From: an uncultured bacterium
GTDB lineage: Bacteria > Verrucomicrobiota > Kiritimatiellia > RFP12 > UBA1067
Direction: 5' to 3'
NCBI GenBank assembly: GCA_902761275.1
Contig: CACWJS010000016.1
Span: forward strand, 1,581 to 65,580
DNA length: 64,000 bases
Part shown: piece after piece, positions 1 to 64,000 of the stretch
How the letters are laid out: the number at the start of each line of letters is the position of its first letter
Numbering within the stretch: the stretch's first letter is position 1
Translations under genes and position numbers: made by a program
The notes under the pieces: generated by a model
The model's database searches: none
What the model was told of the DNA's origin: nothing
What the model saw: only the letters and a program-made list of their open reading frames with translations

Positions 1-483
1 GTTCACGTCTATGATATCCGGCTTTAGCGCAAGCGCGTCTGCAACGTTTTCGACACCAATGCGACCGGCAACTATCGACTTGTAATTGCCGTCCCTGAAC
101 GCCGTATCGCCGTCGCCGTGCGACGAGTCGAAAAGAACGCCGTCGCCTTTCGCGCCCCCGGCGAGCGCCCACACCTCAAAGCCCTCGGCCTTAAGCGCGG
201 CGACATCCTCTTCGGTTGCGCGACGGTGCAGCTGAACGACATCGAGCCCCGTGCAGCGCATCGTCTCGATTATTTGAGCGGGCGTCTCGCGGACGAACAC
301 GCCTACGAGCCGAACACGCCGCCTTAGAGACGCGCCGAGCGACGAGACGATCTCCGCCGCCTTCTCGACCGTCACGTAGCGCGGCGACGACGGCTCGAAG
401 ATGAAGCCGAGGTAGTCGACCCCAAGGCGCACAGCCTCCGCCGCGAACACGGCGTCGTTCGTTCCGCAGACCTTGATTTTCAT
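1..483 (-). CDS. trpF: phosphoribosylanthranilate isomerase TrpF (C-terminus cut by window edge)
   Basis: Own translation of minus strand from ATG at 483: MKIKVCGTNDAVFAAEAVRLGVDYLGFIFEPSSPRYV..., a TrpF-like N-terminus. ATGA overlap with trpA stop at 480. Absent from ORF track because no stop lies in the window. Confidence 0.75.
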   Translation of the reverse strand, partial: MKIKVCGTNDAVFAAEAVRLGVDYLGFIFEPSSPRYVTVEKAAEIVSSLGASLRRRVRLVGVFVRETPAQIIETMRCTGLDVVQLHRRATEEDVAALKAEGFEVWALAGGAKGDGVLFDSSHGDGDTAFRDGNYKSIVAGRIGVENVADALALKPDIIDVN

Positions 484-1220
484 GACTGCGCGCCGAATCT
501 CTTGACGAGAGCAGAGCCGATGATGTAGCCATCCGCATGGCGGCATATCTCGTCGGCTTGCTCCTTTGAGGAAATTCCGAAGCCCGCTGCAATCGGAAGC
601 TTTACCGCCGCACGGACTGCCTCGAGTCGCGAAGAAAGCTCCTTCGGGAGGTCCTTCCTTGCGCCAGTGATGCCCTTTACTGTGATGACATAGAGGAACG
701 TGTTCTCAAGCCCTTCCGCGCTCGCCTTTACGCGCTCGATCGGCGTGTTGGGTGCAATCAGCGGAACGTACGACATCCCGCGCGGCTTAAGAACCGCCAG
801 AAGTTCGTCGCGCTCCTCAAGCGGCAGATCCACTGCGAGGACTGCGTCTATCCCGGCATCGGCCGCCTCGTCCGCAAACTTCTCAAGCCCGTTGGCGAAG
901 AGAAGATTGTAGTACGAGAAGAGGACGAGCCCCGTCTCGGGATGGCGCGAGCGGACACGCTTCGCGAGCGCAATGACGTCATGGAGCGTTACGCCCTGGC
1001 GTAGCGCCTCGTATGCGGCGGCGCGTATCACCGCACCGTCGGCAAACGGGTCGGAGAACGGCACGCCGAGCTCGATTATGTCTGCGCCCTCGGAGATCAG
1101 CGTCTCGACAGCGGCCTCGCTCTTTTCAAGCGTTGGATAGCCAATCGTCATGTACGCGACAAATGCGCCGCGCCCCTCTGACTTGGCCTTTGCAAAACAA
1201 TCTGTAATTCTCTGTTTCAT
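480..1220 (-). CDS. trpA: tryptophan synthase alpha chain
   Basis: ORF 480..1259. TrpA-like sequence (AFVAYMTIGYP, ELGVPFSDPFADG). Start trimmed to ATG 1220 (MKQRITD) because upstream codons are read-through of the octamer repeat. Confidence 0.9.
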   Translation of the reverse strand: MKQRITDCFAKAKSEGRGAFVAYMTIGYPTLEKSEAAVETLISEGADIIELGVPFSDPFADGAVIRAAAYEALRQGVTLHDVIALAKRVRSRHPETGLVLFSYYNLLFANGLEKFADEAADAGIDAVLAVDLPLEERDELLAVLKPRGMSYVPLIAPNTPIERVKASAEGLENTFLYVITVKGITGARKDLPKELSSRLEAVRAAVKLPIAAGFGISSKEQADEICRHADGYIIGSALVKRFGAQS

Positions 1221-1241
1221 GATTATTTGTCCTGTATGTTC

Positions 1242-1313
1242 CAACTTTTCGCCTTTCAACTTTTTAACTTTTCAACTTTTCAACCTTTCAACTTTTCAAC
1301 TTTTCAACCTTTT
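1242..1313. repeat. octamer tandem array, CAAC(T/C)TTT orientation on + strand
   Basis: Direct reading: caacttttcgcctttcaactttttaacttttcaacttttcaacctttcaacttttcaacttttcaacc. Lies between trpA start and trpB; the last trpB codons and its stop fall inside the array. Confidence 0.95.
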
Positions 1314-2477
1314 ATATGCGAGAATGTTTTCAAGGTCCTTGTCGCCGCGCCCCGAAAGGCACACGAGAAGGATCGTATCCTTGGAAAGCGACGGCGCGCG
1401 CTTTATCGCCTCTGCGAGCGCATGGCTCGACTCGAGCGCGGGGATAATGCCCTCGTAGCGGCACAAGTCGTCGAACGCGGCTATCGCCTCGTCGTCCGTA
1501 ATCGACGAATATTCGGCACGACCCGTGTCGTGGAGATGGCAGTGCTCAGGGCCAACGCCTGGGTAGTCAAGTCCGGCAGATACGGAATACGTGTCGATCA
1601 CGTTGCCATCTGCCGTCTGGAGAAGCATCGTCTTGGCGCCGTGGAGAACGCCAAGACGTCCGCCGTTGATCGACGCAGCATGCTCGCCAGTCGCGATCCC
1701 CTTGCCAGCCGCCTCGACGCCGACGAGCTTTACGTCAGCGTCATCCATAAACCCGGCAAAGAGCCCGATGGCATTGGAACCGCCGCCGACGCACGCAATC
1801 GCCTGGTCGGGAAGCCGACCGAACTTCGCGAGGCACTGGCGACGTGCCTCCTTGCCGATGACGGATTGGAAGTCCTTTACCATCTCCGGATACGGATAGG
1901 GGCCTGCCGCCGTTCCGATCACGTAGAAAGTGTCGTCGCAATTCGTGACCCAGTCGCGTAGAGCTTCATTCATCGCGTCCTTCAAGGTCGCGCTGCCCTC
2001 CTCTATCGAATGGACGGTCGCACCGAGCATCTTCATGCGCTCGACATTTGGCGCCTGGCGTTTAACGTCGATTGCGCCCATATAGACTTCGCAGGGCATC
2101 CCGAGGAGCGCTGCGACTGTCGCTGTCGCGACGCCGTGCATTCCAGCGCCCGTCTCTGCGATCAAGCGCTTCTTGCCCATGCGCTTAGCTAAGAGCGCCT
2201 GGCCAATTGTGTTGTTGACCTTATGGGCGCCAGTGTGATTTAGGTCCTCGCGCTTCAGGACTATCGTCGCGCCGCCAAGCTTCGCGGAGAGGCGATTGCA
2301 GACGGTGATCGGCGACTCGCGCCCGACATAGTCCTTGAGGAGAGCCGCGAATTCGCGCTGGAACTCTGGGTCTTTCTTCGCTTCGAGATAGGCCGCCGCA
2401 AGTTCGTTAAGTGGTCCCATCAGCGTTTCGGCGACGTACTGTCCGCCGTATGGTCCGTAATGTTTTGTCGTGTTCAT
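1296..2477 (-). CDS. trpB: tryptophan synthase beta chain
   Basis: ORF 1296..2579. Strong TrpB sequence ([26 protein letters not shown]). Start set to ATG 2477 (MNTTKHYG) because upstream codons are repeat read-through. C-terminal KRLKS* is encoded by the array. Confidence 0.93.
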
Positions 2478-2478
2478 G

Positions 2479-2556
2479 ATGAAAAAGTTGAAAAGTTGAA
2501 AAGTTGAAAGGTTGAAAGGTTGAAAAGTTGAAAGGTTGAAAAGTTGAAGGGTTGAG
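2479..2556. repeat. octamer tandem array, TTGAAA(A/G)G orientation on + strand
   Basis: Direct reading: gaaaaagttgaaaagttgaaaagttgaaaggttgaaaggttgaaaagttgaaaggttgaaaagttgaagggttgag. Inverted relative to array 1242..1313. Confidence 0.95.
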
Positions 2557-2559
2557 ATA

Positions 2560-3237
2560 CTATAGGGTTGCTGACTCAAGAAGGCTCCGCAGCGCCCCTT
2601 CAGGATCTTTTGACTTCATGAGAGCAGTTCCTATAAGGAACGCGTTTGCGCCCGCAGCACGAAGACGCGCAATGTCCGCGCTTGTCTTTATGCCGCTCTC
2701 CGCGACCTTGACGATGCCGTCGGGAATCGCCTTGAGAAGCCGCTCGGATATAGAGACATCCACAGTGAAGTTGGAAAGGTCGCGGCAGTTGACGCCGATA
2801 ATGTCAGCGCCAACTGCAACAGCCCTCTTTATCTCCTCCTCGCTGTGCGTCTCGACAAGCGCATCAAGCCCGAGACCGCGCGCCTCGGCAAGAAGCTCTG
2901 AAAGCTTCTCGTCGTCGAGGTAGCGGACAATTAGAAGCGCCGCGCTCGCGCCTGCTGCCTTCACCTCGTGAAGTCGCTCCTTCTCCGAGATGAAGTCTTT
3001 CGCAAGAAGCGGAATCTTCGCGCCAGACGCGGCGACGCGCCGCAAGTCCTCGACGCTGCCCTTGAATCGCGCGGCGTCGCAGAGGACCGACATCGCAGCC
3101 GCCCCTCCCTGCTCGTATATTTTCGCCTTTGCGACCGGATCGGCCGCGACGTCGATATCGCCAAGCGACGGCGATGCGCGCTTGAATTCGGCGATAATAT
3201 TTACGCCTTCCCTACTCAGTGCATCTTTGAAGTGCAT
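2560..3237 (-). CDS. trpC: indole-3-glycerol phosphate synthase (short N-terminus)
   Basis: ORF 2560..3291. IGPS motif [16 protein letters not shown] 3237 (MHFKDAL) preferred; it overlaps the trpGD 3' end by 22 nt. Alternative start at 3291. Confidence 0.8.
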
Positions 3238-4775
3238 TTCACGAACTCCTGTAGCTTTTCCGACGCACGCCCCGAGTCGATTGACTCGCAAGCAAGCTTG
3301 TAACCTTCTTCCATCGTCGCCGCCTTGCTTGCTGCGACGATTGCCGCCGCCGCGTTGACAAGAACGGCATCCCGCCTGACGCCGCCAATTTCGCCGGAGA
3401 GAATCCCGCGAAGGACTGCGGCGTTCTCCGCGGCATCTCCACCGGCAAGCCCCGCCAAGTCGCGCTCTTGCTTTGGAAGCACCGAATCGGCGCTAAAGAG
3501 CCCCGTCGATATCTTGCCGCCCTTTAGCTCCGAGAGAATCGTGAATCCAGTCGGCGCGATTTCGTCCATGCCCTCGGTTCCAGAGAACACAAGCGCATGG
3601 ACGCTGCCAAGTTCCTTAAGCGCCTCAGCAACCGTCGGCACGAGCTTCGGGTCGTAGACGCCAATCGCCTGGCGCGTCACCCCTGCCGGGTTGGTGATGG
3701 GTCCAAGCAGATTGAAGAGCGTCTTGAAACCGAGCTGTCTGCGCACGTTCGCCGCGAAGCGCATGCCCGGGTGGTAGCGCTGGGCGAAGAGAAACGCCAT
3801 CCCCGTCTCGTCGAAGCACCTGCGGACGCCGTCCGGCTTGAGCGTCAAGTCGACGCCAAGTTCCCTAAGAACGTCAGCGGCACCGCACTTTGAAGTAGCG
3901 GCGACATTGCCGTGCTTGGCGATCTTCACGCCCGCCCCCGCGGCGACGAACGCGGCGGTAGTGGAGATGTTTATCGTATGCCGCCCGTCTCCGCCGGTTC
4001 CGACGAGATCGACGGCATCGTCGCAGCCGAGATCGACACGGCCCATCGCGTCGCGCATTGCCCGCGCAGCGCCCACGAGACGCGCCGTGGAAACGGGACG
4101 CTCGCGGCTGTCGGTGAGCAGCGCGAAGAGCTCGCGCTCCGAGTAGTCGCCGCGGAGGATGCCGCGGAATTCGTGGTAGGCGACGGTCTCCGCGGACGAT
4201 TCGCGCCGCGCCTCGATGCCGAAGAAGTTGCGGAGCTGGCCGATTCCCTCGGGAGTGCCAATCGACTCGGGATGGTACTGCACCGACTCTATCGGCATCG
4301 TCTTGTGGTGAAGCGCCATTATCTCGCCGTCGTCTGTCTCGGCGGAAATCTCGAAGCAATCGGGGAGAGTTGCGCGATCCACTGCGAGAGAATGATAGCG
4401 CATCGCCTCGAAACCCTGAGGAAGCCCCTCGAAGATGCCCTTCCCGTCGTGGCGAATGCGGCTCGTCTTGCCGTGCATAAGCGACTTCGCGTGGACAATG
4501 CGCCCGCCGAACGCCTGTGCAATCGTCTGGTGACCGAGGCAGACGCCGAGAATCGGGATCTTCCCCGCAAACGCCTTAACCGCCGCGAGCGAGATTCCGG
4601 CAGAGTCGGGATTGCCTGGACCGGGGGATATGACGAGAGAGTCTGGCTTCAGCGCCGCGATTCCGTCGACGTCGATCTTGTCGTTCCTGAACACCTTGAT
4701 GTCGATGCCAAGTCCTGCTATCGCCTGGACAAGGTTGTAGGTGAACGAATCGTAGTTGTCTATGAGGACTGTCAT
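3216..4775 (-). CDS. trpGD: fused anthranilate synthase glutamine amidotransferase (TrpG) / anthranilate phosphoribosyltransferase (TrpD)
   Basis: 519-aa ORF. N-terminal half is GATase-like (MTVLIDNYDSFTYNLVQ, GVCLGHQ). C-terminal half is TrpD-like (VDLVGTGGDG, KIAKHGN). Confidence 0.9.
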   Translation of the reverse strand: MTVLIDNYDSFTYNLVQAIAGLGIDIKVFRNDKIDVDGIAALKPDSLVISPGPGNPDSAGISLAAVKAFAGKIPILGVCLGHQTIAQAFGGRIVHAKSLMHGKTSRIRHDGKGIFEGLPQGFEAMRYHSLAVDRATLPDCFEISAETDDGEIMALHHKTMPIESVQYHPESIGTPEGIGQLRNFFGIEARRESSAETVAYHEFRGILRGDYSERELFALLTDSRERPVSTARLVGAARAMRDAMGRVDLGCDDAVDLVGTGGDGRHTINISTTAAFVAAGAGVKIAKHGNVAATSKCGAADVLRELGVDLTLKPDGVRRCFDETGMAFLFAQRYHPGMRFAANVRRQLGFKTLFNLLGPITNPAGVTRQAIGVYDPKLVPTVAEALKELGSVHALVFSGTEGMDEIAPTGFTILSELKGGKISTGLFSADSVLPKQERDLAGLAGGDAAENAAVLRGILSGEIGGVRRDAVLVNAAAAIVAASKAATMEEGYKLACESIDSGRASEKLQEFVKCTSKMH

Positions 4776-6172
4776 ACAAGCTCCTTTGCGAACTCCGCCG
4801 CCTGGAAGACGGCCTTCGACTTGTTTATCGTCTCCTGGTACTCCTTCGCGGGATCGGAGTCCGCCACGATTCCCGCGCCGGCGCGCATCGTGAGAACGCC
4901 GTCCTCGAGAACCATCGTGCGGATCACTATCGCGAAGTCCATGTCGCCGGTGTAGCTGAAGTACCCCGCCGCTCCGCCGTATACACCGCGCGGAGACTTC
5001 TCGTACTCGGCGAGAAGCTCCATCGCGCGGATCTTCGGTGCGCCGGTGAGCGTGCCTGCAGGGAACGCCGCCTTGAAAAGCCCTTGTGCGTCGGCCTTCT
5101 CTGGATCAAGCTCGCCGTAGACATTTGAGACGATGTGCATCACGTGCGAATAGCGCTCGATGTGCGCGAGGTCGCGCACCGCGACAGTGCCCGTCTTCGC
5201 GACGCGGCCGAGGTCGTTACGCGCGAGATCGACGAGCATCATGTGCTCGGCGCGTTCCTTGGGGTCAGCAAGAAGTTCCGCCTCAAGTGCACGGTCCATC
5301 TCGGGCGTCGCGCCACGCGGACGTGTGCCGGCGATCGGGGCGATTGAGCCAATCCCCTTTTCAAGGCGCACGAGCTCCTCAGGCGAAGAGCCGATCAACG
5401 TCTTCGAGCCGACGCGGAGGAAGAAGTTGTAGGGCGACGGGTTCACGAGTCGCAAGGCGCGATAGAGTGCGAGCGGCGGGATATCCGTCTTTGCTGTGAA
5501 CTTCTGCGACGGAACGATCTGGATCACCTCGCCCGCACGAATCGCCTCTTTGCAACGACCGACGATTGCGCAGAACTCGTCTTCTGTCATCTCTGGCACA
5601 AACTCTGAAAGCGACGGCTCGCGCGATGCAGCGGCGGGTGTGTGCCCTTCGACGTAGTGCGCGATGGACTCAGCGGAAAGGAGGCGTTTGCGCAGTTCCT
5701 CGATCTCGCGCATCGTCCTCTCGTAGGCGTCGGGTGCGTCGTTCGCCGCGACCTTTGCAACTATCGCTGTGTCGCGAACGGAGTCGAACACGACGAACGA
5801 GTCTACGGTCATGAATGCCTCAGGCGGCGTTCCATCCTCGTGGCGGCGTGGAACGCGCGGCTCGAAGTCCGACACGGACTCGTAGGCAAAGTATCCGACG
5901 CGACCACCCTGGAAAGACGACAACTCCGGCGCAGCGACAAAAGGCCTCTCGTCAGGCTTCTCGACCGGATCGAGGCCGAGATACGAGTAGCGTCCCTTGC
6001 GCTCGCCGTTGTAGACGCTTTCGAGAAGAAAGAGGTCTTTCGGCTCATCGATGATGCGCGTCAACACCGACACGGGTGTCTCGCGGTCTGCGATGAATTC
6101 ACGGAACACCGGCGTGCGTTTCCCGCCCGCGGTCCTCCTTTCGAATTCTTCTTTTGTCAGGTTCTTGAGCAT
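4772..6172 (-). CDS. trpE: anthranilate synthase component I
   Basis: 466-aa ORF with chorismate-binding C-terminus (GTLTGAPKIRAMELL, RGVYGGAAGYFS). ATGA overlap with trpGD. AAGGAGA SD upstream. Confidence 0.92.
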   Translation of the reverse strand: MLKNLTKEEFERRTAGGKRTPVFREFIADRETPVSVLTRIIDEPKDLFLLESVYNGERKGRYSYLGLDPVEKPDERPFVAAPELSSFQGGRVGYFAYESVSDFEPRVPRRHEDGTPPEAFMTVDSFVVFDSVRDTAIVAKVAANDAPDAYERTMREIEELRKRLLSAESIAHYVEGHTPAAASREPSLSEFVPEMTEDEFCAIVGRCKEAIRAGEVIQIVPSQKFTAKTDIPPLALYRALRLVNPSPYNFFLRVGSKTLIGSSPEELVRLEKGIGSIAPIAGTRPRGATPEMDRALEAELLADPKERAEHMMLVDLARNDLGRVAKTGTVAVRDLAHIERYSHVMHIVSNVYGELDPEKADAQGLFKAAFPAGTLTGAPKIRAMELLAEYEKSPRGVYGGAAGYFSYTGDMDFAIVIRTMVLEDGVLTMRAGAGIVADSDPAKEYQETINKSKAVFQAAEFAKELV

Positions 6173-6202
6173 TTGAATTTCTCCTTGATGAATTTAGTTA
6201 TG

Positions 6203-6244
6203 AAATAAAAGAAAGCGGCCTTACTTACAAAGAAGCAAGGCCGC
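6203..6244 (-). terminator. intrinsic terminator (attenuator) in the trp leader
   Basis: Minus-strand RNA reads GCGGCCUUGCUU-CUUUGU-AAGUAAGGCCGC: a 12-bp stem with one G-U pair and a 6-nt loop. It is followed by UUUCUUUUAUUU and ends 30 nt upstream of the trpE ATG. Confidence 0.8.
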
Positions 6245-6273
6245 CTTCAGGGGGGATAGAACAAAATCCCTGA

Positions 6274-6333
6274 TCACCACGCCTTGCGGACGCAGCGCCA
6301 CCACCAAAAGTTGCTGGAAAGAATCTTGTTCAT
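6274..6333 (-). CDS. trpL: trp operon leader peptide, 19 aa, MNKILSSNFWWWRCVRKAW
   Basis: Own translation: atg aac aag att ctt tcc agc aac ttt tgg tgg tgg cgc tgc gtc cgc aag gcg tgg tga. Three consecutive Trp codons (6306..6298) plus a terminal Trp. Sits between promoter and terminator. Confidence 0.75.
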   Translation of the reverse strand: MNKILSSNFWWWRCVRKAW

Positions 6334-6342
6334 GTGCCATGT

Positions 6343-6351
6343 ATTATACCA
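6343..6351 (-). promoter_or_regulatory. extended -10 box TGGTATAAT (trp promoter)
   Basis: + strand attatacca is the reverse complement of TGGTATAAT. trpL ATG lies 9 nt downstream. Confidence 0.65.
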
Positions 6352-6381
6352 CTACCGTTTCGCCCGGTTCGTATCCATTGA

Positions 6382-7812
6382 TTACGGAATTGGATTTTTT
6401 GTTAAAATTTTTCCGCGCGGCCTAACGCGAGATAGAAAGCGGGCGTGAAGCAGCACAGGCAGAACTGTCGCAAGCTGGCAGATGACATCGGAAATCGGCA
6501 TCGAAAGCCAGATTGCAAACGCCTTGTCGTCGAGAAAGCGAGGAAGGAACCAGATGATCGGCAGAAGGACGACACCCTGGCGAAGAAGCGAGAGCCCTAT
6601 TGCGACCGCGGGCTTTCCAATCGACTGGAAGTACGTCGTTGCGACGACGTTGATCGAAATCGTCCATATCATACAGTTCGCAAGCTGCAAGTCGCTGGCC
6701 GCAAGGTGAATGACATCGGGGTTGTCGCTTGGGACGAACATTCGCGCGACAAGGGTCGGGAACGGTGGCACCACCTGAATGACGAAGGCGAAGACGGTCA
6801 GCGCCGTAGTTACGAGAAAGCCCTTCTTGAGCGTCTCGAGTACGCGGCGGAAGTTCCGCGCACCCCAGTTGTAGCCGAAGATCGGCTGAAGCCCCTGCTG
6901 GCAGCCAAGCACCGGCATTATGACGAGGATAAGCGCACTGTTGAAGACTCCAAGAGAGGCCATCTCGGCAGTGCGCGACGCCTCGTCGGGCATCCACTTT
7001 GCAAACGCAATCTGGAGCGAGGCGATGATCACCGCGCTCATAAAGTGCTGGAGGAACGGTGCAAGCCCTATGGCAAAAGTGCGGCAAAAGAGTGTTGGAT
7101 ATATCCAGATGCGACGCAGCCGAAGACGCACGACGCTCGTTCCGCGAAGATAATAGGAAAACGCCCAGAGGCACGAGAGCAGCATCGAGACGTTCGTCGC
7201 CCATGCAGCGCCTACCACGCCAAGACCGAAACCAAAGATGAGTATCGGGTCGAGGATAACGTTCGCTCCGAAGCCGACGATCATGCACATCATCGCGCGT
7301 ATCGCACCGCCCTCGGCGCGATGCAGCGCGGAGAGGCCGAAGGCAAGGTGGGAGAAGAGATGGGAGAAGAGGACGATTTGCAAATACGATTTCGCCGCGG
7401 CAGCCGCACCAGGCGTCACTTTGTCAGCGCCGCAAAGCGCAAGCACCTCGTCGAGAAAGATATAGAGAAGAGGAATGAGAACTGCATAGAGCAGAATCTT
7501 GAGCGCGATTGTTTCGCCGACGAGCTTCTCGCAAGTCACGCGGTCGCCTTCGCCAAGCTTGATCGAGAGGACTGCCGCATGTCCAACGCCAATGAGCGGG
7601 CCAAACGCCGTAAGCAACATCATCGCCGGCATCGCGAGCTGAATGCCGGCCATCGCGTCCACTCCGCATCCATGGCCTATGAACGCGCGGTCGATTACGG
7701 CATAGAGAGCATTCAAGGTCATCGCGACCAGCGCTGGCCACGAATACCTGAAAAGAAGGCGTCCGATCTTACCGGACGCCAACTCTTTAACCTCAGAATA
7801 CGATAGCGACAT
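6382..7812 (-). CDS. MATE family efflux transporter
   Basis: 476-aa polytopic membrane ORF with a MATE-like N-terminus (LLFRYSWPALVAMTLNALYAVIDRAFIG). Confidence 0.75.
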   Translation of the reverse strand: MSLSYSEVKELASGKIGRLLFRYSWPALVAMTLNALYAVIDRAFIGHGCGVDAMAGIQLAMPAMMLLTAFGPLIGVGHAAVLSIKLGEGDRVTCEKLVGETIALKILLYAVLIPLLYIFLDEVLALCGADKVTPGAAAAAKSYLQIVLFSHLFSHLAFGLSALHRAEGGAIRAMMCMIVGFGANVILDPILIFGFGLGVVGAAWATNVSMLLSCLWAFSYYLRGTSVVRLRLRRIWIYPTLFCRTFAIGLAPFLQHFMSAVIIASLQIAFAKWMPDEASRTAEMASLGVFNSALILVIMPVLGCQQGLQPIFGYNWGARNFRRVLETLKKGFLVTTALTVFAFVIQVVPPFPTLVARMFVPSDNPDVIHLAASDLQLANCMIWTISINVVATTYFQSIGKPAVAIGLSLLRQGVVLLPIIWFLPRFLDDKAFAIWLSMPISDVICQLATVLPVLLHARFLSRVRPRGKILTKNPIP

Positions 7813-8395
7813 CAGGAAGCGACTTTCGTATCCGCGCCATTTCGTCTGGCGCCATCTGGAGATCTCCGAGCTGGAGCGCCTTCAGGCGTCGCCAGGCCGA
7901 TAGGTCGTCGGGCAGCTTTGTTATCTTCGTGCGCGAGAAGGAGAGGAATTCAAGCCCTTCCTTCTTTGCAAGCCACTCGGGAATTTCCGAAACGGGGTTC
8001 CCAGAAAGGTCGATATCCGTAAGCGAAGGAAGGTCCTTCAGCGTCTCGGGAACTTCGTTGAACCTGTTGTCCCTGAGGTAGATGCGGCGAAGCGACTTCA
8101 GTTCACCAAGCGGCGGAAGAGCCGAAAGCTGGTTCGAGTTGAGTCGAAGCCACTTGAGCCCAGTGAGAGAAGCAACTTCGTCGACATTCGTGAGCGCGTT
8201 GCGGTCGAGGTTCAGGTAGTCGATCTTCGAGGCGTCGAACGACTGCCCCTTAAGGTCTGCGAGCCCCTGTTCCTTGAGATATATGCGCGCGCCTTCCGGA
8301 ACCGACTTGTACGCCGGCTCCGGCTCGTCGAAGCAACCCGCGAACGCGGCGGAAACCGCCGCGAACGCGAATGCCTTTCTGAGAACGCGATTCAT
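7793..8395 (-). CDS. leucine-rich-repeat lipoprotein
   Basis: Signal peptide with lipobox (AAFAGC). LRR units: LKWLRLNSNQLSALP, LRRIYLRDNRFNEVP, LTDIDLSGNPVSEIP. Confidence 0.7.
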   Translation of the reverse strand: MNRVLRKAFAFAAVSAAFAGCFDEPEPAYKSVPEGARIYLKEQGLADLKGQSFDASKIDYLNLDRNALTNVDEVASLTGLKWLRLNSNQLSALPPLGELKSLRRIYLRDNRFNEVPETLKDLPSLTDIDLSGNPVSEIPEWLAKKEGLEFLSFSRTKITKLPDDLSAWRRLKALQLGDLQMAPDEMARIRKSLPDVAIVF

Positions 8396-8397
8396 CT

Positions 8398-9153
<756 letters not shown>

Positions 9154-9180
9154 TTTAATTATTACTCCTGTTTTAAATTC

Positions 9181-9248
9181 CAAACTTAAACCTTAAACCC
9201 TCAACTTTTCAACCTTTCAACCTTTCAACTTTTCAACTTTAAACTTCC
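9181..9248. repeat. octamer array (CAAC(T/C)TTT plus TAAACC variants)
   Basis: caaacttaaaccttaaaccctcaacttttcaacctttcaacctttcaacttttcaactttaaactt. The last ~8-10 comEB codons (KFKVEKLKG) and its TGA stop are encoded by the array. Confidence 0.9.
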
Positions 9249-9699
9249 TATGCTTCACCCCAGATGCCTTGAACATCTCCTTCACCTTGTCAATAAAGGC
9301 GTAGTCGCCACCGTAGACGACCTCCTTAATGCCGGAGTTGATTATAAGCTTCGCGCAGGTGAGGCAAGGGGAAATCGTGATGTAGATCGTGCCGCCAGCG
9401 ATGGAGTTGCCGTAGTAGGCGGCCTGGCAGATCGCGTTCTGCTCGGCGTGGGTGCAAAGGCACTCTTCGAGGTGCGTACCACTCTTCGTCGTCCCGGCGC
9501 ACCTTGGACAGCCGCCTGCAAAGCAGTTCTTGACGCCGCGCGGAGTGCCGTTGTAGCCGGTGGAAAGAATGTGGTTGTCCTTCATGATGACGGCACCAAC
9601 CGAACGGCGCAGGCAATTGCTGCGCTTGGAGACGACTTCCGCGATCTCCATAAAGTACTCGTCCCAGCTCGGACGCGGATCTTTTTTCTTTGCCGCCAT
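9217..9699 (-). CDS. comEB: dCMP deaminase (ComEB family)
   Basis: C-terminal part of ORF 9217..10599 from ATG 9699 (MAAKKKDPRPSWDEYFMEIA). Zinc motifs HAEQNAI and PCLTCAKLI. Confidence 0.85.
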   Translation of the reverse strand: MAAKKKDPRPSWDEYFMEIAEVVSKRSNCLRRSVGAVIMKDNHILSTGYNGTPRGVKNCFAGGCPRCAGTTKSGTHLEECLCTHAEQNAICQAAYYGNSIAGGTIYITISPCLTCAKLIINSGIKEVVYGGDYAFIDKVKEMFKASGVKHRKFKVEKLKG

Positions 9700-9704
9700 C
9701 GTAT

Positions 9705-9794
9705 TGGCGGAGGGGGCGGGATTCGAACCCGCGGTGGAGTTGCCCCCACACAACCTTTCCAAGGTTGCACCATCGACCACTCGGACACCCCTCC
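9705..9794 (-). tRNA. tRNA-Ser (anticodon GGA), CCA encoded
   Basis: Reverse complement GGAGGGGTGTCCGAGTGG...CAACC-TTGGAAA-GGTTG...GCGGGTTCGAATCCCGCCCCCTCCGCCA folds as a class II cloverleaf with a long variable arm. Confidence 0.85.
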
Positions 9795-9894
9795 AGTCGT
9801 TGTTGCGTCCGTCCGCAATGCTTGGCGTGCCCACCGCAGCTCCGAGGAGCGGTGCGGGCTTGCCCGCCGTAGCTCCGCACGGAGCGGAGGCGGG

Positions 9895-9977
9895 TGCCAG
9901 GAGCGGGACTCGAACCCGCACATACTCACGTATAGCAGATTTTGAGTCTGCCGCGGCTGCCATTACGCCACCCTGGC
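9895..9977 (-). tRNA. tRNA-Leu (anticodon CAA), CCA not encoded
   Basis: Reverse complement GCCAGGGTGGCGTAATGGCAGC...GCAGA-CTCAAAA-TCTGC...GCGGGTTCGAGTCCCGCTCCTGGCA has a class II variable arm. Followed by CCC, not CCA. Confidence 0.85.
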
Positions 9978-9988
9978 CTTGCCCAGTC

Positions 9989-10062
9989 TGGAGCGGGCGA
10001 AGGGAATCGAACCCTCGTAGCCAGCTTGGAAGGCTGGAGCTCTGCCATTGAGCTACGCCCGC
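9989..10062 (-). tRNA. tRNA-Gly (anticodon TCC), CCA encoded
   Basis: Reverse complement GCGGGCGTAGCTCAATGGCAGAGCTCCAGC-CTTCCAA-GCTGG...AGGGTTCGATTCCCTTCGCCCGCTCCA. Confidence 0.88.
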
Positions 10063-10082
10063 TTTGCAAACGAACGGCGCAA

Positions 10083-10091
10083 AGTATATCA
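10083..10091 (-). promoter_or_regulatory. extended -10 box TGATATACT (tRNA-Gly/Leu/Ser-comEB unit)
   Basis: + strand agtatatca. Lies 20 nt upstream of the tRNA-Gly 5' end. Same 9-mer as the tRNA-Glu promoter. Confidence 0.6.
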
Positions 10092-10097
10092 TTTTTT

Positions 10098-10106
10098 TGG
10101 TATAAT
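10098..10106 (+). promoter_or_regulatory. extended -10 box TGGTATAAT (tilS)
   Basis: Exact TGGTATAAT 8 nt before the GTG at 10115. Back-to-back with the tRNA promoter. Confidence 0.6.
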
Positions 10107-10114
10107 GCGCAAGG

Positions 10115-10762
10115 GTGAAAATAGACAGATCCATACTTCCTCCAGGAAAAATCGGACTCGCCGTCAGTGGCGGTTCCGATTCCGTTGCCCTCGCATTTCT
10201 CCTCACGAAAGGCGGCAAGAAGAAAAACGCCGCGAAACGCTTCGTCGTCCTCCATGTCGACCACGGGCTGAGGAAGGAATCGAAGGAGGAATACAGGTTC
10301 GTGCGTTCGCTCGCAAAACGCCTCGGCATCCCCTTCAAGGGAATCCACGCCAAGGTCGTCAAGAGGCGCGGCGAATCGCTTGAGATGGCCGCGCGGCGCG
10401 TGCGGCTCGCGTTCTTCTCAAAGTGCATGAAGTCGCTTAAGCTCGATGCCGTCGCGACAGGCCACCACATGGACGATGTCGCGGAGACGTTCCTCATGAA
10501 GCTGCGCCGAGCGTCGCTCTCGGGCATCCGCGCAACAAGCGAAGTCGCCGGAATCAAGTTCGTGCGCCCGCTTCTCGGCTGCCGCGACGACGAGCTCAAG
10601 GACTACCTTCGCAAGTTTGGCGAAGAATGGCGCGAGGACGCGTCGAACGACGACGTCTCGATAGAGCGCAACAAGGTGCGCCACGAAGTGATCCCCTTTA
10701 TGGAAAAGGTGCTCGACGCAAACCTCGTCGAGCACCTCTACCGCATTTCACAGCGGCTCTAA
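10115..10762 (+). CDS. tilS: tRNA(Ile)-lysidine synthetase, PP-loop domain only (215 aa)
   Basis: PP-loop SGGSDS about 18 residues from the start; HVDHGLR and ATGHHMDD motifs. GTG start, probably leaderless. Confidence 0.75.
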   Translation: MKIDRSILPPGKIGLAVSGGSDSVALAFLLTKGGKKKNAAKRFVVLHVDHGLRKESKEEYRFVRSLAKRLGIPFKGIHAKVVKRRGESLEMAARRVRLAFFSKCMKSLKLDAVATGHHMDDVAETFLMKLRRASLSGIRATSEVAGIKFVRPLLGCRDDELKDYLRKFGEEWREDASNDDVSIERNKVRHEVIPFMEKVLDANLVEHLYRISQRL

Positions 10763-10781
10763 TCCCGTTCCCCGTTCCCCA

Positions 10782-12527
10782 TTACCTGTTTATTCCCTTG
10801 TGGTTCATGAACTCCCAGATGCGGCCGAGCCACGTGTAGCTACCGGTACCGGGAGACGCCTTCAGCTGGAAGCAGTGCGGCCTCTTGCATAGCGTGTGCA
10901 GGTCGCTCGCAATTCCCATGCGACGCATCTGCTCCCACGTCTTCACAGAGTTCATCGACGCCCAGCCGTCGGCATCGCCGTGGATGAACACCATCGGGCA
11001 AGTGTCGGGGTCGAACGCGAACTCAGGGACGAGCCGCGCGGAATCGTCGTTGCCGCCAGTAGTGTTGTGCATGTCGTAGCCGTCCGTGAGCGCATACGCA
11101 GGGTAGATGCCGACGCCCCACTGGACTTTGCACGAGACATCGTCGATCTTGTCGATGTTCCAGTACGAGCGGCTTCTCGAGCTCGTCACGCCCATAAGCG
11201 TTAGGTGCCCGCCGGCAGACGAGCCCATAATGCCGATGCGATTCGGGTCAAGCCCCTTCTCCGCCGCCTTTGAGCGGACGATCCTGATGCATCGCTGGAG
11301 ATCCTGCCATGCGGTCGTGTGCTTCGCGAGCGGAGCCGCGGGGCGAGGAGTCCTGTACAGCATTGTGACGACGGCCATGCCCTTTTCGTTGAGGAAGCGA
11401 CGAGCCGGCGCAACTTCGAAACCATCCGGAGTGTTGCCATAGTACCCTCCGCCGGAGTAAATGATCTGTATCGCCTTCGTTGTCAAGTTCGAGGGAATGT
11501 ACCACTCGAGATAGGGGATATTCTGATTCTTCTGGAAATTGGGAATCTTCCCTTCGGGCCACAGATTCTCCTTCGCGTACTTCGCCGGATCGTGGAAGTC
11601 AACGGCGAAGCGCTGCATAAGGTCTTCTTCAGGCGGGAGCTCTCCAAGGAAGCCCATCTGCGCAAGGAATTCCATCGAGCGGTCGAACCAGTTGTCGTAA
11701 GCAGCCGCCTTGTCGCCCTTGCCGTCAGAGCCCCAGAAGCCGTGGTTGCGGTCGGCAAAAAGGTGAAGCTCGGCAGGAACCTTCTTCTTTCTCAATTCGC
11801 GATAGACGAGCGTCGACGCCATAGGCGAATAAAGATCGACGCTTCCGTGGAACATGCACATCGGCGCGGTCTTCTCGTCGTATTTGAAAACCGAGTCGAG
11901 CTTGGCGTCAATCGCCTGCCCGTTGCGCGTGTTGGGCGTGCCGATGCCGTCAGTCACCGCGTATGCAATCGCGCCCGTGATTGCCCAGTTGATGTGGCAG
12001 GGAAGGTCGTCAAGCTCGTCGATCTTCGCGTAGGCAGGCGTAAGCGCGCTCGTCGCGAGGAGCGTCGCGAGGTGAGAGCCAGCCGACATCGAGATCGTTC
12101 CTATCTTCTCAGGGTCATACCCGCGCTTCGCGGCCTCGGAGCGCACCATCCTGACAGCGCGCTGGCCGTCCTCCCACGCGCTCTGGTAGATTGGGAGATT
12201 TCTTGGACGCGGCGTCCTGTAGACGAAATTGACGCACTGGAATCCGGCAGCAGTGAACTTCTTCTCCCATTCCTTCACGAGCCCGACATCGCAGCAGCTC
12301 TCGTATCCGCCTCCCGAAATAAGGATCATGCAGCAGCCGTTTGGCTTCTCAGGGACGGGGCCCCAGTCGAGATAGGGGAACTTGCCCTTCTCCTTCTCGT
12401 TCGTCATCGCACCGATCTGGTGGTCTTGCGCGTCAGGCATCTTGCCGTCCGGCCAGATGAACTCGCGCTCTGCGAACGCGGCGAACGCCACCGCGCAGAA
12501 CGCACCAAGCAACATTGTCTTTTTCAT
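10782..12527 (-). CDS. secreted tandem alpha/beta-hydrolase (esterase-like, two domains)
   Basis: Signal peptide MKKTMLLGAFCAVAFAAFA. Two GxSxG nucleophile elbows (SMSAGSH, GSSAGGH) in two similar halves. Confidence 0.65.
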   Translation of the reverse strand: MKKTMLLGAFCAVAFAAFAEREFIWPDGKMPDAQDHQIGAMTNEKEKGKFPYLDWGPVPEKPNGCCMILISGGGYESCCDVGLVKEWEKKFTAAGFQCVNFVYRTPRPRNLPIYQSAWEDGQRAVRMVRSEAAKRGYDPEKIGTISMSAGSHLATLLATSALTPAYAKIDELDDLPCHINWAITGAIAYAVTDGIGTPNTRNGQAIDAKLDSVFKYDEKTAPMCMFHGSVDLYSPMASTLVYRELRKKKVPAELHLFADRNHGFWGSDGKGDKAAAYDNWFDRSMEFLAQMGFLGELPPEEDLMQRFAVDFHDPAKYAKENLWPEGKIPNFQKNQNIPYLEWYIPSNLTTKAIQIIYSGGGYYGNTPDGFEVAPARRFLNEKGMAVVTMLYRTPRPAAPLAKHTTAWQDLQRCIRIVRSKAAEKGLDPNRIGIMGSSAGGHLTLMGVTSSRSRSYWNIDKIDDVSCKVQWGVGIYPAYALTDGYDMHNTTGGNDDSARLVPEFAFDPDTCPMVFIHGDADGWASMNSVKTWEQMRRMGIASDLHTLCKRPHCFQLKASPGTGSYTWLGRIWEFMNHKGINR

Positions 12528-12554
12528 TGTTGTCCTTTCTTTCGTTTGAATATT

Positions 12555-13150
12555 TTATCTACTTGCGAGGGCGAGTCGCACGAGCGTCTCGACGTCCTTG
12601 ACGGACGGATTGTCGGCCAGCACCTTCGAGACCATCTTGTTCGCCGCCTCCTCGCTGAAGCCAAGCGCCGTCAGCGCAAGAATCGCGTCGTGGAGAATCG
12701 GCGTCTTCGCGTCATTTCCGCCGCGGCGAGAAGTTGCGGCAAGCGCCTCGATTGCGTTGACCTTGTCCTTCAGCTCGACGCAGATCTTCTCGGCTGTCTT
12801 CTTGCCGACGCCCTTGATCGAAGATATCCTCTTGGCGTTGCCTGACGCAATCGCGAGCGAAAGCTCACCAATCGACGAGCCGGAGAGAATCACAAGCGCG
12901 ATCTTGGGGCCGACGCCGCTCACCTGGGTAAGCTTCAGGAACATCTCGCGCTCCTCCTTAGTCGCAAACCCGAAAAGCGCCTCGTCGTCTTCGCGGACGC
13001 AGTGCCACGCAAGGAGCTTTACCTCGCCGCCCTCCTTTGGAAGTCGGTCGAACGTCGAGACAGGTATAAGCAGCTCGTAGCCAACTCCACCGGCCTCTAT
13101 AACAACGCGGTCAGGCCCCTTCTCGGCCAGCACGCCTCTTATGTACGCAA

Positions 13151-13154
<4 letters not shown>
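12555..13154 (-). CDS. ruvA: Holliday junction branch migration protein RuvA
   Basis: MIAYIRGVL...GGVGYELLIP N-terminus and HhH region (VSGVGPKIAL, IKGVGKKTAEKI). ATGA-type overlap with valS stop. Confidence 0.9.
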
Positions 13155-15889
<2,735 letters not shown>

Positions 15890-15918
15890 CTTGTCTTCCG
15901 TTGCTTTTTTGAATGGAT

Positions 15919-15927
15919 ATTATACCA
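15919..15927 (-). promoter_or_regulatory. extended -10 box TGGTATAAT (valS-ruvA)
   Basis: + strand attatacca, 29 nt upstream of the valS ATG. Confidence 0.6.
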
Positions 15928-15992
15928 TAATCCGCGCCCAAAGATGTCCGCGACATTGGGCAAGACCTTAGCAATCCTATCGGTCTAATCCG

Positions 15993-17111
15993 TCAGACTT
16001 TCAAGTACACCCCTTTGCGGTGCAGGAAATAGAGGAACAGCCAGCAAACCGCTATATAGCCGATCTGCAGCACAACGGGGCTCCAAGCTTCAGGGAAAAG
16101 CGAGGCAAGCCCGCCAAAGAGAAAGTCGCGCGCAACCCTAAAGCCAATTACGCTCTGGGCCATGTATATCGTTATCGAGTTCAGGCCTATTACGGTGAAG
16201 AAGAACGTCCACTTGCGGAAGTTCAAGACATCGACGACCCAGTAGAAAAGCGAAAAAAGCAAGAAGGATATTCCGCCCGCGACAAGCGTGAAGCTTGGCG
16301 ACCAAAGCGCCTTGTTGATCGGGAAGACGAACGAAAGCGCAAACCCGAGCACGAGCGACGCGACTCCGCAGGAGAAAAGATCAAGTGCCTTACGAGACGT
16401 CGCGGCAGATCCGCCGCGGCGGACGACCTCACCGGCGAACATACCGAGCATCGCGGTGACAATCGCGGGCAGGATGCCGGCGAATCCTTCAGGGTCGAAG
16501 AGCTTCCTATAGGTATGTCCGCCCGTTAGCGTTCGGTCGAGCCAGCAACCAAAGTTTCCTTCCGGCGAGAACGGATCTACCGGAACCGCAGCGCCAGGAG
16601 CCGTGATGAAGATTGTTCCGACAGTGACGCCAGCGAGAATAGCGACGGCAATGCCGAGACGCGCCTTGACGCCGCAAACGAGGTAAAGCCACGCCGCCAC
16701 CATCCATGCGACGCCGATTCGCCCCAACACGCTCCAAACGCGCTGGTGGGCGAAGTTAAACGAAAGAAGTCTTTCATAGCACAAGCCAAGCAAGACAAGA
16801 ACAAGCCCGCGTTTCAGCGCCTTAAGAGCTATGCGTCCGTCGCTAAGCCCACGCTCGCGACTCTTCGCAAGCGAAAACGGGAAACTCACGCCTGCCATAA
16901 AAAGGAAGAGCGGGAAGACAAGGTCCATGAAGTGGAGTCCGTGCCACTTCGCATGGCCGAACGCCTCGTGGAACCCGACAAACCCTAACGCCGCGGCAAT
17001 CGCGCATATAAGCTCTTCGCCGCCCATGATGAACAGCATGTCGAATCCACGAAGAACGTCAAGCGAGGCAAGCCGCGCGGTCTTTGCAGTTTCCTTGTTT
17101 TCCGAGTTCAT
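15993..17111 (-). CDS. polytopic membrane acyltransferase-like protein (DUF5009/HGSNAT-like)
   Basis: ORF 15993..17159, start trimmed to ATG 17111 (MNSENKE) downstream of the promoter. RLASLDVLRGFDMLFIMGG motif and multiple TM segments. Confidence 0.6.
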   Translation of the reverse strand: MNSENKETAKTARLASLDVLRGFDMLFIMGGEELICAIAAALGFVGFHEAFGHAKWHGLHFMDLVFPLFLFMAGVSFPFSLAKSRERGLSDGRIALKALKRGLVLVLLGLCYERLLSFNFAHQRVWSVLGRIGVAWMVAAWLYLVCGVKARLGIAVAILAGVTVGTIFITAPGAAVPVDPFSPEGNFGCWLDRTLTGGHTYRKLFDPEGFAGILPAIVTAMLGMFAGEVVRRGGSAATSRKALDLFSCGVASLVLGFALSFVFPINKALWSPSFTLVAGGISFLLFSLFYWVVDVLNFRKWTFFFTVIGLNSITIYMAQSVIGFRVARDFLFGGLASLFPEAWSPVVLQIGYIAVCWLFLYFLHRKGVYLKV

Positions 17112-17144
17112 TCTGTTAAATATCCTTTCCTTTGGATGCACACT

Positions 17145-17153
17145 ATTATACCA
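17145..17153 (-). promoter_or_regulatory. extended -10 box TGGTATAAT
   Basis: + strand attatacca, 33 nt upstream of ATG 17111 with AAGGAAAGGA SD in between. Confidence 0.55.
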
Positions 17154-17174
17154 CACCATTCTAAAGTCAGTCGC

Positions 17175-18317
17175 TTAGCCCTTCCACGTCGCGCGGCGGA
17201 AGTCACGCATAGACATCGCAAAGCGCTTCTTGAAGAGGTTCTTGAGGTAGTTGGGGTTGGTGTATCCGCAGGCGGCAGCAATGGAGTCTATCTTCTCGCG
17301 CGTCTCCCTAAGACGCCGCTTCACTTCGTCGAGACGGCGCTCGGTTATCGCCTGAAGGATGCTTCGCTTCTGCAGTTCGCGGAACCTGAGGTCGGCGAGT
17401 CGGCGCGAGCAGCCGAGGTGCCGCACAACGTCTTCGACGCCAATTCCCTCTAGCGCATGGCGGTCGATGTAGACGACGGCCTTCTGCACAAGGCGACCAG
17501 CGCTCGAAAGCTCGCAGGTCGACTCGCGGCGGACGACTTCTTTTATGTCCGCAAGAAGGACACAGGAATCAGGACCTTTGCCATGCATCATCGAGTCAAG
17601 CGTCTCCGCCGCAAGATAGCCCTCCCCCTCGAAGTCGGGCATCACGGATGAAAGCCGTGGGTGAGTGTTTTCGCAGATGAGCGTATCGTTGTCCACGCCG
17701 AGCACCGCGATGTCCTGCGGAACCCTGACCCTCTTCGAAGACAGCAACTTAAGCAAGTCATTCGCCCGGTCGTCGTATGCCACGAAAACGGCGGCGGGTC
17801 GCTTGAGCTTCAGCGCCTCGGACGGATTGAAAAGCTCTTCGCACCAGATGCCGTTGTCTTTGAGCGTCTTTCTGTATGACTTGAATCTCGTAAGATCCCA
17901 GTCGAGCATCCCTTCGGAATGCAGAAACGCATAAGACCGAGCGACGCCTTGCCCCATGAAATACTGCGCCGCCGCACAGCCGATCTTCTCGCCGGAGTTG
18001 CGTATCGTAACTAAGTTCTTCTTGCGCCGTTCAAGAGGAGCGGAACGGATGTCCATCACTATCGTTGGCGTCGAAACGCCCGCAAGCGGAACTACCGATT
18101 CCTCAGTCTCGGGAATGGAGACGATAAAGCCGTCCGTTCCACCCGACACGGCCTTCTCGACGAGCTCGCGCGTAAGTTCCGCACGCGTGCGAACAAGCGT
18201 GACGTCCCAGGGCGAATCGTCAGGGTATCGCTCGCTAAGGTAGCGGAAAATCCCGGCGAGCTTGTTTTGCCCCGCGACACCAGCCATTTTCAGCGCTATG
18301 AACACCTTTTTCTTCAT
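17175..18317 (-). CDS. XylR-like regulator (periplasmic-binding-protein-like sensor domain + AraC-type HTH)
   Basis: ORF 17175..18500, start at ATG 18317 (MKKKVFIALKMAG). C-terminal AraC HTH (IDSIAAACGYTNPNYLKNLFKKRFAMSMRDFR). Confidence 0.75.
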   Translation of the reverse strand: MKKKVFIALKMAGVAGQNKLAGIFRYLSERYPDDSPWDVTLVRTRAELTRELVEKAVSGGTDGFIVSIPETEESVVPLAGVSTPTIVMDIRSAPLERRKKNLVTIRNSGEKIGCAAAQYFMGQGVARSYAFLHSEGMLDWDLTRFKSYRKTLKDNGIWCEELFNPSEALKLKRPAAVFVAYDDRANDLLKLLSSKRVRVPQDIAVLGVDNDTLICENTHPRLSSVMPDFEGEGYLAAETLDSMMHGKGPDSCVLLADIKEVVRRESTCELSSAGRLVQKAVVYIDRHALEGIGVEDVVRHLGCSRRLADLRFRELQKRSILQAITERRLDEVKRRLRETREKIDSIAAACGYTNPNYLKNLFKKRFAMSMRDFRRATWKG

Positions 18318-18324
18318 TGCGGAT

Positions 18325-18333
18325 ATCATACCA
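18325..18333 (-). promoter_or_regulatory. extended -10 box TGGTATGAT (xylR-like, leaderless)
   Basis: + strand atcatacca. ATG 18317 lies 7 nt downstream. Confidence 0.5.
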
Positions 18334-18396
18334 TATTCGTTGCCGAAAATGTGTGATTTTTTTGCTGATTTGAGTATAGCGCCGAAAACGGCAAAT

Positions 18397-18405
18397 TGAT
18401 ACAAT
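18397..18405 (+). promoter_or_regulatory. extended -10 box TGATACAAT (sugar-acid operon, leaderless)
   Basis: tgatacaat lies 9 nt before ATG 18415. Confidence 0.5.
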
Positions 18406-18414
18406 AACTGCATC

Positions 18415-19737
18415 ATGAACATCAACAAGATCAATCCGTCAACTCTCAAGATCACAGACATGCGCTTTGCCGACATCGACGGTGCGCCCAAGCGTTGCAC
18501 GTTGATGAAGCTCTACACGAACCAGGGGCTTGTCGGCTACGGCGAAGTGCGCGACGCGAGCTCGCGTACTTACGCGGCGATGCTAAAGTCGCGCATCCTC
18601 GGCGAGAACCCGTGCAATGTCGAGAAGATCTTCCGCCGCATCAAGCAGTTCGGCGGCGACTCGCGCCAGGCAGGCGGCGTGTGCGCGGTCGAGCTCGCGT
18701 GCTGGGATCTCTGCGGCAAGGCGTGGGGGCTCCCCGTATGGCAGCTTCTCGGCGGCAAGTGGCGCGACGAGATACGCTGCTACTGCGATACTGACTCCGA
18801 AGGCGGTGGGCGCGACATGGGCGCGGCCTTGAAGGAGCGCATGAAGATGGGCTTCACGTTCCTCAAGATGGATCTCGGCATAGAGCTTCTTACAAACGTC
18901 AAGAACGCGCTTATCGCGCCGCTCGGCTACCTCGAGTACATGAGAAAAATGAAGCACGTCGTGCAGACGCCGCATGGTTCGATCGACCCAAGGTCGATGC
19001 GCGGCGAGGCGTTCGAGCTTTTTACAACGGCCCACGGCCACACGGGAATCCATATCACCGAGACGGGACTCGACTACTTGGAGAAGTATATGTCGGATGT
19101 CCGTGATGTCATTGGCTGGGAAGTGCCGATCGCAATCGATCACCTCGGGCACATTCCCTACGAAGATTGCGTACAACTTCTCCGCCGCCTGGAAAAGTAC
19201 CACCTGTCGTGGGCGGAAGACGTTCTTCCCTGGCGCAACGTGGAACAGTGGAAACAGCTTCACGCCGCAACCACGACTCCGCTCGGCACAGGCGAGGACA
19301 TCTACCTTAAGGAAGACTTCAAGCCCCTTCTCGAGTCACACGCGCTCGCGGTCGTCCATCCTGACCTCCTCACCTGCGGCGGCATCATGGAGACGAAGAA
19401 AGTCGGCGACATGGCCGAGGACTACGGCGTGCAGATGAACATCCACATGGCCGAGTCTCCGATCGCCTGCCTCGCGGCGGTGCATACCGCGGCCGCAACT
19501 CGAAACTTCATGGCGCTCGAGCTCCACTCGGTCGACGTTCCGTGGTGGGGCGACCTCGTGAAGCCAGCCCTTTCCTACAAGGGCGGATTTATCAAGGTTC
19601 CGACGAAGCCGGGGCTTGGCATCGACGAACTGAACGAGAAACTTATCAAGAAGCAGGCATGCGCCGACTTCCCGCCGCCGTGGAATTCCACGAAGGAATG
19701 GGATAAGGAATGGTCCAACGACCGCCGCTGGAGCTGA
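18415..19737 (+). CDS. enolase-superfamily (mandelate racemase/muconate lactonizing) sugar-acid dehydratase
   Basis: 440-aa ORF with N-terminal capping-domain pattern (GYGEV, ELACWDLCGKAWGLPVWQLLGG) and a barrel domain. Confidence 0.75.
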   Translation: MNINKINPSTLKITDMRFADIDGAPKRCTLMKLYTNQGLVGYGEVRDASSRTYAAMLKSRILGENPCNVEKIFRRIKQFGGDSRQAGGVCAVELACWDLCGKAWGLPVWQLLGGKWRDEIRCYCDTDSEGGGRDMGAALKERMKMGFTFLKMDLGIELLTNVKNALIAPLGYLEYMRKMKHVVQTPHGSIDPRSMRGEAFELFTTAHGHTGIHITETGLDYLEKYMSDVRDVIGWEVPIAIDHLGHIPYEDCVQLLRRLEKYHLSWAEDVLPWRNVEQWKQLHAATTTPLGTGEDIYLKEDFKPLLESHALAVVHPDLLTCGGIMETKKVGDMAEDYGVQMNIHMAESPIACLAAVHTAAATRNFMALELHSVDVPWWGDLVKPALSYKGGFIKVPTKPGLGIDELNEKLIKKQACADFPPPWNSTKEWDKEWSNDRRWS

Positions 19738-19769
19738 TCTGCAAACGACAAAACATGAAAGGCCACGAA

Positions 19770-21344
19770 ATGAAAACTTTAGCGACAACTGCTGCACTTG
19801 CACTCGCACTAACCGCACAGGCGGAATTCAAAATCGACCGCTCGGCGATGAGCGAGAAATACTGGAACATCTGGAACGACGAGGTCCAGGCGAAGATCGA
19901 CGCCGACATAGAGGCAAACCGCAAGGCGGATGCGTCGTTTGAAGTCGCGGCTCCTGACGGCGCGGAGGTGAAGGTCGAGCAGATCGGCCATGCCTTCCGC
20001 TTTGGCGCGCACATCTTTAACTACGACCAGCTCGGCAAAGACGAGTGGAACGCCGCCTACAAGGCGAGCTACGGAGAAGGCGGCATCTTCAACCAGGCAA
20101 CGGTCGCGTTCTACTGGCGCGAATACGAGCCAGTTCCCGGGCGTTTCCGCGCCTTTGGCGACTACGAAGACACCGCACGGTTCTGGAATTCGCTTTCGCG
20201 CGCAGAGGCAATGGAGCATCCGTACTGGCGTCGGCCCGCGCCTGCGCCCGCCATCAACTACTTGAGGTCGCGCGGAGTGGCGATTCATGGCCACATTCTC
20301 ATTTGGGGCTCGGCGAAGCCGAACTGGATCTACGACTGGTACTGCCCCGAAAGCGAGAAGCGCGCGTTCGACACGATTGGCATTCCGCGCAGTGACACAA
20401 AGGACTTCCCGAAGACCGACAACTGGGACGGCGGCTATAACAAGTACTGGCGCGCCTGCTGGTCGCGCACCTACGCGTCGCTTTCCGAAGCGGAGATAGC
20501 GGCTATGGCGCCGACTTTCGTCCGCCGCATGCCGGAGATATTCCGCAAGCGCGTCTTCGACGTCGCGCGCGATTTCGGCGAAGTCGTCGACAGTTGGGAT
20601 GTCGTGAACGAGTCCTCCGTCGATTGGCGTATGTATCGCAAGTCGCGGACGGGGCTCCCGGTATGGAAGAGCACCTACGGCCTTATGCCGGGCGACTATC
20701 CGCTACACGCACTTCTGGATGCGAAAGAGGCCTTCCCCGCCAAGGCCAATCTCGCCATCAACGACTACAACATCAGTTCCGATTTCCTCGCACAGGTGAA
20801 GGATATCGATGACGAAGGCGCGAAGATCGACATAGTCGGTTGTCAGATGCATCTTTTCAACACCAACGACTGCATGCGTCTCGCGCTCGGCAATACCGGC
20901 ATCAGCTGGATATCGACGCCAGCCGACATCCGCAACCGTCTCGACATGATGGCGAAGACCGGCCGCCCGCTGCACGTCTCCGAGGTGACGATTACCTCGC
21001 CTGGTTCCGACGACCGCAGCCGCATGATACAGGCGGTCCTGACACGCAACATATACCGCGCGTGGTTCTCGCATCCGAAGACGATGGGCATCACCTGGTG
21101 GAACACGGTTGACGGCGGCGGCGTCAAGGGCGAGCCGCTCGTCTCTGGGCTTTTCACGACCGACTTGAAGCACAAGCCAGCATACGACGCTCTCGACGAT
21201 CTCATCAACCGCGAATGGAAGACGAAGACAACCGTGAAGGCGGCTGCAGGAAAGGTCTCGTTCCGCGGTTTCAAGGGACGCTATCGTCTCTCGTGGAAGG
21301 ACGCCGATGGCAAGGAGCACAGCAAATTTGTCGAGGTCGAGTAA
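19770..21344 (+). CDS. glycoside hydrolase family 10 (endo-beta-1,4-xylanase-like), secreted
   Basis: Signal peptide MKTLATTAALALALTAQA. GH10 signatures IHGHILIWGS..PNW, WDVVNES (acid/base), IVGCQMH, LHVSEVTI (nucleophile). Alternative ATG at 19755. Confidence 0.8.
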   Translation: MKTLATTAALALALTAQAEFKIDRSAMSEKYWNIWNDEVQAKIDADIEANRKADASFEVAAPDGAEVKVEQIGHAFRFGAHIFNYDQLGKDEWNAAYKASYGEGGIFNQATVAFYWREYEPVPGRFRAFGDYEDTARFWNSLSRAEAMEHPYWRRPAPAPAINYLRSRGVAIHGHILIWGSAKPNWIYDWYCPESEKRAFDTIGIPRSDTKDFPKTDNWDGGYNKYWRACWSRTYASLSEAEIAAMAPTFVRRMPEIFRKRVFDVARDFGEVVDSWDVVNESSVDWRMYRKSRTGLPVWKSTYGLMPGDYPLHALLDAKEAFPAKANLAINDYNISSDFLAQVKDIDDEGAKIDIVGCQMHLFNTNDCMRLALGNTGISWISTPADIRNRLDMMAKTGRPLHVSEVTITSPGSDDRSRMIQAVLTRNIYRAWFSHPKTMGITWWNTVDGGGVKGEPLVSGLFTTDLKHKPAYDALDDLINREWKTKTTVKAAAGKVSFRGFKGRYRLSWKDADGKEHSKFVEVE

Positions 21345-21384
21345 AGAATATCCCGAGCACCGTCATACACGGAAAGGAAGCGAC

Positions 21385-22089
21385 ATGATAAAGGAAAAAT
21401 TTGATCTGACGGGAAAGATCGCCCTCGTCACGGGGTCGACGCGTGGAATCGGCAAGGCGATAGGCGATGCGCTTGAGGAATACGGCGCAAAGGTAATCCG
21501 CCACAACACGAAGGTGTGCGATCTCTCCAATCCCGCTGCAATCGACACGTTCTTTGCGAAGCTCGAAGCAGAAGGAACAATGCCCGACATCCTTATTGCA
21601 AATGCGTCGATTCAAGAGAAGATTCCGTGGACCGAATTCCCGATGGACGAGGCACGCAAGGAGATTCAGGTAAACTTCCTCGCAACATTGCGGATGTTCC
21701 AGCTCTGCTACCCGAAGATGAAGGCGCAGAAATGGGGACGACTCATCGTCGTCGGTTCCGTGAACGAACGTCGGCCTCATCCCGACATGTGCGTATATGC
21801 GGCGACAAAGTCGGCGCAGGAAAACCTCGTCAGGGGAATCGCGCGGCAGGTCGCAGCCGAGGGAATCACGGTGAACAACCTCTGCCCTGGAGTATTCTAC
21901 ACCGACCGCAACAAGGAATGCCTCGCAGACCCAGTGTACGGCCCGAAGGTGACGGCGGCAATTCCGATGCATGACTACGCGATGCCAGAAGACGCGGCGG
22001 GCACCGCCCTTCTCCTCGCATCCGACGCAGGGCGCTACATCACCGGCGCGACAATCATAATCGACGGCGGCTTGTCGATTCCGGGATAG
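21385..22089 (+). CDS. SDR family oxidoreductase (KduD/2-keto-3-deoxy-sugar-acid dehydrogenase-like)
   Basis: TGSTRGIGKAI cofactor motif and YAATKSA catalytic motif. Start at ATG 21385 (MIKEKFDLTGK). Confidence 0.85.
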   Translation: MIKEKFDLTGKIALVTGSTRGIGKAIGDALEEYGAKVIRHNTKVCDLSNPAAIDTFFAKLEAEGTMPDILIANASIQEKIPWTEFPMDEARKEIQVNFLATLRMFQLCYPKMKAQKWGRLIVVGSVNERRPHPDMCVYAATKSAQENLVRGIARQVAAEGITVNNLCPGVFYTDRNKECLADPVYGPKVTAAIPMHDYAMPEDAAGTALLLASDAGRYITGATIIIDGGLSIPG

Positions 22090-22121
22090 GAGCGGACTGA
22101 AGTCCGCCGCTCCAATATGGT

Positions 22122-22183
22122 CAACTTCAACCTTTCAACCTTCAACCTTTCAACTTTTCAACTTTTCAACTTTTCAACTTTAA
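22122..22183. repeat. octamer array, CAAC(T/C)TT(T) orientation
   Basis: caacttcaacctttcaaccttcaacctttcaacttttcaacttttcaacttttcaacttt, immediately upstream of the MFS start. Confidence 0.9.
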
Positions 22184-22185
22184 AT

Positions 22186-23472
22186 ATGCACTACAAATGG
22201 CGAGCATTGGCGCTTCTCTGGGTGGCGTTCTTCCTCCAGCAGGGCACGCGGCAGATCTTCGGCGCGACGCTAACCTCGATACAGGGGCCGCTTGGAGCGA
22301 GTGCCGCGGCAATCGGCGCCGTGGCGACAGTGTTCACGTTCGCCTACGGGCTCTCCGTTCCGTTCGCGGGCGCGGCAGCCGACCTTTTCAACCGCAAGTG
22401 GATGGTCGTGTCGGGGGTGTTCGTCTTCTGCTTAGGAATCTTCGCCTCCGGTTTCGTCGCGTCACTGGGACTAATGGTCGTCTCGTACGGAATCCTCAAC
22501 GGCTTCGGCCAGTCGTTCTACTACCCTTCCGCGACGTCGATCATCGGCGAGCTTCATAAGGAGACTCGTGCAACTGCACTGTCCATACTGCAAATGGGGC
22601 TATATGCCGGCATAATTGGGTGCAGTGCGGCGTCAGGGTGGCTTGCGGAATCTGGCGCGGAGGGCTGGCGCGTGCCGTTTAAGATATTCGGCGGCATCGG
22701 CATCCTCTGGGCCGTCGTGATGGCTTTTGGGTTGAGGAATGGGGAACGGAAGTTTAAAGAATTCCACTCTCCAACTCAAGACTCCAACTCCAACTCGAAA
22801 CCTACCCTCAAAGAGGCGTTTAAGGTCTTTGTCGGAAATCCCTCTGCGCTTCTCCTGGCGGCGGGGCTCGGAATGATGATTTACGTCGATGTCGGCTTCA
22901 AGACCTGGATGCCGAGTCATCTCTCCGAGTCGTTCGGAGTCGCCAAGGGCTCGGCCGCGCTGAATGCCGTTCTCTGGCACTATATCGGCGCGTTTGTCGG
23001 CGTGACTCTTGGCGGCAGAATTTCAGACAAGCTTGCAAAGACGCGGCCATCGGTGCGAATGGAGACGAACATCGCAGGCCTCGCCCTCGCCGTGCCGTTC
23101 ATCGTCTGGATGGCATACGCGCCGTCGCTTCTCGCGTGCGGCATCGCCATGGCTCTCTTCGGCGTGTTCCGCGGCGTCTACGACTCGAACCTCATGGCGT
23201 CGCTCTTCGACCTAATACCGCAGCGCTATCACGCCTCGGGCGCAGGGCTTATGCTCTCATGCGCATTTGTCTTCGGCTCAACGTCGCCCGTCGTGCTTGG
23301 GTTCGTGAAAGACGCTTTCTCGTCGACCGCCGCACTCGCCTCGCTTGCGGCATTCTACCTCGTTGGAGCTGCAATCATTGCTGTCGCAAGGCGGCAGGAA
23401 TATGGGACACGCGGGACATCCAGGACAGCCGGGACATCGCTACTGTCCCGTTCGTCCCAGCAGTCCCAGTAG
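22186..23472 (+). CDS. MFS transporter (sugar-acid type)
   Basis: ORF 22117..23472, start trimmed to ATG 22186 (MHYKWRALALLWVAFF). About 12 hydrophobic segments. The central loop and C-terminal tail contain repeat-derived sequence. Confidence 0.8.
   Translation: MHYKWRALALLWVAFFLQQGTRQIFGATLTSIQGPLGASAAAIGAVATVFTFAYGLSVPFAGAAADLFNRKWMVVSGVFVFCLGIFASGFVASLGLMVVSYGILNGFGQSFYYPSATSIIGELHKETRATALSILQMGLYAGIIGCSAASGWLAESGAEGWRVPFKIFGGIGILWAVVMAFGLRNGERKFKEFHSPTQDSNSNSKPTLKEAFKVFVGNPSALLLAAGLGMMIYVDVGFKTWMPSHLSESFGVAKGSAALNAVLWHYIGAFVGVTLGGRISDKLAKTRPSVRMETNIAGLALAVPFIVWMAYAPSLLACGIAMALFGVFRGVYDSNLMASLFDLIPQRYHASGAGLMLSCAFVFGSTSPVVLGFVKDAFSSTAALASLAAFYLVGAAIIAVARRQEYGTRGTSRTAGTSLLSRSSQQSQ
22764..22797. 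repeat. GGAGTTGGAG-family repeat fragment embedded in-frame in the MFS central loop
   Basis: ccactctccaactcaagactccaactccaactcgaaa is the reverse orientation of GAGTTGGAGTTGGAG...GGAGAGTGG. Translated HSPTQDSNSNSK. Confidence 0.75.
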
Positions 23473-23499
23473 TCTCATTTCACAACTAAAAGGAGTAAT

Positions 23500-24255
23500 A
23501 TGCCATCACTAGCCGATATGCGCACCAAGGCCAAGGAAGCCGGCCTTATGAAACTCGACAAGCTCATCGCAAAGCGCCAGAGCGTGCCGACAAACGAATT
23601 CCCCATTCCTGTAAAGGAGCTCTGCGAGCGTTTCGAGAAACTATACACTGGCTGCGTCAACGATGTCATGCGCGAAGCGTGCCTTCTCGACCAGAACCTG
23701 CCGCACGAGATAATGCCGCTCAGAGACGAGATGGTCGTCTGCGGCGAGGCGTTCACGGTTAAGTCCGCGCCAAACTGCATGATCGAGGGAGAGATGACTT
23801 TCCGCGCGCAGATGCTCGACGACTTCAAGCCGAACGGCGTAGTGGTGTGGGACACCTCAGACGACGTCGAGGCGTCGCTCTGGGGCGGCGTCATGACGGC
23901 GACAGCGATGACAAAGGGAATCCGCGGCGCTGTGATCGCCGGCGGCATCCGCGACACGAAGCAGATCCTCGAGCAGAAGTTCCCGGTGTTCTACAAGTAC
24001 CGCGTCTCAAACGGCTCTCTCGGCCGATGCATGATCACGCACTACCAGGTGCCGGTCAGAATCGGCAAGGTCACGGTTCGTCCCGGCGACATCATCATGG
24101 GCGACATCGACGGCGTAATCTGCATCCCGCGCGAGATTGCCTACGAAGTCCTGCTCCGCGCCGAGGGAATCGAGCGCAACGAAGTCGACATCTTCTCGTG
24201 GGTTCGCCAGGGCGACACCATAAGCGAGATCATCGACAAGGGCGGATATTTCTGA
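23500..24255 (+). CDS. RraA-family protein (class II 4-hydroxy-2-oxoacid aldolase-like)
   Basis: 251-aa ORF. RraA/HMG-aldolase-like core GGVMTATAMTKGIRGAVIAGGIRD. AAGGAG SD. Confidence 0.65.
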   Translation: MPSLADMRTKAKEAGLMKLDKLIAKRQSVPTNEFPIPVKELCERFEKLYTGCVNDVMREACLLDQNLPHEIMPLRDEMVVCGEAFTVKSAPNCMIEGEMTFRAQMLDDFKPNGVVVWDTSDDVEASLWGGVMTATAMTKGIRGAVIAGGIRDTKQILEQKFPVFYKYRVSNGSLGRCMITHYQVPVRIGKVTVRPGDIIMGDIDGVICIPREIAYEVLLRAEGIERNEVDIFSWVRQGDTISEIIDKGGYF

Positions 24256-24295
24256 CACAATCCGCCGCGCTCTCGAGCAAAAGCTCGCTATCGGG

Positions 24296-24376
24296 TGCAC
24301 CTGGTGGGACTTGAACCCACACTCCTTGCGGAACTGGAACCTAAATCCAGCGTGTCTGCCATTCCACCACAGGTGC
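24296..24376 (-). tRNA. tRNA-Leu (anticodon TAG), CCA not encoded
   Basis: Reverse complement GCACCTGTGGTGGAATGGCAGACACG-CTGGA-TTTAGGT-TCCAG...GTGGGTTCAAGTCCCACCAGGTGCA has a class II variable arm. Starts 4 nt after the dnaJ stop. Confidence 0.85.
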
Positions 24377-24380
24377 GAAA

Positions 24381-25571
24381 TCAGTCGCCTTGACGAAGCT
24401 TGTCTCGATGCGCAAAGAATATCCTCGTCTTGTTCGCAAGAGACTGCGCCTCGGGGAAGTTCTTCGGCGTAGACATCTTCTGGAACTCCTCGAGTGCCGC
24501 GCGCTGCTTGCGGTCGAGGTTCGCGGGGACTTCAAAGACTATGCGTGCGTGCAGGTCTCCCGGCGACCCGCCACGTAGCGACGGAACGCCCTTGCCGCGC
24601 AGACGGAACACCTTGCCATTCGGCGTCCCGGCGGGAAGCGAAAGCTGCGCCGTGCCCTGGGGCGTAGGAACGTCTACCGTTCCGCCGAGAGCCGCAAGAA
24701 CTGGCGAGACAGGTATGTCTACGCCGAGATCAAGCCCGTCGCGGTCGAAGATGTCGCTTTCCCTGACGCCGATATGGACGTAGAGATCGCCGTTCTCGCC
24801 ACCACGAAGGCCGCCACCGCCCTTCCCTGCAAGCCGGAGACGCGAGCCGTTGTCGATGCCGGCGGGAATCTTGAGCGAAATCTGCCGCCTATTCGTGACA
24901 TGCCCTGTGCCACGGCACGCGCGGCACGGCTTTTCAAGAACAGACCCCTCGCCTCCGCAAGTCGGGCACGTCTGGCGCACCTGGAAAAACCCCGAGCCGC
25001 CGATTACGACACCGTGCCCGCCGCACGTCTTGCAAGTCACACGCTTAGATCCCTTCGCAGCACCGGTTCCATGGCACTCCTCGCACTGCTCCGGGAGCGT
25101 GATGTCTATCGTGCGTGTCGAGCCGAAAAGCGCCTCGTCGAAGTCGACGTCGAGACGGAAAGTCATGTCATCGCCGCGCCGCGGAGCATTTGGATTCGCC
25201 GCCCTGCGCGACCTGCCGCCGCCGAAGAGATCTTCGAAGCCGCCAAAACCGCCGCCGCCACGTCCGCCAAAGAGATCGCCGAAAGCCGCGAAGATGTCGT
25301 CCATGCTCATGCCGCCGGCGCCATAGCCGCCACCCGCGCCGCCCTCGAACGCCTGGTGTCCGAACTGGTCGTAGCGCTGGCGCTTCTCGGGGTCGTGCAG
25401 GACGTCGTATGCCTCGGCCGCTTCCTTGAACTTCTCCTCGGCCGCCTTGTCGCCGGGGTTACGGTCGGGGTGGTACTTCATCGCGAGCTTGCGGTAGGCG
25501 GACTTTATCTCGTCCGCCGTCGCAGTCTTCGCGACTCCAAGCACCTCGTAGTAATCTCTCTTATCCGCCAT
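24381..25571 (-). CDS. dnaJ: molecular chaperone DnaJ
   Basis: J domain DYYEVLGV...HPDRN, G/F region, four CxxCxGxG zinc-finger repeats. Confidence 0.95.
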   Translation of the reverse strand: MADKRDYYEVLGVAKTATADEIKSAYRKLAMKYHPDRNPGDKAAEEKFKEAAEAYDVLHDPEKRQRYDQFGHQAFEGGAGGGYGAGGMSMDDIFAAFGDLFGGRGGGGFGGFEDLFGGGRSRRAANPNAPRRGDDMTFRLDVDFDEALFGSTRTIDITLPEQCEECHGTGAAKGSKRVTCKTCGGHGVVIGGSGFFQVRQTCPTCGGEGSVLEKPCRACRGTGHVTNRRQISLKIPAGIDNGSRLRLAGKGGGGLRGGENGDLYVHIGVRESDIFDRDGLDLGVDIPVSPVLAALGGTVDVPTPQGTAQLSLPAGTPNGKVFRLRGKGVPSLRGGSPGDLHARIVFEVPANLDRKQRAALEEFQKMSTPKNFPEAQSLANKTRIFFAHRDKLRQGD

Positions 25572-25572
25572 A

Positions 25573-25626
25573 CCTAATCACTATCTCCTGCCTCCTAATT
25601 ACTGACTCCTGACCCCTAACCCCTAT
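25573..25626. repeat. GTCAGG-family repeat ending in an SD (reverse orientation on + strand)
   Basis: Minus strand reads ggggttaggggtcaggagtcagtaattaggaggcaggagatagtgattaggtATG (dnaJ). Confidence 0.85.
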
Positions 25627-26273
25627 TTATCCCCGCCGGGCTTGCCTGACGACACAACGACCTGCGCGGCCCGCAGGACCTTGTCCTTCAGCATCCAGCC
25701 CTTCTTCGATTCGATGGAGACCTTTCCTTCCGGGACATCGGGCGACGGAAGCGTCGCTATCGCCTCCATCTTCTCGGTGTCAAGCTCCTTGCCGACGGAA
25801 TCGAACGGTTCGGCGCCGTGATCCTTTAGCGACTTGAGAAGCGTGTCGTAGACGAGCTGAACGCCCTTGACGAAGGGATCGTCCGATTTTTCCTTGGCGT
25901 TCGCGAGCGCGAGCTGAAGATTGTCCACCGCAGGAAGGACGTCCTTCAGGATGTCCATCTCTGCATAGCGGTACGTGTCTTCACGGTCGCGCGCCGCGCG
26001 CTTCTTGTAGTTGTCGAAGTCGGCGAGAGTGAGCGCGTATAGCGTCTTCCAGTCCGGCTCGGCGGGCTTTTCGGGTTCAGCCGGCTTTTCGGGCTCCGCG
26101 GGCTTCTCCTCTGCCGGCTTTTCGGCTTCGCCTGGCTTTTCGCCCTCGGCGGCCTCGCCGGTCCCTTCACCCTCTGCGGGCGGGACGGGCGATTCCGGCG
26201 GGACAGGCGTCTCAGCGGACTCAGCCGCCTTTTCGGCTTCTTCTTTTTTCTTTATCTCTTCTTCAGCCATCAC
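25623..26273 (-). CDS. grpE: nucleotide exchange factor GrpE
   Basis: C-terminal GrpE fold sequence (DFDNYKKRAARD, GWMLKDKVLRAAQVVVS). N-terminal low-complexity (KPAEPE)n tract. Confidence 0.9.
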   Translation of the reverse strand: MMAEEEIKKKEEAEKAAESAETPVPPESPVPPAEGEGTGEAAEGEKPGEAEKPAEEKPAEPEKPAEPEKPAEPDWKTLYALTLADFDNYKKRAARDREDTYRYAEMDILKDVLPAVDNLQLALANAKEKSDDPFVKGVQLVYDTLLKSLKDHGAEPFDSVGKELDTEKMEAIATLPSPDVPEGKVSIESKKGWMLKDKVLRAAQVVVSSGKPGGDK

Positions 26274-26333
26274 TCAACTCTAAACTTTAAACTTCAAACT
26301 TTAAACTTTGAACTTCAAACTTTAAACCCTAAT
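26274..26333. repeat. octamer array variant AAACTT(T/C)A
   Basis: ctcaactctaaactttaaacttcaaactttaaactttgaacttcaaactttaaaccctaa, between argG stop and grpE start. Confidence 0.85.
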
Positions 26334-27554
26334 CTGCCCTGCCTTAGCAAGCATCTTGGCCTCGACCGACTGAATCTCGGCAAAGCCCTGGGAGCTGTGC
26401 GGGTTCAAGCCGTTCGACGCTTCCATGGAGCTGTCGGCCTCGTTGTAGATCGTCGCCTTGAGACCCTTGAGCGCCTCAAAGAAGATGTTGCCCTTGTAAA
26501 GCCCGAGAGTGACGTCGGCTGTCGCCTTGTCGGCCCACACCTGAATCGCCGCGCGCGCCGCCTGCGTCGCAGGATCGAACCAGCGGCCATCGTAGATCTG
26601 GTCGGCGACGAACTTGGAGAGTTCCTGGAACATCTTCGTGGAACGACGGTCCATGATGCCCTCGTAAATGTACTTAAGCCCCCACGAGAGGACTTCCATT
26701 CCGGGTGCCTCGTAGACGCCGCGCGACTTCGTGCCGATGATGCGGTTCTCAAGCGCGTGCTTCATGCCGATGCCGTTGCGGCCACCGATCTTGTTCGCCG
26801 CGAGCATGACCTGATAAGGCGTCATCTTCTTGCCGTTGATTGCGACGCAGCGGCCCTTGACGAACGAAAGCGTGATCTTCTCGACCTTGTTAGGCGCCTG
26901 CTCTGGCCACACGCCCATCGTGGGCTTCACGATGCGCATCGAAGTCTCCATCGACTCGAGGTCCTCCGCCTCGTGCGAGAGGCCGGCGAGGTTCGCGTCG
27001 GTAGAATATTTCTTCTTCGTGCCGACGAACGCGACGATGCCGCGCTTCGCGAGGAACTCGACCATCTGCGTGCGGCCGGGGAACTTCGCGAGGAGGTCGG
27101 CGTCGCGCCACGGGGCGTATACGCCGAACTTCGGGTCCATAACGTTCGTGTAGCGCTCAAAGCGCATCTGGTCGTTGCCGCGACCCGTCGCGCCGTGGAC
27201 GAGAGCGACGCAGCCCGCCTTCTTCATCGCGGGGAGGAGCTTCTGCACAGTCACGGCGCGGGCGATGCCTGTGGAGTTCCAGTAGCCGCCGTCGTACATC
27301 GCCTGGCACTTCACCGTCTCGAAGCAGATGTCGGCCATTTCCTTCGTGACGTCGACGATCGTCGTCGAGACGCCCGTGGGAGCCATCTTCTTCTTGATGT
27401 CGTTGATGTCCTTTTCGTCGGGCTGGCCCACGTTCGCGCTGAACGCCTTGACCTTGACGCCCGCATCCTTGAGGACGCAGCAGATAGTCTTAGAGTCGAG
27501 TCCGCCAGAAACGCAGACGCCGACGGTTTTGCCTTTGAGATCAGCAAGTTTCAT
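26322..27554 (-). CDS. argG: argininosuccinate synthase
   Basis: 410-aa ORF. N-terminal PP-loop VCVSGGLDS, typical ArgG body. Confidence 0.92.
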   Translation of the reverse strand: MKLADLKGKTVGVCVSGGLDSKTICCVLKDAGVKVKAFSANVGQPDEKDINDIKKKMAPTGVSTTIVDVTKEMADICFETVKCQAMYDGGYWNSTGIARAVTVQKLLPAMKKAGCVALVHGATGRGNDQMRFERYTNVMDPKFGVYAPWRDADLLAKFPGRTQMVEFLAKRGIVAFVGTKKKYSTDANLAGLSHEAEDLESMETSMRIVKPTMGVWPEQAPNKVEKITLSFVKGRCVAINGKKMTPYQVMLAANKIGGRNGIGMKHALENRIIGTKSRGVYEAPGMEVLSWGLKYIYEGIMDRRSTKMFQELSKFVADQIYDGRWFDPATQAARAAIQVWADKATADVTLGLYKGNIFFEALKGLKATIYNEADSSMEASNGLNPHSSQGFAEIQSVEAKMLAKAGQIRV

Positions 27555-27586
27555 AGTTTTGTCTCTCCTTCTGAAATTGAAGGGAT

Positions 27587-27595
27587 ATTATACCA
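27587..27595 (-). promoter_or_regulatory. extended -10 box TGGTATAAT (argG-grpE-dnaJ)
   Basis: + strand attatacca, about 32 nt upstream of ATG 27554 with AAGGAGAGAC SD. Confidence 0.6.
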
Positions 27596-27648
27596 CAATT
27601 TTGCGCCTACGGCGCATCTATCGGAATTGAAATATGGAGCGAACGGAA

Positions 27649-27936
27649 TTACTGTGCACGTCGCTGTCTAAGCCACGCCCAGAAAAGCACAAGGACGATG
27701 ACAGCGACAACGCCAAGTCGACCTCGGCGGAACGCCGTGTCTGCATCGACTGGAGGCGGTGGCGGCTCAGGGGGAACAGTTTCGACGGCAAGCGTGCCCG
27801 CCGCGGAAGATTCCACGGCTATGACTGGCGACTCCACCGTCATGGCCGCTTCCTGCTCGCGCTCGGCAGCGGCATTTCGCGTCTCACGCTTTATGCGCGA
27901 AGTCACTACTTCAGGATCTGCATTCGCCTCAACCAT
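27649..27936 (-). CDS. hypothetical small C-terminally membrane-anchored protein (95 aa)
   Basis: AGGAGATAGAT SD directly upstream of the ATG. C-terminal TM LGVVAVIVLVLFWAWL. No recognisable family. Overlapping + strand ORFs lack such signals. Confidence 0.4.
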   Translation of the reverse strand: MVEANADPEVVTSRIKRETRNAAAEREQEAAMTVESPVIAVESSAAGTLAVETVPPEPPPPPVDADTAFRRGRLGVVAVIVLVLFWAWLRQRRAQ

Positions 27937-28206
27937 ATCTATCTCCTAATTCCTGACTCCAATTAAAATCTCCCCACCTCTCTCCAACTCCCTCTGCGCC
28001 TCTGCGTCTCTCGGCACTCGCTCCGCTCGGCGTGTTCGCTTCCCCAAGGGTCGCGAACCCCCTCAAGGGGCGGTTACGCGCTTCCCCAAGGGTCGCGAAC
28101 CCCCTCAAGGGGCGGTTACGCGTTAAAAATTCTAATAAAAAATTATCAATTCCGCTCTCCAACTCCAACTCTAAACTCCAACTCCTAACCCCCGACCCCT
28201 GACTCC
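27937..28206. repeat. composite mosaic intergenic element (GTCAGG + GGAGTTGGAG arrays, AT-rich core, GC hairpin module), reverse orientation
   Basis: Reverse complement aligns module-by-module with 36261..36459 and 54256..54475: gttggagttggagagcggaattgata...tagaatttttaacgc; agagacgcagaggcgcagagg; ggagattttaattggagtcagg. Confidence 0.85.
28039..28122. repeat. perfect 42-bp tandem duplication
   Basis: cttccccaagggtcgcgaaccccctcaaggggcggttacgcg occurs twice (28039..28080 and 28081..28122) inside the composite element. Confidence 0.95.
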
Positions 28207-30189
28207 TCAATCAAACGTCACAACCCCATCAGGCACTTCCGCCCACGAAATGGTCATCGGAGGGTTGTCGCTTGCCTTGGCGAGCCCAACTTTGTCATTG
28301 TCGACAGTCTCAGACGAGCCCGAGAACAGGCGTATGTCCCAGTTCAGGTAAAGATTGCTCGAGTATTGCAAGCCCTCGTTGCGGCAGACAAGCGCGCCGT
28401 TGAAGCTGCACTTGCCGGTCTTCCCGAAAATGCCGTGGTTGTTGTACAGGACTGCGTCTACACGGGTTATCGTCTCGGCGCGAGAGGAAATCTCGCTGTT
28501 GGCACAAACGGTCTCGTAGTATTTGCGATCGTATGCGTTTTCACGGCGAGTCTCGGTGTCCGCCACCCAGCGGCGTGACCATCCGCTGCCCTCGTAGTGC
28601 CCAGTGTCAAGCGTAACAGTAGTCTCACGCACCTTGCCAAACTGGTAGTTAGAGCCAACGATATCCTTGCCGCCCGGGTTGTCGCTCGCCTCAATCTGCG
28701 TCACGGCAGCGGAATCGGAAGTGGACACCTTCTCTACAGTGGCGTAGCTGCCGCCGAAAGTCGAAGGATAGCCGATGTTGGCGTCAGTCGTGTCGCAGGC
28801 GTACTGCTGGACATAGGGCTGCGTCGAAAGATACGTCTTGATGGAGCTTAGCCAGCTGTCCTGCGTACAGTCACCGAGGACAATGTTGCCCTTCGCCATA
28901 AGCCCGAGCATGTCCTTCGACGAGTTGTTCGCGCTTTGCGTCGACTTGTTGCTCCAGGACGGCGGGTTCTTGTACTGGATGTTGCCGACGATGTGGATGT
29001 TGCGGCCGGAATAGATAGTGCCCTGCCCGGTCACATAGCCCTTGATGATTACGTCCGACTCGACTATTACAGGCCCGTTCACGACAATCGGGTTCGACTG
29101 CGTCCCGACGAGCACAAGCGCGCCCTTGTCGGCAAGCGAGGCGTCGCCCGACGGCCCGACGCCATCGTAGTAGACGGAGGCGATAGTGGAGCCGCCCTGC
29201 TTGATCGTGGACATGTTTGAATCGGCCGCGTGAAGCTCGGCAGCCCATTGCCGGTAGTCGCTCGCCGTCGACGAAAGGTCGCCTATGTAGGGCATCTCGA
29301 CCGAAAGCTCCTCGTTCGCGTTGATGCGCGCCTTCAGCATGGCAGTCGTAGGCGTCGACGATGGCGCCTCGTACCCGCCTGCGTTCGTCCCCCCAGTGTT
29401 CGGATCGGAGTAGAGGGGACGCGCCGCATTCGAGGTGCCGTATGTCGTCGACTTGTATGTCGAATAGGTATCCATCTTGCCGTAGTTCGTGATATCGCCG
29501 TTGACGCCAAGCTCCTCGTTCCTCGCCGCATATACCTTTCCGTTAACCTTGCAGCTCGAGTCGAGATACATGTCTCCGTTTGCACGAACATCTCCGTTCG
29601 CGGTGCAGCCAGATCCCTGGAACCATCCGTAGTTGTTGACGAAATAGGCGTTGTTGAAGACCTTCGATCTCTGCTGCGCGAATCGGACCGTTTCGACAAC
29701 TGTCGCTGAAACGCCGATGGATCCGAGCACTGTGCGCTCGGCTCTCGCAACGAATGTCACGTTGGCCCACTGAGTGCCGACCGTATGCTCCACCGCGCCA
29801 ATGCGCACCTTGACGACACAGTCCATATTCGTCACCGAATAGTCGAGTGTGACAACGTTTCTCGTTCCTATCGTCCGCTTTGCCGTCGAACTCGAATACG
29901 CCTCGAACCAGTCGAACGAGCTTACCGACGACGAGCCGATCGTGTCGCCGCCGATGATGCGTGCCGAGCGCTCTATTGACTTGATAAACGCAGTGTTGAC
30001 TACTGTCTTCGCCACCTCGATCTCGCTCTGGGCTGCAAGGCGGCAGACGTCGCGGCCAGTATAGACCGCCGTAGAGCGAACAGTCCAGGACACATAGCCA
30101 ATGACGCCGGCGACCAATATGGCGGCGACACCCGTCATCACGATCGTGGTGACAAGCGCAAAACCGGAACTGTACCGAAACGCCTTCAT
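28207..30189 (-). CDS. giant pseudopilin-like protein lacking Glu5 (660 aa), beta-helix-like body
   Basis: N-terminus MKAFRYSSG/FALVTTIVMTGVAAILVAGVIG resembles a prepilin leader plus hydrophobic helix, with Thr at the +5 position. Repeated NGD/VNG motifs. Last gene of the pseudopilin operon. Confidence 0.55.
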   Translation of the reverse strand: MKAFRYSSGFALVTTIVMTGVAAILVAGVIGYVSWTVRSTAVYTGRDVCRLAAQSEIEVAKTVVNTAFIKSIERSARIIGGDTIGSSSVSSFDWFEAYSSSTAKRTIGTRNVVTLDYSVTNMDCVVKVRIGAVEHTVGTQWANVTFVARAERTVLGSIGVSATVVETVRFAQQRSKVFNNAYFVNNYGWFQGSGCTANGDVRANGDMYLDSSCKVNGKVYAARNEELGVNGDITNYGKMDTYSTYKSTTYGTSNAARPLYSDPNTGGTNAGGYEAPSSTPTTAMLKARINANEELSVEMPYIGDLSSTASDYRQWAAELHAADSNMSTIKQGGSTIASVYYDGVGPSGDASLADKGALVLVGTQSNPIVVNGPVIVESDVIIKGYVTGQGTIYSGRNIHIVGNIQYKNPPSWSNKSTQSANNSSKDMLGLMAKGNIVLGDCTQDSWLSSIKTYLSTQPYVQQYACDTTDANIGYPSTFGGSYATVEKVSTSDSAAVTQIEASDNPGGKDIVGSNYQFGKVRETTVTLDTGHYEGSGWSRRWVADTETRRENAYDRKYYETVCANSEISSRAETITRVDAVLYNNHGIFGKTGKCSFNGALVCRNEGLQYSSNLYLNWDIRLFSGSSETVDNDKVGLAKASDNPPMTISWAEVPDGVVTFD

Positions 30190-30190
30190 G

Positions 30191-30823
30191 TCAGTACCTC
30201 CCCGCCGAGTCCTTCATCGGCTGGAGCCGTCCCATCAGCGGCACGACGACCCTCTCCCCGCGAACTACAGGGCGATTTCTCGGACCATTGACCTTAAAGC
30301 TCAAGTCAAGGTTGACGCGATACACGTCGGCAGGATTCGTAGACGTACCAGAACCCTTTGAATCATAGGACACTATGTCGAGCATTGAGGACTCTACAAG
30401 CGGAATCCTGCCTGGCCACAGCCAACCGGCATGGCTGTCCTTGTTGGGAGTGCGCTCGTTGAAAAGATACCTGTCTGAGCCGGACTGTCCAAGGATAAGC
30501 CGCATTGACTGCGGCCGGACGTCGGAAAGCGAAGTGCCAAGCGCCGACATTCCCATAAGCACGTAACCGCTGCCAGACTCAACTACCCACCCGGAATTCG
30601 TCCCGCTGAGCATCCCAGAGTAATGGACGCCGTCTATCGTCGGCGACACGTGGAAGAGAAGTTTCTCGCGGACACTTCTTGCAGCAAGCGCCATCTCCGA
30701 CTCGGCCATTGTGTTTGCCATCATGACCTGAGCAGAGATGAACGTAGACATAATGGCGGTAAGCACGATACCGGCAACCAGCATCGCCACCATTGTCTCG
30801 GAAAGAGTGAATCCCCTTCTCAT
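30191..30823 (-). CDS. prepilin-type N-terminal cleavage/methylation domain pseudopilin (210 aa)
   Basis: MRRG/FTLSETMVAMLVAGIVLTAIM, a canonical G/FTLxE motif plus hydrophobic helix. Confidence 0.75.
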   Translation of the reverse strand: MRRGFTLSETMVAMLVAGIVLTAIMSTFISAQVMMANTMAESEMALAARSVREKLLFHVSPTIDGVHYSGMLSGTNSGWVVESGSGYVLMGMSALGTSLSDVRPQSMRLILGQSGSDRYLFNERTPNKDSHAGWLWPGRIPLVESSMLDIVSYDSKGSGTSTNPADVYRVNLDLSFKVNGPRNRPVVRGERVVVPLMGRLQPMKDSAGRY

Positions 30824-31323
30824 ATTCCCCTGTCAATCTGGCATTTGTACACGGAAACCGGTATCGAAAAGGTCCTGCCTGAAGTACTAAGCGAATTTAG
30901 ACGGCGCCGAGACGTCGACGGTCCCCATTCCACGTCGACGTCTATCCGCTTTACGGCGGCGGAATCGCCGTGCCGTACTGGCATCGCGCTTCCCGTGAGA
31001 AGCTGGACCCTGACGTACAGTTTCGCGTCCGAACCGCCGTTCAGCTCCTTGCAGAGCATTGGGCAGTCGTTTGAACTCACGACGGAATAGCCGGCGTCGG
31101 GATAAAACTTCGGCGACGTCGAGTTGTTCAGCTCGTCGTAGGGCTTGTTAAGCCATCTCCATGCGGTATCCCAGGCATACGCCTCGGCGGCGAGAAGCTG
31201 CGAATTCTCGTGAGCGATCCTCGTCGACACTATCACGCCCTCGAGGCAGGCGAGAGTGAGCAGCACGGCGATTGACCCCGCGAGCATAACCTCGACCAGC
31301 GTCACTCCCCGCCGCGCCTTCAT
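30820..31323 (-). CDS. prepilin-type N-terminal cleavage/methylation domain pseudopilin (167 aa)
   Basis: MKARRG/VTLVEVMLAGSIAVLLTLA. 4-nt overlaps with both neighbouring genes. Confidence 0.75.
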   Translation of the reverse strand: MKARRGVTLVEVMLAGSIAVLLTLACLEGVIVSTRIAHENSQLLAAEAYAWDTAWRWLNKPYDELNNSTSPKFYPDAGYSVVSSNDCPMLCKELNGGSDAKLYVRVQLLTGSAMPVRHGDSAAVKRIDVDVEWGPSTSRRRLNSLSTSGRTFSIPVSVYKCQIDRGI

Positions 31324-32144
31324 GTCGTTCCAGCTCCTGACGGATACATTTTGGCAAGAGCCGCTTCAACAGACGACGGCAGCGCCAGATAGAACCTACA
31401 CGGCATTACGGCGGAAAGCTGCGCCCGCAAAGAGTCGTCGGCAGGATTGAGGACTGCGACAAGCACATCCTTGCCTATTGACGCAAACGGAACAGCCCCG
31501 CGAATGCGCATGACATGTGCCGGGAAAGACGAGGCAAGGCCCTTTGTCGGCTCAAACGCGGCAAGCGGAATAGGTGGGGCTCCATGCCTGTCGGCAAGAT
31601 AGGCAATGCACCTCTCGGAAGCCGTTGGATTCTCTTTTTCGAGAATCTGGAGTGCAGAAACGAGAAACATCTGGCCTGCCGTAGGTGTCGCCTCGATCTG
31701 CGCCTTCAGGTGCTTCGCATCTTCTTCGGAAACCATTTTTCCGTCTACAAGCTCGTCAACAAGCGCAAGTTCAGACTTTACGGCCATTGCCGAGATTGAC
31801 TCGATCATTTCCTCTTCCGTCATTTCCTTCGGAACTTCAGGAGTCAGATCTGGCGCGGGTGCGATAAGCGTCTTTACCTTGAGTGAAAGCGCCTTTGCCT
31901 CGGGGTAGTCGCTCTCTTCAAGTCGAGGCAAAAGCCCTTCAAGCGCGGCATTGTCGCGCTCCTTTATCAGTATCTTTGTGAGGGAAACCAGCGCTTTCTG
32001 AGCATCTTCGTGCCTGTCGAGCTGCTCGTATGCGACTACAAGAAATTCAAGGGTTACGCGATCCTCCGGCATAAGCTGGAGCATCTGCTCAAAATACGCC
32101 ACGCCTTCGGCAAGGCGCGCATCAAATTTCGGTTCTTCCGCCAT
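31320..32144 (-). CDS. TPR-like + T2SS-E N-terminal-like (GspE_N/MshEN-type) domain protein
   Basis: ORF 31320..32303 trimmed to ATG 32144 (MAEEPKFD) downstream of the promoter. C-terminus (PIPLAAFEP...RIRGAVPFASIGKDVLVAVLNPADDSLRAQL) resembles the N-domain of secretion ATPases. Confidence 0.55.
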   Translation of the reverse strand: MAEEPKFDARLAEGVAYFEQMLQLMPEDRVTLEFLVVAYEQLDRHEDAQKALVSLTKILIKERDNAALEGLLPRLEESDYPEAKALSLKVKTLIAPAPDLTPEVPKEMTEEEMIESISAMAVKSELALVDELVDGKMVSEEDAKHLKAQIEATPTAGQMFLVSALQILEKENPTASERCIAYLADRHGAPPIPLAAFEPTKGLASSFPAHVMRIRGAVPFASIGKDVLVAVLNPADDSLRAQLSAVMPCRFYLALPSSVEAALAKMYPSGAGTT

Positions 32145-32152
32145 ATAAGGAC

Positions 32153-32161
32153 ATATTAGCA
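32153..32161 (-). promoter_or_regulatory. extended -10 box TGCTAATAT (pseudopilin operon, leaderless)
   Basis: + strand atattagca. ATG 32144 lies 8 nt downstream. Confidence 0.5.
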
Positions 32162-32196
32162 AATACCATGCCATATACTGGCACGAATCTTGCTTA

Positions 32197-32202
32197 TATA
32201 AT
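32197..32202 (+). promoter_or_regulatory. -10 box TATAAT (gspE/pilB-like, leaderless)
   Basis: tgcttatataat, then 6 nt, then ATG 32209. Confidence 0.5.
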
Positions 32203-32208
32203 TGCGTA

Positions 32209-33867
32209 ATGGCAGAAGCAACACAGTCCAAAAGCAGATTCCACGTTCGGCGTGGCGGCGCGGCAGAGATCAAGAAAATCGAAGATCCCGCCGAGTTCGC
32301 CATAGCCGCGGCAGACTATCTCGGCGCACAGCCGATTTCAATTCCACAGGGATTCACACCCTCGCAGGATCTTCTCTGCGGGATGAAAATCGAGGCATGG
32401 AACCGCGCAAAGGCGCTTCCGCTGATGAAAGTCGACGGGCGCTTTGCCATAGCTTTTTCAGATCCCTTCGACTTGCCGACCCAGGAAGAGGTCTCGCGCT
32501 GGACCCATGGCAAGATATGGACCCTGGTAGCTCCCGCGCCCGAGTTGAACGACGCGCTCCAGCGACTCAAGAGCCAAGAAGACGCTTTGAACCCCGCCCT
32601 CGCGATGGAGAACATCATGAAAGGCGACGAGGGCGACATCGAGATGACCGCTGGCGAAGACAAGAACGCCGACGCCCTCGATGCAACACTTGACGCCGCG
32701 GGCGAGGCACCGGTCATCCGCATGGTCAATACGATCATGATTGAAGCCCTCAAGACAAAAGCGTCCGATATCCATTTCGAAGCAATGGAGAAAACGTCGC
32801 GCCTCAGATATCGCATAGACGGCGAACTCGTCGACCGTCCCGCGCCGCCGAAGGCTCTCCACAACGCAGTCGTGTCGCGCATCAAGATTCTCTCCAACCT
32901 TGATATCGCCGAGCGCCGTCGCCCGCAGGACGGTCGCTTCAAGGTCAAAGCGCTAAAGAAAGAGGTCGACGTTCGCGTTTCCATTCTCCCTACCGTTCAT
33001 GGCGAGAAAGTCGTTATGCGTATCCTCGACAAGTCAAACCTCGCGCCTGGACTCGCGTCTCTCGGCCTCGACGAATATGCGTACAAGGCGATGAAATTCG
33101 CCATCGACCAGCCGCACGGCATTATCCTCGTAACAGGGCCTACGGGCTCGGGAAAGACGACGACGCTGTATTCGTGCCTTCAGGACCTCAATCAGCCGAA
33201 CGTCAACATCGTAACGGCCGAAGACCCTGTCGAATACGAGCTTGCCGGCGTGAACCAGTGCCATGTGAACGTCGCGCAGGGCCTTACGTTCGCCGGGATT
33301 CTGCGCTCGGTGCTGCGTCAGGACCCCGACATCGTGCTCGTCGGCGAAATCCGCGACGGCGAAACTGCCGACATCGCCGTCAAGGCCGCTTTGACGGGCC
33401 ACCTCGTGCTTTCTACGCTCCACACAAACGATGCGTGCGGCGTCGTCGCGCGTCTTTTCGACATGGGCATCCAGCCCTTCATGCTCGCGTCGTCGCTCAT
33501 TCTCGCGCAGGCCCAGCGTCTCTTCCGCAAGCTATGCCCCTTCTGCAAGCAGCCCGTCGACGTGGACCTAGAGATGCTCAAGATCAACAACGTCGACCAG
33601 AAGCCGTTCGAAGGAGCCACGGTCTACGGTCCCGTAGGCTGCCCGAAGTGCCATGGGTCCGGCTACAAGGGACGCGGCGCGATGATGGAAGTTCTACCAA
33701 TCTCGCCGAAAATTCGCGCGCTGATAGAAAAAGGCGGCGACGCCGATCTCCTTAAGAAACTTGCGCTTGAAGAAGGCATGGTGACGCTCAAGGAAGCGGG
33801 CATGATCAAGGTCCGCGCAGGGCTGACGTCGCTTGAGGCCGCGTTTGAGGTGACGGGAGGAGAGTAG
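32209..33867 (+). CDS. GspE/PilB-family secretion ATPase
   Basis: T2SSE N-domain, Walker A GPTGSGKTTT, Asp box, Walker B ILVGEIRD, His box, tetracysteine CPFC...CPKC. Confidence 0.9.
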   Translation: MAEATQSKSRFHVRRGGAAEIKKIEDPAEFAIAAADYLGAQPISIPQGFTPSQDLLCGMKIEAWNRAKALPLMKVDGRFAIAFSDPFDLPTQEEVSRWTHGKIWTLVAPAPELNDALQRLKSQEDALNPALAMENIMKGDEGDIEMTAGEDKNADALDATLDAAGEAPVIRMVNTIMIEALKTKASDIHFEAMEKTSRLRYRIDGELVDRPAPPKALHNAVVSRIKILSNLDIAERRRPQDGRFKVKALKKEVDVRVSILPTVHGEKVVMRILDKSNLAPGLASLGLDEYAYKAMKFAIDQPHGIILVTGPTGSGKTTTLYSCLQDLNQPNVNIVTAEDPVEYELAGVNQCHVNVAQGLTFAGILRSVLRQDPDIVLVGEIRDGETADIAVKAALTGHLVLSTLHTNDACGVVARLFDMGIQPFMLASSLILAQAQRLFRKLCPFCKQPVDVDLEMLKINNVDQKPFEGATVYGPVGCPKCHGSGYKGRGAMMEVLPISPKIRALIEKGGDADLLKKLALEEGMVTLKEAGMIKVRAGLTSLEAAFEVTGGE

Positions 33868-33965
33868 GGGTCAGGGGTCAGGGGTCAGGAGTCAGGAGTC
33901 AGGGGTTAGGGGTCAGTAGTTAGGAGTCAGGAGTTGGAGTCAGGAGTCAGTATAGGAGATAGAAG
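33867..33965. repeat. GTCAGG-family array ending in an SD, forward orientation
   Basis: ggggtcaggggtcaggggtcaggagtcaggagtcaggggttaggggtcagtagttaggagtcaggagttggagtcaggagtcagtataggagatagaagATG. Confidence 0.92.
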
Positions 33966-35033
33966 ATGGCAAGCATACCAAAGATTAAAGGACAGCGTAA
34001 AATCGCAAAGACGGAGGTCGTGCCGTTCACGAGGCAGCTTGCCTCGATGATCGGTGCTGGCATGCCAATCCTCTCAACCATACAGACTCTCGAAGAACAG
34101 TGTTCCAACCCCGAGTTTAAGAAAGTCCTGACACACCTTAAGGACACGATCGAGGGTGGCGACCCTATCTCCAAGGGACTCGCCTCGTTCCCTGTCCTGT
34201 TTGATGACATGTACGTGAACATGGTAATGGCTGGCGAACAGTCTGGCGAATTCGCAGGCATTCTCAAGCGACTTGGCACCATCATACAGGCCACGGCACG
34301 ACTCAAAGGCAAAGTCAAAAGCGCGATGACTTATCCGACTGTCATCATCTCGATCGCACTCCTTCTTGCAGGCGGCCTTATTCAGTTCGTGGTTCCAATT
34401 TTCGCAGAGATGTTCTCCGGCTTCGGAAAGCCCCTTCCCGCGCTAACCCAGACGCTCGTAGATGTCTCAAATTTTGTCAAGGCGTACTGGTACATAATCC
34501 TAATTACCGTCGGCGCGGCAATCTGGGCGTTCAAGACGTGGAAGAATACAGAACGCGGACATTACAAGTTCGACGAATTCAAGCTCAAGATGCCAGTCTT
34601 CGGAGTCCTCAACCTAAAGAGCGGAATAGGCAGGTTCTGCCGGCTTCTCGCGCAGATGACGAACGCCGGCGTACCGATCTTGAAATCTCTCGAAGTTGTG
34701 GCTGGATCGCTCGGTAACCGCGTACTCGAAAAGTCGATTCTCGACGCTCGCAAGGAAGTGGAACAGGGCAACCAGCTTAACGTCGCCCTCGACGGCAAGC
34801 CATATATGCCGCTGATAATGGTGCGCATGATAGCCGCAGGCGAAAAGGCTGGCAAGGTCGAGGACATGCTGGACTCCGTGGCGGACAGCTACGACGAAGA
34901 GGTGGAGGCCCTTCTCAGCACGCTGACATCGCTGATGGAGCCGTTCCTTATGGTGTTCCTTGGTGCAATCATCGGAACAATCGTCCTCGCGATGTTCCTG
35001 CCGATCTTCAACATGGGCAGTCTTGCAAGCTGA
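33966..35033 (+). CDS. GspF/PilC-family inner-membrane platform protein
   Basis: 355-aa ORF with two T2SSF-type repeats (FTRQLASMIGAGMPIL and FCRLLAQMTNAGVPIL) and 3 TM segments. Confidence 0.88.
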   Translation: MASIPKIKGQRKIAKTEVVPFTRQLASMIGAGMPILSTIQTLEEQCSNPEFKKVLTHLKDTIEGGDPISKGLASFPVLFDDMYVNMVMAGEQSGEFAGILKRLGTIIQATARLKGKVKSAMTYPTVIISIALLLAGGLIQFVVPIFAEMFSGFGKPLPALTQTLVDVSNFVKAYWYIILITVGAAIWAFKTWKNTERGHYKFDEFKLKMPVFGVLNLKSGIGRFCRLLAQMTNAGVPILKSLEVVAGSLGNRVLEKSILDARKEVEQGNQLNVALDGKPYMPLIMVRMIAAGEKAGKVEDMLDSVADSYDEEVEALLSTLTSLMEPFLMVFLGAIIGTIVLAMFLPIFNMGSLAS

Positions 35034-35060
35034 CAACGCCCGCAAAACTGGAGTTACGAC

Positions 35061-35435
35061 ATGACAGACGAAATTAACACAGCTGAAGAAACCAGTCGCC
35101 GGCTCGCAATAGCAGAAATGCAGGTCGAGCGGTCGAAGGTCGTGATGGAATCGCTCGCGGGCTTCTGCCATGCGCTTGGCCAGCCCTCCACCGTCCTCTT
35201 GAGCTCAATCGAACTCCTCAAGATGGACGGCGTCGACGAGGAGACGAAAAAACAAGTAATCGACATGTGCCACGAAGCCGTCCTCGAGATCAAATCGCTG
35301 CTTGCCGAAATGAAGACACGGCGTGAATATGTCGCCGAGGCCTATCTCGCCGGCAAGGCCGAGGCGGGCAATATGATTTCTCTTCCCGAATGGCGCGACA
35401 AGGCGCCGCCAAAGGCGAGCTGGGATAAAGATTAG
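35061..35435 (+). CDS. stand-alone HisKA (DHp)-like domain protein, 124 aa
   Basis: ESLAGFCHALGQPSTVLLSSIELL parallels the H-box fxxxxSHELRTPLxxIxxxxELL. No ATPase (CA) domain. GGAG SD. Confidence 0.45.
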   Translation: MTDEINTAEETSRRLAIAEMQVERSKVVMESLAGFCHALGQPSTVLLSSIELLKMDGVDEETKKQVIDMCHEAVLEIKSLLAEMKTRREYVAEAYLAGKAEAGNMISLPEWRDKAPPKASWDKD

Positions 35436-35438
35436 CGA

Positions 35439-36260
35439 TTAAAGGACGCGGTTGTCAATAAGCCGCGTCTTGCCGCAGAAGGCCGCAACGAGGAGGCAAC
35501 AACCCTTCTTAGGAATCTTGCGCGGCTCAAGAGTCTCTGCGTCGACACATTCGACATAGTCGACAACAAGCCCCGCTTTTTCAAGCGACTTACTGAGCGC
35601 CGCAAGCGTCTTTGCCCCGCCTTTCGCGCCAAACGACATCAGCGAGCGGGAAATCGCGATCGCCCTCTCGCGCTCCTCTTGCGAAAGATACGTATTGCGC
35701 GACGAGCGGGCGAGACCACTTTTCTCGCGCACGATCGGAGCGACGACGATCTTGAGGTCGAAGTTGAGGTCGCGCACCATGCGCTTTATCACCTGCGCCT
35801 GCTGGTAGTCCTTCTGGCCGAAGACGGCGAAGTCGGGATGGGCAAGGTTGAAGAGCTTCGCAACGACGGTACAGACGCCGCGGAAATGCCCCGGACGACG
35901 CGCGCCGCAAAGCCCGCGCGAAAGATCCTCCTCGTTCACAAAGACGCTGTGACGATCAAGATACATGTTGGCGGGCGTCGGGAAGAACACGGCCGTAGCG
36001 CCAGCCGAGCGACACTTAGCGAGATCGGCCTTCTCGTCGCGCGGGTACTTTTCATAATCCTCGTTCGGCCCGAACTGTACTGGATTAACGAAGACGCTCA
36101 CGACTATTTCGTCAGCGCCGCGTCTCTTCGCCTCGCGAATGAGCGAAAGATGTCCATCGTGGAGATAGCCCATCGTCGGAACAAGTGCAATCTTTGCACC
36201 GGCGAGTTTGCGCGCGCGGCACCACTTCTGGAGTTTCTGGGGTTCTTTGAAGATTTTCAT
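35439..36260 (-). CDS. panC: pantoate--beta-alanine ligase
   Basis: VPTMGYLHDGHLSLI (HIGH-like) and the overall PanC pattern. Confidence 0.9.
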   Translation of the reverse strand: MKIFKEPQKLQKWCRARKLAGAKIALVPTMGYLHDGHLSLIREAKRRGADEIVVSVFVNPVQFGPNEDYEKYPRDEKADLAKCRSAGATAVFFPTPANMYLDRHSVFVNEEDLSRGLCGARRPGHFRGVCTVVAKLFNLAHPDFAVFGQKDYQQAQVIKRMVRDLNFDLKIVVAPIVREKSGLARSSRNTYLSQEERERAIAISRSLMSFGAKGGAKTLAALSKSLEKAGLVVDYVECVDAETLEPRKIPKKGCCLLVAAFCGKTRLIDNRVL

Positions 36261-36459
36261 AGCAGGAGTTGGAGTTCAGAGTTGGAGTTGGAGAGTGGAA
36301 GGTTAGGGGCCAGGAGTCAGGGGTCAGGGGTTAGGGGTCAGGAGTCAGGAGTTGGAGTTGGAGTTCAGAGTTGGAGTTGGAGAGCGGAATTGATATCGTT
36401 TTTAGTAGAATTTTTAACGCAGAGACGCAGAGTCGCAGAGGTAGTTGGAGAGTGGATGG
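36261..36459. repeat. composite mosaic intergenic element, forward orientation
   Basis: ggagttggagttcagagttggagttggagagtgg...ggtcaggagtcagg...gttggagagcggaattgatatcgtttttagtagaatttttaacgcagagacgcagagtcgcagaggtagttggagagtgg. Confidence 0.9.
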
Positions 36460-37569
36460 TTAGGGGGCGCGGGGGAGAGCGACGCGGTTGCCGGGGAAGA
36501 ATCGGACGCGACCCTTGAGCCGCAGAGCCATGCAAAGCGCGTTGACTTTTTCGACCGGTAGACCTGTCCGCCGAACGAGGATGTCCATGTGTACGCCCTC
36601 TGCGTCCACTTCGCGCATGATCATTGCCTCTTCCACTGAATACGCGGGGGCGGGAGCGGCGGGCGATGGCGAAACCTTGGCTTTCGCCTTAGGCACCTTG
36701 CGCTCCGCTACAGGAACAAGCGGAGAAAGCTCCTCCTCTACGTCTGCCGCAGAGCGAACAAGCCGCGCGCCATCGCGAAGAAGCGCGAGACATCCAGCGC
36801 TCGAGCGACTGTCGACCCGTCCTGGAACAGCCATCACGACACGACCCATGTCTGCCGCGCACGAAGTAGTGATGAGCGTGCCGCTCTTTATCGGCGCCTC
36901 TATCGCGACAACGCCCGCAGCAAGCGCAGCAACGGTATGGTTGCGCTGCGGGAAAGTTTGCGTGTCGGGATATCGTCCGAAAGGAAACTCGCTTACGACC
37001 GCCCCGCCGTTCTCGACAATCTCCCGTGCAAGAGCGCGGTTCTCCTCGGGGTAGAACTCGTCGAGCCCCGAGCCGATTACGCCGACCGTCTTCCCTTCCG
37101 CGGCCAATGCGCCACGATGAGATTCAGCGTCGACACCAAGCGCGAGCCCGGAAAGCACCGTCCAACCGTCTTCGGCAAGACCCTCGGCAATTTTGAACGC
37201 TTGGTCGAGCCCGTAGGCAGTCGCGCGGCGTGTACCGACGATGGCGACGCAAGGGGAAGAAAGGACGCTTGCGTTACCCTTCACATAGAGCGCAAGCGGA
37301 TGGGACGGCTGCTCAAGAAGCCGAGCCGGATAGCTGGGGTCTGCGGGAGTCACAATCTCAACGCCGTAGCGTTTCGCAAGGGAAAACTCGCGCTCCCAGT
37401 CGAGTTTCGCACCAGAACGCGAGACCTTTTGCGGATAGGACTCCCAGGCGGCGGTGACAGAACCGGATGCGGCGACAAGTTCGGCAAGTTTGACGGAGCC
37501 AATCTTGTCCGTCAAGTTGAAAGCTACATAGGCCTCACGCTCGGTCAAACTGCCCACTTGATTCCCCAC
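36460..37569 (-). CDS. dprA: DNA processing protein DprA
   Basis: Rossmann-like core SGLALGVDAESHRGALAAEGKTVGVIGSGLDEFYPEEN plus a C-terminal winged-helix-like region. GTG start. Confidence 0.85.
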   Translation of the reverse strand: MGNQVGSLTEREAYVAFNLTDKIGSVKLAELVAASGSVTAAWESYPQKVSRSGAKLDWEREFSLAKRYGVEIVTPADPSYPARLLEQPSHPLALYVKGNASVLSSPCVAIVGTRRATAYGLDQAFKIAEGLAEDGWTVLSGLALGVDAESHRGALAAEGKTVGVIGSGLDEFYPEENRALAREIVENGGAVVSEFPFGRYPDTQTFPQRNHTVAALAAGVVAIEAPIKSGTLITTSCAADMGRVVMAVPGRVDSRSSAGCLALLRDGARLVRSAADVEEELSPLVPVAERKVPKAKAKVSPSPAAPAPAYSVEEAMIMREVDAEGVHMDILVRRTGLPVEKVNALCMALRLKGRVRFFPGNRVALPRAP

Positions 37570-37578
37570 CCCACGATA

Positions 37579-37587
37579 TGATATACT
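37579..37587 (+). promoter_or_regulatory. extended -10 box TGATATACT (tRNA-Glu)
   Basis: tgatatact lies 12 nt upstream of the tRNA-Glu 5' end. Identical to the box at 10083..10091. Confidence 0.6.
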
Positions 37588-37599
37588 ATGCGCGTTTTT

Positions 37600-37674
37600 G
37601 GCCCCATCGTCTATCGGCTAGGACACGAGCTTTTCATGCTTGGTAGAGGAGTTCGACTCTCCTTGGGGCTGCCA
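37600..37674 (+). tRNA. tRNA-Glu (anticodon TTC), CCA encoded
   Basis: GGCCCCATCGTCTATCGGCTAGGACA-CGAGC-TTTTCAT-GCTTG-GTAG-AGGAGTTCGACTCTCCT-TGGGGCT-GCCA. Cloverleaf with a G1-U72 pair; close to the E. coli tRNA-Glu layout. Confidence 0.85.
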
Positions 37675-37687
37675 AATCTTCCCCTTC

Positions 37688-39070
37688 TCATTTTCCGCTT
37701 TTAAGTTTCTGGCTGACTGCAAGCATGCGCTCGCCAAGATCCTCGAAGCCGACGTCTGCGGCGTACACGTCCTTGTAGTACTGGTACGCCTTCTCGAGAT
37801 CGCCCGCCTCCTCGGCGCAAAGACCAAGCTGGTAGACAATCTTCTTCTTGAGATCGTCCATCGTTGGAATCGCGTCGCGCGCCGTCTCGAGCTGCATAAC
37901 GGCCATGTCAGTCTGGCCCTTCTTGAGGAAGCACATCGCGAGGTAGTAGAGCGCCCAGAGACGGTCCTTCGGGCTCTTCTGCGCAAGCTGGAGATGCTCA
38001 AGCGCCTCGTCGTAGTATTCGTAGGTGTAGTACTGGAGACCAAGCTCGTAGCGAAGATGCAGGTCGTTCGGGTAGCGCTCGACGCGCTGCGCGAGATCGT
38101 CGAACACGAACTGGTTCTTCTGGTTCTCCATTTCGATGGCGTTCTCCTCGTCGCCTGCGGCGCGGTAGGCCTCGATCTGCTGGTCGTAGTAGTTTACGTA
38201 TGTCTGCGACAGCATACGGTCGAGCTCGGGATCCATCGCCCCCGCCATCTCGATCGCGTCCGTCAGGCACTGAATCGCCTCCTCGAAACGCTTGTTCTGC
38301 ACGTAGAGTCGAGCAAGCGCGCGTCGGAAGTTCATGTTCTTCGGCTCGCGCTCGATCTGAGCGAGCTTTTCCTGGATCAAGGCGTCGGCGTCGTCGCCAG
38401 TGATAACCGCCTTGTTCGCCTGGTCGAGCTTCTTCGCCTGCTCCTTGTTCGCGATAAGGGCCTGGAAACCACCCTTCTTGCCTGCGGTCTGCTCCCACCC
38501 CGCATTCATCGTCGCCTGCGCCTCGGTGTTCTTGAGTAGCTGAAGGATGCGCTGGTCGCCGGGCTTGAGCTCGGAAAGCTTCTGGTAGGCGTCGCGCGCC
38601 TTGTCGTAGCGCTTAGCCATCGTGTAGTACGTCGCCACGCGCTCGAGAAGTGCCGGATCTCGGTTGGAGCACTCGTAGGCGGCCTCTACTGTGATGGCCG
38701 CATGGTCTGCCTTCCCGGCGGCCTCTGCCGCCTTGACAGCCACCTCGATGTTGTCGGGGTCGAGAGGGTTCTGCGAAAGCAGCTTCTCGGCCTCGGCCAT
38801 CGCCTCAGCGCCATGACCTTTCTTCACAAGCCCCATTATCTTCATCTGGGCCATCTTGTAGCCGAGCTTCGCGCCAAAGCCAGTCTTGCCGTTCCTGCGG
38901 AAGTTAGCTATCTGCGCGGCACGAAGCAGCCTGCGCGTCTCGAGGACGTCTGGAGCCGCCGAGACGGCCTCCATCAGCATGTCGACCGCGAGCTCGTAGC
39001 GCCCGGTCTCAAGGGCCTGACGACCCCTGTTTGTAAAATTCTGCGCCTTCTGTGCGAGGTCAACCGCCAT
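37688..39070 (-). CDS. TPR repeat protein (460 aa)
   Basis: Multiple 34-aa TPR-like units (e.g. YYLAMCFLKKGQTDMAVMQLETA, GLCAEEAGDLEKAYQYYKDV). TAATG overlap with the upstream gene. Confidence 0.7.
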   Translation of the reverse strand: MAVDLAQKAQNFTNRGRQALETGRYELAVDMLMEAVSAAPDVLETRRLLRAAQIANFRRNGKTGFGAKLGYKMAQMKIMGLVKKGHGAEAMAEAEKLLSQNPLDPDNIEVAVKAAEAAGKADHAAITVEAAYECSNRDPALLERVATYYTMAKRYDKARDAYQKLSELKPGDQRILQLLKNTEAQATMNAGWEQTAGKKGGFQALIANKEQAKKLDQANKAVITGDDADALIQEKLAQIEREPKNMNFRRALARLYVQNKRFEEAIQCLTDAIEMAGAMDPELDRMLSQTYVNYYDQQIEAYRAAGDEENAIEMENQKNQFVFDDLAQRVERYPNDLHLRYELGLQYYTYEYYDEALEHLQLAQKSPKDRLWALYYLAMCFLKKGQTDMAVMQLETARDAIPTMDDLKKKIVYQLGLCAEEAGDLEKAYQYYKDVYAADVGFEDLGERMLAVSQKLKSGK

Positions 39071-39378
39071 TACGAAACCTCCAGCCTTGTGTCGCCGGGA
39101 TTGTCGAAAACTCCCCCGGCCTTGTAAGTCTCAAGCATGAAATGAGTCGCCGTAGACAGCACGCCGTCTATCGTCGAAAGATCTGCCGCGACGAACTGCG
39201 CAACGTCCTGAAGGCTGTCGCCCTTGACGAACACGAGAAGGTCGTAGCCGCCCGACATCAAAAAGCACGCCTCGACCTGCTCGAACTTTGCAACGCGCTC
39301 GGCAATCTTTCCAAAGCCACAGTCCCTCTGCGGCGTGATCCTGAGCTCGATTACGGCACGGACTCCGTCTTTCTTCAT
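39070..39378 (-). CDS. stand-alone Lrp/AsnC-type ligand-binding (RAM) domain protein
   Basis: ORF 39070..39417 trimmed to ATG 39378 (ATGA overlap with the upstream stop). VRAVIELRI...VEACFLMSGGYDLLVFVKGDSLQDVAQFV pattern. No HTH. Confidence 0.55.
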   Translation of the reverse strand: MKKDGVRAVIELRITPQRDCGFGKIAERVAKFEQVEACFLMSGGYDLLVFVKGDSLQDVAQFVAADLSTIDGVLSTATHFMLETYKAGGVFDNPGDTRLEVS

Positions 39379-39908
39379 TTTGCCCCCTCCTTGCCTTTTG
39401 CGTTGTCCCAGCGGCAAGCCGTCAAGTCATCGACGATCTGCCTTGCAAGATCTTCGGCCGCACGCCCCGAGGCGTCACGCCTTGCAGTGGCCATGTCGGA
39501 ATCCGAGAAAAAGGTAGTCTCGGCCATATATTTGCGGTTGTTGACCATCACCTTGCCATTGCGCCTGTCGATGAACGACACTTCTGCGGAAACCGAGAGT
39601 CTCTGCTCGTAGGCGCGCATCGCCATTTCACGCTTGAAGTAGATGCGGCCAACCGAAGCCGCCTTTATGACGCCCTGAACTTCTATGGCGGCATCGTCCG
39701 CCGAGGCGATCTTGAACGTGCCCTCGCGCTGGAACTCTCGGAGAACCTGACGCGTCGCGACGGCGCCGAGTTCCAGGATGTTGGACTCGTTGCGGAAAGT
39801 GGGAACGGTTACCGTACGCATGTCGGCCGGCACGGGCGACGTCCATCTGTAGTTGGCGCAGCCAGCCAGCGCAAGCATAGCAATGACTGCCGGGAGAATC
39901 TTCTTCAT
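39375..39908 (-). CDS. LptE-like outer-membrane lipoprotein
   Basis: Lipobox LALAGC. Alternating beta-strand pattern and size resemble LptE (VTVPTFRNES...LREFQREG). Confidence 0.5.
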   Translation of the reverse strand: MKKILPAVIAMLALAGCANYRWTSPVPADMRTVTVPTFRNESNILELGAVATRQVLREFQREGTFKIASADDAAIEVQGVIKAASVGRIYFKREMAMRAYEQRLSVSAEVSFIDRRNGKVMVNNRKYMAETTFFSDSDMATARRDASGRAAEDLARQIVDDLTACRWDNAKGKEGAK

Positions 39909-40939
39909 TTGCCTTCCTCCTGAAGCTCAAACAGACGGCGGCGCACTTCCGGCGCCCTGTCGGAAGTCGGGTAGTCGTCAAGGAAACGCTGGTATGCGCT
40001 CATTGCACTGCGCTTCGTGCGCGTGCGCGAATCGTAGAACTTCGCCGCGTTGTAGGCCTCATTCTCGAGAAGCGCCCTCGCCTCGGTGCGGAAACCGCCG
40101 ACCTCCTCGCGTTGCTCGGGCTCGAGCTTGCCCGACTCAATCGCGAACGTAAGAAACCCTATTGTGTCGCGCACCCGCTCGCGGTTGTACTCGCAGCGGT
40201 TAAGCACGACCATGCGCGCCTTCGCCTCGCGGTAGAGGGCTATAACCGCCTCGGGAGAGTCGGGATACATGCTGCGAAGGTTCTCGTAGACGGTCGCCGC
40301 TGTCTCCTGCTTGTCCTCGTCCTCCCTGAGCGACGCAATCGTCAGCATCGCCTTTGGCGCGAACGACGCACCAGGCGCGCGCAAAACGACCGCCTCGTAG
40401 GCGCGACGCACATCTACCGTGTTGTCAAACCTGAAGAAGAGAATAGTCTTGCCTTCGTCGCGCATGAGCTCGGCAGTCTTGTACATAAGATCCACGATCT
40501 CGTCGTAGTTGCACTGGGCCGAGTAGAAGTCGAGAAGATAGCGATATTCCGCAAAAGCGTCTTCCGAATCAAGGAGCTTTCCGAGACAGATGTCGGCGAT
40601 GGCCTTCTGGGCCTTTGGCGCCTCGGGAGAAGTGGGCCACTCGCGCACAAGCGCATCATACGCCTTCTTTGCGCCCTTCCAGGACTCCTCGGCCTCGAGC
40701 GAGGCGGCGTACTTGAACTGCTCGGCAGCGGTATCCATCTTCGGACCGTTTATCCAGCCAAACCACCTCGGTTCCTTGCGAGACGGCTTCAGCAGCTCGT
40801 CTTCGCTGTCAAACCCAGGGTACGCGTCGGTAGCATACCGAATGCCCGGCCCAGGACTCGCGCCCGGCGAGACGGCAACGGCGGCAAACGAGCATCCGAT
40901 AACCGCACCGGCAATAACTATTGCTCTTCCAAGATTCAT
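39905..40939 (-). CDS. TPR-like outer-membrane lipoprotein (BamD/YfiO-like)
   Basis: Lipobox AVIGC. TPR-like helical repeats. Operon partner of the LptE-like gene. Confidence 0.4.
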   Translation of the reverse strand: MNLGRAIVIAGAVIGCSFAAVAVSPGASPGPGIRYATDAYPGFDSEDELLKPSRKEPRWFGWINGPKMDTAAEQFKYAASLEAEESWKGAKKAYDALVREWPTSPEAPKAQKAIADICLGKLLDSEDAFAEYRYLLDFYSAQCNYDEIVDLMYKTAELMRDEGKTILFFRFDNTVDVRRAYEAVVLRAPGASFAPKAMLTIASLREDEDKQETAATVYENLRSMYPDSPEAVIALYREAKARMVVLNRCEYNRERVRDTIGFLTFAIESGKLEPEQREEVGGFRTEARALLENEAYNAAKFYDSRTRTKRSAMSAYQRFLDDYPTSDRAPEVRRRLFELQEEGK

Positions 40940-40947
40940 AGGCGAAT

Positions 40948-40956
40948 ATTATACCA
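40948..40956 (-). promoter_or_regulatory. extended -10 box TGGTATAAT (envelope operon, leaderless)
   Basis: + strand attatacca. ATG 40939 lies 8 nt downstream. Confidence 0.55.
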
Positions 40957-40990
40957 CAAAAACCAGCATGGGCGGATTGGAAATATATTT

Positions 40991-43900
40991 TCACTTAGCA
41001 CCCACGCGGACGGGCTCGGCGGACGAGTGAGCGGTGAATTCGGGGGCGTACATGCACTGGATCGTCGCGATGCCGCTGGAGAACGAGCCGCGCTGCTGGA
41101 CGCGGAACGACGTCTCGAGGACAAAAACGCCCTTGTTCAGCCGGTCGATGTAGTAGTGCGTCGCCGTGTCCTTGGTCGACTGGTAGTACCCGACCCCATC
41201 CTGCCAGCGGTATTTCGAAAGGACATCCACTGGCTCGGCGCATGCAGGACGTTCGTCCGAGAGGTGGACGAACTCGTATGTCCTGTCGCTCGTGATCTCA
41301 AGCCGCGCGACGATTTCGTCGCCTGGCTCAAGCGCCTCGCCAATTGTCGCGAGACGCGTTCCCTCGGTGCCCTTCGTCTTCTTGTAGTACTTCTTTTCGA
41401 TCCTAAGTGCCTTCGGCTCGTGCGCGCGAACCTTGAGGACATCCTCAAAGTAAGACCAGTGGACGCCACCCCAGGAGACTCCCTTCTCACCTGCGCCCTT
41501 GAAGGTGATTTCGCCCATTTCGGGTTTGATGGCGGCGGAATCGAAGCGGACGGACCACATGCCAGTACCAGTTTCGACCGGCTGCGCCGCCGAGACGGCG
41601 GCTCTCCCAGTTAGAACTGATTTGTGGTCAACCTTAACACCGCCGAGCGTCACTTCCGCAAGCGTGTCACCAGCGAGAAGATCTGCGCCACCGCCAAGCA
41701 TAAGCGCATAGATCGCGTCTGCTGTCGCGGCAGTCGTCGTCCAATCCTGCGTCTGCTTCTGCTTTAGAAGCCACACATTGCACGCCTCGGCGCTTGCCTC
41801 GTCCTTAGTCACCTCGCGAAACGCCTCTACAATGAGCGCCTGCGTCGATACTGGCGCCGCGAATACGCTCGACGAGAAGAAGTACGGCCGCTTCCAGTAC
41901 ATGCCGAGCTCGTCAGAAAGAACACCGCGCTCTTTGATTGACGCCATTATCTCGTTTGCCACCTTCACTTCGCCGCGTCGCTTCAGTGCAATCGCCGCCA
42001 GCGCCTGCGATTCGAGCCCTAGATCGGTCCATTCCTTCTTGATGTGGTCGATGAACAGTTTCGCATCCTTCTCGTTCTTCGCAGCGGGAACGACGGCAAA
42101 CGAATGGAGATAGAGCCAGCGAATGTCGAAGCCGTTGACTCGGAACGGTATTTTCAGCTTTTCCTCGTTCCACAGCCGTTCCTTTACATCCTCCGCGACC
42201 TCTCGGTCAAGTGCTGCAGTCGCACGGGCAAAGAAGTTAGGATACTCGTATTTCGCAAGGAAGTTGAGCCGCGCGAATCCTGTGAGGATGTAGAGCGTGA
42301 TGCCAGACGACGACGGTCCACCGGGGAACCACGGCCAGAGTCCGTCGCCGTTGCGCGAAACCGCCAGCTTCTCGATGCATCGCGCCTGCTCGCCCTTGAG
42401 CCGATCCTCTCCGAAGAGATCGCCCAGGCGCGCACGCGCGGCGGTCTCGTGCCCCGCCTCGCGCACCCACGGCGTCGCCTCGAGCGCAATCGCCTTCAAT
42501 TGCGGATTGGTTTCCAGCGGGCTCTTCAGCGCCTCGGCGCCCGCCGCCTTCCACGCATCGAACGTCTCGCGGATTCGCGGATCGGAGTTCGCGATAAACT
42601 CGCCAAGTGCGTTCGCGTAGTAGCGACTGAAAGTCTGCTCACAGCACTCGTGCGGGAACTCCATAAGGTACGGAAGCGACAAGACAGCGTACCATGCCGG
42701 ACGCGACACCGCGCGAACGGTCAGGTCCTGGTGGCGAATCGTCTCCGACCCCTTGCTTGCAAGAAGGTTGTCGAGCTTGAACGACTTCGTCTCGTTGCCG
42801 CGCGCATTGAGCTGCACCGCCTCGCGGACGAGTATGCGCCGCGAGAGAACGGGCAGCACGCCTTCCTCGCCGTCCGTATACTTTTTAAAGGGGACTATTG
42901 TCTTGCTAACAGGGGAACCAGAAGGCGTTCCGCATACAGCCACTGAAGTCACAGGACTTGAAATCGCCGTGGCCTTGGCGATGTACCTGAGATAGGGGCT
43001 TCCATCTGGTATCGAGACGCGGAACTCGATGGTCTTTGATTCGTGAGAGGCAAGATGGAAGTTCTTGAACTCCGGCTCATCTAACTCGTCTGCATCCAAT
43101 TTCCCAAGCATCAAGCACACATCTCCGCCGACTTCCCAGTCTTCCGTGTTCGTCACCTTGACGGGGAAGAGGAAGTCGTCGCCCTCGCGGGCGAAGCGCG
43201 GCGGATTCGGCTCGCACATAAGCGGCTTCGTCGTAACGATCTCGTCGTTGCGGAATATTCCTCCGCGAAGCTCGTTGTCGTGCGCGACCATCAAAAGCTT
43301 CCATCCTGTCAGTGCATCAGGCGCGGTGAATGTAAACGAGACATTGCCGTCAGCGTCCGTCTCAAGATCGGGGAAGAAGAACGCCGTCTCCTTCAGGTTC
43401 TTGCGCGGCGCGACATCGGCAGAATTCTCATCTTTTGATTCCGCACTCTTGTAAGAGGCATTATCATCATCGCCAAAGCACCTCTCCGCTGCAGGCGCGG
43501 CTGCGCAGCACACCATGTCCTCACATGCCTCCTCCATTACAGGCGCGCCTGCGAACGCTGCGCCTATGGATCCGCGCACAGACTCGCGCACCATCATTGC
43601 ATTCCCTTGCATGAAAGGGAAAATTCTCCACGACGGCCAGCAATAGTTAATCCCCTGGAGCATGGACGGGAAACGACCGTCGAGGTGATACAATTCATGT
43701 ACATTGTTCGCCAGCTGAGGCGTGGAAATATAGTGCGTCCACGGCGTAAAGTGGCTCGAGAAGCCAAGCGACACATCGTGCCACTTGTAGGCGTCTAAAG
43801 AGCGGTCGTACATAAAGGCGAGAACTTCAGCCGGACCCGACACCTTGAATTTCCAAGTTTCTTCGGCTCCGGAGGTGAGCTTGCTCGTCAGATGCTCGGC

Positions 43901-46900
43901 CGTGATCTCAAGATACTTGTTGTCCCACGGCACGTTCACCGTCGTGCCGTTGCAGTAAAGTCGGTTCTCGCGGAGGAACGTCGTCTCGATCCTTATCTCG
44001 CCGCGATGTTCGTCCTTGATAGGAAGCTCGTAATACCACGCCGTTCCTTGTTCCCTGTTAAGTTCGAGTTTTGAGTTGGAGTTCGAGAGTGGAATTGTTC
44101 CTTTCTCCAACTCCAACTTTGAACTCCAACTTCCCACATTCCCAATTACCCAATCATTGAAGATAACTTTCCCGTTGTTCGTCACCTTCACGCGGCAGAA
44201 ACCCGACTCGTAGCCGGTGCCCCAATAGACACGCATCGTCTCGCCGACCTTGACCGTGCCCTTTTCGGCGCAGAAGAACTCCGGTACGGCAAGCCCCAGC
44301 GACTTCGACGCAGGATCAAACACGCAGACATGGTCAAAGTCCTTTACGGTCTTGCCGTTCGGGTCCTTCGTCTCGAATGCGAGCCGGTACGCACCTGCAA
44401 CAAGATTTAGCTCAGTCGTCCACTTCTCCAGCTTCTCTCCCTTCGCCTCGACCGACAGGACTTCTTCACCCTGCTCCCAAGTCTTCCAATCCCACGGGCC
44501 CTTCGCGTCGCTGTCATATCCATAACACCCCTCGCCTGCCGGCTTGCGGACAGGACGCGCAGGGGAGTTAAGCCGATATACTTTAAGTGTGCCTCTGACA
44601 GGCAGCGCCGCGCCAGCCAGCGACTTGAGCGACACATTCGCAACGAGAGGTTTCCCTGACTCATGCCACTCGCCTTCCGTCCAGACGCTCGCGCGCCAGG
44701 CCGACGGATCACCCGAAAGGTCGGCGGTTGGCGAAGCAACTGGAGTGAACATCACTTTGAAGACGCCGTTCTCGTCCGTCACCACTTCGCCTTTGTCGAC
44801 GAAGTTCTCCCCGTCGTCATTCTCGCCGCCAAACCAGCGCCACCAGCCGGGATAACGCGTCCGACGCTCGACATTCCACTTGACTTTTGCGTTCTGGACT
44901 GGGAGTCCAGAGTACGTGAGCGCCTTGCCCGTCACAGTCACCGGCTCGCCAAGCTTCGCCTTTTCGGGCGCCCCCTCGAACTGTGCCGTAAACTTCGGAC
45001 GCTTGTATTCCTCGACATTGACTTGCTTGTTCGACTCGCCGCGACGGCCGTCAAAAAGCTGATACCAGGCATTGATAGTATATCGGCCCGTCAGTCGATC
45101 GCTTGGCGCCACGAAGGTGTGGACGAACGAACCCCACTTGTTTGGCTTGAAGCGCACCGAGGCGACATTCTTTCCATTTGGATCCTTAAGCGTCAGGTTT
45201 ATATGCATTTGCGTCTGCGTGCGGAAGTCGCGCGTATGCGGATCGGCGTGGTAGGCGATTCCCTTGACCTTGATTTCCTGCCCGGGGCGGTATAAAGCGC
45301 GATCAGTGAAAAGGTCGATGAACTCTACGGTCTTGTCCCTCTCGTATACATAGCCAGACCCTTCGCTTCCAAGCGACAGCACTTCGTTGCCGTCGAAAAG
45401 CACGCGCACATAGCGGTTGAAAGAATTGTAGTTGTTCTTGTCTGGCACAACGGCCGCGAAGTCGCCGTTCGCGTCGGTAACATACTTCTCCCTGAGGACT
45501 TGCAAGCGTCCGCCCTTCTCAGGATAACCCCACAGCTCCACCGTCGCGCCCTTTACTGGCTCGCCAGACTCCGCAAGGTAGACGGTTCCCTTAAACTCTC
45601 CGTTACCAGTCCTCATCGCAAGCGCAAGCGATGTCACGGTGACATATTCTGCAAAGAGTGGAAGCTTGTCCGCGCCAAACTTCTCGTTTGCCGCGGCGTA
45701 GAGGACATAGTGCCCTGGCTTGAGATCGCTCGGCACAGGGAGCATAAACGACTGCTCCTCGTAGCCGGATTTAAGCGGCAGCACTTCCTTCCATTCCTTC
45801 GCTGGCGTACGCTTCAAGTATTTGTCTTGTGTTGCCGATCTGGATGTTGAATTGTGAATCTCCGAGCCCATCGAAAGGTCGGACACGAGATCGTCAAACG
45901 ACACGGAAACAAGCCGAAAATGAACTTCGCTTAAGTTCTCGACCTCAACCGTGATTTCAGGCCACGGCGCACACCAGTTGCGTTCAACGTCAACCGATAG
46001 CGTAGGCATCTCAATCTCTGCAACGATATTGGCGCACATCTTGCCGCCTGGCGAATCAGGATATTTCTTGGCATAAATTGCGGCAAGATCATGTGCTGCG
46101 ACGAGATCTGGCTTGGTGCTTTGCCGCATGAGATCGGCTCTTTTCGCGGCGGCGATTGCAACCACTTCAGTCTTGCCGTCGTATTCCTTGATAAACCCGT
46201 CGAGGAACTTTTCAAATGCGGCATCACACTCCTTTTCCGGCTTTTCGTCAAAGGACTGAATGTATTCGGCGCGGTCGATCTCGGCAAAGGCGCGAGCATC
46301 TACGTTTCCGTCGGCAATGTGGAACGCTATGAGCGCATCATAAAGCGCAATGCCCTTTTCGAGAGTCCAGTCGGGGAAAATCCACCAGTAAAATGGCACG
46401 GCGTCGCGCACGGCAAAGTCGAAGAGCGTGGGACCATAAGACTCGGGGTAGTTGCCAGGATCAAAGAGCGCTGTCCAATCCGCGAGTTTCTGGTTCTTCA
46501 GCTCGTCGGAAAAGGCAAACACCTTCTCAAATTGCGATTCAAGGGTAGATTCGATCTTCTCCGGCGACCACGGCGGCATCTTGTCCTTCGCCGCGTCATC
46601 GTCGAGCTTCGTCGGCGCCTTGCCACCCAAGCGCCAGCGGAGCGAATTGTCGCGGTAGGTATGGGCAAGGTGGAGCTGGAGAACTGCCTGGAGCGGCGCA
46701 GGCTTCGCGTCAACAGACGCGGCAAAGGCGGGCAGCCAGTCGGCTGTCTGTTCATCCGTAAACTCCTCCATTGCCCGCTCGCGGACGAGAAACGCCCGCG
46801 CCGCCTCCGGCCAGCGCTGCGCAGCCGTGGCCTCGCGCTCGATTTCCTCTACCTTGTTTGTTACTGTGCGCGGAAGGCCCTTCCTCTGCGCCTCTGCGAC

Positions 46901-47017
46901 CTCTTCCCAGGCCTTTTCGAAGTCATATTCACCCATGGCAGCTCCATTCAGCGCGACGGCTACGACAAGTGCAGCGACAATACGCGCGATTCCCCTTCGG
47001 ACAGAAATTTCTTTCAT
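40991..47017 (-). CDS. bacterial alpha-2-macroglobulin family protein (2008 aa)
   Basis: Signal peptide, MG-domain-sized repeats, thioester-type motif FPHECCEQTFSRYY (CxEQ). Size typical of YfhM-type A2M. Confidence 0.8.
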   Translation of the reverse strand: MKEISVRRGIARIVAALVVAVALNGAAMGEYDFEKAWEEVAEAQRKGLPRTVTNKVEEIEREATAAQRWPEAARAFLVRERAMEEFTDEQTADWLPAFAASVDAKPAPLQAVLQLHLAHTYRDNSLRWRLGGKAPTKLDDDAAKDKMPPWSPEKIESTLESQFEKVFAFSDELKNQKLADWTALFDPGNYPESYGPTLFDFAVRDAVPFYWWIFPDWTLEKGIALYDALIAFHIADGNVDARAFAEIDRAEYIQSFDEKPEKECDAAFEKFLDGFIKEYDGKTEVVAIAAAKRADLMRQSTKPDLVAAHDLAAIYAKKYPDSPGGKMCANIVAEIEMPTLSVDVERNWCAPWPEITVEVENLSEVHFRLVSVSFDDLVSDLSMGSEIHNSTSRSATQDKYLKRTPAKEWKEVLPLKSGYEEQSFMLPVPSDLKPGHYVLYAAANEKFGADKLPLFAEYVTVTSLALAMRTGNGEFKGTVYLAESGEPVKGATVELWGYPEKGGRLQVLREKYVTDANGDFAAVVPDKNNYNSFNRYVRVLFDGNEVLSLGSEGSGYVYERDKTVEFIDLFTDRALYRPGQEIKVKGIAYHADPHTRDFRTQTQMHINLTLKDPNGKNVASVRFKPNKWGSFVHTFVAPSDRLTGRYTINAWYQLFDGRRGESNKQVNVEEYKRPKFTAQFEGAPEKAKLGEPVTVTGKALTYSGLPVQNAKVKWNVERRTRYPGWWRWFGGENDDGENFVDKGEVVTDENGVFKVMFTPVASPTADLSGDPSAWRASVWTEGEWHESGKPLVANVSLKSLAGAALPVRGTLKVYRLNSPARPVRKPAGEGCYGYDSDAKGPWDWKTWEQGEEVLSVEAKGEKLEKWTTELNLVAGAYRLAFETKDPNGKTVKDFDHVCVFDPASKSLGLAVPEFFCAEKGTVKVGETMRVYWGTGYESGFCRVKVTNNGKVIFNDWVIGNVGSWSSKLELEKGTIPLSNSNSKLELNREQGTAWYYELPIKDEHRGEIRIETTFLRENRLYCNGTTVNVPWDNKYLEITAEHLTSKLTSGAEETWKFKVSGPAEVLAFMYDRSLDAYKWHDVSLGFSSHFTPWTHYISTPQLANNVHELYHLDGRFPSMLQGINYCWPSWRIFPFMQGNAMMVRESVRGSIGAAFAGAPVMEEACEDMVCCAAAPAAERCFGDDDNASYKSAESKDENSADVAPRKNLKETAFFFPDLETDADGNVSFTFTAPDALTGWKLLMVAHDNELRGGIFRNDEIVTTKPLMCEPNPPRFAREGDDFLFPVKVTNTEDWEVGGDVCLMLGKLDADELDEPEFKNFHLASHESKTIEFRVSIPDGSPYLRYIAKATAISSPVTSVAVCGTPSGSPVSKTIVPFKKYTDGEEGVLPVLSRRILVREAVQLNARGNETKSFKLDNLLASKGSETIRHQDLTVRAVSRPAWYAVLSLPYLMEFPHECCEQTFSRYYANALGEFIANSDPRIRETFDAWKAAGAEALKSPLETNPQLKAIALEATPWVREAGHETAARARLGDLFGEDRLKGEQARCIEKLAVSRNGDGLWPWFPGGPSSSGITLYILTGFARLNFLAKYEYPNFFARATAALDREVAEDVKERLWNEEKLKIPFRVNGFDIRWLYLHSFAVVPAAKNEKDAKLFIDHIKKEWTDLGLESQALAAIALKRRGEVKVANEIMASIKERGVLSDELGMYWKRPYFFSSSVFAAPVSTQALIVEAFREVTKDEASAEACNVWLLKQKQTQDWTTTAATADAIYALMLGGGADLLAGDTLAEVTLGGVKVDHKSVLTGRAAVSAAQPVETGTGMWSVRFDSAAIKPEMGEITFKGAGEKGVSWGGVHWSYFEDVLKVRAHEPKALRIEKKYYKKTKGTEGTRLATIGEALEPGDEIVARLEITSDRTYEFVHLSDERPACAEPVDVLSKYRWQDGVGYYQSTKDTATHYYIDRLNKGVFVLETSFRVQQRGSFSSGIATIQCMYAPEFTAHSSAEPVRVGAK
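44060..44132. repeat. palindromic GGAGTTGGAG-family repeat embedded in-frame in the A2M gene
   Basis: gagttttgagttggagttcgagagtggaattgttcctttctccaactccaactttgaactccaac. Translated as GSWSSKLELEKGTIPLSNSNSKLEL. Confidence 0.85.
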
Positions 47018-47023
47018 GTCCGC

Positions 47024-47029
47024 ATTATA
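47024..47029 (-). promoter_or_regulatory. -10 box TATAAT (A2M, leaderless)
   Basis: + strand attata. ATG 47017 lies 6 nt downstream. TG is displaced by one position from the extended consensus. Confidence 0.45.
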
Positions 47030-47065
47030 GACAAAATTCCGCCGCTATGCAACGGCAAAAAACTG

Positions 47066-47920
47066 CTAAAGCGCCAGCAGCTCTTCGCGAAGAAGCTTGC
47101 AAGCAAGGGCCGTCGAGCGGCCAGTCGGATCGAGTGCGGGAGAGAGCTCCACGTTGTCGAGAGCGACCACATTCAGGTTCTCGCAGATCTGGCGCAAGTC
47201 GCCGAGAAGCTGAAGGAACTTGAACCCGCCCGCCTCCTGCGTTCCTGTGCCGGGAAATTCGGAAGGATCTAGGACGTCGAGATCGACCGTCAGGTAGACT
47301 GGCACATCGGAACCGATTTTCTTGATGACCTCCGGGAGCGTACCGTCCGAGAAAAGCTCTGTCGTGACATGTCCGTCCTTCATGAACTGCCGCTCGTCGC
47401 GCGTTCCAGAGCGTATACCGAACTGAAATATCCGCCCATCGCCGAGGATGTCGTGGCACCGCCTGAGGACGCACGCGTGCGAGAGCTGGACGCCGAGATA
47501 GTCCTCGCGCAAATCCGCGTGCGCGTCGAAATGGACTATATGCAAGTTAGGGTACCGCTTCGCTACGGCGCGTACGCTGCCAAGGGTAACGAGATGCTCG
47601 CCGCCAAGCAGAAACGGAATCTTCCCTGCGTCAAGGATCTCCGAAGCGCGCGATTCGATCATGTCGAGGGCGGTGTCAGGCGCGCCAAACGGAAGCTCAA
47701 GGTCGCCCGAGTCGAAGACGGAAGCCTCTTCGGCAAGGTCGCGGTCCTGAAGCATCGAATAAGTCTCTATGCCAAACGACTCAGTGCGCATCGCGGCAGG
47801 CCCGAAGCGCGTGCCCGGGCGGAAGCTCGTCGTGGAATCATACGGCGCGCCGAAAAGGACGACCTTCGCGTCGTCAAACGGCTTGTCGCACCCGATGAAC
47901 TGATTTAGCTGTGGTTCCAT
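47066..47920 (-). CDS. speB: agmatinase
   Basis: Ureohydrolase metal motifs GGEHLVT, HFDAHADL, DLDVLDP. Confidence 0.88.
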   Translation of the reverse strand: MEPQLNQFIGCDKPFDDAKVVLFGAPYDSTTSFRPGTRFGPAAMRTESFGIETYSMLQDRDLAEEASVFDSGDLELPFGAPDTALDMIESRASEILDAGKIPFLLGGEHLVTLGSVRAVAKRYPNLHIVHFDAHADLREDYLGVQLSHACVLRRCHDILGDGRIFQFGIRSGTRDERQFMKDGHVTTELFSDGTLPEVIKKIGSDVPVYLTVDLDVLDPSEFPGTGTQEAGGFKFLQLLGDLRQICENLNVVALDNVELSPALDPTGRSTALACKLLREELLAL

Positions 47921-47924
47921 GGCA

Positions 47925-48794
47925 TCAGCCGCGATGCGGCTCCTCGTCCCTCAGGATGTCGAGAACGTAGTTAGGAAGAGCGAACGCGCCGCGGTGAAGC
48001 GCGGTGTTGTAGTAGCGCGTAGGGATTCGCAGTCTGTTCCACCGCGCCTCGTCAAGATTGCCGATGGGGTGGTACTTCTTAGACGCGAAGCCGAAGAGCC
48101 AGTGACCAGAAGGATAGCTCGGGATGTGCGCCTGGTAGACGGTGGAAACCTTGAACTCCATCGCTATGTGCCTGTGAGCGTCGCGAACCGACTTCTGGTG
48201 CGCAGCGTAGAATGGCGACTCGTGCTGGTTGATGAGGATGCCGTCCTCGCGCAGCGCCTTGAAGCAAGTGCCGTAGAACTCGCGCGTGAAAAGGCCTTCG
48301 GCAGGGCCGTAGGGATCGGACGAATCGACTATCACGAGGTCGTATTCGTCCTTCTTGCCGCGGACATACCTTAGCCCTTCCTCGAACCAAACCGAGACGC
48401 GCTTGTCCTTCAGCTTCGAAGAGACGAAGGGAAGAAACTTCTTGGAAAGAAGCACCACGTCCTTGTCGACTTCGACGAGGTCGATCGACTCGATGGAGCG
48501 GTACTTCGTGAGCTCGCGTACCGTGCCGCCGTCGCCGCCGCCGATCACGAGGACGTTCCGCACTCGCGGATGAACGGCCATCGGCACGTGAGCGAGCATC
48601 TCGTGGTAGATGAACTCGTCCTTCTCGGTGATCATGAGACCGCCATCAAGGACGAGCACGCGCCCATAGGCGGGAGTGTCGAGGATGTCAATCTGCTGGA
48701 CAGCGCTTCTCTTCGAAGCGATCTGCTCGATCGTCTTCATTGAAAAGCGCACGTCCTTCGTGTGTTCGTCGGTATACCAGAGTTCAGTCTGCAT
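47925..48794 (-). CDS. speE: spermidine synthase
   Basis: LWYTDEH N-terminus, VLVLDG, VIGGGDGGTVRE, DSSDP motifs. Confidence 0.9.
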   Translation of the reverse strand: MQTELWYTDEHTKDVRFSMKTIEQIASKRSAVQQIDILDTPAYGRVLVLDGGLMITEKDEFIYHEMLAHVPMAVHPRVRNVLVIGGGDGGTVRELTKYRSIESIDLVEVDKDVVLLSKKFLPFVSSKLKDKRVSVWFEEGLRYVRGKKDEYDLVIVDSSDPYGPAEGLFTREFYGTCFKALREDGILINQHESPFYAAHQKSVRDAHRHIAMEFKVSTVYQAHIPSYPSGHWLFGFASKKYHPIGNLDEARWNRLRIPTRYYNTALHRGAFALPNYVLDILRDEEPHRG

Positions 48795-48797
48795 AAA

Positions 48798-48917
48798 AGA
48801 AAGTTGAAAAGTTGAAAGGTTGAAAAGTTGAAAGGTTAGTGGAAGTTAAGAGTTGAAAAGTTGAAAGGTTAGTGGAAGTTAAGAGTTGAAAAGTTGAAAG
48901 GTTAGTGGAAGAGTTGG
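48798..48917. repeat. octamer array (TTGAAA(A/G)G orientation) with 33-bp higher-order unit x2.8
   Basis: gttgaaaagttgaaaggttagtggaagttaaga at 48819..48851 and 48852..48884, with a partial third copy. Confidence 0.92.
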
Positions 48918-49334
48918 TCATGTTCGATGAGGATGTTTACATTCCTGCTTGACGTAGTCAATAGAATGTTCGGAATCGACAATAGACTTGATTAGATTGT
49001 ATACTGTCGCCGACACGAGCTTTGCAGCGCTATACAGCTCGTCGAACTCCTCCGCCGTTATATACCCAAGGTCACTTGCATGGTGAAGTAGAGAAGATAC
49101 CTCTGCCGCAGAACCTTTTGAAATCCAAAGGAATTTGACGAAGTCGCGATTCCCCCTGCGCTCAAAACCCTCAGCAATATTCGCGCAGACCGAGACTGCC
49201 GCACGGCGAATTTGGTCGCGAAAGCCGAAATCCCGTGCCATCTCACCGGTGGAAGAGATGCGATAGACAGCCAAGACAAGTTCCCGACCCTTTTGCCAGG
49301 CAACTATGTCCTCATATCGACTAAACGCAGCCAT
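48918..49334 (-). CDS. four-helix-bundle protein (23S rRNA intervening-sequence protein / Avd-like family)
   Basis: AWQKGRELVLAVYRIS...RDQIRRAAVSVCANIAEGFERRGNRDFVKFLWISKGSAAEV is the family signature. Visibly more AT-rich than its neighbours. Confidence 0.8.
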   Translation of the reverse strand: MAAFSRYEDIVAWQKGRELVLAVYRISSTGEMARDFGFRDQIRRAAVSVCANIAEGFERRGNRDFVKFLWISKGSAAEVSSLLHHASDLGYITAEEFDELYSAAKLVSATVYNLIKSIVDSEHSIDYVKQECKHPHRT

Positions 49335-49338
49335 CCCG

Positions 49339-49447
49339 CCCTTTCAACCTTTCAACCTTTCAACTCTTCAACTTTTCAACTCTTCAACTTTTCAACCTTT
49401 CAACTTTTCAACCTTTCAACCTTTCAACTTTTCAACCTTTCAACTTA
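49339..49447. repeat. octamer array, CAAC(T/C)(T/C)TT orientation
   Basis: ctttcaacctttcaacctttcaactcttcaacttttcaactcttcaacttttcaacctttcaac... Inverted relative to 48798..48917. Confidence 0.92.
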
Positions 49448-50926
49448 CATCAACACGTTGATGTAGTCGAGGTTCATGTCCTCGGTACCGGTCATGAAGC
49501 AGCCCTTCTCCTTCGCGAAGAGGATGTGCGCGAGGACGTCGGCCGTGATTCGCTCGCCAGGCGCGACGATCGGGATCCCCGGCGGATAGCTCATCACGAA
49601 CTCTCCAGCGACAAGTCCCGTAGACTCACGCATGGGAACGCGACGCTTCTTCGCGTAGAACGCCTCCTGCGGCGGCATCACGATTTCGGGGTCGATGTAT
49701 TCGTGGTCAAAAAGTCCAATGGGGCTCTTCTCTCGCAGACGCTTGATCTCCTCGAGCGCGGAAATAAGGCGCTCGATGTCCATCATGCGGTCGCCGCACG
49801 AGATGATCGCAAGGAGGTTACCGATGTCACCGAACTCAATCTGTATGCCGTAGTCGTCGCGCAAGTAGTCGTAGACCTCAATGCCGGCAAGACCGATGTC
49901 GCGAGTATGCACGGAAAGCTTTGTGCGGTCAAACGCAAAGACCGTGTCGCCGTCGACGAGTTCAGGGCCAAATGCATAGTAGCCGCCGAGGGCGTTTATC
50001 TCCTCGCGCGCATAGTCGGCGAAATCCATCGTCTTCTGGTACATCGCACGACCCTTGAAAAAAAGGTTCCTGCGGGCGATGTCGAGCGACGAGAGAAGAA
50101 GATAAGAAGCGGAAGTCGACTGCGTGAGCGTGATGACCTGGCGCACGTAGTCTGGATTGACAGGCCTACGCGTCAGCAGGATGGAGCTTTGCGTAAGCGA
50201 GCCGCCTGTCTTGTGGATGGACGCTGCCGCCATGTCGCACCCGGCTGCCATCGCGGAGATGGGCAGGTCCTCGTGGAAGTAGAAATGCGTACCGTGCGCC
50301 TCGTCTGCGAGGACGAGCATGCCCGCCTTGTGCGCGATTTCGACGATGCGCTTAAGGTCAGAGCAGATGCCGTAGTAAGTCGGGTTGTTGACGAGAATCG
50401 CCTTTGCCGACGGATGGGCGGCTATCGCCTTCTCGACGTCGGTGACGCTCATGCCGAGCGGAATGCCGAGACGGCGGTTGATGCCGGGGTTGACGTAAAT
50501 CGGCACCGCGCCGCAGACGACGAGTGCGTTGATGGCGCTCCTATGTACGTTGCGCGGCAGGATTATCTCGTCGCCGACGGAGCAGGTCGACATTATCATC
50601 GCCTGCACCGCCGAAGTGGTTCCGTTCACCATGAAGAACGCATCGTCCGCGCCGAAGGCCTCGGCCGCGAGCTGCTGCGCTTCCTTTATGACGGAGACTG
50701 GATGTCCGAGGTTGTCGAGCGGCTTCATCGAGTTGACGTCCATGGCGAGAGCCCGCTCGCCAAGGTATTCCGTCAACTCTGGGTTGCCTCGCCCGCTCTT
50801 GTGCGCGGGCACGTCGAAGTGCGCAAGCCGGTTTATGCGCTGGCGGTCGAGAGCATCCGCCAGCGGAGTTTGCCGCTGGCGGACTTTCAGTTCGTCTACC
50901 GCCCCCCCGGACGAGTTTCTTGCCAT
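49445..50926 (-). CDS. speA: PLP-dependent Orn/Lys/Arg decarboxylase (SpeA-type arginine decarboxylase likely)
   Basis: 493-aa ORF. PLP-lysine motif SIHKTGGSLTQSS. Operon context with speE and speB. Confidence 0.75.
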   Translation of the reverse strand: MARNSSGGAVDELKVRQRQTPLADALDRQRINRLAHFDVPAHKSGRGNPELTEYLGERALAMDVNSMKPLDNLGHPVSVIKEAQQLAAEAFGADDAFFMVNGTTSAVQAMIMSTCSVGDEIILPRNVHRSAINALVVCGAVPIYVNPGINRRLGIPLGMSVTDVEKAIAAHPSAKAILVNNPTYYGICSDLKRIVEIAHKAGMLVLADEAHGTHFYFHEDLPISAMAAGCDMAAASIHKTGGSLTQSSILLTRRPVNPDYVRQVITLTQSTSASYLLLSSLDIARRNLFFKGRAMYQKTMDFADYAREEINALGGYYAFGPELVDGDTVFAFDRTKLSVHTRDIGLAGIEVYDYLRDDYGIQIEFGDIGNLLAIISCGDRMMDIERLISALEEIKRLREKSPIGLFDHEYIDPEIVMPPQEAFYAKKRRVPMRESTGLVAGEFVMSYPPGIPIVAPGERITADVLAHILFAKEKGCFMTGTEDMNLDYINVLM

Positions 50927-50930
50927 CTAC

Positions 50931-51482
50931 TTACTTGAAGTAGCGGTTGTAGAGACCCTGGAACGCCTTGCCGTGGCGCGCCTCGTCCTTCGCCATCTCG
51001 TGGACGGTGTCGTGGATCGCGTCGTAGCCGAGCTCCTTCGCGCGCTTGGCGATGGCGAGCTTGCCGGCAGTCGCGCCGCACTCGGCCTCCATGCGGCGAC
51101 GGAGGTTCTCCTTGGTGGAGTCCGTCACGATGTCGATCGTCTTGCCGAGGAGCTCGGCGAACTTAGCGGCGTGCTCGGCCTCCTCGAACGCGATGCGCTT
51201 GTAGGCCTCGGCGACCTCGGGATAGCCCTCGCGGTCGGCCTGGCGCGACATGGCGAGATACATGCCGACTTCGCAGCACTCGCCGTTGAAATGGTCCTTG
51301 AGACCCTGCGTGACCTCGGCATCATCGACGATGCCGTCACCGACATGATGCTCTGCGACGAACTCAAGGCCGCCGCCCTGCTTCAGGAACTTCGCTCCCG
51401 GAACGCCGCACTGGGGGCACTTCTCCGGAGGATTCTCGCCTTCGTACACATACCCGCAAACGGGGCAAACCCACTTAGCCAT
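50931..51482 (-). CDS. reverse rubrerythrin (N-terminal rubredoxin-like + diiron ferritin-like domain)
   Basis: CPVCGY...CPQCG at the N-terminus, then ExxH diiron motifs ([18 protein letters not shown]). Confidence 0.85.
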
Positions 51483-51518
51483 GTCTTTGTCTCCTTTTAG
51501 TTGTTGTTGATGTTGTGA

Positions 51519-51548
51519 ACTTTACCACATTTCAGCCGTCCGTGTCAA
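51519..51548 (-). promoter_or_regulatory. sigma70-type promoter TTGACA-18-TGGTAAAGT (rubrerythrin-polyamine operon)
   Basis: Minus strand reads ggaTTGACAcggacggctgaaatgTGGTAAAGTtcac. ATG 51482 lies 36 nt downstream with AAAGGAGA SD. Confidence 0.6.
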
Positions 51549-51556
51549 TCCTGCCG

Positions 51557-53287
51557 TCAGGCGTCGGGCCAAAGCTCGTGCGCCATCTCCCTCAGTTTGT
51601 ACTTCTGTATCTTCTGCGACGCCGTCATCGGGAAGATATCAAGGAAATGCACATACTTCGGGATCTTGAACCACGAGATCTTGTCCTTGCAGAACGCCTG
51701 CACATCCTCGGGCTTGAGCTCCACGCCGTCAGCAGGGATCACAAACGCCGCCGGCTGCTCGCCATACTTCTTCGAGGGGCAGCCAACGACCGCGACATCT
51801 TTGACGCCGGGCATCGTGCCGAGGAAGTCCTCGACTTCCTTGGGGCTTATGTTCTCGCCGCCGCGGATGATGAGGTCTTTGAGGCGTCCGGTGATGTAAT
51901 AGTAGCCGTCCTTGTCCATGCGGCCAATGTCGCCGGAATGGAGCCACCCGTTCTTGTCGATGCACTTCGCCGTCTGCTCGGGCATCTTGTAGTAGCCCTT
52001 CATGTTGTTGAAGCCACGGCAGCAGATCTCGCCGTCGGTATCGAGCGGAGCGATTTCGCCAGTCTCGGGGTCGATGATCGCAACCTCGACGCCGGGAAGC
52101 GCCTGACCGATCGTCTGGCACTTGCGCTCAATCGAGGGTTCGAAATAGCGCGTCATCGTCATCACGGGACCCGACTCGGTGAGTCCGTACGGGTTCGTGA
52201 TCTCCTTCATGAACATGCGGTCCTGCGCCTGCTGCATGCGATGGACAGGGCACGCCGAACCCGACATGATGCCGGTCCTGAGCGACGAGAAGTTGAACTC
52301 CTTGAAGCGCGGATGGTCAAGCATCGCGATATACATCGTAGGAACGCCGTATGTCGCAGTGCACTTCTCGCGCTCAATCGACTTCATAACGAGAAGCGGA
52401 TCGAACTTCTCGAGGAACACCATCGTGGAGCCGTGGTTGACGCAGCTCATCACGCCGAGGACACAGCCGAAGCAGTGGAAGAGCGGCACTGGGATGCAAA
52501 CGCGGTCGCGCGAGGAGAGATTCTGGCACGCGCCGATCCAGAAGCCGTCGTTCGCGATGTTGCGGTGGGTGAGCTGCACGCCCTTCGGGAAGCCAGTCGT
52601 GCCGCTCGTGTACTGCATGTTCACGACGTCGTTCACGTCGCACTCCGCCTGACGCGCGATATATTCCTCCTGCGTCACCTCGCACGCGAGCGACTTCACC
52701 TCGTTGAGCGAGTACATGCCGCGGTGCTTCTTCGGCCCCAAGTAGAACATCCGCTTGAGGTGCGGGTACTTCGCGCTCTTGAGGGCGCCACGCGGGCACT
52801 CCTTGAGCTCGGGGATAAGCGAGTTGATGACTTCGATGTAGTCGCAATCGCGGTAGCCGTCGATCACGAACAGGTTCTCGGCGTCCGACTGCTTGAGCGC
52901 GAAGTCGATTTCCTGGCTCTTGTAGTTGATGTTGAGCGGCAGGAGTATCGCGCCGATCTTCGCCGTCGCGAACATGAGGACGACCCAGTGGGGGACGTTC
53001 GTCGCCCAGAGCGCGACCTTTTCTCCGCGCTTCACGCCGAGCGCCATAAGCCCCTTCGCGACGTAGTCGACTTCCTCGGAGAACTCGAACCACGTGAGGC
53101 GGTAGTCGCGGTCAGCATAGACCACCGCATCGTTCTCGCCGCAGCGCGCGACCGTCTGGTCGAGAAGCTGGCCGAGGGTGTATTCGCGCGTGATAGGCAG
53201 GTTGTGCCACGGAACGCCCGTCGAGACGGACTGAGTGAACGGCGCCTTGCGCGGCGCTGTTCCAAATGGATCTGTCAGCTTGAACAT
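51557..53287 (-). CDS. AMP-forming acyl-CoA synthetase / fatty-acid--CoA ligase
   Basis: AMP-binding motifs MQYTSGTTGFPKGV, GYGLTE-like NPYGLTESGP, SGDIGRMDKDGYYYITGRLKD, and the C-terminal lysine region. Confidence 0.88.
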   Translation of the reverse strand: MFKLTDPFGTAPRKAPFTQSVSTGVPWHNLPITREYTLGQLLDQTVARCGENDAVVYADRDYRLTWFEFSEEVDYVAKGLMALGVKRGEKVALWATNVPHWVVLMFATAKIGAILLPLNINYKSQEIDFALKQSDAENLFVIDGYRDCDYIEVINSLIPELKECPRGALKSAKYPHLKRMFYLGPKKHRGMYSLNEVKSLACEVTQEEYIARQAECDVNDVVNMQYTSGTTGFPKGVQLTHRNIANDGFWIGACQNLSSRDRVCIPVPLFHCFGCVLGVMSCVNHGSTMVFLEKFDPLLVMKSIEREKCTATYGVPTMYIAMLDHPRFKEFNFSSLRTGIMSGSACPVHRMQQAQDRMFMKEITNPYGLTESGPVMTMTRYFEPSIERKCQTIGQALPGVEVAIIDPETGEIAPLDTDGEICCRGFNNMKGYYKMPEQTAKCIDKNGWLHSGDIGRMDKDGYYYITGRLKDLIIRGGENISPKEVEDFLGTMPGVKDVAVVGCPSKKYGEQPAAFVIPADGVELKPEDVQAFCKDKISWFKIPKYVHFLDIFPMTASQKIQKYKLREMAHELWPDA

Positions 53288-53288
53288 A

Positions 53289-53450
53289 AGAGTTGAAAAG
53301 TTAAAAAGTTGAAAAGTTGAATAGTTGAATAGTTGAATAGTTGAAGAGTTGAAGAGTTAAAAAGTTGAATAGTTGGACAGTTGGTCGATCGAGGGCTGAA
53401 GTCGCAGCTTTAACCTTTCAACCTTTCAACTTTTCAACCTTTCAACTTTT
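53289..53450. repeat. inverted pair of octamer arrays (TTGAA(A/T)AG block, 23-bp spacer, CAACCTTT block)
   Basis: gagttgaaaagttaaaaagttgaaaagttgaatagttgaatag...gttggtc / gatcgagggctgaagtcgcagc / tttaacctttcaacctttcaacttttcaacctttcaactttt. Confidence 0.9.
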
Positions 53451-53453
53451 CCC

Positions 53454-54020
53454 TCACACCGGAATGAACACGATGCCGTAGATAGACGCGGGCTTGCCGC
53501 CGATCGCCCTGAGCCCGTGGTTGACGCACGAGTTGTAGTAGGCCGTGTCGCCCGCCTTCAGGACCGTCTTGTCGGGGCCGTAGGTGAGCTCGACTTCGCC
53601 GGAGATGCAGATGATGAGCTCCTCGCCCTCGTGGTGCTGCACCGCGTCAACGCCGTCGGCTGCAAATTCGATGCGGAACGGATCCATGTGCCTGTCGGGC
53701 TTGCCGAGCGCGAGCGAGTGGCTTGCATAGCCGAGGACGTTCATCCCCTCACCCGCGACCTTGTTCGCCTCGATGTCGTCGGCGCGGGTGATGATCGGGT
53801 CGGGCTTGAACTGGTCGTCCATGAACGTGCCGATCCTGAGGCCAAGGGCGCGGGAGAGCTTTACGAGGACGCCGAGCGCGGGCATTACCTCGCCCTTCTC
53901 GATCGCGTTGATGACCTTTTCCTCGACGCCGGACTTCTGGGAGAGGTCCCAGATGCTCCAGCCGTGGTTCTCGCGGTACATCTGTATCCGCTTGCCTGCC
54001 TTGTTTTCCTTGCTGCTCAT
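53454..54020 (-). CDS. XRE-family HTH + cupin domain transcriptional regulator
   Basis: ORF 53454..54131 trimmed to ATG 54020 (MSSKENKAGKRIQMYRENHGWSIWDLSQKSGV is an HTH_3-type region). C-terminal cupin (HHEGEELIICISGEVELTYG). Confidence 0.8.
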   Translation of the reverse strand: MSSKENKAGKRIQMYRENHGWSIWDLSQKSGVEEKVINAIEKGEVMPALGVLVKLSRALGLRIGTFMDDQFKPDPIITRADDIEANKVAGEGMNVLGYASHSLALGKPDRHMDPFRIEFAADGVDAVQHHEGEELIICISGEVELTYGPDKTVLKAGDTAYYNSCVNHGLRAIGGKPASIYGIVFIPV

Positions 54021-54063
54021 GTTGCCTTTCGTTTTTCCGGTCCAGAATGTTCTGTCATTGACG

Positions 54064-54094
54064 AAAAAGCGGACCGCCCTTTTCCGCGATCCGC
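54064..54094 (-). terminator. intrinsic-terminator-like hairpin inside the 5' leader of the XRE-cupin gene
   Basis: Minus-strand RNA GCGGAUCGC-GGAAAAGG-GCGGUCCGC-UUUUU: 9-bp stem with one G-U pair. About 110 nt after the predicted TSS and 44 nt before the ATG. Confidence 0.55.
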
Positions 54095-54211
54095 TTTTCT
54101 CGTGCTTCTTGAGTTGGCCCCTTTCGATCAAACACTGGCCGCCTCAGCGGATCTGCACCCGTTAAGGAGAAGGCTAAGTCGAAGAAGGACAAACTTGTTC
54201 ATTGACGCGGT

Positions 54212-54220
54212 ATTATACCA
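54212..54220 (-). promoter_or_regulatory. extended -10 box TGGTATAAT (XRE-cupin leader)
   Basis: + strand attatacca, about 190 nt upstream of ATG 54020. Confidence 0.55.
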
Positions 54221-54255
54221 AAAATTTTCTGTCGTGTGCGCATGGATATGAAAAA

Positions 54256-54475
54256 AATCTTTTGGGGTCAGGCGTCAGGAGTCAGGAGTCAGGAGTCAGG
54301 GGTCAGGAGTTGGAGTCCAGAGTTGGAGTTGGAGAGCGGTGGGTGAGATTTTAGTTTGAGTCAGGGGAGGAGGAGGCGGAGCGAAGGTCCGAGCGAGGGG
54401 ATTCGGCGTATTCGCCGAGGGCTCCCCGAGGAGGAGCCTTCGGACGCCGCCGAGCAACGCGAACTTGAGAATTTC
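54256..54475. repeat. composite mosaic intergenic element, forward orientation (no AT-rich core)
   Basis: ggggtcaggcgtcaggagtcaggagtcaggagtcaggggtcaggagttggagtccagagttggagttggagagcggtgggtgagattttagtttgagtcagg, then GC hairpins (ggctcc-ccgagg-aggagcc; cggcg-tatt-cgccg). Confidence 0.88.
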
Positions 54476-57400
54476 TTAATACCGCCTGACGCCCTCTAAA
54501 CGCTGGCGCGCCTTCGGGGAGAGCGTCTTGTAGCCAAACCTACGCGCCGTCTCGCGATAAAGCGTATCGGGCTCGCAGGCACCAAGGTCCTTCTCCACCT
54601 CGGCCATCTTCGCACGAAGCTCGTCATTCGACACTTTGTCAAGGTCTGTGCGCGGCACTTCCGCCGCGGACGCGGAGCGGCGACGCGGGAACGTCACCTC
54701 AGGCGTGAACTTCGGAACGGGAAGAACCCCGTCTGGCGAACGCTTGATCTCCTCAAGCTCCTTGAGAAGCCGCTCTTCGCCGCGCGCGCGGTCAAGAGCC
54801 CAGTCCGCAGACCACACGTGGACGGTGTTCCACCCGAGCGAACGGAGAACAGATCCCCTCAGTTCGTCGCGGTCGCGCACCGTTAGCGCGGACGCGTAAG
54901 AGTCGCCATCGCACTCAACCGCCGCGAGATAGCCGTCCTTGCGCGAAGGATCCTTGACGCCAACATCAACTCGGAAGCCGGAACAGCCGACATCTCGCTC
55001 GACGGTGAAGCCGTGCTCGGAAAGGAACGAAGCTACCTCGTCGGCAAAGCGGTCGCGCCGCCTTTCCGCTGCGTCCGCGGCCGAGGCGATTTCGCCGCGC
55101 TCCGCGTACTCGAGGAACGCCTTCAGGTGCGCGGCGCCAACTGCCTGCGTGCGCGAAAGGTCGATCTCCGCGCCCTTGCACGACGCGAAAACCACGACCT
55201 GCTCTTTCGCGCGCGTGACCGCGACGTTGAGGCGGCGCTCGCCGCCGGAGCGGTTGAGCGGGCCGAAGTTCATGAGAAACTTGCCGTCCGGGCCCTTCGC
55301 GTAGCCGACGGAGAAGAGTATGACGTCGCGCTCGTCGCCCTGCACGTTTTCGAGGTTCTTCACGAAGAACGGCTCCTCGCCGTCGTCAGTGAAGTAGTCC
55401 TCGTACTTCGGGTTCGCCGCGCGGCGTTCTTCGAAGATGTCTTCTATAAGGTTCTTCTGCGCCATCGAGAAAGTGACGACACCAGCGCTGCGGCGCTTCT
55501 GCGAGGGATCTGCGAGACGTGAGAACACGTAATCGACAAGTGCCTCGGCCTCTGCCCTGTTTGTGCGGCTCGCCTTCGCGTCGTACACGCCGTTCTCGAC
55601 AAAGTGCCACGCGACGCCGAGACGCGGCGTCGTCTTCGCGGCGGGGAAAGTGCAGAGCCGGTCGCCGTAGTAGTGGTGGTTCGAGAACGCGATAAGCGAC
55701 TCGTGGCGGCTCCTGTAGTGCCAGCTAAGGTAAGCGGAGCTGAGCCCAGCGGCAAGGCACTCGTCGAGGATGCTCTCGAGATCCTCGTTCCCTTCCTCGT
55801 CCTCCTCTCCCGTCTCGCCCTTCTGGAAGAAGTTCGTCGGCGGCATCTGCTTCGGGTCTCCCACCACGACGCACTGCTTCGCGCGCGCGATGACGCCGAT
55901 CGCGTCCCACACCGGGATCTGCGACGCCTCGTCGAAGACAACCAAGTCAAAGGTAGATTCCGCAGGGAGATACTGCGCGACCGACAAGGGGCTCATAAGG
56001 AAGCACGGCTTTATGCGCCCGATGATTCCGCGCGCCTCCGCGAGCAGGCGGCGTATCGGCTTTTGGCGCGCCTTCTTCGCGCACTCGCGGCGAACGATTC
56101 CAAGTTCGCATCCGTCGGGGCAGTCGCCGAGACGCCCAGACGGAAGAAGCGCCGCAAGCCTTGCGCGAACCGCGTGCTTCACGAGCTCTGCATATTCCGC
56201 GTCGAGGCGACGGAACTCGATTATCTGCTCTTCGCGCTTAAGCCCCGCAAACGAGGCAAGCGCAGATTCGGTGCGAAGTATCTCGCAGAGCGTCGCCGAC
56301 GCGAGCGAACGGTCGAACGATTCGCCCGCCTGCTCGGGATCGACATCGCCAGAGGCAAGCGCCGTCGCGAAGCCAAGGCCGATCCTCTTCGCGACTTCGC
56401 CGGCAGACTCGCGGTAGCGCATGACGCCGCGAGACTCCCCCATAGCCGCGATTGCGGCGTCGAGCTTCGCGGCAAATGCGCCGCCAAAGCCCTCGAAGCG
56501 GCCAACTAGCCCGGGGCCGAACCTAAGCGCGCCGCCTCCGCCGAACAGCACGGACATTCCTCGCGCAAAGCATCCCTTGGCGCGGAGCGCGGCAAGTTTG
56601 CCGCGCATCTCTTCCTCAGCGCCGGGATTCCACGCGAAGGTCGCGACAGGCACGAGGGCCTTTACGGCGTCTGCCGTCGTGCCGCGCCAATCCGCCGCGG
56701 CGCGCAGGACAAGCTCGCGGATGTCGGAGACGTCTTTCTCGCTCCAGTCGCAGATCTTGCCGCCGGCGAGCGGGAAAGTCTTTGCGCCGCCGGCAATCTT
56801 CTCCGCGAAGCAGTCGTAGGCGGTTAGCCCGTTGTTCTGACGCTTGTGAAGCGCGGCAATCGGCGCATCAAGGGCGGAGCGGTAGTTGGAAATCTGGTCG
56901 ACCGTCTTCTGCCACTCGTTCGGAGTGCCCTTGTCGATGTAGTCAAGCGCCTCCTTGAACTGGGCGAGGACTTCGGTCTTGCCCGACTTGTTCGAGTGGA
57001 GCTCGAGGCAGAACGGCTTTAGGCCGACCGACGAGAGACGGCGGTGGACAACGTCGAGAGCGGCCTTCTTCTCGGAGACGAAGAGCACCCTGCGACCAAG
57101 CGCGAGGTTGTGGGCGATGAGGTTGGTGATCGTCTGCGACTTGCCGGTGCCGGGCGGCCCGTGTAGGACAAACGACTTGCCCATCGCGGAATAGAGAACG
57201 GCCGCAAGCTGCGAGGAGTCTGCGGAAAGCGGAGTGAACAGCTCGCCGTACTTGATGTGCGCGCCGACTTCCTCGGGCGGAAACACCTCGACGCCGTCGT
57301 CGTAGTCTCCGCCGCCTTTCATAAGGTGCGAGACGAAAGGATGGCTGCCAAGCTGGTCGGCGCGGGCGGTAAGATCCTTCCACATCACGAACTTGCCGAA

Positions 57401-58036
57401 CGAGAAGTTGCCTATCGCGGCAGCCTCCTCGACATCCCAGCCATCCATGCCCTTCACCGCCTCGCGGAAAGTGGCGAAGACCTTTGCGACGTCTACTCCG
57501 GAGTCGTCTTCGGGAAGAGGGTCGAGCCCCGAGACGGAAATCCCGAACTCCGCGCGGAGAAACTCGACGAGCGTCGCATTGAGCATCGTGTCGTCGTCGA
57601 GGCGGGAGACCGTATATCCCTCGCGAACGTTCTTCCGCGTCATCTGCACGGGCATCAGGAGAATTGGAGCGCGGCATTCCTTGGTGTTCGCACCCTTCGG
57701 CCGCCACCGCAAGAAGCCGAGCGCCAAGTAAAGCGCGTTTACGCCGCTTTCCTCAAGGTCGGTCTTCGCAAGGCGGAATATCTCCTTGAGGCGGCGCAGC
57801 ATGTCATCTGACGCGAGCGTCGAGCGGAGTGCGCCTGCGGAGCGCGACTGTGAGTCGGACGGCTCCACGGCGACGGCCTGGTCGGCCGAAAGCCGGTCTT
57901 CAAGCGATGCCACGTCGTCAACGGCGAGGGGCAGTATCTGCTTCGAATCGCGTGCATTGAGCAGGCGGTTGCGAAGCGAGAGATCAAGCAGCTTCTGCGT
58001 CCAGCGGACGACCCTGTTCTTGCTATTGTCTTCCAT
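54476..58036 (-). CDS. SF1B (Upf1/Dna2-like) helicase with DUF4011-like N-domain, C-terminal PD-(D/E)xK/DUF559-like nuclease fold and DUF3320-like tail
   Basis: Walker A GPPGTGKSQT, motif II VVFDEASQ, GDPKQMPP, QGDERD, VAVTRAK. N-terminal LLDLSLRNRLLN. C-terminal LAAVECDGDSYAS...LGWNTVHVWSADW. ORF runs to 58042, but ATG 58036 fits the promoter spacing. Confidence 0.8.
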   Translation of the reverse strand: MEDNSKNRVVRWTQKLLDLSLRNRLLNARDSKQILPLAVDDVASLEDRLSADQAVAVEPSDSQSRSAGALRSTLASDDMLRRLKEIFRLAKTDLEESGVNALYLALGFLRWRPKGANTKECRAPILLMPVQMTRKNVREGYTVSRLDDDTMLNATLVEFLRAEFGISVSGLDPLPEDDSGVDVAKVFATFREAVKGMDGWDVEEAAAIGNFSFGKFVMWKDLTARADQLGSHPFVSHLMKGGGDYDDGVEVFPPEEVGAHIKYGELFTPLSADSSQLAAVLYSAMGKSFVLHGPPGTGKSQTITNLIAHNLALGRRVLFVSEKKAALDVVHRRLSSVGLKPFCLELHSNKSGKTEVLAQFKEALDYIDKGTPNEWQKTVDQISNYRSALDAPIAALHKRQNNGLTAYDCFAEKIAGGAKTFPLAGGKICDWSEKDVSDIRELVLRAAADWRGTTADAVKALVPVATFAWNPGAEEEMRGKLAALRAKGCFARGMSVLFGGGGALRFGPGLVGRFEGFGGAFAAKLDAAIAAMGESRGVMRYRESAGEVAKRIGLGFATALASGDVDPEQAGESFDRSLASATLCEILRTESALASFAGLKREEQIIEFRRLDAEYAELVKHAVRARLAALLPSGRLGDCPDGCELGIVRRECAKKARQKPIRRLLAEARGIIGRIKPCFLMSPLSVAQYLPAESTFDLVVFDEASQIPVWDAIGVIARAKQCVVVGDPKQMPPTNFFQKGETGEEDEEGNEDLESILDECLAAGLSSAYLSWHYRSRHESLIAFSNHHYYGDRLCTFPAAKTTPRLGVAWHFVENGVYDAKASRTNRAEAEALVDYVFSRLADPSQKRRSAGVVTFSMAQKNLIEDIFEERRAANPKYEDYFTDDGEEPFFVKNLENVQGDERDVILFSVGYAKGPDGKFLMNFGPLNRSGGERRLNVAVTRAKEQVVVFASCKGAEIDLSRTQAVGAAHLKAFLEYAERGEIASAADAAERRRDRFADEVASFLSEHGFTVERDVGCSGFRVDVGVKDPSRKDGYLAAVECDGDSYASALTVRDRDELRGSVLRSLGWNTVHVWSADWALDRARGEERLLKELEEIKRSPDGVLPVPKFTPEVTFPRRRSASAAEVPRTDLDKVSNDELRAKMAEVEKDLGACEPDTLYRETARRFGYKTLSPKARQRLEGVRRY

Positions 58037-58044
58037 TGGCATAC

Positions 58045-58053
58045 ATTATACCA
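58045..58053 (-). promoter_or_regulatory. extended -10 box TGGTATAAT (helicase, leaderless)
   Basis: + strand attatacca. ATG 58036 lies 8 nt downstream; ATG 58042 is only 2 nt away and so unlikely to be transcribed. Confidence 0.55.
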
Positions 58054-58076
58054 TAAAGGCACCAATTCGGCATTTG

Positions 58077-58085
58077 TGGTATACT
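58077..58085 (+). promoter_or_regulatory. extended -10 box TGGTATACT (TRIC-family gene)
   Basis: tggtatact. GGAGGA SD, then ATG 58106. Confidence 0.55.
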
Positions 58086-58105
58086 ATCCGCCGTCGGAGG
58101 ACACC

Positions 58106-58786
58106 ATGGCAGATCTATCGGACGAAATCAACATCTTCATGCGCGTACTTGAGCTCATCGGCGCCTTTGCTGGCGCGATCTCGGGCGTACGGCTCGCAAG
58201 CGTAAAGCGCTTTGACTGGTTCGGCGCGAGCGTAATCGGCTTCATCACCGCGGCAGGCGGCGGAACGTTGCGCGACGTACTGCTGCGCGTCGAGCCCTTC
58301 TGGATGTCAGATCCGTCCTACGTCATCGTATCCGCCCTCGCGGTAGTCTCGATCGGACTCTTCGGGCGGCGCTTCATCAGCGGGCAGATTACGTGGTTCA
58401 TCTTCGACACAATCTCGATTTCGCTCTTCATGATGATCGGGCTCCACAAAGCGATAATGCACAGCTACCAGCCGTGGTGCGCAATCATCCTCGGCGTTGT
58501 GACAGCCGTCGCCGGCGGCATCCTGCGCGACATCTGCATCAACGAAGTTCCTCTCATCTTCCGCAAAGAGCTCTACGCCCTCGCCTGCGCGGCGGGCGGA
58601 GTGCTCTACTTCCTGCTGCCGTGCGTCGGCGTCGAGAGCATCTATGTCCGCAACATCGCGGGTCTTGCGCTCATCTTCGTGATCCGCGCGCTCGCAATCA
58701 AGTACCACCTCGGCGTCCCGGTCCTAACCGGGCACGGCACCACCTTCCACCACAGCCACAAAAAGCACGGTTCCGGTCAATCGTAG
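58106..58786 (+). CDS. trimeric intracellular cation channel family protein (UPF0126/YadS-type)
   Basis: ORF 58076..58786 trimmed to ATG 58106 (MADLSDE). Two UPF0126 repeats with GGGTLRD and GGILRD motifs. Confidence 0.8.
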   Translation: MADLSDEINIFMRVLELIGAFAGAISGVRLASVKRFDWFGASVIGFITAAGGGTLRDVLLRVEPFWMSDPSYVIVSALAVVSIGLFGRRFISGQITWFIFDTISISLFMMIGLHKAIMHSYQPWCAIILGVVTAVAGGILRDICINEVPLIFRKELYALACAAGGVLYFLLPCVGVESIYVRNIAGLALIFVIRALAIKYHLGVPVLTGHGTTFHHSHKKHGSGQS

Positions 58787-59991
58787 CGGGAGAGGTGCTT
58801 TTCGAGAAGCGGCGCGAGGCGCGTCTCGAGCCAGGGGACGACCTTCCACCAGTCGCGGAGCTCGAGGTATTCGCCGACAGGACCTGGCTGGCCGGGCTTC
58901 ACGCCGTACTCGCACTTTAGCATTATGTTCCGCGCAGTCGCCTCGCTCGAGACAAACTCCATGACCTGCACCTTATAGCCAAGAATACGCAGGATCATTG
59001 CGCGGAACGCGTCCGTCAAAATGTCACACATACGCTCGCGCAGTATGCCCTGGCGAAGAAGCCCAGCAAACGGCTTCGACGACTGAGGGCCAATCGTCTT
59101 CTGGAGCTCGTGCTGGCAGCACGGCGCGGAAAGGATGTACCGCGCATGCATCTCTACGCCCTTCGCGATCGATTCGTCTGTCGCCGTGTCGCAGGCGTGA
59201 AGCGAGACGACGAGATCGATGCTCTCGGCATTGTACGCGCCGATGTCTGCCTCGATGAACTCCACCCTGTCCGCAACATCAAGCTTCTCCGCCATCTTTC
59301 GCGCCGACTCGATGACATCGGCACGCCTGTCAACGCCAACGACCTTCGCATCGGAGTAGCCAAGCACATGAACGAGGTAAAAGTAGAGCGCGACCGTAAG
59401 ATACGCCTTGCCGTAGCCGAAGTCCACTGCGGTAAAAACGGTGCTTGGCGCTTTCGCGCACGGGGCGACAACTTCGCCAACGACCTTGAGAAACTCGTTT
59501 ACCTGGTCGTACTTGCCGCGCATCGACGCACGTATGCGACCATCGCCGTCGGCAAGCCCCGCGGCCTTTAGATACGCGGCAGAATCGAATTGCGCGAGCG
59601 GAAGGTTCTTCACCCTGTCGTGCGGCTTCACCGTCGCCTCGCGCTCGACGCCCGAGGAGCGAGAGACGAGCACATGGCCCTTCTTCGTGACGCGGACATG
59701 GAGATCTCCAGTCGCGGTGATGAGGTGGAGTTCCCTCGCGCCCTTCTGCGCGATGATTTCCTCGACGCCCTCTGCAGCGCCATTCGCATCGAAGTTCTTC
59801 ACCTGGACGTCGCGCCCCTCGGCCATCTCGGCCTGGTACTTGCGCTCGCCACCGATTTCTACTGGCCTAAGCGAAATCCTGAAACGTCCGCCGCCGCGGC
59901 GCACCGACTGGACGAGCTTGATGAAGCCCTCGCCGAGCGTGCGGGAGCGGATCTCTTCCTTGAGCGAATCTTCGAGTTCGTACTTTTCCAT
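58777..59991 (-). CDS. SAM-dependent methyltransferase (Methyltransf_32-like) with N-terminal uncharacterised domain
   Basis: Motif I-like VDFGYGKAYLTVAL, VVGVDRR, LHACDTATD. 10-bp convergent overlap with the TRIC-family gene. Confidence 0.6.
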   Translation of the reverse strand: MEKYELEDSLKEEIRSRTLGEGFIKLVQSVRRGGGRFRISLRPVEIGGERKYQAEMAEGRDVQVKNFDANGAAEGVEEIIAQKGARELHLITATGDLHVRVTKKGHVLVSRSSGVEREATVKPHDRVKNLPLAQFDSAAYLKAAGLADGDGRIRASMRGKYDQVNEFLKVVGEVVAPCAKAPSTVFTAVDFGYGKAYLTVALYFYLVHVLGYSDAKVVGVDRRADVIESARKMAEKLDVADRVEFIEADIGAYNAESIDLVVSLHACDTATDESIAKGVEMHARYILSAPCCQHELQKTIGPQSSKPFAGLLRQGILRERMCDILTDAFRAMILRILGYKVQVMEFVSSEATARNIMLKCEYGVKPGQPGPVGEYLELRDWWKVVPWLETRLAPLLEKHLSRYD

Positions 59992-59995
59992 GATT

Positions 59996-60985
59996 CTATT
60001 CTCCCGCGACGCGCTTCAAAAGCCGCTCCCACTCGGAAAGCACGCTCTCGCGCGAATACCGCTCCTCACAATAGGCATGCGCCTTCTCGCCCATCTTAGC
60101 GCGAAGACCGCCGTCCGACATGAGCCGCGCGAGCGCGGAAGAATACGCCTCTGCCGTCGGCGCGGAGACAAGTCCCGTCTCGCCGTCAAGCACCATGTCG
60201 CGCACACCTGGGAGCTTCTTCTGCGCGACGACGGGGAGCGAGAACTTCGCTGCCTCGAGAACGGCGAGCGGGAAACCTTCGAGTGTAGACGGAAAGGCGA
60301 CAAAAGCGGCCCTCGCGTACTCTGCTGCCATGTCTTCCGCATGGCCCGCAAACTCGACACTGCCATCTACGCCAAGACGGCATGCAAGCCGGCGGCAACT
60401 ATCCGCGACAGGCGTATCGGTGCGCCCGAGGAGACGCACGCGCCAATCTGGGAAGTCCGCTGCGACTGCCGCGAAGGCGCGGATCAGGAGAGACTGGTTC
60501 TTGACGCGGTTGACAACTGCGGCAGGACACAGGACAAGCTTTTCCTCATGGCGAGGAACTGGCTCTATCTCGGTGTAGTTGCCGATGGTCACGACGGCTG
60601 GATGTGGTGCGAGGCCCCTAAACTCGCTTTCGTAGTCACGGCAGAGAACCTGCACTGCATCGAACTTGTCGAACGCCTTCCGTATCGCGCGATTGCGAAA
60701 AGGATGTTTCCACTTGAAAAAGCCATGTGGCGCAAGATGCAGCTGGAGAACGACTGGCGCGCGTCCTGTCCTTTCTAAGTATCCAGCACTGTCGAGATCG
60801 ACGGCCTCGTTCGACCCTGTGGCGACAAAGGCGTCCCATTTCTCCCCGAGCGCCGCGGCAAGTCCGCCGCGCTCCACAAGACGCACCGCATGCCCGCGTG
60901 CCGACATCGCGGCGGCAAAGTTCTTCACCGCCTTGTCTGCACCCCTTCCAACGGAGAGGCTGTCCTTGTATACGCAGAGTCTCAC
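59996..60985 (-). CDS. glycosyltransferase family 4 (GT-B, group 1)
   Basis: ORF 59996..61012 trimmed to GTG 60985 (VRLCVYKDSL) 6 nt after the -10 box. EX7E motif FPSTLEGFPLAVLEA. Confidence 0.8.
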   Translation of the reverse strand: MRLCVYKDSLSVGRGADKAVKNFAAAMSARGHAVRLVERGGLAAALGEKWDAFVATGSNEAVDLDSAGYLERTGRAPVVLQLHLAPHGFFKWKHPFRNRAIRKAFDKFDAVQVLCRDYESEFRGLAPHPAVVTIGNYTEIEPVPRHEEKLVLCPAAVVNRVKNQSLLIRAFAAVAADFPDWRVRLLGRTDTPVADSCRRLACRLGVDGSVEFAGHAEDMAAEYARAAFVAFPSTLEGFPLAVLEAAKFSLPVVAQKKLPGVRDMVLDGETGLVSAPTAEAYSSALARLMSDGGLRAKMGEKAHAYCEERYSRESVLSEWERLLKRVAGE

Positions 60986-60991
60986 AGGGCT

Positions 60992-61000
60992 ATTATAGCA
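60992..61000 (-). promoter_or_regulatory. extended -10 box TGCTATAAT (GT4-methyltransferase, leaderless)
   Basis: + strand attatagca. Confidence 0.5.
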
Positions 61001-61040
61001 AATCGGCGTCACGCTGCGCTACCGTGCAACTACAGTCGGC

Positions 61041-62207
61041 CTAACGCCGCACCAACGCACGCAGTTCGCCGATGGAGCGAACGCGGTCGGCCTCCAGCGC
61101 CTGCGCGTCGAGTTCGCCGACATCTACATGTGGCGCTTCGCCGTTCCTGAAGCCGCCAATGTCCTGGACACGTCCTCCAAGACCATATCGGCGACAGAAG
61201 TCAACGAGGCGGGAGGCGTTGGACTTCGGATCGGACACATCGCCGAGCGCGGCAAATGGACGACGGAAAATCGCCGCAAACTGGAGCCCATGGAAGGAAT
61301 CCGTCACCACTGCGTCGGAATCGGCGATTTCGCGAACAAAGGCAAAAGGATCGGCGTCGACGAACGGAACGACTTCATTCGGGAAAGCAAGCTTCGGCAG
61401 CGGACCTGCGCTCATCAACCGAACGGGAACGCCACGCATACGGGAAAACGCGGCAAGGGCGTCTACATCGGCCTGCGATACCGTGCGCACCCAGTACGCG
61501 GCGACATGCGGACCTTCCGCGGCAGATGCGCCGCGTGCAACGGCATCGCGCCATTCCTCTGCCGTCAGCAGCATGGTGGGATCGAGTACGACAGGCGGAC
61601 GCACCGAGAGAAGCGACTCGCATATCGCGGCACCCGTCTCCTCGCGCACGGTAATTCGGCGAAAACGCCCAAGCGCCGCGGCATATTCGCCGCGGCAGGC
61701 CTCGGGAAGTTCCGAGACACCGAACGACGCGGCGTATGCGACGCGATCCTGCCCGTCGCGCAGGTCGGTCGCAAGATACTGGTTTCGCCCGAAGTCGGCG
61801 TTGAGCCCTGGGTTCCAGACCTGGTCGCTGCCCACCACCACGGTAGAATACTGCGGCAGCGCAGCAAGCTCCTCCGGGCGCACGAGGATGCGCGGCGTCG
61901 GCTTGATGAACTCGTCGATAAGCCGCACCGTCATAGTGCGCCTAAGCTCGAAGAGGTCGGGCCTAAAGTAGCGCGCGGCAAATTTGCGGCGGTTGATCCA
62001 ACGCTGAAACCACGGAGTCGCGGGATTCGATATCTTCCCGAGGAGGTGCGTGTCACGCGGGTCCATCCTGTGGTTGATCACGTCAACCGCATCTTCGCCA
62101 AGCATGCCGCGCAACGTCCGGGCAAGCGCGAAGGCCTGGAGGACGGCACCGTAGTTCGTGCAGCGGAAGATCGTGTAGAGTGCGGTCTTCATTTCAGAGA
62201 AGATCAA
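61041..62207 (-). CDS. polysaccharide pyruvyl transferase family protein
   Basis: N-terminal TNYGAVLQAFAL and C-terminal VVTDSFHGLQFAAIFRRPF motifs. ATGA overlap with the upstream ABC gene; alternative ATG at 62192. Confidence 0.75.
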   Translation of the reverse strand: MIFSEMKTALYTIFRCTNYGAVLQAFALARTLRGMLGEDAVDVINHRMDPRDTHLLGKISNPATPWFQRWINRRKFAARYFRPDLFELRRTMTVRLIDEFIKPTPRILVRPEELAALPQYSTVVVGSDQVWNPGLNADFGRNQYLATDLRDGQDRVAYAASFGVSELPEACRGEYAAALGRFRRITVREETGAAICESLLSVRPPVVLDPTMLLTAEEWRDAVARGASAAEGPHVAAYWVRTVSQADVDALAAFSRMRGVPVRLMSAGPLPKLAFPNEVVPFVDADPFAFVREIADSDAVVTDSFHGLQFAAIFRRPFAALGDVSDPKSNASRLVDFCRRYGLGGRVQDIGGFRNGEAPHVDVGELDAQALEADRVRSIGELRALVRR

Positions 62208-63985
62208 GTCATCTGCTGCATTTCGCAGAGCTTGCTGTAGACGCCGTTCTTCGCGATCAGTTCGTCGTGCGTGCCGCGCTCAACGATCTTCCCTCCGTCC
62301 ATGACGAGGATGAGGTCCGCGTGGCGAATCGTGGAAAGGCGATGCGCTATCGCGAAAGTCGTGCGATTCGCCATGAGTTTCTCGAGCGCGTCCTGGACGA
62401 GCCGTTCGGTGACGGTGTCGAGTGCGCTCGTAGCCTCGTCGAGGATGAGAATCGGAGGGTTCTTGAGTATCGCGCGCGCAATTGCGATTCGCTGGCGCTC
62501 GCCGCCGGAAAGCGCGAAACCCTTTTCGCCGACAATGCGGTCGTATCCGTCGGGCTGGGAAACTATGAAGTCATGGGCGTTTGCGAGCTTGGCGGCCGCA
62601 ACGACCTGCTCGTGGGTTGCATCGAACGAGCCATAGCGGATGTTGTTCTCGATCGTGTCGTTGAAGAGGAGCGTTTCCTGCATTACGGCGCCAACGAGAT
62701 GTCGCAGATCGCCAATGTCGACTTCGCGGAGATCCGTTCCGTCGATCGACACGCGCCCCGACTGCGGATCGTAGAAACGCGCAAGGAGTCCGCTCATCGT
62801 CGACTTTCCAGAGCCCGTCCCTCCAACGACCGCGACCATCTTGCCGCGCGGCACCTCGAACGAGGCGTGCGAAACGGCGTCACGGTCTGCGGTGTCGTAG
62901 CGGAAGGTAACGTCGTCGAAAACGATCTTGTCGTCAAACGACGACTTGCGCACGGGATTCGGGGCCTCGGGCAGCTCCATGTGCATGTCGAGCAAGGAGT
63001 AGATTCGGCTGAGGGCGGCAAGCGAGTTTTCGATCTGCACCTGCAGCTTCGAGAGCTGCTTCACGGGTTTGTAGATAATTAGCAACGGCGCGAGCATCGG
63101 AACGACGTCCGATATCTTGATGCCCTTGATGAAGCACCAAACCACGAAGCCGCAGAGGAGCAGGATTCCCACCGTCTCAACCGTCGGGCCCACCATGAGC
63201 CCGAGGCGTAGCGCGCGCATCGTGGACTTCAGCATGTAGCGGTTCGTCTTGGCGAACTGGACGTTCTCGTGCTCCTCGGTGTGATAGCTCTTCACGACAC
63301 GGATGCACGTAAGTATCTCGTGTATCTTGGCGCCTATCATTGACGCGCGCTCAAGCGTCTTCCTTGCCCATTTCTTAATCTTGCGTCCGAGCATTTGTAC
63401 CGGGAGAACGAAAAGCGGGAACCCGATGAAAATGAGGCAGAGGGTTGGAAGCATGTGATTCGCGACGGCGAACCATACGATAAAGCCGATTGCCACGAAA
63501 ATCTCGAACGGGGCAAGCGCGACCTCCGAAAGGATTGTGGACAGGATTATCTGTATCTGGTGAGGGTCCCCGTAGATGCGCGAAAGGACCTGCCCCATGT
63601 CGACACGCCCGAAGAACTGCATGTTCTGCTTCTGCACATGCTCGAGCATTTCCTGCCGCAAGTCAGTGACCGCGTGCGCTCCAGACCAGCTTAGGCAGTA
63701 GTGGTTGAGGTACATAAGCCCAAGACGCAGGAGCGCAACGACCGGCACTATGAAGCACACAATGAGAACCAAAGCCCCGCCCATGCCTCCCTTTTCGTCC
63801 TGAAGCCTGATTCCGAGCTTCGCAGCCCATTTCTCGACCTTCGGATACCATCCCGGGAGCTTGGAGTTCTTGGCAATCTCCTTCTCGAATGCGTTCTTCG
63901 GCTTTTTCATGGCCGCGGTAGTCGAAGCGGCGGCACCTGCAACCTCCTCGGCGGAAACCGGGGCTGCGGCTTTGGGAGTCTCCAT
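62204..63985 (-). CDS. ABC transporter permease/ATP-binding protein (MsbA-like exporter)
   Basis: 6-TM N-domain. Walker A GGTGSGKST, signature LSGGERQR, Walker B ILILDEATSALD. True start uncertain (63985 or the internal ATG giving MKKPKN). Confidence 0.85.
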   Translation of the reverse strand: METPKAAAPVSAEEVAGAAASTTAAMKKPKNAFEKEIAKNSKLPGWYPKVEKWAAKLGIRLQDEKGGMGGALVLIVCFIVPVVALLRLGLMYLNHYCLSWSGAHAVTDLRQEMLEHVQKQNMQFFGRVDMGQVLSRIYGDPHQIQIILSTILSEVALAPFEIFVAIGFIVWFAVANHMLPTLCLIFIGFPLFVLPVQMLGRKIKKWARKTLERASMIGAKIHEILTCIRVVKSYHTEEHENVQFAKTNRYMLKSTMRALRLGLMVGPTVETVGILLLCGFVVWCFIKGIKISDVVPMLAPLLIIYKPVKQLSKLQVQIENSLAALSRIYSLLDMHMELPEAPNPVRKSSFDDKIVFDDVTFRYDTADRDAVSHASFEVPRGKMVAVVGGTGSGKSTMSGLLARFYDPQSGRVSIDGTDLREVDIGDLRHLVGAVMQETLLFNDTIENNIRYGSFDATHEQVVAAAKLANAHDFIVSQPDGYDRIVGEKGFALSGGERQRIAIARAILKNPPILILDEATSALDTVTERLVQDALEKLMANRTTFAIAHRLSTIRHADLILVMDGGKIVERGTHDELIAKNGVYSKLCEMQQMT

Positions 63986-64000
63986 GCGCGAACCGACTTC

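Follow-up and report, generated by a model that had tools for sequence, protein, structure and literature searches.

Octamer tandem arrays in operons of an uncultured Kiritimatiellia bacterium and their association with IVSP (PF05635) genes

The octamer TTGAAARG is found in tandem at 10 places in the window, the whole 64-kb stretch of DNA of an uncultured Kiritimatiellia bacterium that was analysed here, which raises the question of what these arrays are and how they come to lie within ordinary operons. Intergenic arrays of 7-9-nt units, often in inverted pairs, have already been published without explanation for Xanthomonas and Nostoc (PMC4692102), Geobacter (PMC2700814) and the IVS of Coxiella (PMC4990558). 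Neither this octamer family nor a link between arrays and IVSP genes was found in the literature. The statement of the initial annotation that the repeat belongs to no described family holds for the octamer, and not for its kind.

Octamer arrays of the window

Period-8 arrays were located with Tandem Repeats Finder at 1242-1312, 2483-2548, 9201-9240, 13995-14032, 14045-14082, 22126-22181, 48800-48903, 49340-49444, 53291-53383 and 53408-53451. The double unit TTGAAARGTTGAAARG, with up to two mismatches, matches 57 times against 0.06 expected from shuffles, and 0 of 100 shuffles reach 57. All positions given in the initial annotation were recovered in this way, with the amendments that 26274-26333 has a period of 7 and that 13995-14083 and 53289-53450 are opposed pairs. 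The arrays outside the IVSP element are the following:

1242..1313, minus strand: single array of about 9 units between trpB and trpA, TTGAAARG on the minus (mRNA) strand
2483..2556, plus strand: single array of about 9 units between the trpC stop (2560) and the trpB ATG (2477), CYTTTCAA on the mRNA (minus) strand
9182..9246, minus strand: single array between the dCMP-deaminase gene and tpiA, TTGAAARG on the mRNA strand
13991..14083, minus strand: compact hairpin element in frame within valS, opposed arms 14082-14045 and 14032-13995 (mRNA strand), 29 aa encoded
22121..22181, minus strand: single array between two plus-strand genes, reading CAACTTTT on the plus (mRNA) strand
26276..26327, minus strand: related period-7 array between two minus-strand genes, AACTTTA on the plus strand and TAAAGTT on the mRNA strand
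53288..53453, minus strand: ORF-less hairpin element occupying the entire spacer from the stop of the gene at 53454-54131 to the ATG of the gene at 51557-53287

The array at 26276-26327 represents a related family other than the octamer, because its period is 7 (AACTTTA). Arrays of CTCCTGA/GAGTCAG also occur in the window. The sequences at 13995-14082 and 53291-53451 each consist of two opposed arrays and are thus hairpins; the RNA fold of 53288-53453 reaches -52.8 kcal/mol (z -7.4), and that of the valS element is weak (z -1.3).

Read as TTGAAARG, an array contains TGA in all three frames, and read as CYTTTCAA it is open in all of them, as the initial annotation had calculated. The translations also bear out its claim that genes borrow their ends from arrays: trpB ends in ...AYKRLKS-TGA, of which the last 5 codons and the TGA are supplied by 1242-1313, and the dCMP-deaminase gene ends in ...KFKVEKLKG-TGA within 9182-9246, which provides its stop. 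The 'STFQLFNL' ORF extension, likewise attributed to an array, is explained by 22121-22181 as its source, open in all frames. Such arrays give rise to false N-terminal extensions and fusions of ORFs, and they also break short-read assemblies.

The trp operon has one promoter (TGGTATAAT), a leader peptide (MNKILSSNFWWWRCVRKAW) and an attenuator terminator at 6248-6211, and no second terminator-like site was found from trpE to trpA; therefore, its arrays must be transcribed, as had been proposed. An origin as assembly artefacts, one of the refutations named at the outset, does not apply, because the same sites recur in many independent assemblies with lengths differing by exact unit multiples. 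Tandem units, many copies, a mainly intergenic position and length polymorphism, the features of short tandemly repeated or intergenic 6-9-nt SSR sequences, were all observed, with a period of 8 where 7 is usual.

An IVSP gene between inverted arms

One pair of arms in the window, at 48795-49444, encloses a gene:

49335..49444, minus strand: 5' arm of the IVSP element, 13 TTGAARRG units, mRNA strand
48918..49334, minus strand: IVSP gene of 138 aa, PF05635 (23S rRNA intervening sequence protein) and TIGR02436 (four helix bundle protein)
48795..48917, plus strand: 3' arm of the same element, reading CYTTTCAA on the mRNA strand, where 48800-48911 shows a super-unit of 33 nt

PF05635, for which the names IVSP, S23p and 'four helix bundle protein' are in use, counts among the large families of bacterial proteins that have no known function. 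The gene matches Pfam PF05635 (E 7e-33) and TIGR02436 (E 5.8e-32), has 2GSC and 2RLD as PDB relatives, and gave no match in PADLOC and PHROGs. The decarboxylase gene ends in a TAA, one base beyond which the 5' arm starts, and GAAAGG, the final unit of this arm, lies 5 nt upstream of the IVSP ATG; the 3' arm stops 9 nt upstream of the speE ATG. The arms pair into a stem of ~95 bp around the ORF, and the element folds with -260.7 kcal/mol (z -10.3). The inverted-pair architecture, the enclosed PF05635 gene and the strain-to-strain turnover of whole elements had escaped the initial annotation.

The complete layout is an inverted pair, (TTGAAARG)n ... (CYTTTCAA)n; two further pairs in the window are compact hairpins, one of them in frame within valS. 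Among 198 arrays from 120 sources (the window and 119 loci, with genes called by a home-made caller), close inverted pairs ran T-type then C-type in 22 cases and in the reverse order in 1. Most arrays are single arms, incapable of folding alone, and these face both ways relative to the adjoining genes with no orientation bias (71 T-type vs 53 C-type after stops, 55 C-type vs 46 T-type before starts). The earlier description of the arrays as stop-loaded in one orientation only is correct for the sequence and fails for the placement, since orientations beside genes are mixed.

IVSP genes in diverse bacteria lie between inverted 7-9-nt tandem arrays of conserved polarity. Only three IVSP genes were present in ~0.9 Mb (in the window, the Cloacimonas MAG L011 and the Bacteroidales MAG L111), and all adjoin arrays; in each of the three the gene stands between two arms, which in L111 are both in direct orientation. 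In a sample of 80 diverse metagenomic loci, in which arrays of 5-12-nt period were scored within 300 nt, arrays stood beside the IVSP gene in 71 loci (mostly 7-9-nt units) and on both sides in 39, with reverse-complementary units in 25 and direct units in 5 of these 39. Tandem-repeat density was 14% near the IVSP gene vs 1.2% in the flanks; an array was present at 44/50 IVSP genes with full flanks vs 14/52 control genes of the same loci. RGT was found in 40 of the 48 units upstream of IVSP (shuffles: mean 15.9, maximum 26) and ACY in 40 of the 56 downstream. The unit sequence varies from locus to locus and the architecture is kept. No IVSP locus among 40 lay within an rRNA gene. Many of the IVSP contigs are only 0.5-1.5 kb long. 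These data tie the PF05635 family to short tandem arrays: most sampled genes lie outside rRNA between reverse-complementary arms of conserved polarity, and ORF-less copies occupy operon junctions and even essential genes.

Turnover between strains and in-frame copies

At gene junctions, elements come and go in their entirety, and their arms lengthen or shorten by full repeat units. Between conspecific strains, array lengths differ by whole repeat units, and the same site can hold another short-repeat hairpin or nothing. Within the trp operon, identical junctions hold different repeat families in different strains. The site at 1242-1313 differs by one unit in copy number between strains and in others holds a different hairpin, GTAGAA-type or GC-rich; the trpC-trpB site has 6-9 units, or instead CACAGAGA/TCTCTGCG or GTGTAGAA/TTCTACAC hairpins; some strains have trpA and trpF overlapping by ATGA, and in other strains a hairpin of 85 nt stands between the two genes. 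Strain L134 has no array in the dCMP-deaminase/tpiA spacer, which is 27 nt long there; in other strains this spacer measures 51-81 nt and its units vary. The arrays can serve as hypervariable strain markers in rumen Verrucomicrobiota.

At the IVSP element, the 5' arm spacers in other assemblies measure 110, 94, 86, 54 and 38 nt, with differences that are multiples of 8, and the 3' arm spacers 90, 123 and 156 nt, in steps of 33. Strains with identical SpeE carry the cassette, a 10-nt empty spacer (TGA-10 nt-ATG), or another insert of 980 nt. In the one pair of filled and empty speE junctions examined closely, ~20 nt were replaced with no duplication, a picture that homologous-recombination allele exchange between strains would produce identically, and the speE Shine-Dalgarno GGGAG is gone from the filled allele. 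Neither a transposase or reverse transcriptase nor a duplication of the target site was detected for the elements.

Many arrays lie at gene boundaries, as the initial annotation held for all of them; the exceptions lie in frame within valS, within the gene of a PFL-like enzyme and within that of a B12/radical-SAM protein. The valS element stands in place of an ordinary 18-aa linker found in 95% identical strains. TTGA->TCGA changes abolish its in-frame stop, and the TCGA variant unit is homogenised across the arm; the empty allele has TCTTTCA at its right-hand junction.

Possible nature of the arrays

On balance, we favour the view that the octamer arrays are arms of small IVS-like selfish insertion elements living in ordinary operons. 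The complete element is best read as (TTGAAARG)n - loop - (CYTTTCAA)n with a PF05635 gene in the loop of one copy, and most copies are best read as ORF-less hairpins or single-arm derivatives. Insertion would swap out the end of the upstream gene, with its last codons and stop, and the spacer that leads to the following start codon. It may be tolerated because the 5' arm halts translation in every frame, whichever side the ribosome enters from, and because the stem would hold the stop and the next start codon adjacent. Arm length would change by replication slippage, supported by spacer lengths that lie apart by multiples of 8 or 33 nt. Once transcribed, the arms would pair into a long perfect double-stranded helix, which is likely to be cut by RNase III as in rRNA IVSs; the cut would separate the cistrons or remove the loop. 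The IVSP may act as the element's own nucleic-acid-binding factor. Several results weigh against this view: neither a mobility enzyme nor a target-site duplication was found, ~20 nt are replaced at the speE junction, the many single arms lack an orientation bias, the arms of L111 are direct, IVSP is not known to have any activity, and the spread of the octamer over several phyla is accounted for neither by phages, with viral contigs numbering only 5, nor by a demonstrated transfer. If the array-IVSP link is functional, the elements would be a new kind of mobile element, with a directly testable role for an IVSP/Avd-like protein.

The elements resemble the 23S rRNA IVSs of Leptospira and Coxiella in their terminal inverted repeats and long stem around a PF05635 ORF, in copy-number-variable tandem units beside the ORF (heptamers there), in ORF-less versions, in a sporadic strain distribution, and in their presumed status as selfish elements (PMC4990558). 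In the Coxiella IVS, an S23p ORF and terminal inverted repeats occur together with heptameric repeats that vary in copy number, and RNase III cleaves inside the stem (PMC4990558). Unlike these IVSs, the elements described here lie in mRNA operons or within protein genes and not in helix 25 or 45 of 23S rRNA, and their arms consist entirely of tandem 7-9-nt units; Rfam detected no rRNA in the window, where the elements lie between or within protein-coding genes. RNase III excision is known for the IVSs of Coxiella, Salmonella and Leptospira (PMC4990558), and for the present elements it is extrapolated from these.

As the initial annotation had judged, the arrays are none of REP, BIME, ERIC or CRISPR. 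Abundant extragenic hairpin-forming repeats between operon genes, one protein-coding copy flanked by inverted repeats with many non-autonomous copies, and different families at the same junction in relatives recall REP/BIME/REPIN and RAYT systems. The REP unit is an imperfect palindrome of 20-40 nt with GTAG as its conserved head, and the present unit is a non-palindromic tandem 8-mer; the arm-flanked gene of the window encodes a PF05635 four-helix bundle, not known to be catalytic, in place of the Y1 transposase that partners REP. CRISPR requires 23-50-nt repeats with unique spacers, and these 8-mers run head to tail without spacers. MITEs combine terminal inverted repeats with a target-site duplication and derive from a transposase-encoding IS; here, inverted arms were observed, ~20 nt were replaced at the speE junction without duplication, and no parent IS was seen. 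Rickettsia palindromic elements (RPE) were reportedly described by Ogata and colleagues in 2000 as palindromic selfish repeats tolerated in frame within protein genes. They are 100-150-bp palindromes of unique sequence, restricted to Rickettsia and without an associated gene; octamer hairpins are similarly tolerated in frame as extra peptide segments and, unlike RPE, consist of tandem short units.

A broader proposal, that each PF05635 protein is the cognate partner of the 7-9-nt arms around its gene and that arm-gene-arm units form a multi-phylum class of autonomous selfish elements not recognised before, with ORF-less hairpins and single arms as non-autonomous members, is tentative and seems to us rather doubtful. 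If true, it would provide one mechanism for rRNA IVSs, cyanobacterial STRRs, Xanthomonas/Nostoc heptamer SSRs and Geobacter 'regulator sites', and would assign a function to PF05635, a very large family whose relatives include Avd, the accessory protein of DGRs. Cyanobacterial STRR sequences are a further case of intergenic 7-9-nt tandem arrays left without explanation. The proposal sets side by side the homopentameric rings of IVS proteins and arms of typically 4-6 units.

It is unlikely that the arrays are instead host-selected intercistronic modules, kept as cistron insulators that set relative expression or mRNA stability like the REP hairpins of E. coli. Such modules would offer all-frame stops and an SD-like GAAAGG on one strand, and on the other a G-poor, unstructured sequence that fits the RNase E RN|WUU pattern. 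Arrays lying exactly between stop and start codons, hairpins that bridge the two, a last 5'-arm unit at Shine-Dalgarno distance from the IVSP ATG, and a polarity in which stops are followed by the stop-loaded arm and starts are preceded by the open one all accord with this explanation, and the same polarity was reported for Xanthomonas heptamers (PMC4692102). Against it, one and the same junction can hold an array, repeats of an unrelated family or no insert in strains whose neighbouring proteins are identical, single arrays show no orientation preference, in-frame copies within essential genes have their stops mutated away, and the insertion removed speE's own GGGAG.

The Xanthomonas (GGGAATC) and Nostoc (GGGGAYT) intergenic heptamer SSRs, interpreted as G-quadruplex formers, share tandem short units, an intergenic position in ~90% of cases, and a distance of 0-50 bp from ORF ends with occasional overlap of stops; 70-75 convergent inverted pairs occur per Xanthomonas genome, length differs between relatives, and after stops the G-rich strand lies on the coding strand (PMC4692102). 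The present octamer differs in its lack of G runs, its period of 8 and its host phyla, and no link to an IVSP gene has been reported in that literature (PMC4692102). Heptamer over-representation was put down there to polymerase slippage (PMC4692102), in line with the idea that the arrays are ordinary microsatellites born locally from chance proto-repeats in AT-rich spacers, with no element or mobility. Whole-unit length variation, the homogenised TCGA unit of the valS arm and the TCTTTCA at the junction of the empty valS allele are consistent with it. This idea is nevertheless quite improbable, given that one octamer recurs at 10 sites of a 64-kb stretch and is present in six or more phyla, that inverted pairs show a 22:1 polarity, that a complete arm-gene-arm cassette is matched by a 10-nt empty site, and that the units on one side of IVSP genes are the reverse complement of those on the other. 

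Arrays acting at the DNA level, as binding sites for a nucleoid protein or global regulator or as banks of -35-like TTGAAA hexamers, are very improbable, since they lie within operons and within ORFs, and one regulator does not fit a unit sequence that differs by locus while the architecture is kept. The -35 role suggested in the initial annotation was not upheld: the promoters that can be recognised in the window belong to the extended -10 class (TGGTATAAT) and occupy other spacers, arrays face either way with respect to genes, and the sole promoter-like match that uses an array is weak and on the strand opposite the operon. Binding of IHF/HU type was proposed for similar paired repeats of Geobacter metallireducens as global-regulator sites (PMC2700814); no strain comparison or protein partner of these repeats is known. 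These (GTTGCTYN x4, TCTCCGTS x3, MTYCTGA x5) are likewise tandem 7-9-nt units on opposite strands at variable distance, of four to five units, intergenic including between operon genes (proBA, near trpB2) and in part intragenic (PMC2700814). The Geobacter heptamer MTYCTGA is also the unit of the CTCCTGA/GAGTCAG arrays of the window.

Arrays and hairpins in the window

The octamer TTGAAARG had been proposed, from the sequence, as a tandem repeat of gene boundaries, and the arrays are real. Their units read TTGAAARG (T-type) or CYTTTCAA (C-type), and Tandem Repeats Finder gives period-8 arrays at all the listed places except 26276-26327, which is a tandem array of period 7. When up to two mismatches are allowed, the double unit TTGAAARGTTGAAARG occurs 57 times in the window, against 0.06 expected from dinucleotide-preserving shuffles. 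The G+C content of the window is 59%, and that of the arrays 25-37%. An assembly artefact was excluded as the source of the arrays. The intervals 13995-14082 and 53291-53451, each described initially as one array, both consist of two opposed arrays, and the former lies inside valS rather than at a gene boundary. Rfam matched only tRNAs in the window, and literature searches for the exact octamer sequence returned nothing relevant.

Main repeat features of the window
13995-14082, both strands alike: hairpin, T-type then C-type
53291-53451, both strands alike: hairpin without ORF, T-type then C-type
48804-48911, T-type on the plus strand: arm on one side of the IVSP gene
49340-49443, C-type on the plus strand: arm on the other side of the IVSP gene
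48918-49334 (between the two arms), minus strand: IVSP gene, 138 aa (PF05635, TIGR02436)
25572-25622, 27980-28206, 33868-33965, 36261-36459 and 54267-54334: other short tandem-repeat families

The gene between the two arms matches PF05635, "23S rRNA intervening sequence protein" (IVSP; E 7e-33), and also TIGR02436, "four helix bundle protein". As RNA, the whole IVSP element is predicted to enclose the ORF in a stem of ~95 bp (-260.7 kcal/mol, z -10.3). A fold is also predicted for the ORF-less hairpin 53285-53456, which starts at the UGA of one gene and stops 5 nt short of the next AUG (-52.8 kcal/mol, z -7.4). The initial annotation had noted that the octamer is loaded with stop codons in one orientation and open in the other, and this logic is correct. 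Because a T-then-C palindrome is identical on both strands, the stop-loaded arm meets the incoming gene and the open arm meets the outgoing gene. The ends of trpB (AYKRLKS-TGA) and of the dCMP-deaminase gene (KFKVEKLKG-TGA) are indeed borrowed from two different arrays.

Arrays within the trp operon had also been held to be transcribed. The operon begins with a classic attenuator (6211-6350, minus strand) comprising its single promoter TGGTATAAT, the leader peptide MNKILSSNFWWWRCVRKAW with three Trp codons in succession, and a terminator at 6248-6211 with a 16-bp stem followed by a T run; no further terminator-like site was found ahead of trpA, and the internal arrays must therefore be transcribed. 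The motif TGGTATAAT(A) is repeated in spacers near 6345, 15950, 27600, 40960, 54250 and 58050 (plus strand: ATTATACCA), which suggests that this organism uses extended -10 promoters lacking a clear -35 hexamer.

PF05635 genes between repeat arms

Searches with the window IVSP (tblastn and jackhmmer) found just three copies in the window and the 119 loci listed, so the gene is far rarer than the arrays; none was found in the compared loci L130-L139. All three genes (in the window and in loci L011 and L111), the only ones among ~0.9 Mb, adjoin octamer arrays, and metagenome contigs were therefore scanned for IVSP relatives with an alignment of 31 diverse IVSPs as query. Relatives were present in 570 of the first 600 candidates, and the best 80 of the 570 were kept.

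PF05635 genes of many lineages are located between such repeat arms. An array with a period of 5-12 nt and at least three copies lies within 300 nt of the IVSP gene in 71 of the 80 best loci and on both sides in 39, with reverse-complementary units in 25 of these 39 and direct units in 5. Tandem-repeat density in the 80 loci is 14% near the gene versus 1.2% in the flanks. Arrays accompany 44 of 50 IVSP genes with full flanks, compared with 14 of 52 control genes from the same loci, and stand at both ends of 22/50 and 1/52, respectively. Periods of 7, 8 and 9 account for 69, 22 and 16 of the flanking arrays, and the median copy number is 4.7 (interquartile range 4.2-6.0). The unit sequence varies between loci and the architecture is constant: RGT occurs in 40 of 48 upstream units (shuffles: mean 15.9, maximum 26) and ACY in 40 of 56 downstream units, a polarity rule that the octamer obeys with AGTT/GGTT in its T-type arm and AACT/AACC in its C-type arm. 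ORF-less arrays and hairpins are also found in the IVSP loci, and of 71 such arrays and hairpins 16 have the unit of the local IVSP arms. Stop codons were rejected as a property of the class, since about half of the other IVSP-flanking units have none; the stop-loaded 5' arm is specific to the octamer unit.

The IVSP was described as functionally uncharacterised as of 2024 (PMC11270868). It had no match in PADLOC or PHROGs, and a defence or phage function was rejected on that account. Of the solved structures, 2GSC and 2RLD are the closest; both entries contain five chains, and 2GSC is a homopentameric toroid (PMC4990558). The correspondence of a pentameric ring with arms of ~4-6 units is no more than suggestive. 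Most IVSP homologues among the metagenome candidates (P0001-P0120) are known solely from contigs of 0.5-1.5 kb, which fits with flanking arrays breaking short-read assemblies.

Several published systems resemble these elements. [quoted passage not shown] None of 40 IVSP loci lies inside rRNA genes. In work on Xanthomonas and Nostoc, GGGAATC heptamer arrays of variable length are 89-93% intergenic and lie 0-50 bp from ORFs, with 70-75 convergent inverted pairs per genome; they were read as G-quadruplex formers (PMC4692102), a reading inapplicable to the octamer because its unit lacks runs of G. In Geobacter metallireducens, paired sites made of 3-5 tandem units of 7-9 nt were proposed to bind a regulator, and their MTYCTGA unit is the CTCCTGA/GAGTCAG heptamer of the window (PMC2700814). 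Intergenic tandem repeats in Planctomycetes are associated with structural variants (PMC9426551). These reports do not describe TTGAAARG, nor do they tie arrays to PF05635 genes outside rRNA (PMC4990558; PMC4692102; PMC2700814; PMC9426551). The octamer is a new member of a known, unexplained kind of bacterial repeat, and the association of arrays with the IVSP family is new and testable.

Variation among strains and copies inside genes

The same species was retrieved from many metagenomes by exact-protein look-up; the related contigs come mostly from metagenome assemblies, apparently of rumen samples, and a protein cluster at ≥90% identity gives the organism as a Verrucomicrobia bacterium. The arrays are hypervariable in whole units. 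The 5' arm spacer of the IVSP gene measures 110, 94, 86, 54 or 38 nt, all differences being multiples of 8, and the 3' arm spacer 90, 123 or 156 nt, in steps of a 33-nt super-unit.

At gene junctions, arrays also come and go in blocks the size of an element. Depending on the strain, trpC/trpB holds either 6-9 C-type units or one of two hairpins, CACAGAGA...TCTCTGCG and GTGTAGAA...TTCTACAC, and trpB/trpA holds either T-type units or a hairpin, which is GTAGAA-type or G+C-rich. Some strains have an ATGA overlap of trpA and trpF, where others have an 85-nt repeat-armed hairpin between the two genes. The deaminase/tpiA array is absent in one strain (the TTG start of the listed tpiA ORF is not the true start). 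Next to identical SpeE, the decarboxylase/speE junction contains the IVSP cassette, a different 980-nt insert or just TGA-GGGAGCGCAA-ATG, and the different insert marks it as a hot spot for unrelated insertions. In the filled allele, degenerate arm units (GTGTTGATGTAAG) make up the last codons of the decarboxylase and its stop, the GGGAG Shine-Dalgarno sequence of speE is lost and no target-site duplication is visible. The 980-nt insert (L226, L230 and L232, at the equivalent of window 48795-49444) encodes ORFs of 203 and 60 aa without a Pfam match.

Sometimes the gain or loss is inside a gene. In the 912-aa valS ORF, the element stands between class-I tRNA synthetase domains and the anticodon-binding and ValRS C-terminal domains, and it is translated in frame as a 29-residue segment, in place of which strains with 95% identical ValRS have an ordinary G+C-rich 18-aa linker. 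A 904-aa form of ValRS carries the same insert and was rejected as a unit-number variant. Three units of the T-type arm read TCGA for TTGA though one alone threatened an in-frame stop, which points to unit homogenisation in place; predicted pairing of the arms is now poor (z -1.3). There are further in-frame copies: one is in a PFL-like glycyl-radical enzyme, whose Pfam domain match continues unbroken over the array, and in a second protein a copy separates the B12-binding domain from the radical-SAM domain. Gene calls in the compared loci came from a home-made caller, on which the in-frame status of a third candidate copy depends; this one, in L050, lies shortly before a glycoside hydrolase family 2 TIM-barrel domain (Pfam matched the downstream side only). 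Other apparent intragenic arrays, including those of L084, L060, L106 and L115, were set aside as N-terminal ORF extensions or ambiguous.

Distribution and origin of the arrays

At least 119 loci were obtained when 185,579 species genomes were searched for three exact units in a row. The matches listed include Verrucomicrobiota, Kiritimatiellae, Lentisphaerae, Planctomycetales, many Bacteroidota (two of them cultured isolates), Acidobacteriota, Chloroflexota, Gastranaerophilales, Cloacimonas and a few Firmicutes, and in each of several genomes array-bearing contigs are numerous. The three-unit pattern occurs in only 5 viral contigs, and phage carriage was rejected as the main vehicle. Among the 198 arrays with at least three units in the window and the 119 loci listed, arrays form polar inverted pairs: close pairs run T then C in 22 cases and in reverse order in 1. 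For single arrays in this set, the orientation with respect to genes has no clear bias (after stops, T 71 vs C 53; before starts, C 55 vs T 46).

In a Bacteroidales MAG (L111, 550-3450), each of several consecutive genes is preceded by a long C-type array, CTCACCC-ATG being the common junction. In this locus one gene has its C-terminal 50 nt, together with its array, duplicated to both sides of a neighbouring gene, and variant units CCTTTAAA give TAA stops in the orientation otherwise open. In other PVC genomes, the loops of octamer hairpins are further tandem repeats (L020 451-527; loops of L027, L080 and L019), namely CGGAAGG x11, CGAGCAGC-type 8-mers and TCTAGAAC-type 9-mers.

We propose that the arrays are arms of IVS-like selfish elements, including ORF-less and single-arm derivatives, whose length would be set by slippage. 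Polarity may be kept because translation from either side ends fast, and also because the stop and the next start codon adjoin at the stem base; the transcribed stems would be RNase III substrates. Neither a transposase nor a reverse transcriptase nor a target-site duplication was seen. A module selected by the host for insulation or processing would agree with the placement of the arrays, but it is unlikely given that strains swap an array for an unrelated family or nothing, that copies occur within genes and that single arms have mixed orientation. Purely local microsatellite birth, quite unlikely in our judgement, agrees with the unit-step variation but not with the repeated occurrence of a single octamer, with the polar pairs or with the difference between IVSP cassette and empty site. 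A promoter or regulator-site role finds no support here, and the suggested -35 function of TTGAAA was rejected after promoter comparison in the window.

On the minus strand at 9708-10062 there are three successive tRNA genes, two of them separated by a spacer of 72% G+C (9795-9894), and the listed 460-aa ORF 9217-10599 is spurious past ~9700. Among the other repeat families of the window are a heptamer (GGGTCAG/GAGTCAG), a hexamer (GGAGTT) and a further octamer (CGCAGAGG/CCTCTGCG); composite blocks of them often occupy entire spacers, and every G-rich strand has a GGAG/AGGAG-like core. Within one such block, 28037-28122 is a perfect 42-bp direct duplication (CGCTTCCCCAAGGGTCGCGAACCCCCTCAAGGGGCGGTTACG x2) with a small GC-rich hairpin in each copy.
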